Part shown: piece by piece, positions 1 through 64,000 of the stretch
Layout of the letters: each line of letters opens with the position of its first letter
How positions within the stretch are numbered: position 1 is the stretch's first letter
NCBI RefSeq assembly: GCF_018977255.1
Contig: NW_024704752.1
Coordinates: forward strand, 806,001-870,000
Length of the DNA: 64,000 bases
DNA from: Callorhinchus milii
Taxonomy: Eukaryota
Reading direction: 5' to 3'
Translations under genes and position numbers: made by a program
Notes under the pieces: model-generated
The model's database searches: none
What the model was told of the DNA's origin: nothing
Seen by the model: only the letters and a program-made list of their open reading frames with translations

Positions 1-311
1 AGTGGTTAGAGCACTCGCTTTGTAAGTGAGAGACCTGAGTTCAATTCCAGGCAGAGGGCGAAACCTTGGGCAAGTTTCCTTACTCCACACAGAGCCTAAT
101 AATAATCCCTCCAAAACCCAAAACAATAATAAATTGGTCATTTTCAATCCACGACTGTTTGTGGGACATTGCTGTGCGCAATTGGCTGCTGCGTTCACCC
201 ACAAATATAGTCAATTCACTTTACAGTATATTCTGTGAAGCGCTTCAGGACGTCTAGGAGACGTGAAAAGCGCTATATCAAATGCAAGGATTATTATTAT
301 TATTATTATTA
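1..311 (+). mobile_element. tRNA-derived SINE with L2-like 3' end and (TTA)n tail
   Basis: A/B-box-like head (AGTGGTTAGAGC...GAGTTCAATTCC), shared body and GCGCTATATCAAATGCAAGGA(TTA)n tail; many near-identical copies in the window. Confidence 0.85.
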
Positions 312-949
312 TATGCTTTGTAGTAGCATTTTTCCATATTCTGGGAATTCTCTGCAAAGAAAGCCAACCTTCCTACCCAATTTCTACCAGTTAGCATTTT
401 ATTGGCACGACTGACATCGCATTCTTATTAATTATTTATTTTTCTGATTACTAATACAGATATATATATTGTGTGTATTATCTTTAGTCTGGATATTATA
501 TATATCTATAGTTAAGGCAAACAAATGAAAGGAATGGAAATTTTTAACAAGGTACAAAAAATACATTAGCTGCTTGCCAGCACCTTGGGTCCTCCTCCTG
601 ATGTGAAAAGCTCCAACAAATGTAAATTGTTGTTGTTGTTGTTAGTCAGCAGGTTCCTATGCTAAAGGAAAAATAGCGCTGGTGATATTGATCGATTTGC
701 ATGGAGTTATTTGAAAGACATAAACAAGTCCATGAGGTCTCCAGCGTCCTGTTTCCATTTCCAAGGTGAGGAGATTCTTATCCACTGGGATTATCACGAT
801 GTACCTATGGTTTGCATTGTTAAATCTGTTTGAATGAGTAAATTGACCCACAAATCATTGCAAAGAGAATGTACTATATATATCTGCACAATTAACAGCC
901 AGGATTCAAATAGAGAGACAATCAGCACCTGTTTCCGAAACGTATTACG

Positions 950-3900
950 ATGTACCGTCTATTTTTGTGCTTACTCTTTGCTAGTTCTATGTGGGAATCA
1001 AATGAAGAGACCTGCAAACTACAAGGAACATTTAATTTACCCCAAATATCGAAAGATGGCGATATCGTTCTAGGAGGGATTTTTAATATACACGCTGGTC
1101 GATTAATTCAAATTAATTCTTTTTTTACTGCACCCGAAGAAACAAAATGCAGAAGGTGAGCTCTGTAATCTGATGGAACATGGTCTGTTTTTCTACTGTT
1201 TGTAGAGCAATTACTCCCAGGTCCCTCACGATGGGATTTCGATAACTGAATTCAAATCACAGGAGTGGATTGTGATCACAAAATATTGCGACATTTTAGT
1301 TATTTCATGCAATGGCATCAGTGGCTAGAGAAGTTAATTGTGCACATATATATATATATACTAGATATTATAATTTCTACTAAGTCCTTACAAAGTACCT
1401 CGACCTATTTTGATTTATTTTCTTAACATCCAATGTAGTTTTGAATTACTTTCCAATTTCCAGATATCAATGGTGATTAGATCCATGTTGCTCTTGAGTA
1501 ATCACAACTCTATAGTAATCAGTTTGCCCAACACTGTATTTTGATTAGATGTTTCAAGCTGCTCACCTTCAATTTGTTATCTATGCTAACTTTGTGGTAA
1601 AATTTAACATCAAATTGTATTTACATACGGCCCAGAGTAGTACCTTCGAGCACTTATTTTGAGCGTAACAGACGGATCTTTCTCTTCATTGTACAAAATC
1701 GAAATATTAGCATTAATTATATGTAGCAATTACCTAATTCATCCATTTATTGCCCAGTTTTGATTTCAGAGTCTTTCGCCTTGTGAACACAATGATTTTT
1801 GCAATTGAGGAAATAAATCAGAACAGAGCGATGCTGCCTAATGTTACATTGGGCTATACCATTTATGATGCCTGTGGGTCTCCCACCATTGCGACTAAAA
1901 TAGCTCTGGGTCTTATGAATGGTCAAAAGGAAGAAGAAACAGAGAGTGGCGATGACTGTCAAGAATCTCCCAGTATCCCAGCTCTAGTTGGTGCTGACGG
2001 ATCCTCAGAATCCATGGCAGTGGCAAGATTAATAGCTCCTTTCAGAATTCCAATGGTAAGTTCACATAATTAGTTACTGGTTAATACTTGGTAAATTACT
2101 ATTTAGCAAAATAAAACTATAATATCCTACAGAAACAATAAAAGTAGAACAAATATTACACATTGAAATTATACTGACATGCATTCAATGTTTTAGTTCT
2201 GCAAAATAATCCAGACAAATCTGTTCTGTTTACGTTCATTAATACACAATGGGAACATTGCTAAACTTATGATGGTTCCTTCATTCAAGGCAACAAATAC
2301 AATACACAACATATTGCATATAGCGCCTTTCGCATCTGGAGAATGTCCCGAGGCACTGGGCAGTGTATTCGAGTTGGGGATTGGAGTCAAAGGTGTGGAG
2401 GATAAGTTGGGGATGTGTGGAGCTGGGAGGATGAACGAAGACACGGTCAAAGAGGACGGTCTTTAGATGGGCCATAAACATAAGGAAGGGATCAAGGCAG
2501 AGGGGCTCCAAAGGCTGAGGTCACAAAGGCTGAATTCAAGAATGCTCAAGCTTGTATGTTGGGTGTCATTCATCCAAGGTATTTAGATTACGAAAATTAT
2601 CTTCAGATTCATCATCTGCCTACACTTATTTTATCAATTGCAGGTCAGTTACTTTTCCACCTGCGTCTGTCTCAGTGACAGGAAAGAATTTCCCACCTTT
2701 TACAGAACCATACCCAGTGACTACCATCAGTCCAAGGCTTTAGCTCAAATAATTAAGAAGTTTGGATGGACGTGGATTGGGACTGTAAGAACCAACAATG
2801 ACTATGGTAACTTTGGAATGCAGGCCTTTACAGAAATTGTCCAGAGACTTGACATTTGCATTGCCTTCTCTGAATCATTTTATAGAACTGATTCTCATGA
2901 AAAGATAACAAAAATTGTTAATATAATTAAATCATCTACAACTAAAGTGATTGTGGCTTTTGTTGCTAAAGGGGAAATGGAGATATTGCTTTCGGAAATT
3001 ATACGTCAAAATGTCACAGGAATACAGTGGATAGGAACAGAAGCTTGGATAACAGCCAAACTTACAACTCAAGGCGAAAGCACAAAATTCCTTATTGGGG
3101 CAATTGGTCCTTCAATTCGTCTGATGGAAGTAAAAGGATTGCAAGAATTTCTTCTCAAAATTCATCCTTCATTTTTTCCCGGAAATAGTTTAGTAAAAGA
3201 ATTTTGGGAAACTGCGTTCGACTGCATATTCTGGTCAGAAAACACAAGCCAAATACGTACAACATCCACATTGCAGCAATGCACCGGCAATGAAGATTTA
3301 ACAGAAATACAAAATGCATATTCTGATGTATCTATGGATGGAAGTTCCTACAATGTATACAAAGCAGTGTACGCTGTGGCTCATGCACTTCACAATATGC
3401 TTTTGTGTGAGAAAGGAAAAGAACCATTCATAGATAATACAAGTAATCCATGTGCACGTTTATCAAAATTTCAACCATGGGAGGTAAGAACATATTTAAT
3501 AAATCAACACTGTTTTATTGCACCTAATGCATTAGTGAAATGTTTGCATCAAATTGGCATGTTGGCGTCAGCCTGCAGACTTCTCGACTTCTCAGACCGA
3601 AGCCTGAAGAGGACACATTTGCAGGGCTATGGGAAGAGAGCTGGGTAGTGGGATTGATTTGGAAGCTCTTTCAAAAGAGCTGGTGCAGACATGATGGACC
3701 AAATGGCCTCCTTCTGTGCTGTATAATTCTATGAGAAGATTGTGTATTTAAGCTATACATTAGGACTTTCAACTCACATTTTAAGCTGACATTTCCTGTT
3801 GTGCTGGGAAGCACTGATTTGTTAGAGTTGCCTTCTTCTAAGTGGAATATTAAACCTCTATCCTGTCTGCCTTTTCAAGTGGACATTTAAAATCCCAAGG

Positions 3901-6900
3901 CACTCGAAAAGGCAGCTTCTCCCAGGGTTCCTGGTAAATAATTATAGAATCATAGAATCATACAGTACAGAAAGACGACATTCAGCCCATTCTGTCTGGG
4001 CCAGCTCCGAAAAGAGCAATCTAACTCAATCCCACTATTTCTTTCTTAAAAGTTGTTATTGAATCGGCTCCCACTACCCTTTCAGGTAATGCAGTAAAGA
4101 TCCCAACAACTCACTGGTGAAAACATTTTTCCTAACCTCTCCTCTGTTTCTTTTAACAACTATCTTAAATCGGTGTCCTCGGGTTACTGACCCACCAGTG
4201 GAAACAGTTTTCCCGGTTCAATCTATCAAATCCTCTCATGATCTTGAAAACCTCTATTAAATCCTCTTCTGGTGAGAATAATTCTAGTTTCGTTAACCTC
4301 TCCTCATAACTAAGGTCCTTCATTCCTGGTACCATTGGGTAAACCTCCTTTGCATCCTCTCCAATGCCCGAACATCTTTCCTAAAGTGCGGTGCCCAGAA
4401 CTGAACACAGTCTCCAACTGAGGCCTAACCAGCATTTTATAAATATTCAACATAACCTCCTGACGTTTGAATTCTATGCCCCTATTTATAAACCCTAGTA
4501 ACCCGTATGCTTTTTTAACAGCTTTATCTACCTGTCCTGCCACCTTCAGAGATCTGCTCATGTGGACCCCCAGGTCTCTCTGTTCATTTGCCCCCTTTGA
4601 AATTGTACCATCAGCTTACATTGCCTCCTCATTCTTCCTACCAAAATACAACACTTCGCATTTCTCCACATTAAATCTCATCTATCACATTTCTGCCCAT
4701 TTTACCAATCTGTCTAAGTCCTCCTGTAGTCTGGTACTATCCTCCTCACCGTTAACTGCTTTTCCGAGCTTAGTATCGTCTGCAAATTTGGAAATTGTGC
4801 TCCCGATATCCAGGTCCAGATTATTAATATAGATCAGAAAGAGCAGTGGTCCCAATACCAACCCCTGAGGGACACCACTACACATCTCCCTCCAGTCAGA
4901 AAAGCAACCGTTTACTACCACTCTCTGCTTTCTGTCTCCCAGCCAGTTCTGGATCCATGTTGTCACAGTCCCTTTAATACCGTGGGCTTCTATTTTGTTT
5001 ATAAGTCTCATATGTGGCACTTCTTATGTGTCTCTTATGTGTCAAATCCTTTTGAAAATCTAGATAAACTACATCTACTGCACTACCTTCATACACCCTC
5101 TCAGTCACTTCATCAAAAAATTCTATTAGGTTTGTGAGACACGATCTGTCTTTAACAATTCCGTGTTGACTGTCCTTTACTAAGCCATATTTTTCTAATG
5201 ATATTCATAATTGACTTTCTTCACGGCTGTTTGTGGGACATTGCAGTCAGCAAGTTGGCTGCTGAATTCATCAAGATATACAGTTACTATATTTTATAGT
5301 ATATCCTGTAAAGCCCCTTCAAATGTCTCTTGATGTGAAACATGCTACATGAACTGCAAGGATTACTGTTTTTATTATTTTAAAATTATCTTTTGGATGG
5401 TATTTGACTGTTCAAGTACTGTAGACTAAAGTGCATATGTTAACAAATTTGATGAGGCATGATGAACTGCCAATTTATAAAACCATTTTTTAAAATATTA
5501 TTAAAGCTTCTAGGTTACTTGCAATCAGTAAATTTCACAACTACATCAGGTGACAGTATTTATTTTGATGAAAATGGAGATTCAGTGGCCACATACGACT
5601 TGGTAAACTGGCGATTGAATTCGAAAGGTACTGTTGAAATTGGCATTGTTGGCTTCTACGATGGTTCTGCATTTCCAGGTCATGAACTAATGCTGGATGA
5701 AGAAGCTATTGTATGGAACAGTGGTCAAAATGAGGTACTGTATTTACGTACAAGTGGATTAAACTATTAATGTGAATTGCAACTGAATAATGTATTAATT
5801 TCATAGCCGTATTTACAACAGATTTTCTTCTTTACACAAGCCTTCGAAGCAAAAGGACAGACTGATGTACCATGTTATTTATGTAACCTTTACCATGAAT
5901 ATAAGTTTTAATGTTATAGTAAATAAATTGGATTGGATTCGACTCATTAGACAGTGATACAGGCTACGTGGTTAAACAAAGTGATACAGCGCAGATGGCA
6001 GTAGATTGACAAAGGTGGATATTTGAAGGAATTATAAAAAATTTACAGAATAGAAACAAATGTCTCAAAACCATATTAGATATCATATATTCACGCAAGA
6101 GCTTGTTTCATTTATGCAGAAAATTATTTTAACAATGCTGTATTTATCATTGAGTCCTGAATTTGCATCAATCTAATTTATGAAGAATTCAGCCTACAAC
6201 AATTTGTCTGACAGATTTATCCAAGGCAACTTTGTATAATTTTAGTTTCTAGATAGTTTTGTGAAATAGAAACTGGCCCAAGCTTTAAACTTGTACATAT
6301 CTGGATCAAATGAACAGCTCTAACCCCTGCGTCACCACAATCAATGGCCACTTTGTTATGTTTCTACTCTGTAGGATTTGCTGATATCTCATTGCCTTTT
6401 TTTTAAACATTATTTAAGTGCAACTTCCATCATTCTCACCAACCATAAGTGATGGCAAGTGACATGTTGGTGACAAGCCCTCCATTAGAAACCAAGAGTT
6501 ATCTATTTTTCAATAATTTGGGTTGAATAACATAATTTGTTCGAAGGCAATACTTCTGCAGCTCTAACGGGTACAAATATTTCATACATTTATTTAAGAA
6601 CATGTACTACACACATTTTGTATTGATCATTGCTAAAGGAGCTGATTTCTGTACCATGTTACACAAGTGTTATTATGCATACATAGGTTCCACGTGCGGT
6701 TTGCAGTGAGAGTTGTATTCCTGGAACAAGAAAAGTGACCAGAAAAGGGCGACCTGTGTGTTGCTTTGATTGTACAGAATGTGCTGAGGGAGAAATCAGC
6801 AATTTAACAGGTACCTTTATACTACGAAAATAAAGTTATTATTTCAAAAATTGTATATTCAAACATTCAGGCACGTTTTACCAATTAATGATAATATTTT

Positions 6901-7811
6901 TGGAAGATTCCACAGACTGCATTAAATGCCCTGAACAATATTGGCCCAATCAGCAGAGAGATCGTTGCCTACCAAAGGAAATAGAGTTCCTCTCCTTTAC
7001 CGAAATGCTGGGAGGTGTATTGCTGACATTGGCTCTGGTGGGAGTGAGCACCACAATAAGTATTACCATTGTCTTCTTCACACACAGAGACACTCCTATT
7101 GTTAAAGCCAACAATTCTGAGCTCAGCTATCTGCTTCTCTTTGCATTAACGCTGTGTTTTCTGTGCTCAGTGACTTTCATTGGCGAGCCCTCAGTCTGGG
7201 CTTGCATGTTGTGCCACACAGCATTCGCTATCGCTTTCGTTCTCTGTATTTCCTGTATTTTGATTAAAACAATCCTTGTGATTCTGGCGTTTAAGGCAAC
7301 TCTTCCAAACAACAACATGGCCAAATTGTTCGGGCCTGCTCAGCAGCGTTGGAGTGTATTCCTCCTTACCTCTGTTCAGTGCCTGATATGTACTCTCTGG
7401 TTAACTATATCACACCCATTTCCCATGAGAAACACAGAATATTACAGAGAGATTATCATTCTGGAATGTGACCTGGGCTCTGTGAGCGCCTTTTATTCTA
7501 TGGCGGGATATATTGCTTTCCTGGCCGGAGTGAGCTTTGTGCTGGCGTTTCTAGCTCGGAAATTACCTGATAACTTTAATGAGGCTCAATGTATAACCTT
7601 TAGCATGCTCATCTTTTGTGCTGTTTGGATCACTTTTATACCAGTTTACATCAGCTCTCCTGGGAAATACACCGTTGCTGTCGAAGTCTTTGCTATTTTA
7701 GCCTCGAGTTTTGGGTTATTGTTTTGTATTTTTGTTCCTAAGTGTTACATTATTTTGGTAAAACCTGAAATGAATACCAAAAAACACTTGATGGGCAAAG
7801 TGTCCAACTGA
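950..7811 (+). CDS. V2R/OlfC-type (CaSR-related) class C GPCR, gene 1, 6 exons, about 866 aa
   Basis: Exons 950-1155, 1758-2055, 2644-3483, 5507-5734, 6687-6810, 6907-7811, all GT-AG, total 2601 nt in frame. Motifs: signal peptide, [57 protein letters not shown]. Confidence 0.93.
2295..2530 (-). mobile_element. L2 LINE 3' fragment
   Basis: Reverse complement of the 3' end and tail seen in other L2-like copies (GCGCTATATGCAA..., TTG-rich tail). Confidence 0.55.
3945..5200 (-). mobile_element. CR1 LINE 3' part (RT C-terminus), inserted in a DeuSINE-like relic
   Basis: Minus-strand ORFs contain [27 protein letters not shown] and LVRPQLE; CR1-type (ATTCTATG)n tail at 3945-3960. A Deu-like segment lies at about 3830-3944 and a SINE tail resumes at about 5210-5370. 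Confidence 0.88.
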
Positions 7812-8974
7812 AAAACTAGCTGCCTAGATATGTAAGCTGCAGCTAAAAGTGAACATAATTTAAGTGCAGGTTAGTTTTACTGAAATGTAACAGGAAACTA
7901 ACTAAAGTACATGTAAACTGTCTAATGTTTAGTCGTTTTGTGCATGGTGACATGGAATTTTTAAGTGTCACTTTACATGTTTTATATTCTCTGCCAATAA
8001 ATTATTTATGTTCAACATTGATACCTGATGTTATTGTTATCTGATGCAATTAATTTATTTACAGATGTTACACTTGTATTGCTGCAATCAAACTTCCCTT
8101 TGATTTATTCTCTTAATTTCCAATAGCATTGTTGTCCTTTACTGATTCCCCCCAACACTGGACACAATCCACCTCAACTCTCTCAAATCCTTCTCACATG
8201 CATTTGCCATTGTAACCAATAATCCACGACACTATAGACACTATAAGCAATTAAGCAGTAAGTAAATAAATAAATGAATAAGTAAATAATTCAGAGAAAT
8301 GATAGACAATGAATCTGTAAACTGAATGATTCTGAACCATTTGTGAGTGTAGGTTAGGAAGGAGGACGATCGTGAATAAATGTTGTTGTGGCTGCAGTGG
8401 TGGAGGGAGAACAAATAATTATTACTTCTACGTTATCTCCAAATTAACCAAATTTGCTCGATCTGTGACAGAGGTCTCAAATCATTGTCACGTGTTACAA
8501 AGGACTACTTCAGTAACAACACTGTGAGGCTGTCCTACAGCACGATAAAGAATTGCCAACAACAAACTTGCGGAATAAAAGCCATTGTGGTGGAACATTC
8601 AGAAATAAAACGGTAAAACATAGACAAGAGGCGGAAACTCGTCTTTGCAGCTCTCAATGAATGCATTGTGTTCCATCATCTTCAAACGATTACAAATTAG
8701 AATAAGGCAAATAAGAATAATACTGTTTAAGGAATTTAACCATCACAATGCCACATGAAGGATAATTTTAAAAAGTTGCTTCCATGATTACACAGAGTGG
8801 AAATCCCTGATGAGATACACTAAGATACTTGGCCACAATCGTTACAGCTGACAGTTAATTTTCCGGAGGCACATAGGAAATTATATTCTACTGGGATTTT
8901 AAATAATTTCCAAATTACCTTCCACTGAATTGCATCAAAGGCGGCAATTCCCAGAAAGCCCCGCTGTAGTACAA

Positions 8975-8981
8975 TATAAAA
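8975..8981 (+). promoter_or_regulatory. TATA-like box of gene 2 (same in genes 3 and 6)
   Basis: TATAAAA about 88 nt upstream of the ATG. TATA-like boxes also precede gene 4 (33428), gene 5 (41856) and gene 7 (60190). Confidence 0.45.
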
Positions 8982-9062
8982 CACACATACGGGGACGTAT
9001 ATATTGGACAATTGAACTTGTCTGCTCGGATAACTGCAACTTCTGATTGACGTAAATAGTAA

Positions 9063-12000
9063 ATGTATGTGGGAAATATGTTTTACTTTTTCCTGTTAGA
9101 ATTGCTCAGACTTGAGGCCGGATGGGGAAGCGGTGAATATAGTTGTAAACTTCAAGGGAAGTTCGATTTACCTGAACTGTCAAAGGACGGAGACATCATT
9201 CTGGGGGGACTTTTTAACTTGCACATGGACAGGGTTGAGAATGTGCATTCCTTTACTGTCCGGCCAAAAGCAGAACAGTGCAAACGGTGAGTGGATTCTC
9301 AGAGTAATTTATAAAAAGCTATAGTTAAGTGTATAGTAAATGTATATGGGTGTCTGACACATGTGGAAACCCACCAACATGCCTTCGAGTATCCAAACCA
9401 AGCTGACATTTCCATGCATTCTGCCTACAAGTCCTGTAGCTCAGTGGTTGGAGCACTCGCCTCGCAAGTGAGAGACCTTGGCTCGATTCCTGGCTGGGTG
9501 AAATGTTGGTCAAGTTTCTTTACTCCACATGCCTCTGTTTACCTTGCAGTAAGGAGAAACAGGGTTAATAGGCGATTGTCAGATCAGTTTACTGGGAGTA
9601 ATAATTGCTTAAAAAAAAATGGGTCACTTGAATGCACGACTGTGGAGGGACGCTGCTCTGCGCAATTAGTTGCTGCATTTCACCCACAAAATATGCAGTC
9701 AATTTACCTTGCAGTATATTCTGTGAAGCGCTTTGAGACATCTCGAAGACGTGAGAAGGTGCTATTTACAAATGGGAATCCCAGCAATAGATTGTTGGAA
9801 TGGAATGCGCGCTCTCTCCCTGGAGGGAAGCATCCTGCCTACCTAATTCCGGAAAGTATTAAGCGCAGATTAGCAAGAGCCAAGGGTTGGAGAGCCCAGA
9901 GGGTGCGTTGGGTTACTGCTGGAGTCTAACCAGTTAAAACCACATAGCTCGCCATTGGTATTAATGCCCGGCAAGCTTTCCCGCTACTTGTCCAGTGAGG
10001 AGCACCCTACCCATTAGTGCTTTGGCTGCAGGGTTTTCAGGAGCTGAGTGAGATGACTCCCTGCCCCAGTGACTGGTCTGCTCTTCCAGGTCCTGCCGAT
10101 GATTCAGCTGGGCTGTGCTGTCATTAGCAGTGCCCTGGAATACCACAAACCCACTTGTCTTTGGAACCGATTTCGTCCGGCTTTGGTTATCCTCAAACGA
10201 GGAGAGTCACTCGTTGTTTGTTCGACATCCAACAAGCATGGGTTTGACCCCTCACAAGGTGGTTGGTTTGTATAACGTGCACCTTGCGAGTTTCCTGGTG
10301 AGCAACGCATCTCAGCATGAAATGCATGAGGGCATTTGTCACCATCTTCCTACCCACAGATCAGGCACACATCCCTTCCAATTGACCGATACTTCCACCA
10401 TTTGGAGGTGCTTAGTTTAAGCAGCAGTTGCTTGCCTCTCTGAAGGACAAACAAGGTGGATTCCAGGTAATGGACGTTCAAACATATGTTCAAGGATTCA
10501 GACTCCAGGTAACGCTGTAAGGAAACAGACAGAAAGGTGCAATTGAGATCGCAAATCCAATTAGTAATTGCAAAAAGGCAAATCACTGATCTACCAATTT
10601 ACCAAACTGTAACATTGAATAAATGGCTATTGACTGTAATACGATTGATGTTTTCTCGTAGTACCGATTTTCAGCCAGTAATGAAAACACCTGATCTCAT
10701 TCCATGAAGCTAATAATTTGTGTAACTCCAAAGGTTTGATTTCAGAGGCTTTCGCTTGGCTCAGACCATGATTTTTGCCATCGAAGAAATCAACAGAAAT
10801 CATCTCCTTTTGCCAAATGTCACACTGGGATTCAGGATCCACGATGATTGTGCGTCATCCAAGATTGTGACAAAAGCGGCCTTAGCTCTTGTTAATGGGG
10901 AGGAAACCGGTTTGGGTTATTCTTGCACAGGACAATCTAATGTCATCGGGATCGTTGGCACACAAGGATCCTCTGAGTCTATTGCAGTAGCAAGAGTTAT
11001 TGGTCCTTTTCAAGTTCCAATGGTAACGTTGTATGTTTCTAGTAGCATAATGTTTGCAAGGTACATATTACGATAACATAATTCTGTGCACATTTAATCC
11101 AAACTATATACAGTATTGTCTGTTGATGATAATATTTTTGCTGAAATAAAATATTCAATTATTAGACTGAAGATTAGTTTTACCAATTATGATAATCTGG
11201 TAAAACTGTGAAAGCACTTTTCCACTTCCTGATGGAAATCTCTCTGATATAAACATGAACACTACACAAGCATACACACACACACGTACACATTGTTTTC
11301 CATTGAATTCAGATTTATTTTTCTGCATTTTTCCAATATTTCATTCATGATAAGCAAAAATATGTCATGAAAGTTGCGCATTGAAAACATATACAAATAA
11401 GTAGTTTTAGCTGTTTAGACTCCAACAGTTATCCCAATGCACATCCTGAGGGCTCTAGCCAATCTGCGTCTAATACTCTCTGGAATTATGCAATGAGAAT
11501 TGGTCCCTGCAACGACACAGTGCTAATTCCATTAAAACCTTCTAGAATTTGATTTTCTCTTATCAAATGAAAGAATTATACAAATTGATTAGTGTGAGTT
11601 TAAATTCTTTATGTACCACCAAAAGAGAAAATAAAAAAGGCAATAAGACTATTCTATATTGGAAATACATAAATACACGTTCACTGTAATGGAAATTGTA
11701 GTTACATATTGTCAATTAAACCATAACCTACTAATTCTCATTCACAACATTTTGAAGCTTAAATAAGTGGAGTCTATATCTTAAGCTACCCTGAGTTCAA
11801 TAATGACTCAGCAACTTATGAGTTTTCAAGTATTCAGGATTTGCTTTTAGAGATCAAATATATTAATGATAATCTAAATGTCTTTTATCAATCACAGGTC
11901 AGCTACTTTTCCACTTGTGTTTGTCTCAGCAATAGGAACGAATACCCCGTATTTTACAGAACTATACCCAGTGACTACCATCAGTCCAAGGCTTTAGCTC

Positions 12001-15000
12001 AAATCATTAAGAAGTTTGGATGGACGTGGATTGCGACTATCAGAAGCAACAATGACTATGGTAACTTTGGAATGCAGGCATTTGTAGACATTGCGCAGGA
12101 ACTTGGCATTTGCATTGCCTTCTCGGAATCATTTTATAGAACAGATCCACTTGAAAAGTTAAAAAAAATTGTAAATATAATTAAATCATCTACAACTAAA
12201 GTGATTGTGGCTTTTGTTGCTAAAGCGGATATGGAGATATTGCTCACGGAAATTATAAGTCAAAATGTCACAGGAATACAGTGGATAGGAACAGAAGCTT
12301 GGATAACAGCCAAACTCATTTCTCCAGAAGAAAGTGTAAGATTTCTCATTGGGACAATTGGCCCTGCAATTCCTATGTTAGAAGTAAAAGGATTGCGAGA
12401 ATTTCTGCTTAAAATCCATCCTTCTAGTTTTCCCGGAAATGCTTTTGTGAAGAAATTTTGGGAAACTGCGTTCCAATGTACATTCCCATCAGGAAACACA
12501 AGCCAAATAACTGCTTTATCCACATGGCAACAATGCACCGGCAAAGAAGACCTGACACAAATACACAATGTATATTCTGATGTCAGTGTGGATGGAAGTT
12601 CTTACAATGTGTATAAAGCTGTGTACGCATTTGCTCATGCACTTCACAATATGCTCTCGTGTGAGAAAGGAAATGAACCATTTATGAACAATACCTGTGC
12701 ACGTGTGTCAAATTTTCAACCATGGCAGGCAAGAAAATTATGTAATTGAACATAGTTATTTAGCGTCGAGTTTATAATGTATTTGTCAAATGTTGCATTT
12801 CCTTTATAAACTTAATTATTGATCTTTAACTGTTATTTCAATGTTCAAGTAACAAAAAAAACAAAAAGATTTGAGAATTTTCTATTACCATGTTGTTTTT
12901 CATATTGTTGAACAGCTTCTTCACTACCTACAGTCTGTAAATTTCACAACTACATCCGGTGACAGGGTTTATTTTGATGGAAATGGAGATCCGGTGGCCA
13001 TGTACGACTTGATAAACTGGCAAATCGATTCGAGAGGTGTTTCTGAAATTAAAATAATTGGATCCTACGATGGGTCTGCGTCTCCGGGTCATGAATTAAC
13101 CCTGGACGAGGAGGCTATTGTATGGAAGAGTGGTCAAAACAAGGTATCTTTCAGCAGATATGGTTTTGATACTAAAGTAGGTTATCTATTTTGTCACAGA
13201 TTGCAATGTTATGTAGCAACTTCAAACAGAGTCATTGTGTGCGCACAAACCTAATTTATTTGTAAAGTATAATTAATGCAAAACACAAATTCGACTAAAA
13301 CATGGAGTGAAAGATGTGAGACATACGGAGGGGAGCAATGATTTTTTGAATTTGGAAGGAATGCTTCTTGGAGAAGGAAACACTTCTATAAATGGTTTGT
13401 ACACTTCCACCTGGTAAAGAACACTATAAGAGGGTACAAAATGGTTCTATTCAGATAGAAATCAGTTTTACATTTCAATTAAGATTCATTTAAGTACATT
13501 AAGTAGAAAAGTGGTTACACGTAGAAAGATAAAAGGTCCCATTGGTGACTCACGTTACCAAATCGGTCAGATTGAGAATCATAGCACAAAAGGAGGCCAT
13601 TGCACCCATGACAATATAATAATGATATTAATAATAATCCTTGCATTTGATATAGCACTTTCTCACATCTTCTCGACGCCTCAAAGATCTTCACAGAATA
13701 TACTGCAAAGTGAATTGACTGTATAATTGTGGGCGAAACGCGACAGCCAATTGCACACAGCAGCGTCCCCACAAACAGTCGTGGATGGAAGTGAACAATT
13801 TTATTATTGTTTTTTTTTTGAAGGATTATTATCAGGTTTGTGGAGTAAGGAAACTTGCTCAAGGTTTCGCGCTGCCGGGAATTGAACCCAGGTCTTTCGC
13901 TTGCGAGACAAGTGCTCTAACCACTGAGCTACAGGATTCGACTATATAGTTAAACCCATAAGAACCCACTTTCCCCAAAGTCTTGCAATTTTTTTTTCCC
14001 TTTCCCCATAGCCTGGGCCAATAGAAAATTGCGGATGCACATTTTTTTCCACGTAATTCACTACAAACAACCCCTGTTACAAACCTGCCACAGATGTAGT
14101 TTCTGGCCCGCGGACCTCCCGCCTGTTTACCTGACGTACATGTGGGTGGGGCGTAATATTCATATTACGTGCATTTTGTTTATTGTTTGTTACTTCATCA
14201 AAGAAATATTTTCATGTTAGACAATCAATGAGAGATTAGCAGATAGTGTAATTAGAGGTGACGCCCGGTGGAAAAGAAATTCTCCTAAGTATTCACTTGA
14301 CCATTTCGAAAGAATTAAAGAATTATTATTCAAGGACAACACATTTTCAAACAGTTCATATTTCAAATTCAAATAACCATTGATTCCATAATTAATAATA
14401 ATAACCCTTGCATTTGATATAGTGCGCAATCATGTCTTCTAGATGTCTCAAAGTGCTTCACAGAATATACTGTAAAGTCTAGTGACTGTGTTTTGTGGGC
14501 AAAATGCGGCAGCCAATTGAGCACAGCCGTGTTCCTCCAACAGTCATGGATTAAGTGACCAAATTATTATTATTATTATTTTTAAGGTAATATAACCCCC
14601 GGAAATGTGATCTGCCAATCGATTAACAACCGGATTCCTACTTACTGCTAGGTAAACAGGGGCGTGTGGAGTAAGAAAACATACCTTGTTTCGCCCTGCC
14701 CGGGAATGAAACCCAGGTCCTCTTACTTGTGAGGCGAATCCTCTAACCATTAAGCTACAGGACTCCACTTCAGGTGGTTGTTTCTTCAGTTCAGGCAATT
14801 AAACCACCAAATGATTGGAGCCTGTGAATTGGGTAACCTTTTCCCTGGAACCAAGTTTGATCATTTGGACTGCAGCAGGAATGTTGGTGCATGAAGCTAC
14901 AAAGTCCTGGAGTCCTGTAGCTCAGTGGTTAGAGCACTCGCTTTGCAAGTGAGAGACCTGAGTTCAATTCCAGGCAGGGCGAAACCTTGGGCAAGTTTCC

Positions 15001-15210
15001 TTACTCCACACGCCTAATAATAATCCCTCCAAAACTAAAAACAATAATTAAATTGGTCATTTTCAATCTACGACTGTTTGTGGGACATTGCTGTGCGCAA
15101 TTGGCTGCCGCGTTCGCCCACAAATATACAGTCAATTCACTTTACAGTGTGTTCTGTGAAGCGCTTTGGGACGTCCTCCCGACGTGAAAAGCGCTATATC
15201 AAATGCAAGG

Positions 15211-15251
<41 letters not shown>

Positions 15252-17702
15252 AGATCTTCCTGATATGCCCTTTTATCTTCATCAAAATAAGCACAAAGGC
15301 TAACTTCACTTGCAGCAGATGCATATATGTAATGCCTGAAAGTGGCTAGAGTGTAAGAATAGATAACACTGTGAGTAATGGTTCTTTCGGGTAGCATGGG
15401 AATGGGAGTCGAGGTCAAAAATGTTAGTTAGAATCCTCACAAATGGTGAGGGTTCAAGTGACCCTGTGGTAATGGAAGTAGGTGTTTGTTCCATTCAACA
15501 TACAATGCACTTCGTACTTCACATGTACCTCATGTACTTCATCTTCTGGGCAATGGCTGAACAATCATTAGACACCACCTAAACTTTGGATATGATAGCC
15601 ACATTTTAGGGTTACCTGAGCTCAGAATCCAAAATAAATATTGCACGGTATTTTAATATCGCAGATTTTTTTTAGGGGGGTGGAAGGCAGTTGAGGGCAG
15701 TGTTAATAACCTTTCATGAATATATCTTACTGCTAGGTAAACAGGGGCGTGTGGAGTAAGAAAACATACCCTGTTTCGCCCTGCCCGGGAATGAAACCCA
15801 GGTCCACTTACTTGTGAGAGGTTGATAACTTCATTTTATATCTAATTATTTAACGTGGTATTTCTTAATCGAAGATGCCACGTTCTGTTTGCAGTGAGAG
15901 CTGTATTCCTGGAACAAGAAAAGTTGCCAGAAAAGGCCAACCCGTGTGTTGCTTTGACTGTACAGAATGTGCTGAGGGAGAAATCAGCAACATCACAGGT
16001 GAGTGTAAAATTCCTCTTCCTATTTACAACAACCATTTGCCCTCCACACAGGGTAGCGTCTCAGAGCGCTTAACTGTGGCGGAGCCTGACTCTGATCTGG
16101 GCGTGGATAGCTGTCAGCACTGGCGAACACGAAAGAGGGGAGAGAGGGGGTGAGGTGGAAGGATTGAGGAAGAGTGTTCCAGAGTTTAGGGGAGTAGCAG
16201 CTGAAAGCACAACGTCCAATGGTGGGGCAGTGGGGGTGGGGGTTGAGCAGGAGGCTGGTGCCAGTCGATTTGGGAGTGAGGGGGTCGGAAGTGTAGGGAA
16301 TTGCCAGGGAGTGAATGGATTTGAACACGAGAGTGAGATCTTGACGTTGATCCGTTCGGTGATGGGGAGCGAGTGGAACCTGGGCCACAACTGGTGAGAT
16401 GTGGAGATTGGTCCGGCTCCGTATGCGGGCGGCAGAGTTTTGAATCAGCTGATCTTGTGAATGGTGGAGCTGGGGAGACAGGAGAAGTGTTTTGGAGCAA
16501 TCCAACCTGGAAGTGACAAACACGTGCACGAGGATTTTGGCTGCATTTCGGTAAGGTACGGTCGGAAGTGGGCAATATGGCAGAGGTGGAAGCAATCGGT
16601 TTTGATCAGGGACCTGATGTGGGGGAGGATGAACAGTTGGGGGTTGAACTGGACGCCGAGGTTGCGCACTGGTACAGTGAGTCTGAGGAAGAGCCCAGGA
16701 AGGCTGAGGAGTTGAGATCCACAGGAGATTTTTGAAAACTCCCTTTAGTAATATTCATGCCATACTTACTGAATTATCGTACCTTTCCCAGATTCCACAG
16801 ACTGCATTAAATGCCCTGAACAATATTGGCCCAATCAGCAGAGAGATCGTTGCCTACCAAAGGAAATAGAGTTCCTCTCCTTTACCGAAATGCTGGGAGG
16901 TGTATTGCTGACATTGGCTCTGGTGGGAGTGAGCACCACAATAAGTATTGCCATTGTCTTCTTCACACACAGAGACACTCCTATTGTTAAAGCCAACAAT
17001 TCTGAGCTCAGCTATCTGCTTCTCTTTGCATTAACGCTGTGTTTTCTGTGCTCAGTGACTTTCATTGGCGAGCCCTCAGTCTGGGCTTGCATGTTGTGCC
17101 ACACAGCATTCGCTATCGCTTTCGTTCTCTGTATTTCCTGTATTTTGATTAAAACAATCCTTGTGATTCTGGCGTTTAAGGCAACTCTTCCAAACAACAA
17201 CATGGCCAAATTGTTCGGGCCTGCTCAGCAGCGTTGGAGTGTATTCCTCCTTACCTCTGTTCAGTGCCTGATATGTACTCTCTGGTTAACTATATCACAC
17301 CCATTTCCCATGAGAAACACAGAATATTACAGAGAGATTATCATTCTGGAATGTGACCTGGGCTCTGTGAGCGCCTTTTATTCTATGGCGGGATATATTG
17401 CTTTCCTGGCCGGAGTGAGCTTTGTGCTGGCGTTTCTAGCTCGGAAATTACCTGATAACTTTAATGAGGCTCAATGTATAACCTTTAGCATGCTCACCTT
17501 TTGTGCTGTTTGGATCACTTTTATACCAGTTTACATCAGCTCTCCTGGGAAATACACCGTTGCTGTCGAAGTCTTTGCTATTTTAGCCTCGAGTTGTGGG
17601 TTATTGTTTTGTATTTTTGTTCCTAAATGTTACATTATTTTGATAAAACCTGAAATGAATACCAAAAAGCACTTGATGGGCAAAGTACCTGTAAATAAAT
17701 AG
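9063..17702 (+). CDS. V2R/OlfC-type class C GPCR, gene 2, 6 exons, about 868 aa
   Basis: Exons 9063-9286, 10734-11022, 11898-12728, 12916-13143, 15875-15998, 16792-17702; total 2607 nt in frame. The intron 3 donor is GC (CAG|GCAAGA). Same class C motifs as gene 1. Confidence 0.9.
9348..10330 (+). repeat. Unclassified interspersed repeat (starts GGGTGTCTGACACATGTGGAAACCC) with nested SINE at about 9430-9770
   Basis: Homologous copies at about 23120-24125 (+), 31270-31700 (-) and 53410-53648 (-). Confidence 0.65.
13620..13940 (-). mobile_element. tRNA-derived SINE
   Basis: Reverse complement of the SINE at 1-311, head and tail present. Confidence 0.8.
14395..14768 (-). mobile_element. tRNA-derived SINE (older variant)
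   Basis: Reverse-complement SINE, head ends GCTACAGGACTCCA. Confidence 0.8.
14908..15250 (+). mobile_element. tRNA-derived SINE (young, long TTA tail)
   Basis: TGGAGTCCTGTAGCTCAGTGGTTAGAGC head through to a (TTA)n tail. Confidence 0.88.
16010..16715 (-). mobile_element. L2 LINE 3' fragment in gene 2 intron 5
   Basis: Minus-strand translation shows [18 protein letters not shown] and PKLWNTLP, typical of the L2 ORF2 C-terminus; absent from gene 3 intron 5. Confidence 0.82.
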
Positions 17703-18429
17703 TTATCATCTATAAATGCGGCATGATCTTCGGGAATATGATAAAAATGAAGGCAAATTCTGAAATAAATATAACAAGAATCATGTGCTTGTTTGTTTGT
17801 TTGTTTGTTGTCGATGTTCCATTGTTTGACATACAGTCGTAATTTAATCTGGTAAAATAAAGTCACTTTTAACATGTGATAAAAACACTGTTTTACAGTC
17901 AACAGCAATAAATGTATCATGCTTTGTCTTCCAAATTGTGGGTTAATTCCTTTCCAATGCAATTGATGTTTGAGTATATCCGAGAAACACAGATTTGTTT
18001 AACTCGAGGTCAACATGCCTTCTGTTTAGGCATTTATTTTCATGTGGAATCCCACAATGCCACTTGGATTACAATATATTTCACTGGATTTCCTTAATTT
18101 CTGTAAGTCAAACATCAACTCTTAAAATAGTAAACATTGATTACATTAAATTACTAAGAGGTCCATGTGGAAGTTTCAGAATAAATCACTTAAAGTCCGT
18201 CTGTCCAGCACATTGAGACATCCTCCCAACGTGAAAGAGGCTATACAAATGTAATTTTGTTGTTGTTGTTGAAAAAGCATCTTTATGTGCTCCCTCAAGA
18301 GTATTATGATCATCTGTCAATTGTCAATAAATCTGCATTCCATCACTGTGCATACATGTGCAATTCAGGGAATCCACTGTCATCACCCCCCTCCTCAAAA
18401 GAAAACACCCTTGAACCATCCAACCTCAC

Positions 18430-19105
18430 AACTTAACGACCTCTTTCCAGCCAGCCCTTCCTCGCCAAAGTTCTGGAACAAGTTGTCGCTAACCAGCTTT
18501 GCTCTCACCTCTCCCTTCACTCCCTCCTCAAGCCCCTCCAGTCTGTTTTCCGCACTGCCCATAGCACAGATACAGAGCTTCACAGGTCACAAACGATGAC
18601 CCCTCTCTCACTGTGACCAGGGCTCCCTCTGCCTCCTTGTCCTCCTGGACCACTCCGCCGCATTCAACGCAGTCGACCACACCATCTTCATCCTCCGCCT
18701 CTCCTCCCTCATCCACTTCAGTGGGATTGCATTCGCATGGTTCAAGTCCTACCTAACAAAAATGCCTTCACTTTACTTCCTCAAACAGTTTCTCCTCGCG
18801 CCCCTGCCCGGTCACCTGTGGTGTACACCAGGGCTCCATCCTTGGCCCCCTCCTATTCCTCATCTACCTGCTCCCTCTTGGCAATGTCATCCACAAACAT
18901 GGGGTAAACTTCCACATGTATGCTAATGACACACAAATCTACTTCTCCTCCTCCAGCTGCAACTCCAGGTCTGACGTTCTCTTGGCCTTTCTGGCCACAA
19001 TGAGTGAAAACATCCTACAACTCAATGTTGACAAGACGGGAGCCATGCTTGTTGGCTCCTGTCAACATCTTCTATCCTGCAGCTCTGATCTCCTCAACCT
19101 CCCCC
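18430..19105 (+). mobile_element. L2 LINE RT fragment, 3'-truncated at the duplication junction
   Basis: Degenerate [13 protein letters not shown] and YANDTQIY motifs; near-identical to 29960-30632. Confidence 0.82.
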
Positions 19106-19346
19106 TAAATTTAATGAGGCTCAATGTATAACCTTTAGCATGCTCATCTTTTGTGCTGTTTGGATCACTTTTATACCAGTTTACATCAGCTCTCCTGGGA
19201 AATACACCGTTGCTGTCAAAGTCTTTGCTATTTTAGCCTCGAGTTTTGGGTTATTGTTTTGTATTTTTGTTCCTAAGTGTTACATTATTTTGGTAAAACC
19301 TGAAATGAATACCAAAAAACACTTGATGGGCAAAGTATCCAACTGA
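19106..19346 (+). pseudogene. Orphan 3' fragment of a V2R exon 6 (TM6-TM7-C-tail, ends GKVSN*), copy of gene 1 7571-7811
   Basis: Near-identical to the end of gene 1 exon 6, followed by a copy of the gene 1 3' flank. Its 5' end is fused directly to a truncated L2 fragment, with no upstream exons. Confidence 0.9.
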
Positions 19347-19434
19347 AAAACTAGCTGCCTAGATATGTAGAGATGCAGCTAAAAGCGAACATAATTTAAA
19401 TGCAGGTTAGTTTTACTGAAATGTATCAAGAATA

Positions 19435-19630
19435 CAATAATAATCCCTCCAAAAAAACAAAACAATAATAAATTGGTCATTTTCAATCTACGCCTGTTTG
19501 TAGGACATTGCTGTGCGCAATTGGCTGCCGTGTTCGCCCACAAATATACAGTCAATTCACTTTACAGTGTGTTCTGTGAAGCGCTTTGGGACGTCCTCCT
19601 GACGTGAAAAGCGCTATATCAAATGCAAGG

Positions 19631-19660
<30 letters not shown>
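19435..19660 (+). mobile_element. tRNA-SINE 3' half
   Basis: SINE body and (TTA)n tail, inserted relative to the paralogous flank at about 7890. Confidence 0.8.
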
Positions 19661-19662
<2 letters not shown>

Positions 19663-20817
19663 GAAACTAATTAAAGTACATGTAAACCGTCTAATGTTTA
19701 GTCATTTTGTGCATGGTGACATGGAATTTTTAAGTGTAACTTTACATGTTTTATATTCTCTGCTAATAAGTTATCTGATGCAACTAATATAGTTACAGAT
19801 GTTACACTTGTATTGCTGCAATCAAACTTCCCTTTGATTTATTCTCTTAATTTCTAACAGCATTGTTGTCCTTTACTGATTCCCCCCAACACTGGACACA
19901 ATCCACCTCAACTCTCTCAAATCCTTCTCACATGCATTTGCCAAAGTAGCCAATAATCCACGGGTAGACATTACTGTCTAACAAATCTAATAGAATTTTT
20001 CAATGAGGTATCGGAGAGGGTGGATAAAGGTAGTGCAGTTGATGTAGTTTATATAGACTTTCAAAAGGCATTTGACAAAGTTTATTTTTCTGAAATGTAT
20101 CAAGAAACTAACTATTGTACATGTAATCTTTAAGTCTGAAATTAAATACACTGCAAATAAATGATTTATGTTTAACATTCCTAACTGGTTTTATTGTTAT
20201 CTGATGCAACTGCTATATTAACAGATGTTGGAACAATTATACTTGTATTGCTGTAATCAAGCTTCCCTTTCCTTTATTCTCTTGTCTTTCAAACCACATT
20301 CTTCTCCTTTGCCGATTTCTCACTACTTGACAAAATCCACCTCAACTCTCTCAAATCTTCTCACATGCATTTGCCAATGTAGCCAATAATCAATGCAAAG
20401 ATATTGTAAGCAATTAAGCAATCAATAAATAAGTAAGAGACAATCAATCTGTAAGCTGTTTAAGCAATCCTTAAAAAATTGTGCAGATGGGTTAGGAAGG
20501 AGCTCAGTCCATTAATAAACATGGTTATTTGGGCTGTGGAAGTGTGTGGGGAGAACAAATGATCATTACTTCTAATTCTCTGCAAATTAACCAAATTTGC
20601 TCTATCCAGACCTGTGACAGAAGTCTCAAATCATTGTCACGTGTTACAAAGTGCTATTTCAGAAGCAAAACTATATGGCTGTCCTATGGCACGATAAACA
20701 ATTGCCAACAACAAACTCGTGGAATAAAACCCATTGTGGTGGAACATTCAGAGATAAAACGATAAAACTTAGACAAGAGGCGGAAACTAGTCTGTGCGTG
20801 CAGCTCTCAATGAATGC

Positions 20818-21175
20818 AGTGACCTGCTGACTCGCTACCAACCTGCCCGCTCCCTCCGTTCGGCGCCTCCAGCCTTCTCCATGTCTCCCGCCCGACACGC
20901 CCTACCATCAGTGGCCGGGCTTTCAGCCTATCTGCCCCCACAATCTGGAATTCCATCCCATAATCCCTTCGCCTCGCTTCCTCCCTCGCCTCCTTCAAGG
21001 CCGAAATCAAGACCCTCCTCTTTAATTGTGCCTTCGGTCACCCTTCCATCTCTCTGCCTTCCCTCACCCCTACCCCACCCCTCCCCCATGCTCAGGTCCT
21101 GACCCCAGACTGTCCAGCACGTTGGGACGTCTTCCTGACGTGAAAGGCGCTCTATAAAAGTAATTTTGTTGTTTT
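20818..21175 (+). mobile_element. L2 LINE 3' end
   Basis: DLLTRYQPARSLRS-like coding remnant, then GGGACGTCTTCCTGACGTGAAAGGCGC and a TTG tail. Confidence 0.8.
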
Positions 21176-21239
21176 TGCATCATCTCCAATGATTATAAAT
21201 TAGAATTAGGTAAATGAGAATAATGTTGATTAAAGCAAT

Positions 21240-22500
21240 TCAACAACAACAAGATTATATTTGTATAGCGCCTTTCACGTAGGGAGGACGTCCCAAGGTG
21301 CTGGACAGTGTACAGCATTTCAGACCAAGTTGGGGTCAGGGGGGGCAGGGAAGGGGGGCGGCCGATGGCATGGTCGAATAGGAGGGTTTTGAGGTGGGTC
21401 CTGAAGGAGGCTAAGGAGGGGACGAGGCGGAGTGATTGTGGGATGGAGTTCCAGAGGTTGGGGGCAGAGTGGCTGAAGGCTCTCCTGCCAATGATGGGGC
21501 GGGTGGATCGGGGAACGTGGAGCAGGCCGGAGCCGGCTGAGTGGAGGGTGTGGGCAGGTTGGTAGGGGGTTAGGTGGTCACAAAGATAGGGTGGGGCGAG
21601 ACCATTGAGGGCTTTGTAGGTGAGAACCAGGATTTTGAACTGGATACTCTGAAGGATAAGGAGCCAATGGAGTCGGGCGAGAATGGGGGAGATGGGGTCA
21701 CGGTGTTTGGTGCGGGAGAGGACACGGGCTGCAGAGTTCTGGATTATCTGCAGCCTGTGGAGGGAGGAATTGGGAAGGCTGACAAGTGGGGCGTTTTCAT
21801 AGTTGAGCCTGCAGGTGATGAAGGCATGAATAATAATAATAATAATCCTTGCATTTGATATAGCGCTTTTCACGTTGGGAGGACGTCCCAAAGCGCTTCA
21901 CAAAACACACTGTAAAGTAAATTGACTGTATATTTGTGGGCGAACGCGGCAGCCAATTGCGCACAGCAATGTCCCACAAACAGTCATGGATTGAAAATGA
22001 TCAATTTATTATTGTTTTGTTTTTTTGGAGGGATTATTATTCGGGTGTGGAGTAAGGAAACTTGCCCAAGGATTCGCCCTCTGCCTGGAGTTGAACTCAG
22101 GTCTCTCACTTGTAAAGCGAGTGCTCTAACCACTGAGCTACAGGACTCCACAAGAGTTTCAGTGGCCTGAGGGGTGAGGTCGTGGCGGAGTCGGGCGATG
22201 TTATGGAGGTGAGGTGAAGGAAGGCAGAGCGGGTCATGGCTTGGATATGGGGAAGAAAAGACAGTTGTCGAACAAGACACCGAGGTTCCTGACTGGCTGC
22301 TGAGTTGTAGTGTGCAACTGTGGAGGTTGATGCTGCCAGAGCCTGAGGTGCTGAGACGTTGGCGCGAGCCGATCAGGAGGGTCTCAGTCTTGTTCACATT
22401 CAACTGTAGGAAGTTTGCCCTCATCCAGGACTTGATGTCTGACAGACAATCTGTCAGGACAGCAGTGGCCTGTAGTTGAGGGTGGAGGCAGAAAGTTAGA
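21240..22500 (-). mobile_element. L2 LINE 3' fragment with nested SINE (21829-22151, -)
   Basis: Minus ORF HAFITCRLNY...QNSAARVL...LHWL...APNLWNSIP; (CAA)n tail at 21240; a full SINE interrupts it. Confidence 0.85.
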
Positions 22501-22833
22501 GTTTAACCATCACAATCCCAAATGGTATAAAGGATAATTTTAAAAGTTGCTTCCATGATTACGCAGAGGGGAAATCCCTGATGAGATACACTCAGATACT
22601 TGGCCACAATCGTTACAGCTGACAGTTAATTTTCCGGAGGCACATAGGAAATTATATTCTACTGGGATTTTAAATAATCTCCAAATTACCTTCCACTGAA
22701 TTGCATCAAAGGCGGCAATTCCCAGAAAGCCCCGCTGTAGTACAATATAAAACACACATACGGTGACGCATATATTGGACAATTGAACTTGTCTGCTCGG
22801 ATAACTGCAACTTCTGATTGACGTAAATAGTAA

Positions 22834-25800
22834 ATGTATGTGGGAAATATGTTTTACTTTTTCCTGTTAGAATTGCTCAGACTTGAGGCCGGATGGGGAA
22901 GCGGTGAATATAGTTGTAAACTTCAAGGGAAGTTCGATTTACCTGAACTGTCAAAGGACGGAGACATCATTCTGGGGAGACTTTTTAACTTGCACATGGA
23001 CAGGGTTGAGAATGTGCATTCCTTTACTGTCCGGCCAAAAGCAGAACAGTGCAAACGGTGAGTGGATTCTCAGAGTAATTTATAAAAAGCTATAGTTAAG
23101 TGTATAGTAAATGTATATGCGTGTCTGACACATGTGGAAACCCATCGACATGCCTTCGAGTATCCTAACCAAGCTGAGATTTCCATACTTACACATGGAA
23201 ATTCCAGAGATAGATTGTTTGAATGGAATGCGCACTCTCTCCGTGAAGGGTGGCATCCTGCTCACCTAATTCTGAAAAGTATTAATAATAATCCTCGCAT
23301 TTTATATAGTGCCTTATCACATCTTCGAGACGTCACAATGCACCTCACAGAATATACTGTAAAGTGAATTGATTGTATATTTTATGGGTAAAACGAAGCA
23401 GCCAATTGCACACAGCAGTTTCCTCCAACAGTCGTGGGTTGAGTGACCAATTTTTTTTGAAGGTATTATTACCCAATCGACTGACAACCGGGTTTCTTCT
23501 TACTGCTAGTTAAACAGAGGCATGTGGAGTAAGAAAGCTTGTCCAGGATTTCCCCCTGATGGGCTTTTGAGGCGAGTGCTCTAACCACTGAGCTGCAGGA
23601 CTGCACAGGTTGGCAACAACCAAGGGTTGGGGAGCCCAGAGTGTGCATTTGTGGTACTGAGTCTAACTTGCTAAAACCACATATCATGCCATTGATATTG
23701 CTGTCCGGCAAGCTTTCCCAATGGTTGTCCAGCCAGGACCACAGTACTCATTTGGCTTGCAGGGATAACCCGAGCTGAGCAGTATGACTCCCTGTCCCCA
23801 GTGACTGGTCTGTTCTTCAAGGTCCTGCCGATGAGCCAGGCTGAGTGTGGTGTCATCAGCACTGCCCTGGAATCCTGCAGAAATGTCTGACTCAGGAAAT
23901 GGACTACCGAGCCCACCACAGAGGGCTGGCTCAATTCCAACTTTCCATTGCCAGGCATATCAACTTGAAGATAGCTCAACTCCAACGAGACCCTCCTTCA
24001 TCCCCCCACCCCACCCCGGTTGGTCCACATCCGACATGCACGTTTTTTCAGCCTCACTAGGTGAATGGTAGGCACAAGGAACTCCCTGCAAGCTTCCCGG
24101 TGGGCAACCCATCTCAGCATGAAATGATAACAGATAATTGATAAAAGATAACTGACAGGAAGATGTAATTGATTATAGTCTCTGAGAACTCAAATCCAAT
24201 TAGTAATTGCAAAAAGGCAAATCACTGATCTACCAATTTGCCAAACTGTAACATTGAATAAATGGCTATCGACTGTAATACAATTGATGTTTTCTCATAG
24301 AAACTATTTTCAGCCAGTAATGAAAACATCTGATCTCATTCCATGAAGCTAATAATTTGTGTAACTCCAAAGGTTTGATTTCAGAGGCTTTCGCTTGGCT
24401 CAGACCATGATTTTTGCCATCGAAGAAATCAACAGAAATCACCTCCTGTTGCCAAATGTCACACTGGGATTCAGGATCCACGATGATTGTGCGTCATCCA
24501 AGATTGTGACAAAAGCGGCCTTAGCTCTTGTTAACGGGCAGGAAACCGGTTTGGGTTATTCTTGCACAGGACAATCTAATGTCATCGGGATCGTTGGGAC
24601 ACAAGGATCCTCTGAGTCTATTGCAGTAGCAAGAGTTATTGGTCCTTTTCAAGTTCCAATGGTAATGTTGTCAAATCCAAATCATTCAGAACTCTGCTGC
24701 CCGCAGACCAAACTCCACACCCCCAACTCATCAGTTCTGGCCAGGCTCCACTGGCTCCCCATCACTGAATGGATCGCCTTCAAGAGGCTCACATTCGTGT
24801 TCAAATCCCTTCACTCTCTAGCACGTCCACCCCTCTCCGACCTTCTCATGCCCCAATCCACCATCCGGCACCTCTACTCCACTGGCTCCAGCCTCCTGCT
24901 TGTCCCTCGCACCCTCTTCTCCACCATTGGAGCCGCATTCAGTGACTATGTCCCAGAGCTCTGGACCACTCTACTCTCCCTCAAACCCTCTGCTTTGCCC
25001 ACCCTCTCCCCTTCCTCAAGTCCGGACTGAAAAATGTATTTTCGACTGTGCTTACGGTCACCTCCCACCATCACCCCCCCATTACCCCACTGGCTTGGAT
25101 TCAGGCTCCTCAACTGTTAAGCGCTCTGAGATGCTACCTGCATGGATGGCGCTATATAAGTGCGAGTTATTTTTCTATGTTTCTAGTAGCATAATGTTTG
25201 CAGGGTACATAATAAAATAATATAATTCTGCACATTTAATGCAATGTTATACACAATATAATCTATTGACAATAATGTTTTTTGCTTAAATAAAATATTC
25301 AGTTATTAAATTATACTGAAGATTAATTTTACCAATTATGATAATGCATTTATCTGGTATAACCGTGAAGACACTTTTCCACTTCCTCACAGAAATCAAT
25401 CTGGTATAAATATGATCACTGCACACACACATACACTTTTCTACGCTTTACTATTACTAGTGAATAATAAATAATTTACTATTATTTTGTTCATGATTCT
25501 CAGAATACATAGCCCTGGCATGAATCATTTGGACCCTTTTCAAGTTACAGAATTTAACAAAATGGATGAGCGCATGTTTAAATTCTTTATGTACCCACCG
25601 AAAGAGAAAATAAAAAAGGCAAAAGACTATACTGTATTGGAGATACATAGTTAAACGTTCACTGTAATGGAAATTGTTATTACTGTCAATTAAACCATAT
25701 TCTACTAATTCTCATTCACACGACTTGGAATTTTACACAAGTGATGAACCTATATTTTAAGCTACATTAAGTTAAGTAAAACTTCAGCAATTTATGGGAT

Positions 25801-28800
25801 TTGCTTTTAGAGATCAAATATATTAATGATATTCTAAATGTCTTTTATCAATCACAGGTCAGCTACTTTTCCACTTGTGTTTGTCTCAGCAATAGGAACG
25901 AATACCCTGTGTTTTATAGAACCATACCCAGTGACTACCATCAGTCCAAGGCTTTAGCTCAAATCATCAAGAAGTTTGGATGGACGTGGATTGGGACTAT
26001 CAGAAGCAACAATGACTATGGTAACTTTGGAATGCAGGCATTTGTAGACATTGCGCAGGAACTTGACATTTGCATTGCCTTCTCTGAGTCATTTTATAGA
26101 ACTGATTCTCATGAAAAGATAAGAAAAATTGTAAATGTAATTAAATCATCAACAACTAAAGTGATTGTGGCTTTTGTTCCCATGGGGGAAATGCGGATAT
26201 TACTCAAAGAAATTATAAGTCAAAACGTCACTGGAATTCAGTGGATAGGAACTGAAGGGTGGACGACATCCCAACTGATTTCTCCAGAAGAAAGTGCAAG
26301 ATTTCTCATTGGGACAATTGGCCCTGCAATTCCTATGTTAGAAGTAAAAGGATTGCGAGAATTTCTGCTTAAAATCCATCCTTCTAGTTTTCCCGGAAAT
26401 GCTTTTGTGAAGGAATTTTGGGAAACTGTGTTCCAATGTACTTTCCCATCAGGAAACACAAGCCAAATAACTGCTTTATCCACATGGCAACAATGCACCG
26501 GCAAAGAAGACCTGACACAAATACACAATGTATATTCTGATGTCAGTGTGGATGGAAGTTCTTACAATGTGTATAAAGCTGTGTACGCATTTGCTCATGC
26601 ACTTCACAATATGCTCTCGTGTGAGAAAGGAAATGAACCATTTATGAACAATACCTGTGCACGTGTGTCAAATTTTCAACCATGGCAGGCAAGAAAATTA
26701 TGTAATTGAACATAGTTATTTAGCGTCGAGTTTATAATGTATTTGTCAAATGTTGCATTTCCTTTATAAACTTAATTATTGATCTTTAACTGTTATTTCA
26801 ATGTTCAAGTAACAAAAAAAACAAAAAGATTTGAGAATTTTCTATTACCATGTTGTTTTTCATATTGTTGAACAGCTTCTTCACTACCTACAGTCTGTAA
26901 ATTTCACAACTACATCCGGTGACAGGGTTTATTTTGATGGAAATGGAGATCCGGTGGCCATGTACGACTTGATAAACTGGCAAATCGATTCGAGAGGTGT
27001 TTCTGAAATTAAAATAATTGGATCCTACGATGGGTCTGCGTCTCCGGGTCATGAATTAACCCTGGACGAGGAGGCTATTGTATGGAAGAGTGGTCAAAAC
27101 AAGGTATCTTTCAGCAGATATGGTTTTGATACTAAAGTAGGTTATCTATTTTGTCACAGATTGCAATGTTATGTAGCAACTTCAAACAGAGTCATTGTGT
27201 GCGCGCAAACCTAATTTATTTGTAAAGTATAATTAATGCAAAACACAAATTCGAGTAAAACATGGAGTGAAAGATGTGAGACATACGAAGGGGAGCAATG
27301 ATTTTTTTGAACAGGAAAGATTGCTTCTCAGAGAAGGAAGCACTTCTATAAATGGTTTGTACACTTCCACCTGGTAAAGAACATCAAACGTGGGTACAAA
27401 ATGTTTTCTTCTGGCTACTCACATGGATCTTGGTTTTACATTTCAATTAAGATTCATTTAAGACTAGTACATTAAGTAGAAATGTGGTTTTCTGTAGAAA
27501 GGAAAAAGTTCCTATTACTGTCTCATGTTACCAAATCAGTCTAATTTAGAATCGTACAAAAGGAGACCATTAATAATAATAATAATAATAATAATCCTTG
27601 CATTTGATATAGCGCTTTTCATGTCTTCTCAACGTCCCAAAGCGCTTCACAGAATTACGGTAAAATGACTGTATATTTGTGGGCGAACGCGGCAGCCAAT
27701 TGCGCACAGCAATGTCCCACAAACAGTCATGGATTGAAAATGACCAATTTATTATTGTTTTTTTTTGAAGGGACCATTGGACCCAAGATTGTCACCCATG
27801 TGACAATCTTTCTATTGCATGCACTTTTATTTATTGTTAGTTAATTCCTAAAACAATATTTTCAGCTGAATTAACCAATGAGAGAATTCCATATGATGTA
27901 AATAGAGGTCACTTCCACTAAACTATAAACTCCTTATGCAGTAAGGTATTCAGTTGACCGATTCGAAAGAAACAAAGAAATATAATTCAAGGACAATACA
28001 TTTTCAAATAGTTCAGACTTGTTATTCAAATAACAAAGCAGCCCACAAAATCAGTTGCCATGAAACAGCTCGATAACTTTGTTCTTCATTCAATGTGTTA
28101 TTTTTAATCCAAGGTTCCACGTGCGGTTTGCAGTGAGAGCTGTATTCCTGGAACAAGAAAAGTTGCCAGAAAAGGCCAACCCGTGTGTTGCTTTGACTGT
28201 ACAGAATGTGCTGAGGGAGAAATCAGCAACATCACAGGTGTGTTCATACCTGTCTACACTATTTGAACAAACCTCTCATGCAATGTTCATGCAAAACTTA
28301 ATTATCGTACCTTTCCCAGATTCCACAGACTGCATTAAATGCCCTGAACAATATTGGCCCAATCAGCAGAGAGATCGTTGCCTACCAAAGGAAATAGAGT
28401 TCCTCTCCTTTACCGAAATGCTGGGAGGTGTATTGCTGACATTGGCTCTGGTGGGAGTGAGCACCACAATAAGTATTGCCTTTGTCTTCTTCACACACAG
28501 AGACACTCCTATTGTTAAAGCCAACAATTCTGAGCTCAGCTATCTGCTTCTCTTTGCATTAACGCTGTGTTTTCTGTGCTCAGTGACTTTCATTGGCGAG
28601 CCCTCAGTCTGGGCTTGCATGTTGTGCCACACAGCATTCGCTATCGCTTTCGTTCTCTGTATTTCCTGTATTTTGATTAAAACAATCCTTGTGATTCTGG
28701 CGTTTAAGGCAACTCTTCCAAACAACAACATGGCCAAATTGTTCGGGCCTGCTCAGCAGCGTTGGAGTGTATTCCTCCTTACCTCTGTTCAGTGCCTGAT

Positions 28801-29230
28801 ATGTACTCTCTGGTTAACTATATCACACCCATTTCCCATGAGAAACACAGAATATTACAGAGAGATTATCATTCTGGAATGTGACCTGGGCTCTGTGAGC
28901 GCCTTTTATTCTATGGCGGGATATATTGCTTTCCTGGCCGGAGTGAGCTTTGTGCTGGCGTTTCTAGCTCGGAAATTACCTGATAACTTTAATGAGGCTC
29001 AATGTATAACCTTTAGCATGCTCATCTTTTGTGCTGTTTGGATCACTTTTATACCAGTTTACATCAGCTCTCCTGGGAAATATACCGTTGCTGTCGAAGT
29101 CTTTGCTATTTTAGCCTCGAGTTGTGGGTTATTGTTTTGTATTTTTGTTCCTAAATGTTACATTATTTTGATAAAACCTGAAATGAATACCAAAAAGCAC
29201 TTGATGGGCAAAGTACCTGTAAATAAATAG
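22834..29230 (+). CDS. V2R/OlfC-type class C GPCR, gene 3 (tandem duplicate of gene 2), about 868 aa
   Basis: Exons 22834-23057, 24373-24661, 25858-26688, 26876-27103, 28114-28237, 28320-29230; total 2607 nt in frame. GC donor at intron 3. GGLF is changed to GRLF in exon 1. Confidence 0.9.
23120..24125 (+). repeat. Unclassified repeat (paralog of 9348-10330) with nested SINE 23283-23604 (-)
   Basis: Same start motif at the same intron 1 position as in gene 2, but the SINE sits at a different site and in the opposite orientation. Confidence 0.65.
24672..25170 (+). mobile_element. L2 LINE 3' fragment just after the gene 3 exon 2 donor
   Basis: [16 protein letters not shown] motif and an L2-type 3' end; absent from gene 2 intron 2. 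Confidence 0.8.
27571..27770 (-). mobile_element. tRNA-SINE 3' half
   Basis: (AAT)n tail and SINE body in reverse complement. Confidence 0.78.
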
Positions 29231-29959
29231 TTATCATCTATAAATGCGGCATGATCTTCGGGAATATGATAAAAATGAAGGCAAATTCTGAAATAAATAT
29301 AACAAGAATCATGTGCTTGTTTGTTTGTTTGTTTGTTGTCGATGTTCCATTGTTTGACATACAGTCGTAATTTAATCTGGTAAAATAAAGTCACTTTTAA
29401 CATGTGATAAAAATACTGTTTTACAGTCAACAGCAATAAATGTATCATGCTTTGTCTTCCAAATTGTGGGTTAATTCCTTTCCAATGCAATTGATGTTTG
29501 AGTATATCCGAGAAACACAGATTTGTTTAACTCGAGGTCAACATGCCTTCTGTTTAGGCATTTATTTTCATGTGGAATCCCACAATGCCACTTGGATTAC
29601 AATATATTTCACTGGATTTCCTTAATTTCTGTAAGTCAAACATCAACTCTTAAAATAGTAAACATTGATTACATTAAATTACTAAGAGGTCCATGTGGAA
29701 GTTTCAGAATAAATCACTTAAAGTCCGTCTGTCCAGCACATTGAGACATCCTCCCAACGTGAAAGAGGCTATACAAATGTAATTTTGTTGTTGTTGTTGA
29801 AAAAGCATCTTTATGTGCTCCCTCAAGAGTATTATGATCATCTGTCAATTGTCAATAAATCTGCATTCCATCACTGTGCATACATGTGCAATTCAGGGAA
29901 TCCACTGTCATCACCCCCCTCCTCAAAAGAAAACACCCTTGAACCATCCAACCTCACAA

Positions 29960-31090
29960 CTTAACGACCTCTTTCCAGCCAGCCCTTCCTCGCCAAAGTT
30001 CTGGAACAAGTTGTCGCTAACCAGCTTTGCTCTCACCTCTCCCTTCACTCCCTCCTCAAGCCCCTCCAGTCTGTTTTCCGCACTGCCCATAGCACAGATA
30101 CAGAGCTTCACAGGTCACAAACGATGACCCCTCTCTCACTGTGACCAGGGCTCCCTCTGCCTCCTTGTCCTCCTGGACCACTCCGCCGCATTCAACGCAG
30201 TCGACCACACCATCCTCATACTCCGCCTCTCCTCCCTCATCCACTTCAGTGGGATTGCATTCGCATGGTTCAAGTCCTACCTAACAAAAATGCCTTCACT
30301 TTACTTCCTCAAACAGTTTCTCCTCGCGCCCCTGCCCGGTCACCTGTGGTGTACACCAGGGCTCCATCCTTGGCCCCCTCCTATTCCTCATCTACCTGCT
30401 CCCTCTTGACGATGTCATCCACAAACATGGGGTAAACTTCCACATGTATGCTAATGACACACAAATCTACTTCTCCTCCTCCAGCTGCAACTCCAGGTCT
30501 GACGTTCTCTTGGCCTTTCTGGCCACAATGAGTAAAAACATCCTACAACTCAATGTTGACAAGACGGGAGCCATGCTTGTTGGCTCCTGTCAACATCTTC
30601 TATCCTGCAGCTCTGAGCTTCTCAACCTCCCCAGTCTATCCCTCAGACTTGCAAATGAAGTGCTCAAATGAGGCAACCCACAGCAATCCTTCCTTCCCCA
30701 CATCCAGTCCTTAACCATGACTGCCTTATTCCATCTCCACCACATTGCCCAAATCTGACTTACCCCAGAATCAGCCGAAAAACTCGTCCATGTGTTCATC
30801 ACTTTCCAACTCGACTTCTCAAATGCCCTCTTTGCCGGTCTCCCCAGCTATTTGTATAGCCCTTTCACCTTGGGAGGATATCCTAAGGCACTGGCCCCCA
30901 AACTCTGGAACATTCTTTCTCTATCCCTCTGCCTTGCTCCTTTCCTTCCCCATCTTCAGGTCACACCTGAAGACCTTCCTATTCGACCGTGCCTACAGTC
31001 ACCTCCCCCTTTCCCTGGCTCGGTGTCGTTCTCTGCCACTCTGGGATGCTACCCTGCATGAAGGGCATATAGCAATGCAAGTTGTTGTTG
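29960..31090 (+). mobile_element. L2 LINE RT/3' fragment (continues past the point where the 18430 copy stops)
   Basis: Same sequence as 18430-19105, then FITFQLDFSNAL, APKLWN and a GTTGTTG tail. Confidence 0.82.
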
Positions 31091-31269
31091 AAGTGTAATG
31101 TACTGGGCACTAAAGCAGAAATTGTGTGAGAGTTTCTGACCTTTTCAAGTTCCGGGGAGAACTACACATGGATGAATTGGGAAGGAGGAACTGTAAAGAA
31201 TAAACTATAGGGGTGGGAAAATGTAGGTAAAGGTGACCCTAACTCTAGCCCAAATGACCAACTAGTGAC

Positions 31270-31700
31270 TATTCTCCAGGGGGGAAGGTGAGCGTGGTCT
31301 CCTTGGAGCTGAACTGGCTCCAAGTTGATATGTTTGGCAACGGAATGTCAGAATTCAGCCACCCCTCTCTGGCTGTCTCTATTTGTCTAGTTCCACACCA
31401 GGCAAGTCTGCACTGGAAAACTTGCCAAACAGCGCTCTCAAAGGCAAGCTATGAGGTTTTAGCTGGGTAGACTCCAGCAGTTACCCCAATGCACACTCTG
31501 AGGTCCCCAAGCCTTGGCTCTTGCCAACCTGCTCCTTAAATTAGGTAAGATGGGTGCGACTCCAGCGGGGCGAGTGCACATTCCATTCCAATAAATATCT
31601 CTGAAATTTCCATGCGTGTGTAGGAAGCATGGAATTTTCAGTTTGATTTGGATACTCATAAGCATGGTGTTCAATTTTTGCATGAGTTAGATACCCGGTT
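31270..31700 (-). repeat. Unclassified repeat, same family as 9348 and 23120
   Basis: Reverse-complement similarity, for example GCCTTGGCTCTTGCCAACCTG and TTGGATACTCATAAGCATG. Confidence 0.6.
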
Positions 31701-31899
31701 GTGACTAATAAACAATATAAAATAATTGGGACTGAAGAGCCAAAAGATAAAATATCCAAATAGCCTTTTTCACTGCTGTAGATTTCTATTGGTTGATGGT
31801 CTCTCAAGGTATATTGTAACTAAATATTCAGCTGTATGTATTCATATCGACTCGACAGAACAATATATTACCACACTCATTAATGGAATGAGTAAGTCT

Positions 31900-32450
31900 G
31901 CCCAGCTCCAACATGCACAGGATCCAGCTGATTAAAAACTTTGCTGCCCGTATACTTATCTGTACTAAACTCCGTAGCCCCATCACACCAACTCTATCCA
32001 ATCTACACTGGCTCCCTGTCACCAAACAGATCAATTTCAAGATCCTCATACTAGTTTTAAAATCCCTTGATGCCCTGGCATCTCTCCAACCTGCTTAACC
32101 CCTACCCCGCAATCCACTGTCTCTGCTCCACTGACTCCAACCTTCTGCATGTCCCTCGTGCCCTCCATTCCACCATTGCTGGCCACACTTTCAGCCACTA
32201 CGCCTTGTTCCAGCACCTTGGGATGTCCTCCTGTCATAAATGGGGCTATATAAATATAATTTGTTGTTGTTGAAACTCTGGAACACTCTTCCACTCTTCC
32301 TTCATCTTGCCCCTTCCTTCACCATCTTCAGGTTATGTCTGAAGACCTTCCTATTCAATCGTGCCTATGGACACCTCCCCCTCCCCCCGACTCACACTTT
32401 GGGACATTACCCTGTGTGATGGGCGCTATATAAATGCAAATTGTTGTTGT
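31900..32450 (+). mobile_element. L2 LINE 3' fragment(s)
   Basis: KNFAARILICTKL...LHWLPV motif; two L2-type tails at about 32270 and 32450. Confidence 0.72.
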
Positions 32451-33459
32451 TGGAGAATAATAATATATTCACATTTGATTTTGCACCTTATCATGCCAGG
32501 TTGACATCACTGAGCATTTCAAATGTTATACTATAAAGTGTGGTGACCAAATATTTTGTGGACCTTTGGGCCAGCCAATACAATACATAAAATAACATCT
32601 CAAACGACCAGAAAGTGAATGGTCAATTTTATTGCGGGGGAGGGGGGGGGTGGCGGGGTGTTGGCAGGACATCATATTTTTGAATAGTGCCATAGGATCT
32701 TTAACGTCACCTTAACAGGAAGGCTGCATCTCGATTTAATTTAGTTGGAAGAGACCATCTCTAACAATGTAGTCCTCCTTCCTCCATCACTATATTGTAG
32801 TGTCAGCCTGAACTATGAGTTCCAACTCCTAATGCGGGAAGCATAATTGGTTTAAAAAAGGATTCTAAGCCACATAATATATTCCTTTTTTATATATACT
32901 TAAAGAATATAGGTAAATGGAACCCTAACACAATTAGTATGATCACAATACCTATATTAATGGGACATGTGCCTGAGTGGAGGTGAACAAAGGTTAGGCT
33001 TGTTTTTTTTACACACTGTTGTCCTGAATTTGTGGAATGAACTGAGAGAGGAGGTGGAGACAAATTGTAAATTCAAGAGGGTATTAGACTGTTATTTGAT
33101 AAGAAATTAAATTGAGCGGAATGTGATTGCAGTCAGATGGACAGTTTTTTTTTATGGTTCCATACATTTCTAAGTTTACATGAGAGTTCATTTTCAAAAT
33201 ATATTGTGGAAAACCGAAGCATTAAAATGCCAAATTTGTATTTCCATTCAATATAAAAGAATATACAAGCGATTTAGAATGTCTTTTCATCCCATTATAT
33301 TCAGACAGGCTGAGGCTAAGGCAGAAAGCATGTCATTTCTTTTTTAAGCAGAGGTTTAGTCCCTAAAGGGGCATAAGCAGATGCGCAGTTTTAACCATTT
33401 ATCTTACCCATCATTCTGTGTTGTTAATATAAATTGGAGTTGATGGTATTTTTCATTAT

Positions 33460-36400
33460 ATGAAACCTAGAACAGTGATAACTGTTATAATGCATCTTTT
33501 GTTGTGGGGATTCTTCATTGCTCTGCCTGTGTGGTGCACATATATGCCTGATTGTAGACTTCAGGGAAGGTTCAATCTAAGCGACGCAGCTCAGCCTGGA
33601 GACGTAGTGTTGGGTGGTATGTTTAACGTGCATTCTGACAGGTTTGAACGCATCCATGATTTTGCAGTGACACCAGAAGAAACTAAATGCAAAAGGTCAG
33701 TCCAGGGTCTGCTATGGACAAATGCCACTTCGGTTTTAGGTTATCTCATTCTACAGGTAATCCGGTTACTCAAATTTATGCTCGTCTGTTGCAGATGGAA
33801 TGAGTTGTGAGTATCTGGTTAAAATGCAATTTATGCTGAAATTATTTATTGTCAGTGAAAATTTGTATTTGTATAATTCACATTATAATTGTACACGTTA
33901 GGAATTTGACGTTGTGTAGCTTTGCAGTTAGAGCACTTGCCTCGCAAGCCAGAGAACCTGGGTTCGATCCCTGGGCAGTACAAAATGTTTGGCAAGTTTC
34001 TTTACTCCAGTAAGTAGGAATCCAGTCATTAGTCAATTGGCGGATCACTTTTCGGCGAGTAATATTGCCTTCCCAAATTTTTTTAATTTAAAAATATAAT
34101 AATTTGGTCACTCGATCCACGACTGTTTGTGGGGACACCGCTGTGTGCAATTGGCTGCCATGTTTCGCTCACAAAATATACAGTCAATTCATTTTTTATA
34201 ATATATTCTGTGAAGCGATTTGAGACGTCTTGAAGTTGTGATAAAGTGTTATATCAAATGCAAAGATTAATAATTTTTTAATTATAATTTCCCAACTCCA
34301 CGTTTGAAACAGTGATAGCAATCATTTCCCCTTCAAGGTAAAAGAATAAACCAGTTTTTACAATTTTACCTGGCTTCCAGGTTCTCGCAAATCCAGCACA
34401 AATTTGTATTGAATTAATTTTAAGGAATTGAACATTTTGCCTGATGTTCGCCAATATCATAACAATGATGATGATGATTGCATTCGATACAGCAACTTGG
34501 CAGCCAGGTTGCGCACAGTAATGTCTCACAAATAGCCGTGGAGTGAGTGACTAATTTTTATTCTGGAGGATTTCTTGGTCAAGACACGGGAGAAACTCCC
34601 TTCTCTTTTCAAATAGTGCCATGGGACTTCCAACATCCACCAGAACATTGGTAGCAGGCATTTCACCTTCAAAAGTAAAATAATAAGCCAGTACTGTACT
34701 TACAATTTTATCCAACTTCCGAGTTAACGCAAATCTTACACAAATTTGCATTGAACTGATTTGAGGAAATTGAACATATTTCAGCCTGAGGATTTTCTGT
34801 TGTTGCCCAGTTTTGATTTCAGAGCCTTTCGCCTTGCACAGACAATGATCTTTGCCATAGAGGAAATAAACCAAAACAGTGCATTGCTTCCCAACGTTGC
34901 TCTGGGTTACAGAATTTATGATGATTGCTCTTCCTCCACTATTGCAACAAAAGCCGCCTTGTCCCTCATCAATGACATCGAGGAGACCGTTTCTGGTGAA
35001 AACTGCAGGGAACGTTCTAGGATATCAGCACTTATTGGTGGCGGATCATCTTTGGAATCCATAGCAGTAACAAGATTCATTAGCCCTTTCAACATTCCAT
35101 TGGTAAGAAGAGTTTCATCAAGAGCACAGATAATTTAGCATATGATAGTTACATATTTTAAATACAAATAGCGATTTAACATTATCAAGATTGTGTTTAA
35201 AGATCATTACAGTGTTTCCTTCAGTTCCCTTCTTTATTTTGCCCAGTGTTCACCAATATAATAATAATAATAATGATAATAATAATAATAGTAATAATAA
35301 TAATAATAATAATCCTTGCATTTGATATAGACTTTTTCACATCTTCTGGATGTCTCAAAGCGCTTCACAGAAAATACTGTAACTGAATTGACTGTACATT
35401 TGTGGGCGAAATGCGGCAGCCAATTGGGACAGCAGTGTCTCACAAACAGTCATGGATTGAAGTGACCAATTCATTATTGTTTTTATTCTTGAGAAATTAT
35501 TATCAGGTGTGTGGAGTACGGAAACTTGCCCAAGGTTACCTGCCGGGAATTGAACCCAGGTCTCTCATTTGCAAGGAGTGTGCTCTAACAACTGAGTCAC
35601 AGGACTTAATATAATAATAATGATTATGACTGCGACTTAACAGCAAGGTTATGCACAGCAAAGTCCCACAAATAGCCATGGAGTGAGCGACCTTTTTGTA
35701 TTTGGGGGATTTGTTGGCCAGGACACAGGAGAAATTCCTTTCTCTTTTCGAATAGTGCCATGAGATCTTTAACACCACCTGAACAGACAGACGAGGAGCT
35801 TGGTTTAACATCTCCTGTAGAGGAGGGCACCTCAGACAATGCAACCTCCCCCCCCACCACCACCACTGCATTGCATTGGAGTTTCAGTTTAGATTGTGCG
35901 ATTCCAAGTCCCTACATAGGGCTTGAACCCACAAACTTCTGAGTCTGAGGGGAGAATGCTGCCATGGAGCTACGCTGATACATAGTGCAGAGATTTAATT
36001 GATATTGGACACTTTCCGCTTTACAAAATTGGTTCCAATCCAGGCAATTTGTCAGATTTCTCTTGTGTCTGCTCAATTGAAAGGGTCATATTTTATGAAT
36101 GGGAACAGTATCACCTCAGTTCCTATTGGGGTCCAAGAAACATTGCAATTCAGCCTCCAATTTGATTTGAATTCACATCAAATAATCATGTAACTGGCGA
36201 AGGCGATTGTTGGTGAGAAAACTTGAATTGAGGGTCTGATACAGTAGGGGTTGATCAGTGAGTTTGTGTTCAATACAGTTGTTTGGATGATGGGGTAATG
36301 GCCAATCCTTGCTATCCCATAGAGAGGATAACGGACATTGTGGAGTCCTGTAGCTCAGTGGTTAGAGCACTCGCTTTGCAAGCGAGAGACCTGTCTCTTT

Positions 36401-39400
36401 GACTGTGCCTTCAGCTCCCCTCTCAACTCTCTTCCCCCTCCTCGCTCCCTCCCTTCCCTCCCCTCACCCTGACCATTTCCCCCCTCCTTGCTCCCTCCCT
36501 TCCCTCCCCTCACCCTGACCATTTCCCCCCTCCTCGCTCCCTCCCTTCCCTCCCCTCACCCTGACCATTTCCCCCCTCCTCGCTCCCTCCCTTCCCTCCC
36601 CTCACCCTGACCATTTCCCCCCTCCTCGCTCCCTCCCTTCCCTCCCCTCACCCTGACCATTTCCCCCCTCCTCGCTCCCTCCCTTCCCTCCCTCACCCTG
36701 ACCATTTCCCCCCTCCTCGCTCCCTCCCTTCCCTCCCCTCACCCTGACCATTTTCCCCCCTCCTTGCTCCCTCCCTTCCCTCACCCTGACCATTTCCCCC
36801 CTGCTCGGGTCATGACCCAACTGTGCAGCGCCTTGGGACGTCCTCCTGACGTGAAAGGCGCTTTATAAATGGAATCTTGTTGTTGTTGTTGTTGTTGCTG
36901 AGTTCAATTCCAGGCAGAGGGCGAAACCTCGGGCAAGTTTCCTTACTCCACACAGAGCCTAATAATAATCCCTCCAAAACCAAAAACAATAATAAATTGG
37001 TCATTTTCAATCTACGACTGTTTGTGGGACATTGCTGTGCGCAATTGGCTGCCGCGTTCGCCCACAAATATACAGTCAATTCACTTTACAGTGTGTTCTG
37101 TGAAGCGCTTTGGGACGTCCTCCCGACGTGAAAAGCGCTATATCAAATGCCAGGATTATTATTATTATTATGTTTAACCTCTTTCCATAGTGGTAATGGA
37201 GTAACCCATTGAAGTGTGTGAATGTAGACTGGAAATCCAATACTTTTTGAAACAAGGTGTGGTCTTATTGTTATGATTTGCCATTAATTTCTCTGCTACA
37301 GGTCAGTTATTTTTCCACTTGTGCATGTCTCAGCAACAGGAAAGAATTCCCAACATTCTACAGAACCATCCCCAGCGACTCTTATCAATCTAAGGTTTTA
37401 GCTTTTCTTGTCAGAAAGTTCGGATGGAATTGGATTGGAACAATTAGAGTCAACAACGATTACGGAAACTTCGGAATGCAGACGTTCATAGACACTGTTC
37501 ATCAGCTTGGAGTTTGCATCGCCTTTTCCGAGTCCTTTTACAGGACCGATCCCATAGAGAGGATAACGGACATTGTGCAAACCGTTAAACGTTCAAGTAC
37601 GAAAGTGGTCGTGGCATTTTGCGCAACACGAGAAATGCGCATTTTGTTCAAAGAACTTTTACGTCAAAACGTCACTGATATTCAGTGGATTGGAAGCGAA
37701 GCCTGGGTTACATCAGATACCCTCACTTCACAAGAAAACACCCAATTACTCGTGGGAACGGTCGGCACAGCAATCAGGCGGTCAGGAATACCGGGGCTGC
37801 GAGATTTTCTGCTCAGTGTTCACCCTTCACGATTCCCCGATAACACTTTAGTGAAGGAGTTTTGGGAAACAGCGTTCAAATGTACTTTAAGATCAGAAAG
37901 CGCGTCAAGTCAGAGAGTCACATCGGGATCACGACAATGTACAGGGAAAGAGCACTTAGAAGATTTACAAACCGCTTATTCTTACTTAAAGATAGACGGA
38001 CCCACCTGCAACGTGTACAAAGCAGTCTATGCCTTTGCCCACGCGTTCCACCACATGTTTTCTTGTGAAAGGGGAAAAGGTCCATTTATGAATAACACTT
38101 GTGCAAATCTTTCCCATTTTGAACCCTGGCAGGTAAGGGGTTCAATGCATTTCGTTGCAAGTCGCATGTTAGTGCATAAACTATGCCGATAGAATTGGTG
38201 ATTCTTTATATTCAACGATGAGCGTCTTCGAATTTATGTCGACGCGTTGTTGGTGCATATAATGTCCTCCACTGCTCTTTGCTTTGCTCCAACAGCTCCT
38301 ACATTATATGCAATCAGTAAACTTCACGACACTGAGTGGTGACAACGTCTATTTCGATGTGAATGGAGACCCAGTTGGCACATATGATTTAATCAATTGG
38401 CAGATTAATTCGGAAGGCAAAGCAGAAATGAAGATCATTGGCTATTATGATGGATCTGCGGCTCCCGGACAAGAGGTTGTGCTGAATGAGAAGGACATAA
38501 TATGGAGTGGTGGGCAAACCGAGGTAAGGCACCCCCTGTCTCCCTGCACCGCCCCCCACCCTCCCTCCCACCAAACAGCCTCAAGAATTTTTTTAAAAAT
38601 AAATGTGTATCTATATAATCAAACGCAGTTGATGCTTGTGATATTCAGTGAGAATTAATTCACTAGGGGTCCATATGTGCCTTGTCCAGGGCGTGGGAAA
38701 GATATTTATTGAGCGTTGCTTGTTAATGCTGAACTCTGTCCCGACGATTTGGGAAATTTGTTCATGATTCGCAGTGTTTGTTTCTGTACACCTGTAGTAC
38801 CTAAACAATCTACAACTGCTCCTCAGGTTCCTCGGGCCATCTGCACGGAGAGCTGTCCGCGTGGATCAAGAAAAGTCATCCAGAAGGGACAACCGATCTG
38901 TTGCTTTGACTGTACACAGTGCTCTGACGGTGAAATCAGTAACGTGACAGGTGAGCTTCACACATGTCAACAGCTTCAGTAGTAACTCTGGCTCTCCGCA
39001 ACGTTTGAAACAATACCTATACTGTATTTCTATTCACCCTATGACTGCAGATTGATTTATTTTAGATTCCACTGACTGCATCAGATGTCCATGGGATTAC
39101 TGGTCCAACCGACTCAGAGATCAGTGTCTACCAAAAGCGACCGACTTCCTCTCCTACACCGAGCCGGTGGGTGCGGCTTTAGCCTCCCTCGCCCTGACTG
39201 GCCTTTGCACGACACTGGTCGTAGCTGCTGTGTTTTTTCAGTCCCGACACACTCCCATTGTAAAGGCCAATAACTCCGAGTTAAGTTTCCTGTTGCTGTT
39301 CGCCCTGTGGCTGTGTTTTCTGTGCGCACTCGCGTTCATTGGCGAACCCTCGGGCCGGACCTGTAAGCTGCGGCGCGGCGCCTTCAGTGTGTCCTTCGTG

Positions 39401-39979
39401 CTGTGCCTCTCCTGTGTTTTGGTGAAAACCGTTCTCGTGCTCTTGGCGTTTAAGACAACAGTGCCAAACAACAGCGTCCTGAGGTGGTTTGATGCCACGA
39501 AGCAACGTTTAAGCGTTTTTATCCTAACGTTTGTTCAGAGCTTCATATGTGCCCTGTGGCTGACTCTGTCACCTCCTTTTCCCCTTAAAAATACCGAGTA
39601 CTACGAGGACATCATCATTTTAGAATGTGCTGTGGGATCTGTGACTGCATTTTACTGGGCATCTGCCTACATAGCTCTGCTTTCCTGTGTGTGTTTCCTG
39701 ATTGCCTTTTTCACGCGAAAGTTACCCGACAATTTCAATGAAGCAAAATGTATAACCTTCAGCATGCTCATACACTGTGCAGTTTGGATAACTTACATCC
39801 CGGTGTATGTGAGCTCTCCGGGGAGACACTCTGTGGCTGTGGAGGTATTTGCTATCTTGATGTCCAGCTTTGCGTTGCTCGTGTGTATTTTTGCTCCGAA
39901 GTGTTACATTATATTGTTAAAACCCGCGCAGAACACCAAGAAGCATTTGATGGGAAAAGAGCCTTCGAAGAGACTTTGA
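33460..39979 (+). CDS. V2R/OlfC-type class C GPCR, gene 4, about 874 aa
   Basis: Exons 33460-33695, 34811-35102, 37302-38132, 38296-38523, 38827-38950, 39066-39979; GT-AG; total 2625 nt in frame. The start could be the second ATG at 33490. Confidence 0.92.
33915..34270 (+). mobile_element. tRNA-derived SINE (older variant)
   Basis: GGTTCGATCCC B box, SINE body and tail. Confidence 0.78.
35258..35607 (-). mobile_element. tRNA-derived SINE with long (AAT)n tail
   Basis: Reverse-complement full SINE. Confidence 0.82.
35625..35975 (-). mobile_element. DeuSINE-like element (SacSINE1/AmnSINE-type core)
   Basis: On the minus strand a tRNA-like head (GGGTTCAAGCCC) is followed by a Deu-domain-like core GATCTCATGGCACTATTCGAAAAGAG...TGTCCTGGCCAA (family recognised from memory). 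Partial relatives at about 32460-32830 and 34470-34650. Confidence 0.62.
36339..37170 (+). mobile_element. tRNA-SINE interrupted by an L2 3' fragment (36394-36897)
   Basis: The SINE head stops at GAGAGACCTG and resumes at CTGAGTTCAATTCC; the insert ends in an L2 3' end plus (TTG)n. Confidence 0.88.
36431..36801. repeat. Pyrimidine-rich minisatellite, about 46-bp unit, about 8 copies
   Basis: Unit approximately CCCTCACCCTGACCATTTCCCCCCTCCTCGCTCCCTCCCTTCCCTC. Confidence 0.92.
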
Positions 39980-40005
39980 ACGTGTGTCACCGTTTAAAGC
40001 CTACA

Positions 40006-40468
40006 TGCATCTAACTGTATACAGTCCACTTGCATCTAACTGTATACAGTCCACTTGCATCTAACTGTATACAGTCCACTTGCATCTAACTGTATACAGT
40101 CCACTTGCATCTAACTGTATACAGTCCACTTGCATCTAACTGTATACAGTCCACTTGCATCTAACTGTATACAGTCCACTTGCATCTAACTGTATACAGT
40201 CCACTTGCATCTAACTGTATACAGTCCACTTGCATCTAACTGTATACAGTCCACTTGCATCTAACTGTATACAGTCCACTTGCATCTAAGTGTATACAGT
40301 CCACATGGATCTAAGTGTATACAGTCTACTTGTATCTGTGTACAGTCTACATGTATCTAAGTGTATACAGTCCACATGTATCCAAGTGTGTACAGTCTAC
40401 GTGTATCTGTGTGTACAGTCCACATGCATCTAAGTGTATACAGTCTGAATGTATCTAAGTGTATACAG
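40006..40468. repeat. 25-bp minisatellite in the gene 4 3' region
   Basis: TGCATCTAACTGTATACAGTCCACT, 11 perfect copies (40006-40280), then degenerate copies. Confidence 0.95.
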
Positions 40469-40814
40469 ATCAACTTATTATGCTTTCTTAACATTTTGTG
40501 ACTATTTAAAAATAAATTCTATAGTGCAAGTATATACTGTATTCTACGTATTCAGTTGATCAACTCGAAAGAAAGAAAGAGTTATCATTCAAGGACAATA
40601 TATTTTGAAACAGTTCAGATTTGTTTTCCAAATCCACCTCCTTTGCTAATTTTCACCAGGTACAAGACCCCACCCCTCCCCCCCCCCCCTCCACCACCAC
40701 ACACACACACACACACACAAACCCCAATCCCATGTTGTTCAGCTGCTGGGATAGCAAATTGTTCATTAGAAGACAATTTGCTGTAACAGTAGTTGCCTTA
40801 AATGGTTGGTTGCC

Positions 40815-41290
40815 CGCCGCCCGCATTCTCACCCGCACCAAACTCCGTACCCCGATTACTCCAGTCCTTGCCAAACCCCACTGGCTCCCTTCACAGAGCG
40901 GATCGACTTCCAGATCCTCACTCTAGTATTTAAATCCCTCCATTCCTTGCACCCCCCCCCCCCCCACCCCGCATCTCTCTAACCTCCTCTCTCCCCACTG
41001 TAGTACCCGCTGCCTCCGCTCTATTGGGTTCGGCCTCCACCGCGTCCCCCGAATCCTCCATTCCACATCGGCGGCCGTGTCTTCATCCACTACACCCCGA
41101 CATTTTGGAATTCCCCCCCTCAACCCGTCGGCCTCGCCCTCTCCTCCCCCATCTTCAGGTCGTGCCTGAAACTTCCTCTCCGACCGTGCCTACAGTCACC
41201 TTCCCCCTCCCCCCGGCTCGGCCTCGGGCTCCGCCATTGTTAAGCTCTGAGACGCCACCCAGCGTGGAGGGCGCTAGTTGTTGTTGTTGG
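40815..41290 (+). mobile_element. L2 LINE 3' fragment
   Basis: AARILTRTKLRTPITPVLAKPHWLP motif and a GTTGTT tail. Confidence 0.78.
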
Positions 41291-41931
41291 TCACTTAACT
41301 TTCCTATAGCATAGTCATCACTAACATGCTCGGTGTGGGGGAGGGGGGAATCCCTCTTTCATTCATATTCCTTTAATGAATCAGCCTTAACATAGGGCAG
41401 TCGGAATATTCACCTATGTCTCTCAAAATGTTCTGGGATTGATCTACGGCTACAGTTTTCTCGAGGTATAATTTCCAGGCATTTCATTATTACTATTTGC
41501 GCATCCCCCAAGAATTTGGAGCATTCTCAATCAAATTGTTTTTCATTTGTTCATGCATACATACGCATAAAATACATTCAAACATTTGTGGCTTTGTGAA
41601 CCTTTGACATAGTATGCTACGTAAATAGATAATGCAATCAATGTACAGATGTAAGAACTGTTATTTTGTTCAGATTTCCCCAGTCCCTCCGACAGCTCAT
41701 TAAGGTGATTGGAATCGAGAAGAACACAGTGATTTTTTTCAAGACTCCCTTAGGCAAAAAGGAAACTTTACATCGTCACATAGTTACCTACTGGAATAAT
41801 ACTGAAATATTTTTGTTTCCCCGAATTTCAGGAATACCCAGCCACCCTATACCTGTATAAATGTTTTGTCACACACTTATTTCACAAATGACAGAAATAC
41901 ATTCGCCATAGTAGGTAGAGTTGCTTAATAA

Positions 41932-44900
41932 ATGGCAATGCACTACCTTTTGTTTTGGTGCATGCTCACACCAATTGTTATGTTGAGGGGGGAAGAATCA
42001 CAGTGCAAGCTGGAAGGAAAGTTTGATTTACCAGCCTTAACGAAAACAGGAGAGATCATCCTTGGGGGGATGTTTAACATTCATTCGGCAAGACTCTTTA
42101 GCGTGCAGAACTTCACAATTTTGCCAAAGCAAACAGAATGCAACAGGTCAGTTCATCCCTGTCCTGATTTTCTGATTTTGTTTTACAAAAAATACAAAAA
42201 CATATTTAGTAATTGCACTCAGAAAAAAAGTTAAATGTGTGTGATATTAGTGCAAGATGTTTTGAGTTACTACAAAATGCAATGCAATGATGTGGAGTGT
42301 CTGTTTAGAATATTAATACTTCTTGCATTTGATCACATCGTTGAAACGTCTCAAAGAGCTTCACAGAATATACTTTAATAAATTGACTGTGTATTTTGCG
42401 GGCGATACATGACACCAATTGGGCACAGCAATGTCCCACAAACAGTAGTGGATTGAATGACCACATTCTTTTAACGGATTATTACCCCCAGAGAGCAATC
42501 TGCCAGTGTACTAACAACCGTGTGCCTACTTGCTGCTAGGTAAACTGAGGTGTGTTGAGTAACAGTACTGAAAAAGATATTTTAAAATGAGCAAACTATC
42601 TTTAAATTGAATTTCCAATTAAATTAATAAAGATCCTGCACTGTGCACTCACTGTGCTTATAAATTAAGCTAAGTTATCCATATGTTGGTGACATACAAT
42701 GGGACCCCCATCAGCCTTCCCAACAATAAGTCTAACAATATATGGGCTTGGTTATTTATTACAAATCTGCTGCATCCACCTGCATTGAATGTTTTAACTG
42801 TTCGACTAACATTTAACAATAAATTTTCCACCGATATATGACCCATGACATTGCAAACCACCAGATAGCAGATAGTGTTATCAATATTACCTGTTACAGA
42901 TACCGTTTAATCAATACACGCATTCTTCAAGAAAGATCATGCTTTATTTTGCAAGTTGGTAAAATTGGTATTGCTGGGGATAATGATGTGTAGAGTAGGA
43001 AATTATTTGGATAGAAATACTGCAGATCAAAAACTCATTCACTGATTACATGTATGACTATATCCTCAAACAATTCTAGTAAGGCGTAGACCATTAGACC
43101 ATCAGTTCATCTTTCCCACCCACCCAGCTTCCTTAAAGGATTCATATTTAATATATCTCTTTACAGAAATCACTTCTAATCCAAATTTTCTAAATCCTAA
43201 ATTCTTCAAATTCCTTTTCCCCGAAAAAAATAACTTGTATAGCCAATCCTCCTGATCTATCATAGATCTCCGACTTATCTCTTATTGAATCTTTTTTAGA
43301 ACATTGATAATATTGTGTCTTTAGTTAAATATTAGGACATATATAGGATACCTTAAATTTCTATAGTTTTCTTTTAAACTGTTTTTGTCTGTCCTACAGT
43401 TTTGATTTCAGATCTTTTCGTCTTGTACAGACTATGATCTTTGCCATCGAAGAAATAAACAGGAACCAAAACCTCCTTCCAAATCTCACTCTGGGCTATC
43501 GGATTCTGGATGACTGCTCATCATCAACCATTGCTACAAAAGCAGCTTTGGCACTTGTTAATGGGATGGAAGAAAGCTTTTCCTTTAATAACTGCAGCAA
43601 CTCTCCGAAGATACCAGCTCTTGTTGGCGGAGGTGGATCCTCAGAATCAATCGCAGTAGCAAGGACAATTGGACTCTTTAAAATCCCATTGGTAAGCTGT
43701 GATCTTTTGTGGCAGTGTTCTTTATCACTTGTTTATGTTTACACTAGAGTTTCATAGAGAAGTTGATGAACTTCAAACACAAGTTTGTCAGAACTGTAGT
43801 GGGTTTTAGACAATTTACATACAGAGAAAAGGTGAACTTTTTCCACTGCAACAGAAATGCTTGAGGGCGAGCAAGGCAGAAGTTTTGGTCATACGGAAGA
43901 CGTATGACAGGATACATGGTACACATTTTTCTTTTTGCTAGAGAATCAGTAACAAGGGAGACATATGCTCTCTAGGTTAAACATGAAGGGAGAATTTCTT
44001 TATTGTTATTAGGGTTCAGAAATCATTATTCACCCATAAAATATATAGTCAATTCACTCTACAGTATATTCTGTGAAGCGCTTTGAGGCATCTCAAAGCC
44101 GTGATAAGGCACTATATCAAACGTAAGGATTATTATTATTATTTGAGTCACAATGTGCCAAATGGCTTACTTCTGGAATGTGAATTCCCCTGGTTCATTT
44201 GGCAGAGAAAAAATGGAATGAATGTTTTCCCCCTTCTACTGGCAATTTTCTTAGCTTTCTATTCATGTATATTGTCTATTTATAACAGGTAAAATCAAAA
44301 CAAATAAGTGCTTCCCATGTTGGGACCTCAAGTTCGAGTGCAATGGCAGTAACATGTTTGATGTTACTACATTTTACTAATATTGCTTCAATTGGCTGCA
44401 GGTTTCATCCACAAAGTATACAGTTGATTCACTTTATAGTGTATTCTGTGAAGCACTTTGAGATATCTCAATGACATGATAAGGCACTTGGTATCAAATG
44501 CAAGGATTATTATTACTACATGTTACATTTAATTCAGATATTCTAAGCTGTTAACTTTACACTATGTAGCACTTACATTTTTTTTAAAAATATATAAATT
44601 TTCCACAGATCAGTTACTTTTCTACCTGCGCATGTCTCAGTAACAGAAAGGAATATCCTGCCTTTTATAGAACAATACCAAGTGACTACTATCAATCTAA
44701 ACTTTTAGCTCAACTTGTTAAAACGTTTGAATGGACTTGGATTGGAGTCATCAGAAGCAACAATGACTATGGTAATTTCGGGATGCAATCGTTTATAGAA
44801 GCTGTAGAGAAGCTGGGAATCTGCATAGCTTTCTCTGAGTCCTTTTCTAGGACAGACCCCAGAGAGAAGATAGAAAGAATCGTAGAAGTTATTAAAAGGT

Positions 44901-47701
44901 CAACAACAAAAGTGGTGGTGGCTTTTTCGGCTACGGGAGAAATGCGGCTTTTATTTAGGGAAGTTGTACGTCAAAACGTCACGGGAATCCAGTGGATTGG
45001 TAGTGAAGCCTGGGTTACAGCAGAACTGCTTTCTCCAGATGAAAGCAATCGATTCCTCACTGGGACAATGGGCCCTGCCATTCAAAGGACAGCAGTGGTG
45101 GGATTACGAGATTTCCTTATGAAAGTCCATCCGCAGAAATTCCCTGGAAATGCTTTAGTAAAGGAATTCTGGGAAACAACATTCAGTTGCACTCTATCGT
45201 CTGCCAAAACAACAAAGGAACCAAATGATTTATCACCATATCAACAGTGCACAGGAAATGAGAATTTGAATGAAATACACAATGCATATTCTGACATAAT
45301 TACTGATGGAAGCTCCTATAATGTTTATAAGGCGGTGTACGCCTTTGCTCATGCTGTGCACAACATGTTGGCATGTGAATACGGAAAAGGCCCGTTTACG
45401 AATAAAACATGCGCAAATGTTTCTATTTTTGAACCTTGGCAGGTAAACGCATTTTGAGCACCAAATATGAAGCACTGACTTTCCAATGTATTGATTCTAG
45501 TTATTACATTGTTTGTTGCTTGTCAAACATAATGTCATACAATCTTTGTTTGGTCACCATATTAATCATTGTCATTGTTTCTGTAAAGCGCTCTGAGAGA
45601 TTACTAGGTGAAGTTGCTACACTATATAAATGAAATTATATTGTTAATCTTGCAATAAAGAATTTAAGGGTAGTGTATATGTACACCTGATGAAACATTT
45701 TATTTTAAAGTTTGCCCATGCTGCATGGTCAGATAAAGACCACTTTCTTATCTTTTTCAGCTGCGACATTATATGCAGTCAGTAAATTTCACCACTAACA
45801 CTGGTGACAAAGTCTATTTCGATTCAAATGGGGATCCAGTCGCTAAGTATGACTTGATAAACTGGCAAAGCAACACACAGGGCTTTCCAAGGATTGTGAC
45901 TGTGGGCTATTACGATGCTTCCACACCTCCCGGGAAAGAATTGATGCTAAATATAAGGAAACTAGAATGGAATGGTGGCAATAATAAGGTAGATATGTGA
46001 AAGAAAAATTAAGTCTTCCGTGTGTTCAAAACCAAATGTGGAGTTCTCCAGCTCAGTGGTTAGAGCACTCACCTCGCAGGCGAGAGGACCTGGGTTTGAT
46101 TCCTGGGCAGGGCGAGGTGGAGTGAAACCTTAGGCAAGTTTCCTTAGTCCACATGCCCCTGCTTACCTAGCAGTAAGCAGGAATCCAGTTGCTAGTCAAT
46201 TGGTGGATCACTTTTCCGGGGATAATAATACCTTCAAATTTTTTTAAAATAAATAATTTGGTCACTCAATCCACAACTGTTTGTGGGACGCTGCTGTGTG
46301 CAATTGGCTGCCGCATTTCATCAACAAAACACACAGCCAATTCACTTTACAGTATATCCTGTGAAGCGCTTTGAGACATCTCAAAGATGTGATAAGGCGC
46401 TATATCAAATGCAGGGATTATTATAAATACAAGGATTATTGGCGTGATGTGCAATGCTATCTATTTACAAACTTTATGTTTATTCATAATGTATTGAAAG
46501 GTGTAATATTGCATACATAACAAACACGTTTATATCAATTTAATCACGGTAAGATCCCACGTGCAGTTTGTGCAGAGAGCTGCCTCCCCGGCACCCGGAA
46601 GGTCCACAGGAAGCGACAACCGATCTGCTGTTTTGACTGCACAGAATGTGCTGATGGTGAGGTCAGTAACACCACAGGTATGGTTTAATCTAGCACATTA
46701 TTTTCAAGTTCGTCTTTCCGAACGTTTGCCCAGATAGCTTAAAGTTTGTACAGTACTGACGTTCACCAATTATATTATTTCTCTCAGATGCGTTGGATTG
46801 CATCAAGTGCCCTTTGGAATATTGGACCAATCAGAGGAAAGATAAATGCATACAAAAAGAAATTGAGTTTCTTTCCTTTGAAGAGATGCTGGGAATTGTA
46901 CTAGTTACGATTGGATTGGTAGGGATCGGCGTAACGTTAACAACAACAGTTATCTTCTATCAGCACAGAGATACCCCTATTGTTAAGGCGAACAATTCTG
47001 AGTTGAGCTTCCTTCTTCTGTTTGCATTGACTCTGTGTTTTTTGTGCTCTCTCACATTTATTGGTGAACCCTCAATGTGGTCTTGCAAGCTTCGCCGCGT
47101 GTCTTTCGGTATTGCTTTTGTTTTGTGCATCTCCTGTATTTTGGGAAAAACAATCCTGGTTCTAATGGCCTTTAAGGCAACGCTTCCCAATAATAACATG
47201 ATGAAATGGTTTGGACCCACACAGCAACGATTAAGTGTTTTCCTTCTCACACTTATTCAGAGTTTAATCTGCGCTCTATGGTTAACATTCTCACCCCCTT
47301 CCCCTGTAAAAAACATCAAGTACTACAGGGACATTATTATTTTAGAATGTGATGTTGGATCTATAACAGCATTTTACTGTGTATCGACCTACATTGGTCT
47401 TTTGTCTGCTGTGTGTTTTATTCTTGCATTCCTAGCCAGGAATCTGCCAGATCATTTTAATGAGGCTAAGTGTATAACTTTCAGCATGCTTATTTTTTGC
47501 ACAGTTTGGATGGCTTTCATTCCAGCTTATGTCAGTTCGCCTGGGAGATATACTGTGGCTGTAGAAGTGTTTGCTATTTTGGCATCCAGCTTCGGTTTGC
47601 TTCTCTGCATTTTTGTTCCAAAATGTCGCATAATCTTGCTGAAACCAGAAAACAATACAAGACAGTATATCATGTCCAAAGATCCTTCAAAGAAGCTTTA
47701 A
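41932..47701 (+). CDS. V2R/OlfC-type class C GPCR, gene 5, about 868 aa
   Basis: Exons 41932-42146, 43400-43691, 44609-45442, 45761-45988, 46554-46677, 46788-47701; GT-AG; total 2607 nt in frame. Confidence 0.92.
46037..46423 (+). mobile_element. tRNA-derived SINE
   Basis: Head, body and tail present. Confidence 0.82.
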
Positions 47702-48264
47702 TCAATTCATTATATGAGAAACACATAATCATTTTTGTAACAAGTGTCTTGTTTGGAAATGCATAATCATGTGATTTTATTCACTAGTTAAATACTTTTA
47801 ATTCTTTTAATATGGTTTCATATGTATTATTCACATGATTCGGGTATTATGAATGCTACCTTTCAATAAAGGCAATACAAGCATGTTAATTTCAAAATCT
47901 ATTCAAGTATTGATTGTAAAGAGAGAACATGCTATATGGCACTGGAAATGTGACAAAAAAGCATTTGTTAGAGAAATACAATGTAGTTTCATGCATTTTA
48001 AAGAATCATTTTCAATTGGACAATAAAGCTTCCAAGAACATCTATTCCACAGAAACAAGGTAGAGCTTATGAAGATCTAACCTTACTATCCTGAAGGTTT
48101 GGATCGCGCCACTGAAGCTGATTTTTCAACAGCTTTTATTACCTATTGCTTCTTTCTAAAAAAAATTGTGACAATTTAATATTTCTATGTCAACATATGT
48201 TCAAAATATTATGTATATTCCTTTCCCCTGCTCCCTCTATTGCAATAAACTGATTGTGTGTAAT

Positions 48265-49060
48265 TGTGGAGTCCTGTAACTTACTGGTTAGAACACTCGT
48301 CTTGCAAGAGAGGACCTGGGTTCGATTCCGGGGCCAGCAAAATTAAGCAAGTTTGCTTACCCCACACCCTCTGTTTATCCAGCAGTAAGTTAGTTGTTTG
48401 GTTGATGGCCTTTCCGGGGGAAATATCCCTTCAAAAATACATTTCAAAATTATAATTTGGCCACTCAATCCACGACTGTTTGTGTGGGGCACTACTGTGT
48501 GCAATTGGATGCCGTGTTTCGCCCACAAAATATACAATCAATTCACTTTACAGAATATTCTTCAGTTATCAGGAGAGGCTGGAGAAGCTGGGATTATTCT
48601 CCTTGGAGCAGAGAAGGTTAAGAAGCGACTTAATAGAAGTTTTTTAAAATCATGAGGGGATTCGATAGAGTGAACAACTGGAAACTATTCCCACTGGCGG
48701 GTCGGTCGGTTACCCGAGGACACTGATTTAAAATAGTTGATAAAGGAAACAGAGGCGAGGTGAGGAGCATTTTTTCGCACAGCGAGTTGTTGGGATCTGG
48801 AATGCATTGCCTGATAACAACTTTTAAGAGAGAAGTGGATAATTATTTGGGGAAGACAAGTTTGCAGGGCTATGGGGGAGAGCGGGGGAGTGGGGTTGAT
48901 TTGGATAGCTCTTTTCAAAGAGCCAACACAGACACGATGGGCCGAATGGCCTCCTTCTGTGCTGTATAATTCTATGATTCTATCATTCTATGATTCTGTG
49001 AAGCACTTTGAGACGTTTCGATGTAATAAGGTGCGATGTCAACTGCAATTATTATTAATT
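48265..49060 (+). mobile_element. tRNA-SINE interrupted by a CR1 3' fragment (about 48562-48995)
   Basis: The SINE body breaks at AGAATATTCT and resumes TGTGAAGCACTTTGAG after a CR1 3' end (GGCCGAATGGCCTCCTTCTGTGCTGT...ATTCTATG repeats). Confidence 0.8.
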
Positions 49061-49462
49061 AATTGAGAAAAGTTGTCCAAAAAGTGTACTTGAAAGAAAA
49101 ATAACAAAACAATAATTGGTGTGTAGAACAACTAACCATCACAATCCCAAATGGTATAAAGGATAATTTAAAAAGTTGCTTCCATGATTATGCAGAGGGG
49201 AAATCCCTGATGAGATACACTAAGATACTTGGCCACAATCGTTACAGCTGACAGTTAATTTTCCAGAAGCACATAGGAAATTATATTCTACTGGGATTTT
49301 AAATAATCTCCAAATTACCTTCCACTGAATTGCATCAAAGGCGGCAATTCCCAGAAAGCCCCGCTGTAGTACAATATAAAACACACATACGGTGACGCAT
49401 ATATTGGACAATTGAACTTGTCTGCTCGGATAACTGCAACTTCTGATTGACGTAAATAGTAA

Positions 49463-52400
49463 ATGTATGTGGGAAATATGTTTTTCTTTTTCCTGTTAGA
49501 ATTGCTCAGACTTGAGGCTGGATGGGGAAGCGGTGAACATAGTTGTAAACTTCAAGGGAAGTTCGATTTACCTGAACTGTCAAAGGACGGAGACATCATT
49601 CTGGGGGGACTTTTTAACTTGCACATGGACAGGGTTGAGAATGTGCATTCCTTTACTGTCCGGCCAAAAGCAGAACAGTGCAAACGGTCAGTTGACATAT
49701 ATTTTTCCGTACAATTTTAATTAATTGAATGGTTTTGATGAAATCACACATTTTGCCATTTACAGTATATAGTTTGGGACATGACATGTGAATGTGACTG
49801 CCAGGCAGGGGAGAAGGCGAACTGGATGGACCTTGGTCTTCTTTTGTCTCACAGTTTTTATGTTGTAAGACCCAGGGAAATAAAATATTAAGTTATGATG
49901 AGTAAATCATACGAGATTTTGAAATATACTTTTAAAATGTATAAATGTAAACATTGTAGTTATGAATTCATCACCCAATATACATTGATTGATTGTATTA
50001 GTAAATGATTCTGAAAATTAAGTAATTCTTCAAGACCTTTAAGCATTTTGAGACTAACTTAAATATAATAATAATAAATAATAATCCTTGCATTTGATAT
50101 AGCACTTTTCACGTCTTTTAGATGTCTCAAAGCACTTCACAGAATATACTGTCAAGTGAATTGACTGCATATTATGTGGACGAAACGCGTTTAGTTGACA
50201 GCGTTGGCAGTTCACCACCTTGATCATACATAATACGGAAGATAAAAATAATGCCATTTCCAATCTGTTATTGTAATAGGTTAGTCAGATCCGCACCCCA
50301 TAAATGTGTCTATGGTTGTTGAGGTTCCCTTCTGTTGGCTACACGGTGCAAGACTTGAAATTAAATCAGTCAGATTTCCATTCCAGATCCACAGATGTAA
50401 GAAACTGAAGGTTGCACCAGTCTTAATATAACAGATGGAAAGACGCAATTGATTAACCTTTGAGAACCCAAATCCAATGTGTAATTGCAATGAGGTAAAT
50501 CACTGAACTACCAATTCACCAACCTGTGTCTATGCATCAATGGTATGTTGTCAAATTGAAATAACTTTGGTAGTTATACAACCCTTGTAATGTCATTGAT
50601 GTTATGTCTTAGAAACCATTTTCATAAGATAACCAAAAGAGGTGATCTCATTCCATGATGCTAATAATTTGTGTAACTCCAAAGGTTTGATTTCAGAGGC
50701 TTTCGCTTGGCTCAGACCATGATTTTTGCCATCGAAGAAATCAACAGAAATCACCTCCTGTTGCCAAATGTCACACTGGGATTCAGGATCCACGATGATT
50801 GTGCGTCATCCAAGATTGTGACAAAAGCGGCCTTAGCTCTTGTTAATGGGCAGGAAACCGGTTTGGGTTATTCTTGCACAGGACAATCTAATGTCATCGG
50901 GATCGTTGGGACACAAGGATCCTCTGAGTCTATTGCAGTAGCAAGAGTTATTGGTCCTTTTCAAGTTCCGATGGTAATGTTGTATTTCTATTGTAATAAA
51001 TAATACATAATTATCTGCACATTTAATGCAATATTGTGGAGTCCTGTAGTTCAGTGGTTAGAGCGCTCGCTTTGCAAGTGAGAGACCTGAGTTCAATCCC
51101 AGGCAGAGGGCGAAACCTTGGGCAAGTGTCCTTACTCCACACAGAGCCTAATAATAATCCCTCCCAAACCAAAACCAATAATAAATTGGTAATTTTCAAT
51201 CCACAGCTGTTTGTGGGACACTGCTGTGCGCAATTGGCTGCTGCGTTCGCCCACAAATATACAGTCAATTCACTTTACAGTATGTTCTGTGAAGCGCTTT
51301 GGGATGTCCTCCTGACGTGAAAAGCGCTATATTAAATGCAAGGATTATTATTATTATTATTATTATAATATAGTCTATTGCAAATAACATGTTTGCTTAA
51401 ATAAAATATTGATATTATGAGACATTGGGATGATGTGAAGCTGCTATATCAAATGCAAGGATTATTGTTATTATTATTAGATGAATTTATCTAGTAAAAC
51501 CATGAAGGTGCTTTGCCAATTCCTAATGATTATGATCACTGCACACTGAGCGCATTTTCTTTCATTATAATCAGATTTACTTTTTCTGCACTTTACCTTT
51601 ATTTTGTTGCTGATAGGTCAGTTACTTTTCCACCTGTACGTGTCTCAGCAGCATTGAAGAATACCCTACCTTCTTCAGAACGATACCAAGCGATTCCCAT
51701 CAGTCTAAACTTTTAGCGCAACTTGTTCAGATGTTTGGATGGACGTGGATTGGGACAGTGAGCAGCAACAATGATTACGGTCGATTTGGGATACAAGCAT
51801 TTTTGGAAGCTGTTCAGAAGCTGGGAGTTTGCATCGCCTACTCGGAGTCCTTCTACAGAACCGACTCTGTAGAAAAAATTGCCAAAGTTGTAGACACAAT
51901 TAAAAAAGGGTCGACAAAGGTTGTGGTGGCACTTGTTTCTCCGGGAGACATGCTATTTTTGCTAAAGGAAGTTGTGCGCCAAAATGTGAGCGACATACAG
52001 TGGCTAGGAAGTGAAGCCTGGGTTACAGCAGAACTCCTCCCTTCATGGCAAAGTACCAGGTTTCTAGTTGGGACCATTGGGCCTGCAATCCCTCGGTTCC
52101 ACATATCAGGACTAAGAGAATATCTTCTTAAAGTTCACCCTTCTTTGTTTCCTGACAATATTTTAGTCTACGAATTTTGGGAAACAATGTTCAAATGTAT
52201 TCTAAGGGAAGACCACTCGAAAACACGGTCAAACACTGAAGCTCCAATCCATAGATGTACAACAAACGAAAATCTAGAAGAAAAAAGCAGCACATATTCA
52301 GATATAACATTGGACGGTAGTTCTTACAATGTATATAAAGCTGTCTACGTGTATGCTCATGCACTTCATAACATGTTGCTGTGCAGCGAAGGCAAAGAAC

Positions 52401-54834
52401 AAAAGAATAATAAAACATGTGCAGACATTACAAATTTAAAACGATGGCAGGTAAGCTATCTGTTACCAAAATCTAACATGTGAGATTTACTGAGTGAAAT
52501 GTGACAGAAATAATAATAATCCTTGCATTTGATGTAGCGCCTTATCACGTAACTGAAATGTCTTAAAGCACTTCACAGAATATATTGAAAAGTGTATATT
52601 TTGTGTTGTTCAAATTCATCATTAACTTTAATGCCCACAATGATTTCAGGATAAAAGTGTCCTTTGGCTGAAGTCTTACATAATGCTAATATTATCTGTG
52701 TGTGTATGTGTGTCTATGTGTGAGTGTATGTGTGTGTGTGGGTGTGTGTGTATATGTGCATGTGAGTATTTCTACCATTGGTTTTGTAAATTAATTTGGA
52801 ATTTATCTCGTTCCAATTCTCTTCTCACAGTTGCTTGATTTTATACGTTTGGTAAACTTCACCACGAGGACAGGTGACAGAGTGAACTTTGATAACAATG
52901 GGGATCCAGTTGCCACTTATGATTTGATAAACTGGAAAATTAATGTCAATGGCTCTGCTGAGATTGTGAAAGTGGGTTATTACAATGGAGCTGCCCCTTC
53001 AGGACAACAACTCACACTGGATGAGGAACATGTGATGTGGAGCAGTGGCAGCAATAAGGTATGGACTTGAGGTAAAAGTCAGTCCCATTTTGTGTGCAGA
53101 TGTTTTGGAATATCAGAATATCACAAGTGGTAATTAATATATGAAATAAATTAAAGCAATGGGCTGGTCAGTGGTGATAGCCAGAAGAAGAGTGAAAGGA
53201 GGGGTGGGATTTGTTTATTTGGTTTCGTTCAGAGAGTTGTTGGGATGTTGATGTCCTGCCAATTAAAGGGGTAGAGCCAGAGTCGATTTTTGATTTGAAG
53301 AGGGAAGGTAGAGACTGGAATGGGTATGGGGAGAGGGCAGGGCAGTGGGCCTGAAAGTCCAGCATGCTTTGAGAGCAGCAACCTCAATGACAGGATATGT
53401 ATATATTCCAGCATTTGCACCAACACAGACTCTGGGGTTCCCAAGCCCTGGCTCTTGCCAACCTGTGCCTAATACTTTCCAGAATTAGGTAAACAGGATG
53501 TGCCCCCCATGGAGAGAGAGAGAGCATATTACATTCCAACAATCTATCTCTGGGATTTCTATGTGTGGGTGGGATACATCGAATTCTCAGCTTGGTTTGG
53601 ATACTCTTAAGCATGGTGATGGGTTTCCACATGTGTCAGACACCCAGCTGACCAAAAATTGACCAATCCTGGAAATTGAACACAATATATAGATCTTCTC
53701 TCTGTGCAGGTTCCTCAAGCAGTCTGCAGTGAGAGATGCCAACCTGGATCAAGAAAAACCGTGAGGAAGGGACAACCCATCTGTTGTTTTGACTGCACAC
53801 AGTGTGCAGACGGTGAAATCAGCAACACAACAGGTGAGTGTTTGATGAAATTGTGTAAATATATGACTCTCTTCACTGCTAAATTTTAATTTTATGTACA
53901 ACTTTATAACTTTATTTCAGATTCTCTCTTCTGCTTAAAGTGCCCGTGGGAATATTGGTCAAATGAGCGGAGGGATGAATGCATACCAAAGAAGATAGAG
54001 TTTCTTACATTCGACGAGAACATAGGGATTGCATTAACATCACTGGCCATAGTAGGAGTGGGTCTCACTGTCGCCATTGCAGCTGTTTTCTTCCAATACA
54101 AGGACACTCCTATTGTTAAGTCCAACAATTCTGAACTGAGTTTCCTCCTCCTGTTTGCATTAGCACTGTGTTTCCTGTGTTCGCTCACTTTCATTGGTCA
54201 ACCTTCGGTTTGGTCTTGCATGCTACGACGCACTTCATTTGGGATCTCCTTTGTCCTGTGCATTTCTTGTGTTTTGGGGAAAACTATCATTGTATTGATG
54301 GCATTTAAGACAAAGTTTCCCAATAATAATAGGGTCAAATTATTTGGACTCGGGCGACAACGATTCAGTATTTTTGCCCTCACATTTATTCAGATTTTGC
54401 TGTGTGCTCTCTGGTTAAGTCAAGCAGCGCCTTTTCCATTGAAAAACGGCAATTACTACAGAAACATTATTATTTTGGAATGTGATGCCGGGTCTACAAC
54501 AATATTCTATTGTGTGTCAGGATATATTGCCTTGTTGTCCTGTGTAAGCTTTATTCTAGCGTATTTAGCCCGAAAACTGCCAGACAATTTCAATGAGGCC
54601 AAATATATAACCTTTAGCATGCTGATCGTCTGTGCTGTTTGGGTAACGTTTATCCCAGCTTATGTCAGCTCTCCAGGGAAATACACTGTGGCTGTGGAGA
54701 TGTTCGCAATTTTAGCATCCAGCTTTGGTTTATTGGTTTGCATTTTTGCTCCGAAATGTTATGTGGTTTTATTGAAACCAGAATGCAATACAAAAAAACA
54801 CATCATGGGTAAAGTTCCTTCACCTAAATCTTAA
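49463..54834 (+). CDS. V2R/OlfC-type class C GPCR, gene 6 (exons 1-2 shared with genes 2/3), about 870 aa
   Basis: Exons 49463-49686, 50685-50973, 51617-52450, 52831-53058, 53710-53833, 53921-54834; GT-AG; total 2613 nt in frame. Confidence 0.92.
51035..51368 (+). mobile_element. tRNA-derived SINE (young)
   Basis: Near-identical to the copies at 1-311 and 14908-15250. Confidence 0.88.
52697..52765. repeat. (TG)n-rich microsatellite
   Basis: Imperfect TG run in gene 6 intron 3. Confidence 0.8.
53410..53648 (-). repeat. Unclassified repeat terminus, same family as 9348
   Basis: Ends GGGTTTCCACATGTGTCAGACACCC, the reverse complement of the family start. Confidence 0.65.
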
Positions 54835-56259
54835 TTATTAGTTTTTAACATTGTGACAAGGTATGATGTGATATCTAGTTTTAGGATATACTGAATATTT
54901 ATAGATATATATATATCACACATATATATGATAGATTTAATTTTTTATTCTAGAATGAATTACGTTTTCATCATTTTAGTTAAATGTTTATCGTTTAAAA
55001 TTTTTTCAGCAACTACTGCTGAAGCCTTGCACCACAAGCTACAATTTTTTCGATGACCAACACTGACGAATTAGATATGTACTTGAAAAGGAAAAAATTG
55101 CAATTCTATGGGGTAAGAGCTGGGGAGTGGGACGAGTTGATAGCTCTTTCAAAGAGCCGGTACAGGAATGATAGGCCGAATGGCCTTCTTCTGTGCTGTA
55201 AGTTTCCATGATTCTATCGTGACTATTCTCCTGAGTGATGTCTAATGAGAGGGAACTGGCTATGAGGTGATACATGGCAAAGCTAAAGAAGAAGTTAACC
55301 GTCTTTTTTGTGGTGAGCTCTTCGATCTGACACCTGAGCTGCAGGACTTGATCAAGGATTGATCAACTTGTTGAGGTCATCTATGGGACTTGGAGGACAA
55401 CAGCGATAAAGAGTACAGTAGTCCAAGGAGTACAAACAGTTAATAACCTTACAAAAGATCTCCTCTTTGTATTCTGCACCATTATAAACAGTTTGAATAC
55501 TAAATGGGTCAATAATTCATCACCCACATATGGTTCTGCAGATCTCCCACTCACTTTCCAAAACAGCAGCATTTGAAGAAAGGGAGGGGTGAAGCTGGGC
55601 GATTTGGTGGAGGTGGAGGAAGGAGGGCTTGGTCAGGGACCAGATGTGGAGAAGGAAAAATAACTGCTCTGAAGATTGCTTCCAGGTGGCCTACAAATAA
55701 AATATGTCACCCCTGCGACATCTTGATAGCAGATATTGAACAATCACACACCATAGATCTTCCTCATATCCCTGACTCCTGTTTAATAGAAAACCATGGA
55801 GAAGGTAACTTTTGTCATCTCTACAGGATGATTTTTAAAGTTAAATCACGCTGATAAGAATGTATGAAATCTTTACAAAAATCTGTATGAATAACATATG
55901 TTGAAGGCTTTCTCATGAGGGCGTTAAATTCTCCCTGTCCTAACCAATCATCTTGGGCTGCAATTATTCAGTTGTGACACCTCACAACTTGGTTAACAAA
56001 GTAGCAACAACTGGACTAACTCACACGATAAAGGTGTGAAGTGGCTTTAGTTATACATTTCGTGTCATAATTTATTTTTTTCTGGAGGATAAACCTATAG
56101 ATATTTTTCTCATATACTGTTCCTCTTTAGTCAAAAACAAGTACTTTAATTATTACAATTTGTTGTTGTACAATTTGAAATTTTATAATGGTTTTCATTA
56201 GGGAAAATGTATCAAAGCGCTTCAGAAAGACTGCATTCTCCAGAAGTCGTGGTCCATGC

Positions 56260-57922
56260 TGGGATCCATGACATAGGGAAAAAAATGGCTGAGATCCTAC
56301 AGGGAAAGTGTCAAAAGCTGGAGGAAATAAAGAGTAGGACCTTCAAAGGTGATGATCTCTGGATTACTCCCAGTCCCTAGTTCAAGTGAGATCAACAGGG
56401 CAGGATCAAACACATGAATGCATGGCTGGAGAAATGGTGCAGAAAGGAGGGCTTCAGGATCATTGTGACCAGTTCTGTAGCAGGTGGGACCTGTACAAGG
56501 TTGATGGTTACACCTGAACAGGGCTGGGACCAATGTCCTCGCAGGGAGGTTAACTAGTGCTGTGGGGAAGTGTTTAAACTAATTCTGAGGGGGTAAGAGA
56601 ATGAGCATGTCGCATCAGAGAGGACCAACGAGTTACATAGAGGGCTGGGAGAGATGAATAGCAATGTAATAAGGAGTAATCCAGAAAAAGGAGGGATTAG
56701 ACGGGGGAGAAATGCAGAGCAGAATCAGTCGGTCTTGGAGTGCATGTGCGTAAATGCACGGAGTGTGACAAATAAGGTTGGTGAGCTGTGGCTCAAGTTG
56801 CCACATGGAGTTATGATGTAGTGGCAATAACGGAGACCTGGCTCAAACAGGATAAGAATGGGAGCTGAATATCCTGGCTACAATCTATTCAGGAGAGATC
56901 TGGCAGGAAAGAAAAGGAAGGGAGGGGGCAATATTGATTAAAGACACAATTACGGCTCTGGAAAGGGATGGTGTGGTAGAGGGTCCAAAAACAGAATCTG
57001 TTTGGTTAGTTAAGGAGCAGAAAAGGAGCTGTTACTCTGTTAGGTCAATACTATAGATCACCAAATATTGTGAAGGAGTTAGAGGAGCAAATCTGCAGCA
57101 GATTTCAGAAAGATGCAAAACCAATGAGTAGTAAGAATGGGGGACTTCAATTATCCTAACATAGACTGACAAAATAAAAAAAGTGTAAAGGGAAATAGGG
57201 GGAAAGGCTTTCTGAAATGTGCAGGATAACTTTCTGGATCAGTTTGTTTCCAGCCCAACAAGGAAGGAAGCTGTGCTGGATCGAATTCTGGGGAATAAAG
57301 TGGGGCAAGTGGAGCAGGTTTCAGTAGGAGAACATCTGGACAACCATGATCATAACATCAGTGGGTTTAGAGTACTGATGGAAACGGACATTTATATCAA
57401 AGGTATCAAAGATATCAAAGGTGAAGATACTCAACTGGAAGAGGCTAATTTCAGTGAGTTAGAAAGGGACCTAGCCAAGGTGGACTGGAAAGAAAGGATG
57501 GCAGGTAAAACAGCTAACGAGCAATGGGAAGCCTTCAAGAAGGAGATAGTTCAGGGGCAGAACAAATGCATTCACACAAAGGGGAAAGGTAGGGCATCCA
57601 AACCTCTCTGGATGACCAAGGAAATTGGGATTAAAATAAAACAGAAAAAGGAGGCTTATGATAAATGTTGATTCCAAAATACAGAAGATAATCAAATAGA
57701 ATATAGAAGGTACAGAGGAGAACTGAAAAACGAATACGAGGGGCAAAGAGATTGTATGAGAAAATATTAGCCAGTAACATAAAAAGGAACCCTAAGGTAT
57801 TTTATGAGCATATAAAGAATAAAAAGTTAATCAATGGTTGGGTGGGTCCTATTAGGGATCAAAGAGCCGGCACAGACATCATAGGCTGAATGGCCTCCTT
57901 CTGTGTTGTTTAATTCTATGAT
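56260..57922 (+). mobile_element. Internally deleted CR1 LINE (ORF1 end, ORF2 endonuclease, 3' end)
   Basis: Degenerate DGLHLNRAG (CR1 ORF1 esterase-like), ITETWL, MGDFNYP and QFVSSPTRKEAVLD motifs; jumps to a CR1 3' terminus at about 57860. Confidence 0.82.
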
Positions 57923-58029
57923 CCTCTAGTGCCTGTTTTTATTTTTATTTTATGGGCTTCGTACTCCACTACCTCACATAAAGGGCTCTATATAAGTTAT
58001 TGTTAGATCAAATGCCTGGGAAGAGGCAT

Positions 58030-58862
58030 ACACAGAATGGTGGAATGGGCTGACATGTGGCAGATGGATTTCAATGTAGATAAGTGTGAGGTGATACACT
58101 TAGGTAGGAAAAATGATAGGAGGCAATATAGACTTGGGAGCTCAATCTTAAGGGGGGTGAACGTACAGAGAGATCTGGGCGTTCAAGTAAACGATTCATT
58201 GAAGGTGGCAGAGCAGGTAGATAGGGCAGTAAAAAGGGCATTTGATGTACTGAGCTTCATTAGTAGGGCATAGAGTATAAGAGCAGAGGGGTTATGCTTA
58301 ATCTGTACAAAACACTGGTTAGGCCTCAGCTGGAGTACTGCGTCCAGTTCTGGGCACCGTACCTCAGGAAGGACATTAAGGCACTGGAAAGGGTGCAGAG
58401 GAGATTCACGAGAATGATACCAGGAATGGGGAACCTTAGCTATGAGGACAGGCTGGAGAAGGTAGGACGTTTCCCTTTAGAGTAGAGAAGGTTACGCGGG
58501 GACATGATAGAGGTCTTCAAGATCATGAAAGGTTTCGACAGGCGAGATAGGGAAAAGCTGTTACCGCTGGTAGGTGTGTCTGTGACTCGTGGTCACAGTC
58601 TTAAGATATCTACCAAAAGAAGCAGAGGGGAGGTTAAAATAATTTTTTTCACTCAGCGAGTTGTTAGAATTTGGAATGATCTGCCCGAAAGGGCAGTGAA
58701 GTCTGAGTCGATAACAACTTTTAAGAGAGAACTGGACAGGTATCTGGAGAAGACAGGTTTGCAGGGGAGAAAGCTGGTGAGTGGGGTTAATAAAAGTCAG
58801 TTGTTCTGTCAAAGAGCCGCACAGACTCGATGGGCTGAATGGCCTTCTTCTGTGCCGTAACA
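58030..58862 (+). mobile_element. CR1 LINE 3' fragment
   Basis: WADMWQMDFNVDKCEV, LVRPQLEYCVQFWAP and FFTQRVVRIWN motifs, with stops. Confidence 0.9.
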
Positions 58863-58897
58863 CACAAAAAAAAGAGGTGCATATGTAATTAGATACT

Positions 58898-59795
58898 CAT
58901 AGAATCATGGAATCTTACGGTACAGAAATAGGCCATGCGGCCCATCTGGCCTGTGCCACTATTTGAAAGAGTCCCACTCCCCGCACTTTTCCCATAGCCT
59001 TGCAATTTTTTTCCTTTTCAAGTCTATATCCAATTACCTTTTTAAAATTATTATTGAATCTGCTTCCACCACCCTTTCAGGCCGTGCATTCCAGATCATA
59101 ACAACTCTCTGGGTAAAAACAAAACTTCTCATCTCCGCTCTAGTTCTTTTTCAAATTATCTTAAATCTGTGTCCTCTGGTTACCAACCCCCCTACCAGAG
59201 GAAACAGTTTCTCTTTATTTACTCTATCAAAACCCTTCATAATTTTGAACACCTCTATTAAATACCTCCTCAACTTTCACTGCTCTAAGGAGCACAATCG
59301 CAGCCTCTCTAGTCTCCCCACATAATGGAAGTCCCTCATCCTTGGTACCATCCTAATAAATCTCCTCTACACCCTTTCCAAGGCCCTGACATCCTTCCTA
59401 AAGTGTGGTACCCAGAATTGGACACAATACTTCATCTGAGGCCTAACTAGTGATTTATAAAGTTTTAGCATAACTTTCTTTCTTTTGTGCTCTATGCCTC
59501 TATTTATAAACTCAAGGATCCCATTTGCTTTTCAACAGCTTTGTCAACTTGTCCTGCCACTTCAAAGATTTGTATATGTGAACCTCAATGTCTCTCTTTT
59601 CCTGCACCCTCTTTAAAATTGTACCATTTAGCACAATTGGCTGCCGTGTTTCTCCACAAAATACACAGTCAAATTCACTTTACAGTATATCTTGTGAAGT
59701 GCTTTGAGACATCTCGAAAACATGATAAGACGCTGTATCAAATGCAAGGTAGTAGTAGTATTATTATATTGCCTCTCTTCATTCTTCCTGCTTAG
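58898..59795 (-). mobile_element. CR1 LINE 3' fragment, with a SINE tail (+) inserted at about 59630-59767
   Basis: CATAGAATCATGGAATC tail at 58898 and similarity to 3945-4650. Confidence 0.82.
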
Positions 59796-60290
59796 TCATG
59801 GGGGTTAAAATAATCTATTACCGTACTATTAGGTTCATCCACTGCAAATGTATATAGATTTATATACATACGCACACACTTGCTGGAACATTGTCAACCT
59901 TCAATTAATTTCATTTATTTGCTCGCTATTACACTCATTCAGCAAAATGAAAGTCATCACAGAAAACCTCTGCTCTTTACAGAAAATCAGTTGATAATTG
60001 GATTTATAAATGCTATACCATGATTTAATTTAAGATATACAGCAAAGTATCAATAATAAATTAATTTAGTTATATACCTACCATGCAATTGTTTCCAGTC
60101 TCTGTTCCACAACAAATTATATGCTTCCATTATGAGCATTACTCTCTTGTGGGAATTGAAAGCTTATTGTTTTTTTTAGAGTTCAGAGCTATATAAGATC
60201 ACCATACCAAGCAAGACAGTGAATAAAAGAATTTATGATTAGCTCAGTAAGTTTGGGGAAAACCTGGCACAAGTCGTCTTAAATATTGCA

Positions 60291-63200
60291 ATGAACAGCC
60301 TTGTGTGGTTGGGATTATTAATAATATTGCCAGTATCTGGCATAGATAATCAAGTCTGCAAACTTCAAGCACATCCCAGAATAGCTGAGTTATCCAAAAA
60401 TGGGGATATCATATTAGGAGGAATTTTTAACCTGCATTCAGGCAGTTATGAGCTGAGTCATTCATATACAAGATTACCAGATGAAATCCACTGTAGAAGG
60501 TTAGTATATATTTATTCAGATCCAATGTGAGACTGTCTTCATGTAGATTTATATTGTTTCAAACATGTAAAATAGTGTTTTAATCTATAATTGCACCTTT
60601 CCATTTCTTATTGTATCACACTATAACAGCAAATTGTTTCCATTTCCTGAACCAAATTAGAATACTTTATTGGAGTAACATGCTTAGAACATGCTATGTT
60701 TATACAAATTTCAGAGTGCAGTAAAATGTTGTATTAAACTGAAAAACTAACTCTCCTAATGCAAAATATCTGTTTTGCAGCTTTAGTTTAGGAAGCTTTC
60801 GCCTCGCCCAAACCATGATATTTGCTATAGAAGAAATCAATCGCAGCAATACATTGCTTCCAAACATTACCCTGGGATACAGGATTTATGATGACTGCAT
60901 TTCCTCCAGAATTGCCACAAAGGCAGTTTTGGCCCTTGTCAATGGAGAAGACAAGACAGTATCTGATTTAAAGTGTCCAGCACACAACAAAGTCACTGCT
61001 ATTGTTGGCTGTGATGGATCCTCGCAGTCCATAGCAGTAGCTAGATTAATTGGGCCTTTTAGAATTCCAATGGTAAGTGTCAACTGTGTACCTTGTACAA
61101 AGTGTAAGGTCATCAAGTAGAACAAATGTTTCCTATTGGAAGAAATGAATATTGTATTGCACCGTTAGAAGGCCAACATGTGGCTTTGCCATATTAACTG
61201 TCCTCTTAACATGGGCATTGCTATGGAAATCCACTAATTTGGAATTGATTCAATTTCCATGAATGCTATGCACTTGATATTAATGTGTTTAACATCTAAC
61301 ACTTGAGGGATGAGCAACTGAAAAAGGTTTGTCTGGTTCAAAGACATTGTGTATTTGACCGAATGTTCATTGAATATTACCTCAATGATGTATCAGTTAT
61401 TTATTACTGATCTGATTTCCACCACAGGTGAGTTACTATTCCACCTGCTCCTGCCTGAGCAACAGGCGAGAGTATCCCTCGTTTTTCAGAACAATACCGA
61501 GCGATTACCATCAGTCAGAACTTTTAGTTCAACTCGTCAAAAAGTTTAGATGGACTTGGATTGGGACAATAAGAAGCAATAATGATTATGGCCGTTTTGG
61601 GATGCAGGCCTTTGTGAAGTCGGTGGAAAAGCTTGGAGTGTGTATCGCATATGCTGAATCTTTCCACAGAACCGACCCGAGAGAGAAAGTGTCCCAAATT
61701 GTAGAGGTGATTAAAGGAGCCACCACAAAGGTCATTGTAGCCTTTATTTCTGTGACAGAAATGAGAATTTTGCTGAAAGAAATTGTCCATAAAAATGTCA
61801 CAGATTTACAGTGGGTAGGAAGTGAGGCGTGGGTCACAGCACAGGTGTTGCCACCTGAGGAAAGTGCCACGTTTCTGGTTGGTACAATTGGCCCTACAAT
61901 ACGCAGAAGGAAAGTGACAGGACTTCAAGATTTTCTTCTGAAAATCCACCCTACTTTGTTCCCTGGGAACTTTGTCATTGAGGAATTTTGGGAAACAGCA
62001 TTCGATTGCATTCTGAAAATCAAAAATTTTACAGATCAGGAAAAATATCCCAAGCAGTGTTCAGGAGAAGAAAACTTGCTGGAGGCCACTGATAAATATC
62101 TGGATCGAGCCTTACGAGGGAATTCGTACAATGTATACAAAGCAACCTATGCTCTTGCCCATGCGTTTCACAAAATGTTCTCTTGTGAGAACACCAAAAG
62201 GTCAAGCACAAATGACACGTGTGCAAATATTACTCATTTTGAACCATGGCAGGTAAGGATAAACCATCTCTTTCTGTCCAAACACATCGGTGTCAATGTA
62301 ACTTTTATAATATTAATCCTTACATTTGATATCCCGCCTTATCATGTCTTCGAGGCATCTCAATGCACTTCACAGAACACACTGCAAAATGAATTGACCG
62401 CATATTCTGTAGGCGAGTTGTGCTTTATTTTTTACTTACTTATTCACTTTGAACGGTTCTGTCATCCTGAAGGTTCTTCAGAATTTGCAATCAGTTCACT
62501 TCACAACTAAGGCTGGAGACCACGTCTATTTTGATGAAAATGGTGATGCTGTGGCTATATATGATTTGGTAAATTGGCAAACCAATGTCAATGGTACTGT
62601 TGAGATTAAAATAATTGGATACTATAATGGAACCTCAACAAATGATGAAAAGCTTGTGTTCAATGAAGAATCTATCACCTGGACCACTGAACAAAAAACA
62701 GTAGGAATACTTTGCAATATACATTTAATCTATCGACACAAATGTTAACTAGTTTGATACGATATTCAAGAAATTAAGGGATTCACTGCAATATGTATTT
62801 CATTCATCAATGCTAATATATTTGCTCAATATGTTTGTAATAATAATAATAATCCTTGCATTTGATAAACAGCAACAACAAAATCACATTCGATAATAGC
62901 GTCTTATCACATCTTCAAAGTGTCTCAAAGAACTTCACCGAATATACCATAAAGAGAATTAACTGCATATTTTGTGTAATTTAGTTTGTATTATTGAAGG
63001 TTATTCATTTTAGTCACTGCCTGAAATCCCCACTTCAAATTGACATTACATATTACAATAATACTTTGAGAACATCTGGGACTCAGGCTTTGTTTTCCAG
63101 CTGGGGTTTTATTACATCTTAATTAATAACTTTTCTGGATTTGAGTTGCTCAAAATAACAATCTCTCAAAGTTTTTTCTGCTGTCAAAAATAAAAGCTCC

Positions 63201-64000
63201 TCTTTAGATAACAGCAAGTGTATTTTTTTTACTGAGTGTCTTCCACGTAGTAACACTACATCGCTTCACTTAAATCATACCTTACAGTGAAACGTGTGTG
63301 CCTGTAGAAATACAGTACTCACTCAAAGCTTATTCCACATGCCTCTGTTTACTTAGAGGTAAGTAGGAAACCAATTATTATTAGTCGATCGATGGATCGC
63401 TTTTCCGGGGGTAATATCCCTTCAAAATAATAATAGTAATAATAATTTGGTCACTCAATTCACGACTGTTTGTGGGACACTGCTGCCATGTTTCAACCAC
63501 AAAATATACAGTCACTTTACAGTATATTCTGTGAAGCGCCTTGATATAGCATCTTCTCACTTCTCAACGACTGTATCAAATGTAAGGGTTATTATTATTA
63601 ATTCACATTTGGTTAGGATTGTGGATGGACACATTAGCTCTCATGAGCTTGTGGTAGAATCTGATAAATTATATACATTATCTTTTGAAGGTGCCGCGTG
63701 CGATTTGCAGTGAAAGTTGTCTCCCAGGCACAATAAAAGTCTCCAAAAGAGGCCAACCCATTTGCTGTTTTGACTGTGTACAATGTGCTGATGGTGAAAT
63801 AAGTAACACCACAGGTGAGCCTTGGATGGATCCGTTCTATGTTAAAACTCTTCCTCTCCAATATCAAAGGCTTGAAACTATACCTTTTTGATAGACTGTT
63901 ATTTTTATTACCTTGCAGATGCCATAATGTGCCTGACATGTCCGCCCCGCTACTGGTCCAACCAGGGCAAAGACCAGTGCGAGAAGAAGAAAGTTGAATT
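60291..64000 (+). CDS. V2R/OlfC-type class C GPCR, gene 7 (3' end outside the window)
   Basis: Exons 60291-60499, 60781-61072, 61428-62252, 62473-62700, 63691-63814, 63919->64000; same exon phases and motifs as the other six genes. Confidence 0.9.
63330..63600 (+). mobile_element. Degenerate tRNA-SINE, 5'-truncated
   Basis: SINE body and tail. Other short tail fragments at about 42320-42560, 44030-44142, 44388-44517, 50068-50190, 52510-52600, 62310-62420 and 62840-62975. Confidence 0.65.

What the first reader, a model, noticed from the sequence alone, without database searches (positions are those of the whole stretch)
8736..54834. Modular mosaic V2R cluster: receptors built from shared promoter/exon cassettes
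Seen: genes 2, 3 and 6 share near-identical promoter+exon 1 (about 8736-9288, 22503-23059, 49133-49688) and exon 2. Genes 1, 2 and 3 share a near-identical exon 6. Gene 1 exons 1-2 and gene 6 exons 3-6 are clearly divergent. Genes 2/3 therefore read as a gene-6-type 5' half plus a gene-1-type 3' half. All seven genes have the same exon phases. Inference: repeated exon-level gene conversion or exon shuffling combines N-terminal and C-terminal halves of the Venus flytrap domain with a shared 7TM. This could be a combinatorial way of diversifying chemoreceptors.
Basis: partly seen in the sequence, partly recalled or inferred. Interest (0 to 1): 0.85.

Follow-up and report, generated by a model that had tools for sequence, protein, structure and literature searches.

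The report
Mosaic smell-receptor genes from gene conversion
Seven neighbouring smell-receptor genes really do share near-identical pieces in a patchwork, but this looks like the ordinary copy-and-paste recombination that happens between tandem gene copies, which here also produced one intact hybrid receptor, and not a special system for shuffling parts.

Summary
The window holds seven tandem V2R/OlfC-type class C GPCR genes on the + strand, each with six exons in the same phases. Six are complete and intact; g7 runs off the window.

- Exons 1 and 2 are 98.2-99.6% identical in g2, g3 and g6, but 54-64% to g1.
- Exon 6 is 98.6-99.7% identical in g1, g2 and g3, but about 70% to g6.
- Exon trees conflict: AU p=2.9e-5 and about 1e-156.
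- Synonymous divergence differs 20-100-fold between exons of one gene pair.
- Run-length permutation tests give 0 of 10000.

My reading has three layers:
1. An older hybrid gene, with a g6-type 5' module joined to a g1-type 3' module. Non-coding K is about 0.3.
2. An 11.5 kb tandem duplication giving g2 and g3 (K about 0.2).
3. Recent homology-limited ectopic gene conversion (K 0.03 or less). It also homogenised an intron, 1.4 kb of 3' flank and a dead exon fragment.

Contigs from two other individuals show about 3x depth on the shared blocks and bridge g6's left junction. No long reads and no RNA support were available.

A dedicated combinatorial cassette mechanism is not supported. First readers noted similar patchwork in neighbouring windows of this genome (unchecked).

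The parts
950..7811 (+). g1: intact V2R/OlfC-type gene. Exons 950-1155, 1758-2055, 2644-3483, 5507-5734, 6687-6810, 6907-7811. 'A-type' throughout.
9063..17702 (+). g2: intact hybrid gene. Exons 9063-9286, 10734-11022, 11898-12728, 12916-13143, 15875-15998, 16792-17702. Exons 1-2 are g6-type, exons 3-6 are g1-type. Intron 3 has a GC donor.
22834..29230 (+). g3: intact hybrid gene, tandem duplicate of g2. Exons 22834-23057, 24373-24661, 25858-26688, 26876-27103, 28114-28237, 28320-29230.
33460..39979 (+). g4: intact paralog with no near-identical block shared with the others. Exons 33460-33695, 34811-35102, 37302-38132, 38296-38523, 38827-38950, 39066-39979.
41932..47701 (+). g5: intact paralog with no near-identical block. 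Exons 41932-42146, 43400-43691, 44609-45442, 45761-45988, 46554-46677, 46788-47701.
49463..54834 (+). g6: intact gene. Exons 49463-49686, 50685-50973, 51617-52450, 52831-53058, 53710-53833, 53921-54834. Exons 1-2 are 98-99% identical to g2/g3; exons 3-6 are 64-76% to them.
60291..64000 (+). g7: paralog cut by the window end inside exon 6. Exons 60291-60499, 60781-61072, 61428-62252, 62473-62700, 63691-63814, 63919 onward.
8737..9291 (+). 5' flank plus exon 1 block, g2 copy. Runs from about 330 bp upstream of the ATG to 5 bp past the donor. TATA-like hexamer at 8975.
22504..23062 (+). 5' flank plus exon 1 block, g3 copy. High identity to g2 continues to about 23186.
49133..49691 (+). 5' flank plus exon 1 block, g6 copy. 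Identity to g2/g3 collapses 5 bp after the donor, where a high-copy repeat begins.
50650..50983 (+). Recent exon 2 tract in g6 (about -35 to +10 around exon 2), 98-100% to g2 10699-11032 and g3 24338-24671. The 190 bp upstream (50460-50649) is only about 76% identical, which I read as older homology.
6905..7801 (+). Exon 6 tract in g1, matching g2 16790-17686 and g3 28318-29214. It has 8 variable columns in 897 bp. The left edge is at the acceptor AG; the right edge is 10 bp before g1's stop.
7571..19104 (+). Tandem duplication unit 1. It starts inside g1 exon 6 and ends 1.4 kb past g2's stop.
19106..30632 (+). Tandem duplication unit 2, colinear with unit 1. Identity is bimodal: 74-78% vs 94-99% by blastn.
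19106..19432 (+). Orphan 3' fragment of exon 6 plus g1-type 3' flank at the duplication junction. It is 97.2% identical to g1 7571-7896. 48 diagnostic columns are g1-type and 5 are g2/3-type.
12486..13235 (+). Zero-mismatch g2/g3 tract: the 3' third of exon 3, all of intron 3, exon 4 and about 90 bp of intron 4. Partner in g3 is about 26446-27195.
12136..12335 (+). Unconverted patch in exon 3 of g2 vs g3, with 30 mismatches in 200 columns. Over codons 67-150, pS is 0.27 and pN/pS is 0.36.
16750..19104 (+). g2/g3 tract at 99.2%: exon 6 plus 1.4 kb of non-coding 3' flank. It ends at the end of the duplication unit. Partner is 28282-30632.
11353..11873 (+). Interval in g2 intron 2 where the relationship switches from g6-type (alignable up to about 11352) to g1-type (alignable from about 11874).
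51040..51369 (+). tRNA-derived SINE in g6 intron 2, interrupting the old g6-g2/3 homology. Other copies lie at 1-313, 9430-9774, 14911-15233, 19436-19653 and 36898-37171.

Best explanation
This is a real germline mosaic in a tandem V2R/OlfC receptor array. It was produced by ordinary recombination between paralogs, in three layers.

Layer 1 (inferred). An older event made a hybrid gene, the ancestor of g2/g3. Its 5' module (5' flank, exon 1, intron 1, exon 2 and the start of intron 2) is related to g6. Its 3' module (from the end of intron 2 through exon 6) is related to g1. The switch lies in intron 2, between about 11352 and 11874. Non-coding divergence of each module from its relative is about K=0.3.

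Layer 2 (shown). An 11.5 kb tandem duplication (7571-19104 to 19106-30632) produced g2 and g3. It left an orphan piece of g1's exon 6 at the junction. Baseline non-coding divergence is about K=0.16-0.27.

Layer 3 (shown as a pattern; the mechanism is inferred). Several recent short tracts of 0.3-2.4 kb of non-allelic gene conversion reset patches to 97-100% identity. These are exon 6 among g1/g2/g3 and the orphan, the 5' flank plus exon 1 and exon 2 among g2/g3/g6, and exon 3'-intron 3-exon 4 between g2 and g3.

Tracts end where homology ends: at diverged introns, SINE or other repeat insertions, or the end of the duplication unit. I think that is why they look exon-shaped. Selection keeps exons similar enough to keep converting, while introns drift out of range.

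The net effect today is mostly homogenisation. One by-product is an intact hybrid receptor. By alignment to CaSR, its ligand-binding domain takes residues equivalent to about 63-164 from one lineage and 165 onward from another.
For: Gene family and intactness.

Block identities.

Synonymous divergence:
- g1 vs g2/3: exon 3 0.36-0.47, exon 4 0.54, exon 5 0.29-0.38, exon 6 0.020-0.025.
- g6 vs g2/3: exon 1 0.022, exon 2 0.03-0.06, exons 3-6 1.2-3.0.

Incongruent trees: (g2,g3,g6) has bootstrap 100 in exons 1 and 2. The branch holding (g1,g2,g3) has 100/78/94/100 in exons 3/4/5/6. AU tests reject the alternative groupings, p=2.9e-5 and 1.3e-156.

Run tests: 0 of 10000 permutations for the four key pairs.

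Old duplication plus patchy resetting: units 1 and 2 are colinear over their whole length, with 7573 of 11534 bases aligned. Block identities are 97.2, 75.8, 97.0, 78.0, 73.8, 96.7, 90.3, 74.0, 93.6 and 99.2%. Gap-free non-coding identity is 77-86% against 99.4% in the 1402 bp 3' flank.

Conversion is DNA-level and homology-driven. A zero-mismatch tract spans all of intron 3. The 3' flank is converted. The non-functional orphan fragment is 97.2% identical to g1, although its surrounding unit is about 76-86%.

Older homology of the modules: g6 vs g2 non-coding is 75.6-76.9% (K 0.28-0.29). g1 vs g2 intron flanks are 60-77%. These segments are single-copy by depth.

Which gene is the hybrid: a Callorhinchus milii partial protein (P0124) pairs a g1-type exon 2 (90.8%; 64% or less to the others) with a g1/g2/g3-type exon 3 (72-77%; 64% or less to the others).

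Not an assembly artefact, as far as could be tested. In contigs of two other individuals the shared blocks have word depth 26-50 (exon 1 block) and 20-27 (exon 2 block), against 7-12 for g6's unique exons. Contigs bridge g6's unique upstream sequence into the block (48994-49264 with 0 mismatches; 48994-49200). The four 'other letters' seen in the block (49170, 49265, 49268, 49519) are exactly the g2/g3 states.

Precedent: conversion among OlfC paralogs detected with GENECONV in catfish (PMC6588630, passages). Promoter homogenisation by conversion proposed for V1R genes (PMC1955453, passages).
Against: Long-range linkage in g6 (exon 1 block to exon 2 block to exon 3) is not bridged by independent data. 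The contigs break at high-copy repeats right after exon 1 and after exon 2. No long reads were available.

Only one genome was seen. So conversion is inferred from within-genome patterns, and the direction of each transfer is unknown.

The choice of g2/3 as the hybrid rests on parsimony and on one partial protein. That protein itself looks mosaic: 91% in exon 2 against 72-77% in exon 3.

Some tract edges are strikingly exact. The exon 6 tract begins at the acceptor AG, with 8 differences in the 15 bp just upstream. The g6 exon 1 block ends 5 bp past the donor. I explain these by loss of homology and a repeat insertion, but I did not test this against a null model of edge positions.

The gene order (g1, hybrid, hybrid, g4, g5, g6) is not the simple product of one unequal crossover between g6 and g1.

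The two runs guessed to be RNA gave no exon coverage, so expression of any of these genes is unshown.
Confidence: 0.8

Rival explanations
1. Assembly artefact. The near-identical blocks are collapsed or mis-polished copies, or g6's 5' end is a mis-join, so the mosaic does not exist in the animal.
For: An earlier assembly of the V2R cluster of the elephant shark (the closest relative found; source species unconfirmed) was described as 'not properly assembled' (PMC9018814, passage). Independent contigs do not bridge the right edges of g6's exon 1 and exon 2 blocks. The exon 6 tracts were not checked with reads.
Against: In two other individuals the blocks have about 3x the depth of g6's unique exons, as expected for three real copies. 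Single-copy-depth contigs cross g6's left junction carrying g6-specific variants. The paralog-specific variants recur. Each copy has its own private differences and its own colinear flanks. Polishing errors cannot turn about 65% or about 88% identity into 99%.
Confidence: 0.05
2. A special modular mechanism. Either exon-precise conversion is templated by spliced RNA/cDNA, or there is a selected 'promoter-leader / ligand core / 7TM' cassette system that recombines modules to diversify receptors or to equalise receptor choice.
For: Tract edges sit at or within a few bp of splice sites for exon 6 (g1) and exon 1 (g6), and within -35/+10 for exon 2. The 5' flank is co-homogenised in three genes with different ligand-binding cores. 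First-reader notes report similar patchwork in neighbouring windows (unchecked).
Against: Introns and flanks are converted wherever they are still alignable: intron 3, 1.4 kb of 3' flank, and about 330 bp upstream that includes a TATA-like hexamer 88 bp before the ATG. A dead orphan fragment is converted too. No introns have been lost. The exon 6 tract stops 10 bp before the stop codon rather than running into the 3' UTR. g4, g5 and g7 share no module. Every gene has its own full exon set.
Confidence: 0.07
3. Same processes, opposite polarity. g2/g3 carry the native combination, while g1 (exons 1-2) and g6 (exons 3-6, or else its exons 1-2 as a recent recipient) are the altered genes.
For: Direction of transfer cannot be read from one genome. 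The g6-g2/3 exon 1/2 identity (dS 0.02-0.06) is compatible with g2/3 donating to g6. P0124 is itself mosaic.
Against: This needs two hybrid genes instead of one. P0124 shows that the g1-type exon 2 goes with a g1/g2/g3-type exon 3 in another gene. In the exon trees the exon 2 clade of g2/g3/g6 sits next to g7 (support 66), and g6's exon 3 sits next to g7 (support 96). This weakly suggests g6's 5' and 3' parts belong together.
Confidence: 0.15
4. No transfer at all. The identical exons are simply conserved by strong purifying selection.
For: The 7TM exon is generally the most conserved part of class C GPCRs (established knowledge).
Against: Synonymous sites are homogenised as well (dS 0.02 against 0.3-0.5 in neighbouring exons of the same pair). 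So are non-coding flanks and a pseudogene fragment. Other paralog pairs have saturated dS in the same exons.
Confidence: 0.01

Closest known systems
Concerted evolution by non-allelic gene conversion in tandem chemoreceptor arrays (OlfC subfamily 9 in channel catfish, PMC6588630; V1R clusters in mouse, PMC2644715; V1R promoter homogenisation, PMC1955453)
   Same: Tandem paralogs with discrete tracts far more similar than their surroundings. Significant by Sawyer-type tests. The promoter region can be included, and gene trees are blurred.
   Different: Here the genes have six exons, so tracts are chopped into exon-centred patches by diverged, SINE-laden introns. Conversion also links genes that are otherwise 64-76% identical (g6 vs g2/3). 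The organism appears to be a cartilaginous fish, for which the library searches listed no description of V2R conversion.
Chimeric fusion genes from unequal crossing-over or conversion between tandem paralogs (delta/beta-globin fusions, PMC4041002, search listing and abstract start only; Lepore haemoglobin and red/green opsin hybrids, recalled)
   Same: An intact gene whose 5' part and 3' part come from two different paralogs, with a switch point in an intron.
   Different: The parental types are not neighbours in the order a single unequal crossover would leave. The hybrid was itself duplicated afterwards and is still exchanging sequence with both relatives.
Variable-exon/constant-exon loci (clustered protocadherins, UGT1A; recalled)
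   Same: On the surface: several receptors share an identical C-terminal module or an identical 5' module.
   Different: In those loci a single physical set of constant exons is shared by splicing. Here every gene has its own copy of every exon, and identity is maintained by recombination.

Membership tests
V2R / OlfC (class C GPCR chemoreceptor) gene | Venus-flytrap (ANF_receptor) ligand-binding domain | tested here: met
   PF01094 E=1.5e-46 and 1.5e-42 on exon 3 ORFs. In g2, exons 2, 3 and 4 match profile positions 3-77, 78-314 and 316-351 of 353; exon 4's match (E=0.00038, 20 bits) is below Pfam's 25.4-bit cut-off.
V2R / OlfC (class C GPCR chemoreceptor) gene | Cysteine-rich NCD3G linker and 7tm_3 transmembrane domain | tested here: met
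   Exon 5: PF07562 E=2.9e-17. Exon 6: PF00003 E=2.8e-79.
V2R / OlfC (class C GPCR chemoreceptor) gene | Six-exon structure with conserved phases and an intact reading frame | tested here: met
   Seven of 7 genes have the same exon layout. Six of 6 complete genes have no internal stop.
V2R / OlfC (class C GPCR chemoreceptor) gene | Nearest relatives are annotated V2R/OlfC/CaSR-like receptors | tested here: met
   The best hits are fish 'calcium-sensing receptor-like / vomeronasal type-2 receptor' proteins. For exon 3 the best are cartilaginous fish.
V2R / OlfC (class C GPCR chemoreceptor) gene | Expression in olfactory sensory neurons | tested here: inconclusive
   Two runs guessed to be RNA (tissue unknown) covered only repeats.
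Non-allelic gene conversion / concerted evolution | Discrete tracts much more similar than flanking homologous sequence | tested here: met
Non-allelic gene conversion / concerted evolution | Homogenisation of synonymous and non-coding sites, not only protein sequence | tested here: met
   dS 0.005-0.06 in tracts against 0.13-0.54 in neighbouring exons. Intron 3, the 3' flank and the orphan fragment are homogenised.
Non-allelic gene conversion / concerted evolution | Segment trees significantly incongruent; run-length test significant | tested here: met
Non-allelic gene conversion / concerted evolution | Paralogs within a species more alike than orthologs between species in the converted segment | not tested
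The protein searches gave no hit above 91% on any exon.
Non-allelic gene conversion / concerted evolution | Non-reciprocal transfer (donor unchanged) | not testable with these tools
   This needs pedigrees or population haplotypes.
Lepore-type fusion by a single unequal crossover | Hybrid gene with one switch point between a 5' parent and a 3' parent | tested here: met
   The switch lies in intron 2, between about 11352 and 11874. Exon trees agree.
Lepore-type fusion by a single unequal crossover | Gene order is as expected from one crossover between the two parents | tested here: not met
   The order is g1, g2, g3, g4, g5, g6. The hybrids lie next to the 3' parent and upstream of the 5' parent, with g4 and g5 between.
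Variable/constant exon cassette locus (protocadherin/UGT1A type) | Many alternative exons spliced to one shared physical set of constant exons | tested here: not met
   Each gene has its own six exons and splice sites. The 'shared' exons are separate copies with private differences.

The most novel reading that the evidence does not exclude
Homogenisation in this cluster is truly exon-delimited and module-wise because of a special mechanism or selection. One possibility is conversion templated by spliced transcripts. Another is selection to keep a common promoter-leader module and a common 7TM module on receptors with different ligand cores, giving a germline 'mix-and-match' architecture for class C chemoreceptors across the whole cluster.
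Probability: 0.07. Interest if true: 0.7.

Novelty: new member of a known kind. Interest (0 to 1): 0.35.

Why it matters
This is a clean, quantified example of how a multi-exon chemoreceptor array evolves. It shows an intact hybrid V2R whose ligand-binding domain is split between two lineages, plus ongoing conversion that keeps resetting exon-centred patches, including the 5' flank.

In practice, whole-gene trees, orthology calls, duplication dating and dN/dS scans for these V2Rs will be wrong unless they are done module by module. One example: the apparently 'hypervariable' patch in exon 3 is just unconverted old divergence (pS 0.27, pN/pS 0.36), not positive selection.

The hybrid also offers a natural experiment. 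g1, g2/g3 and g6 form a ready-made swap series for asking how much the first 170 residues tune ligand specificity.

It does not establish a new mechanism.

Tried and rejected
1. Selection-only explanation: rejected by dS.

2. Positive selection on the exon 3 patch (12136-12335): pN/pS is 0.36 and pS 0.27, which equals the baseline. It is read instead as an unconverted remnant.

3. cDNA-templated conversion as the main mechanism. I considered this because of the sharp edges at splice sites. I set it aside because intron 3, the 3' flank and the 5' flank are co-converted and no intron is lost. It is not excluded for the g1 exon 6 tract.

4. A single unequal crossover as the origin of the hybrid: the gene order does not fit.

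5. Source organism. Three protein searches gave no hit of 95% or more. The best was a Callorhinchus milii fragment at 90.8% on one exon. A chimaera or other cartilaginous fish is therefore likely but not shown. The length filter of that tool hides full-length proteins.

6. Independent confirmation of the exon 2-exon 3 junction of the hybrid from database proteins: none found.

7. Expression: no exon coverage in the two runs guessed to be RNA.

8. Literature. Searches listed no paper describing exon-module hybrid V2R/OlfC genes. This covers only that library. [quoted passage not shown] PMC2668830 holds none of the words conversion, unequal, chimer or recombination.

What I saw of each paper:
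- Passages only: PMC6588630, PMC3590772, PMC9018814, PMC1955453, PMC2644715.
- Search listing and abstract start only: PMC4041002.
- Recalled, not from a call: the CaSR ligand-contact residues, Lepore, opsin, protocadherin and UGT1A comparisons, and the theory that selection keeps exons conversion-competent.

Full report
WHAT IS THERE

The window has no N. It holds seven tandem genes on the + strand. Their long exons carry ANF_receptor and 7tm_3 domains. For g2, exons 2, 3 and 4 match ANF_receptor profile positions 3-77, 78-314 and 316-351 of 353 (exon 4's match is below Pfam's cut-off). Exon 5 matches NCD3G and exon 6 matches 7tm_3.

I located exon borders from alignments of the seven copies and from generic splice-site and frame tests. 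All seven genes have the same six-exon layout and phases. Exon sizes are about 206-236, 289-298, 825-840, 228, 124 and 905-914 nt. The six complete genes read 867-875 aa without internal stops. g7 is cut by the window end. Acceptors are AG. Donors are GT, except a shared GC donor in intron 3 of g2 and g3.

The nearest database proteins are fish 'calcium-sensing receptor-like / vomeronasal type-2 receptor' proteins (3070 proteins with E of 1e-20 or less among 5821 candidates, best 71%). For exon 3 the best hits are cartilaginous fishes. One Callorhinchus milii fragment reaches 90.8% on g1's exon 2. The source is therefore probably a chimaera or another cartilaginous fish. This is not shown, because the tool's length filter hides full-length proteins.

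THE OBSERVATION

- Exon 1: g2/g3/g6 98.2-99.6%; g1 to them 53-54%.
- Exon 2: g2/g3/g6 98.3-99.3%; g1 to them 63-64%.
- Exon 3: g1 to g2/g3 84-86%; g2-g3 94.8%; g6 to them 67%.
- Exon 4: g1 to g2/g3 79.8%; g2-g3 100%; g6 64%.
- Exon 5: g1 to g2/g3 89-92%; g2-g3 96.8%.
- Exon 6: g1/g2/g3 98.6-99.7%; g6 70%.

The exon 1 block starts about 330 bp upstream of the ATG at the same point in all three genes (8737 / 22504 / 49133). It is 96.3-98.0% identical over about 560 bp.

The pattern is far beyond chance. Exon trees put (g2,g3,g6) together with bootstrap 100 in exons 1 and 2. They put (g1,g2,g3) together with 100/78/94/100 in exons 3-6. AU tests reject the opposite groupings, p=2.9e-5 and 1.3e-156. 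Longest runs of agreement at polymorphic sites are reached by 0 of 10000 permutations for g1-g2, g1-g3, g2-g6 and g3-g6. Control pairs give 1637, 6784 and 59 of 10000.

IT IS SEQUENCE TRANSFER, NOT CONSERVATION

Synonymous divergence between g1 and g2/3 is 0.36-0.47 in exon 3, 0.54 in exon 4 and 0.29-0.38 in exon 5, but 0.020-0.025 in exon 6. It is saturated in exons 1-2. Between g6 and g2/3 it is 0.022 in exon 1 and 0.03-0.06 in exon 2, but 1.2-3.0 in exons 3-6.

THREE LAYERS

Layer 1: tandem duplication. The stretch 7571-19104 is colinear with 19106-30632 over its whole length, with 7573 of 11534 bases aligned. The first unit begins inside g1's exon 6. The second therefore begins with an orphan exon 6 fragment (19106-19432) followed by g1-type 3' flank. 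At columns that distinguish g1 from g2/g3, 48 are g1-type and 5 are g2/3-type.

Identity along the two units is bimodal: 97.2, 75.8, 97.0, 78.0, 73.8, 96.7, 90.3, 74.0, 93.6 and 99.2%. Without gaps, deep non-coding parts are 77-86% identical (K 0.16-0.27), while the 1402 bp 3' flank of exon 6 is 99.4%. An old duplication with later patchy resetting explains this. A recent duplication does not, because non-coding parts have no divergent donor that could have overwritten them.

Layer 2: the resetting tracts. Between g2 and g3 there is a zero-mismatch tract of about 750 bp, covering the end of exon 3, all of intron 3, exon 4 and the start of intron 4. Next to it lies a 200 bp patch of exon 3 with 30 mismatches. 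That patch has pS 0.27, equal to the baseline, and pN/pS 0.36. It is an unconverted remnant and not a positively selected hotspot.

Among g1, g2 and g3, exon 6 has only 8 variable columns in 897 bp (6905-7801). The tract starts at the acceptor AG, with 8 differences in the 15 bp just upstream. It stops 10 bp before g1's stop codon.

The orphan fragment, which has no function, is 97.2% identical to g1, although the rest of its unit is far more diverged.

Layer 3: older homology. g6 shares more than the near-identical exon blocks with g2/g3. About 190 bp of intron 1 upstream of exon 2 is 75.6% identical, and about 250 bp of intron 2 is 76.9% identical once a SINE is removed (K 0.28-0.29). About 40 bp upstream of the exon 1 block is also alignable. 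These stretches are single-copy by depth. g1 and g2 share alignable intron flanks around exons 3, 4 and 6 at 60-77%.

So the g2/3 ancestor has a 5' module related to g6 and a 3' module related to g1. Both have similar age, older than the tandem duplication. The switch lies in intron 2, between about 11352 and 11874.

WHY THE TRACTS LOOK EXON-SHAPED

Introns here are full of tRNA-derived SINEs and other high-copy repeats that differ between copies. Tract ends coincide with such insertions, with unalignable intron sequence, or with the end of the duplication unit. Where an intron or flank is still alignable, it is converted along with the exon.

This fits homology-limited DNA-level conversion. 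I recall, but did not test here, the theoretical point that purifying selection keeps exons similar enough to go on converting while introns drift out of range.

WHICH GENE IS THE HYBRID

Parsimony favours one hybrid (g2/3) over two (g1 and g6). The C. milii fragment P0124 pairs a g1-type exon 2 (90.8%; 64% or less to the others) with a g1/g2/g3-type exon 3 (72-77%; 64% or less to the others). So that pairing exists in another gene. P0124 is itself uneven, however, and the polarity remains an inference.

IS IT AN ASSEMBLY ARTEFACT?

Four runs of one study, from four samples of the same organism, hold 0.79-0.82 of the sampled words of g6. I laid two of these four, plus two runs guessed to be RNA, on 48900-54850. 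All were Logan contigs.

- Word depth is 7-12 on g6's unique exons 3-6, 26-50 on the exon 1 block and 20-27 on the exon 2 block. That is about three copies.
- Contigs at single-copy depth run from g6's unique upstream sequence into the block: 48994-49264 with 0 mismatches in one individual, and 48994-49200 in the other.
- A single-copy contig (50160-50674) abuts the shared exon 2 contig (50660-50969).
- The only 'other letters' in the block (49170, 49265, 49268, 49519) are exactly the g2/g3 states.

Against this, the right edges of both blocks run into high-copy repeats and are not bridged. No long reads were available. The exon 6 tracts were not examined with reads. The RNA-guessed runs covered only repeats, so expression is unshown.

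WHAT THE HYBRID MEANS FOR THE PROTEIN

By alignment to solved calcium-sensing receptor structures, exon 2 of g2 corresponds to residues 63-163 and exon 3 starts at residue 165. From memory, the amino-acid-contacting serines of that receptor lie on both sides of this border. If so, the pocket of g2/g3 would be composite. This is a lead, not a result.

Exons 1-2 provide about the first 170 residues, not half of the flytrap domain.

COMPARISON WITH WHAT IS KNOWN

- Gene conversion among OlfC paralogs was detected with GENECONV in catfish (PMC6588630, passages).
- Conversion is described for mouse V1R clusters (PMC2644715, passages).
- Broad promoter homogenisation by conversion was proposed for V1R genes (PMC1955453, passages).
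- Hybrid genes from recombination between tandem paralogs are classical (for example PMC4041002, listing only).
- A survey of V2Rs in cartilaginous and basal ray-finned fishes does not use the word conversion in its main text. It notes that the elephant shark cluster was not properly assembled in the older assembly (PMC9018814, passages).
- My six library searches listed no description of exon-module hybrid V2R genes. The library is partial and supplements were closed.

The locus is not a variable/constant exon system, because every gene has its own full exon set. It is not the simple product of one unequal crossover, given the gene order.

EARLIER NOTES OF THE SCAN

First-reader notes on this window agree with what I found here:
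- g6 carries the g2/3 5' end.
- There is an 11.5 kb duplication breakpoint.
- There is an exon 3 patch.

Notes on neighbouring windows report similar patchwork and another hybrid gene. Those are unchecked and count only as leads that the phenomenon is cluster-wide.

THE JOINED STEP

All database queries were single exons or ORFs by reference. Concatenation happened only inside local scripts, for stop counts, trees and the run test.

VERDICT

The best explanation is an old hybrid gene, a tandem duplication and ongoing homology-limited gene conversion. This is a new, well-documented member of a known kind of process and not a new diversification mechanism.

Noticed in passing
window 40006-40476: A tandem array of 19 copies of a 25 bp unit (90% matches), starting 27 bp after the stop codon of g4.
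   Followed up: partly
window 1-313, 9430-9774, 14911-15233, 19436-19653, 36898-37171, 51040-51369: A tRNA-Ala-like-headed SINE of about 300 bp. Copies are 92-97% identical and it is extremely abundant in the genome (word depth up to about 2 million against about 10 for single copy). Copies sit in introns of g2, g4 and g6 and at the duplication junction.
   Followed up: partly
window 22978 (g3 exon 1) vs 9207 (g2) and 49607 (g6): g3 has a private G-to-A change that turns the second glycine of the conserved Gly-Gly motif in exon 1 into arginine. g3 is otherwise intact.
   Followed up: no
window 12729-12730 and 26689-26690: Intron 3 of g2 and g3 uses a GC donor instead of GT. The other five genes use GT.
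   Followed up: no
window 20822-22498: An insertion of about 1.7 kb specific to the g3 copy, just upstream of its exon 1 block. It holds a 232 aa ORF on the minus strand (21193-21891, no Pfam match) and a tRNA-Val-like element (22076-22146). It is probably a transposable element.
   Followed up: partly
protein P0124 (Callorhinchus milii fragment) against window g1-g3: The fragment is itself uneven: 90.8% to g1 in exon 2 but only 72-77% to g1/g2/g3 in exon 3. This hints at further module exchange elsewhere in the family.
   Followed up: partly
window 49146-49398 (5' part of the exon 1 block): Within the block, sites where g3 and g6 agree against g2 are interleaved with sites where g2 and g3 agree against g6. 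This suggests several small exchanges rather than one.
   Followed up: no

What the first reader, a model, noticed from the sequence alone, without database searches (positions are those of the whole stretch)
12100..12320. Patchwork hypervariable window in exon 3 near the predicted ligand pocket
Seen: genes 2 and 3 are almost identical on both sides (11838-12100 and about 12320-13330, including intron 3) but differ strongly here. Gene 3 matches gene 1 first (LDIC...RTDSHEKI). Gene 2 then matches gene 1 ([16 protein letters not shown]...[10 protein letters not shown]), while gene 3 reads [12 protein letters not shown]...GTEGWTTSQ, partly like genes 4, 5 and 7. Established: in class C GPCRs the loops after V(I/V)V(A/L)F and around W-x-(G/A)-S-(E/D) line the lobe 2 side of the ligand cleft. 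Inference: short conversion tracts and/or positive selection tune specificity.
Basis: partly seen in the sequence, partly recalled or inferred. Interest (0 to 1): 0.7.

Follow-up and report, generated by a model that had tools for sequence, protein, structure and literature searches.

The report
Smell receptors swap ligand-pocket loops
In a chimaera's cluster of smell-receptor-like genes, two near-identical neighbours differ almost only in one short stretch, where one of them matches a third neighbour and likely copied it; the stretch is predicted to line the odour-binding pocket, so the swap would likely change what the receptor detects.

Summary
Observation confirmed. Genes 2 and 3 (fish-type V2R/OlfC; database names say Callorhinchus milii) differ at 33 of 221 nt here but at 6 of the next 992. 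The patch is a mosaic. Codons 93-139 of gene 2 match gene 1 (6/144 differences against 78/411 downstream; 8 of the 9 sites private to genes 1+2 lie here, 4 of them silent). Codons 70-88 of gene 3 match gene 1. Gene 3's VPMG/GWTTSQ has no donor and looks native. Codons 107-113 and 133-140 align without gaps to CaSR 271-277 and 297-304, which line the cleft; codons 70-89 map mostly outside it. In 16 further paralogs upstream, codons 108-110 are a sharp diversity peak (pi 0.42 against 0.005) while the 7TM exon is about 99% identical in all 19 genes. Site models favour positive selection at codon 109 (M8/M8a P about 1e-4), but a free-dS test and a second array give omega about 1. Public contigs show the junction, so it is not an assembly artefact. 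This is a known mechanism (divergence peak under conversion), newly resolved in a V2R array. The scan already noted half-gene swaps on neighbouring DNA.

The parts
12174..12316 (+). Gene 2, exon 3 codons 93-139: segment shared with gene 1 (lobe-2 pocket lid: beta strand VIVAF, loop 107-113, helix, strand W-I-G-T-E, loop 133-140)
   Evidence: 6/144 differences from gene 1 against 24/144 from gene 3; 8 private g1+g2 sites at codons 113-139; g1+g2 clade 100/99, g2+g3 clade rejected p-AU 0.005
2920..3060 (+). Gene 1, exon 3 codons 93-139: likely donor of gene 2's segment
   Evidence: direction inferred from branch lengths
26065..26121 (+). Gene 3, exon 3 codons 70-88: segment shared with gene 1 (gene 1 2851-2907); may extend to codon 107
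   Evidence: 2 private g1+g3 sites; fragment 70-107 with 5 mismatches in 48 polymorphic sites; clade support 92/87, not starred
12141..12164 (+). Gene 2 codons 82-89 (TDPLEKLK), same type as upstream Y-group paralogs
   Evidence: groups with u08/u10/u13
12216..12236 (+). Gene 2 hypervariable loop, codons 107-113 (VAKADME) = CaSR S271-E277
   Evidence: ungapped alignment to CaSR; 7 residues at codon 109 among 18 genes; diversity peak
26176..26196 (+). Gene 3 hypervariable loop, codons 107-113 (VPMGEMR)
12294..12317 (+). Gene 2 loop, codons 133-140 (EAWITAKL) = CaSR E297-L304
   Evidence: S302 = mGluR1 R323
26254..26277 (+). Gene 3 loop, codons 133-140 (EGWTTSQL); no donor among 19 paralogs
   Evidence: present in public contigs of run X1
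12338..13329 (+). Block recently homogenised between genes 2 and 3 (partner 26298-27289): 3' exon 3, intron 3, exon 4, start of intron 4
   Evidence: 6 differences in 992 nt while neighbouring introns differ by 15-25%
950..7811 (+). Gene 1, V2R/OlfC, 6 exons (950-1155, 1758-2055, 2644-3483, 5507-5734, 6687-6810, 6907-7811), open frame
9078..17702 (+). Gene 2, V2R/OlfC, 6 exons (9078-9286, 10734-11022, 11898-12728, 12916-13143, 15875-15998, 16792-17702), open frame, GC donor at intron 3
22849..29230 (+). Gene 3, V2R/OlfC, 6 exons (22849-23057, 24373-24661, 25858-26688, 26876-27103, 28114-28237, 28320-29230), open frame, GC donor at intron 3
16750..19104 (+). 7TM exon and 3' flank of gene 2, 99.2% identical to gene 3 (28282-30632); exon 6 also 99.3% to gene 1 (6905-7801)
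   Evidence: array-wide at most 18 differences in exon 6

Best explanation
Gene 2 is a mosaic V2R/OlfC receptor gene: its body matches gene 3, while a 140-nt stretch predicted to form the lobe-2 lid of the ligand cleft matches gene 1 and was likely copied from it by gene conversion, and selection likely keeps such pocket differences from being erased. Shown: the three sequence segments with three different nearest partners; the old age of the gene 2/3 duplication (introns 15-25% apart) with near-identical exon blocks; the same short loop as a diversity peak in two other paralog groups. Inferred: direction gene 1 to gene 2; that gene 3 keeps the native state at codons 108-140 and took codons 70-88 from gene 1; that later gene 2/3 homogenisation stopped at the pocket edge because overwriting was selected against; that the eight conserved residues still hold an amino-acid backbone while the swapped loops set side-chain preference.
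For: Clustering. Nearest-neighbour switch along exon 3. 9 sites in the whole coding sequence are private to genes 1+2 among 19 genes, 8 of them in codons 113-139, 4 silent, which convergence of amino acids cannot give. Trees differ by segment: g1+g3 (70-92), g1+g2 (93-140, 100/99), g2+g3 (141-exon 4, 100/100); the alternatives are rejected at p-AU 0.005 or less. Direction: in 93-140 the g1+g2 stem (0.12) equals gene 1's own branch downstream (0.12), and gene 3's branch (0.098) is close to the g2+g3 stem downstream (0.13). Mapping: exon 3 codon c = CaSR c+164 without gaps to codon 200; S272/D275 form a hinge site beside the amino-acid site and S302 equals mGluR1 R323 (PMC4928972); P274 lies 4.5 A from a bound peptide's side chain (PMC11785791). 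9 of the 16 changed residues fall in these two loops (15 of 71 codons). Diversity peak: 9 Y-group genes have pi 0.42 at codons 108-110 against 0.005 at 141-277; 5 X-group genes 0.38 against 0.024. M8 vs M8a 2dL=14.1, codon 109 posterior 0.997, 110 0.93, 113 0.89. Junction bridged in contigs of 3 of 4 public runs.
Against: With a free synonymous rate the loop has omega 0.63 (108-110: 0.85), not above 1. M1a vs M2a is only P=0.029. A second array of 13 genes shows no positive selection in exon 3 (M8a vs M8 P=0.17; 108-110 omega 0.98). Codons 133-140 are under purifying selection array-wide (omega 0.22). Segments were chosen after seeing the data, and recombination inflates site tests. A conversion tract also stops mechanically at diverged sequence. 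Codon 121 is shared by genes 2+3 inside the tract, and sites 103.3 and 107.2 by genes 1+2+3, so the history needs more than one event. Gene 2's own letters at 12226, 12230 and 12258 were not seen in the listed contigs of any of 4 runs. Gene 3 has G44R in the conserved GGLF motif of exon 1 and may be impaired. No ligand data.
Confidence: 0.6

Rival explanations
1. The conversions are real but neutral: tracts fall at random, the pocket loop is merely under relaxed constraint, and once it drifted apart it blocked further homogenisation.
For: Free-dS omega 0.6-1.0 in the loop; second array omega about 1 and no M8 signal; zebrafish OlfC distal pocket sites were reported as relaxed or neutral, not positively selected (PMC1764893); 104 of 171 gene pairs show a significant shared fragment in exons 3-4, so tracts are common.
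Against: A 9-nt island with 8 segregating sites sits amid 6 of 411 in nine otherwise homogenised genes (P=1e-4 for clustering) and recurs in the X group; escape from conversion predicts raised silent divergence too, so omega near 1 does not separate the two models; M8 vs M8a significant.
Confidence: 0.27
2. Same mechanism, other history: genes 1 and the ancestor of 2/3 exchanged codons 70-139 once; gene 2 then lost 70-89 and gene 3 lost 108-139 to tracts from upstream paralogs plus point changes.
For: Sites 103.3 and 107.2 are private to genes 1+2+3 and codon 121 to genes 2+3; gene 3 codons 111-130 are 2 differences from u09/u14; gene 2 codons 24-95 match Y-group genes.
Against: Gene 3's branch in 93-140 is as long as the Z-lineage stem downstream and the g1+g2 stem as long as gene 1's lineage; gene 3 codons 131-140 have no near partner (9-12 differences per 60 nt).
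Confidence: 0.1
3. The patchwork is an assembly or haplotype-switch artefact between near-identical repeats.
For: Array of 19 genes with 99% identical blocks; no contig spans the whole stretch; some gene-2 letters not seen in 4 runs.
Against: Contigs with gene-1-type letters running into the gene-2/3-type flank occur in X1, X2 and X4, one of them identical to gene 2 over 12287-12367; gene 3's GWTTSQ piece occurs in X1 with its 11 differences; gene 2's tract differs from gene 1 at 6 sites, so it is not a copy of gene 1's reads.
Confidence: 0.03

Closest known systems
Fish-type V2R / OlfC receptors (PMC1764893 passages; PMC6368271 passages; PMC9018814 passages)
   Same: Six-exon class C GPCR with ANF_receptor, NCD3G and 7tm_3 domains in a tandem array; 8 of 8 amino-acid-binding signature residues kept in 18 of 18 intact genes; variable distal pocket beside a conserved proximal pocket.
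   Different: Those studies treat genes as units; here a pocket-lid segment is traced from one paralog into another, and the 7TM exon is about 99% identical across genes whose ligand domains differ by up to 17% (exon 3) or about 39% (exon 2).
Gene conversion in catfish OlfC subfamily 9 (PMC6588630 passages and Supplementary Table 2 passage)
   Same: Conversion between tandem OlfC paralogs; variable selectivity sites; M8 signal in the N-terminal domain.
   Different: Two events of 136 and 186 aa are listed by length only in the passage seen; no link to the pocket; here tracts are about 19 and 47 codons and mapped.
Divergence peak under gene conversion, human red/green opsins (Teshima and Innan model, as reviewed in PMC3924837 passages)
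   Same: Old duplicates kept alike by conversion, with a local peak of silent and replacement divergence at the functional site.
   Different: Opsin tuning sites are proven by assay; here function is untested, and the peak in gene 2 was partly imported from a third gene.
CEACAM N-domain shuffling by conversion (PMC8860441 abstract); MHC patchwork alleles (recalled)
   Same: Conversion moves ligand-contact segments between paralogs.
   Different: Immune, pathogen-driven systems; this is a chemosensory receptor array.

Membership tests
Class C GPCR, V2R/OlfC | VFT + nine-cysteine domain + 7TM | tested here: met
   PF01094 E 3e-47, PF07562 E 3e-17, PF00003 E 3e-79
Class C GPCR, V2R/OlfC | Six-exon gene in a tandem array, open frame, proper splice sites | tested here: met
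   18 of 19 modelled genes open; u09 frameshifted
Class C GPCR, V2R/OlfC | Eight-residue amino-acid-binding signature | tested here: met
   S147, T170, R185, D190, Q193, Y218, G219, E297 (CaSR numbers) in 18 of 18 (motif from PMC1764893; its transfer to CaSR numbers is my inference)
Class C GPCR, V2R/OlfC | Phylogenetic placement in the f-V2R clade rather than CaSR | tested here: inconclusive
   Hits are fish and shark 'V2R1-like / CaSR-like' array proteins; no family tree with named subfamilies was built
Class C GPCR, V2R/OlfC | Expression in olfactory neurons and activation by amino acids | not testable with these tools
   No RNA holder listed; no assay
Interlocus gene conversion tract | Local switch of nearest paralog including silent sites, with both flanks unswitched | tested here: met
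Interlocus gene conversion tract | Non-reciprocal transfer with known direction | tested here: inconclusive
   Direction inferred from branch lengths only; double crossover not excluded
Selection-maintained divergence peak | Peak of divergence amid homogenised flanks in old duplicates | tested here: met
Selection-maintained divergence peak | omega above 1 at the peak | tested here: inconclusive
   M8 yes; free-dS no; second array no
Selection-maintained divergence peak | Functional difference caused by the peak residues | not testable with these tools
   needs ligand assays

The most novel reading that the evidence does not exclude
This array is a combinatorial odorant-receptor library: one shared, homogenised signalling module (cysteine-rich domain plus 7TM) is fronted by ligand domains built from interchangeable lobe halves and pocket-lid cassettes that conversion still shuffles in living animals, with selection guarding a three-codon specificity switch, MHC-style diversification of smell.
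Probability: 0.3. Interest if true: 0.7.

Novelty: new member of a known kind. Interest (0 to 1): 0.5.

Why it matters
V2Rs dominate smell in cartilaginous fish and none had been deorphanised as of PMC6368271. Genes 1, 2 and 3 are a natural segment-swap series with the same 7TM, so one assay can test whether the lobe-2 lid sets side-chain preference, and codons 108-110 give a short list of sites. It also warns that repertoire surveys built on the 7TM region (as in PMC9018814) will read these 19 genes as very recent near-identical copies although their ligand domains are old and mosaic.

Tried and rejected
AlphaFold2 on exon 3 with a 7-row alignment gave pLDDT 41: not used; mapping rests on the ungapped CaSR alignment and papers, no distances were computed. 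PDB search with gene 3's exon 1 found nothing, so G44R could not be mapped. No RNA holder listed. Laying contigs at 97% left a hole at about 12204-12286; a hole proves nothing, and the 80% lay filled it with gene-1-type and other paralog contigs. Gene 3-type letters at 12298-12317 were listed in X1 only and X3 showed no piece across the junction; contigs drop variants, so no copy-number claim is made. Exchange with window genes 4-7 rejected (68-73% DNA identity). A tree-free count gave N/S ratio 0.51 in the loop against 0.31 elsewhere: not evidence for omega above 1. My Sawyer-type test has a P floor of 0.0005 and 171 pairs, so it is not significant after Bonferroni on its own. Rows dropped: u09 (frameshifts) from codon models; from the second array 4 of 17 full exon-3 hits (3 distant, 1 with a broken exon 6) and one split hit. 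Paper searches for V2R conversion at the pocket found only the catfish case; one search found nothing; subscription papers are not held. The match of codon 134 to T1R1 A302 and codon 109 to T1R1 R277 rests on recalled numbering (roles), not on an alignment run here.

Full report
Setting. The window is G000:C11:806001-870000. It holds seven class C GPCR genes on the + strand. Pfam gives ANF_receptor, NCD3G and 7tm_3; the closest database proteins are named 'extracellular calcium-sensing receptor-like [Callorhinchus milii]' on a contig of the same length, followed by fish and shark V2R-like proteins. A search of the genome and 200 kb of upstream DNA gave 16 more close paralogs, u01-u16; 18 of the 19 modelled genes have open six-exon frames, u09 is frameshifted. 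All 18 keep the eight signature residues of amino-acid receptors (motif from PMC1764893, passages).

Observation. Confirmed. Of 47 differences between genes 2 and 3 in the ungapped block 11837-13330, 33 lie in 12106-12317; random placement gave at most 20 in 5000 trials. Sixteen codons change the residue and ten are silent. The duplication itself is old: alignable introns differ at 44/257, 38/247, 45/261 and 56/222 sites, while intron 3 differs at 0/187. So the flanks are re-homogenised blocks and the window is an island that was not homogenised.

Where the island comes from. The nearest paralog of gene 2 changes along exon 3: the whole array for codons 24-80, Y-group genes to about 90, gene 1 for 91-140, gene 3 after 141. 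Gene 2 differs from gene 1 at 6/144 nt in codons 93-140 but 78/411 in 141-277, and from gene 3 at 24/144 and 4/411. Nine sites in the whole coding sequence are private to genes 1+2 among 19 genes; eight lie in codons 113-139 and four of these are silent. Trees give g1+g3 for codons 70-92 (92/87), g1+g2 for 93-140 (100/99) and g2+g3 after 141 (100/100), and reject the other pairings at p-AU 0.005 or lower (segments chosen after seeing the data). Branch lengths fit gene 1 as donor and gene 3 as the native state. Gene 3's VPMG and GWTTSQ have no donor in the array; its R113 and K117 are ancestral, which explains the likeness to genes 4, 5 and 7. Not explained by one event: codon 121 is private to genes 2+3, and sites 103.3 and 107.2 to genes 1+2+3.

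Not an artefact. In contigs of four public runs (one study), pieces with gene-1-type letters running into the gene-2/3-type flank occur in X1, X2 and X4; one X2 piece equals gene 2 over 12287-12367, others carry an extra variant at 12308; an X1 piece has gene 3's 11 letters over 12267-12350. Against: gene 2's letters at 12226, 12230 and 12258 were not listed in any run; these differences from gene 1 form a short bubble that assemblers drop, or the animals carry other alleles.

Structure. Exon 3 codon c aligns to human CaSR residue c+164 without gaps up to codon 200. Codons 108 and 111 are S272 and D275, a hinge site next to the amino-acid site; codon 138 is S302, the equivalent of mGluR1 R323 that limits the ligand side chain (PMC4928972, passages); 138/139 are the S302/S303 ion site (PMC11252437, passages); codon 110 is P274, 4.5 A from the valine of bound gamma-Glu-Val-Gly (PMC11785791, section 6). 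Nine of the 16 changed residues fall in these two loops. Codons 70 and 84 are D234 and D248, listed at the lobe-2 dimer face, so the first half of the window is mostly outside the cleft. My own fold failed (pLDDT 41).

Selection. Codon 109 has seven residues among 18 genes. Nine Y-group genes have pi 0.42 at codons 108-110 (8 of 9 sites segregating) against 0.005 at 141-277 (6 of 411); five X-group genes 0.38 against 0.024; codons 80-92 form a second peak (0.14-0.15). With my own codon models on five segment trees (519 codons, 18 genes), M8 beats M8a (2dL 14.1, P about 9e-5; M8a optimum rechecked), with codon 109 at 0.997, 110 at 0.93 and 113 at 0.89; M2a beats M1a at P=0.029. But with a free synonymous rate the loop has omega 0.63, its replacement rate seven times and its silent rate twice that of the rest of the segment. 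A second array 9 Mb away varies at the same two places but shows no positive selection (13 genes, P=0.17; omega 0.98 at 108-110), in line with the relaxed distal pocket reported for zebrafish. Escape from conversion predicts raised silent divergence at a protected site (PMC3924837, passages), so these results do not exclude selection, but they do not prove it.

Wider pattern. Exon 6 differs at no more than 18 of about 905 nt among all 19 genes, while exon 3 differs at up to 141 of 831 and exon 2 at up to 113 of about 290. Mean four-fold divergence is 0.019 in exons 5-6 and 0.021 in exon 3 codons 24-80, against 0.18-0.41 elsewhere. Exon 1-2 types and exon 3-4 types occur in different combinations (u04, u16, gene 1, and window gene 6, whose exons 1-2 are 98-99% like gene 3 but whose exon 3 is 68%).

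Mechanism, committed. Conversion keeps the signalling module and the backbone-binding core alike across the array; conversion between diverged neighbours moves pocket-lid segments, as from gene 1 into gene 2; differences at the lid are likely kept because they give distinct side-chain preferences. Mosaic structure is shown; direction, selection and function are inferred (0.6 overall; about 0.9 for exchange alone).

Novelty. The mechanism is known from opsins and CEACAMs (PMC8860441, abstract); conversion among OlfC genes is reported in catfish (PMC6588630, passages and two supplement passages). Searches found no report of pocket-located tracts or a homogenised 7TM in a chimaera V2R array; PMC6368271, PMC9018814 and PMC3590772 (passages) give none in the passages seen. 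Verdict: real, new member of a known kind, interest 0.5.

Noticed in passing
window 22978 (gene 3 exon 1): The only exon-1 difference between genes 2 and 3 turns the conserved GGLF motif into GRLF (G44R); may impair folding of gene 3's receptor.
   Followed up: partly
window 49478-54834 (gene 6): Exons 1-2 are 98-99% identical to gene 3 while exons 3-6 are 68-75%; a hybrid between the array and a distant subfamily with the switch early in intron 2.
   Followed up: partly
window 12729-12730 and 26689-26690: GC-AG intron 3 in genes 2 and 3 (also GC donor of intron 5 in u11).
   Followed up: no
window 19106-19432: Orphan 3' piece of a 7TM exon followed by gene-1-type 3' flank; similar orphan exon pieces at C11:657015, 676899, 677925, 750029, likely scars of unequal crossing over.
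   Followed up: partly
G000:C11:636050-813811 and window genes 2, 3: 7TM exon about 99% identical in 19 genes, and exon 3 codons 24-80 homogenised across otherwise distinct ligand-domain types.
   Followed up: yes
G000:C11:9789000-9927000 (L051-L065): Second V2R array: main group differs 2-5% in exon 6 and 1-15% in exon 3, variable at codons 80-82 and 108-111; one member has Gly at codon 134 like gene 3.
   Followed up: partly
G000:C11:712824-722683: A rearranged pseudogene fragment and the frameshifted gene u09.
   Followed up: no
window 1-314, 13613-13947, 14908-15240, 21829-22153, 36898-37177, 51035-51369: A roughly 310-nt short interspersed repeat in many copies and both orientations, different in the introns of genes 2 and 3.
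   Followed up: no
window 12308, runs X1, X2, X4: A variant letter linked to the gene-1-type to gene-2/3-type junction, so the chimeric gene has more than one allele.
   Followed up: partly
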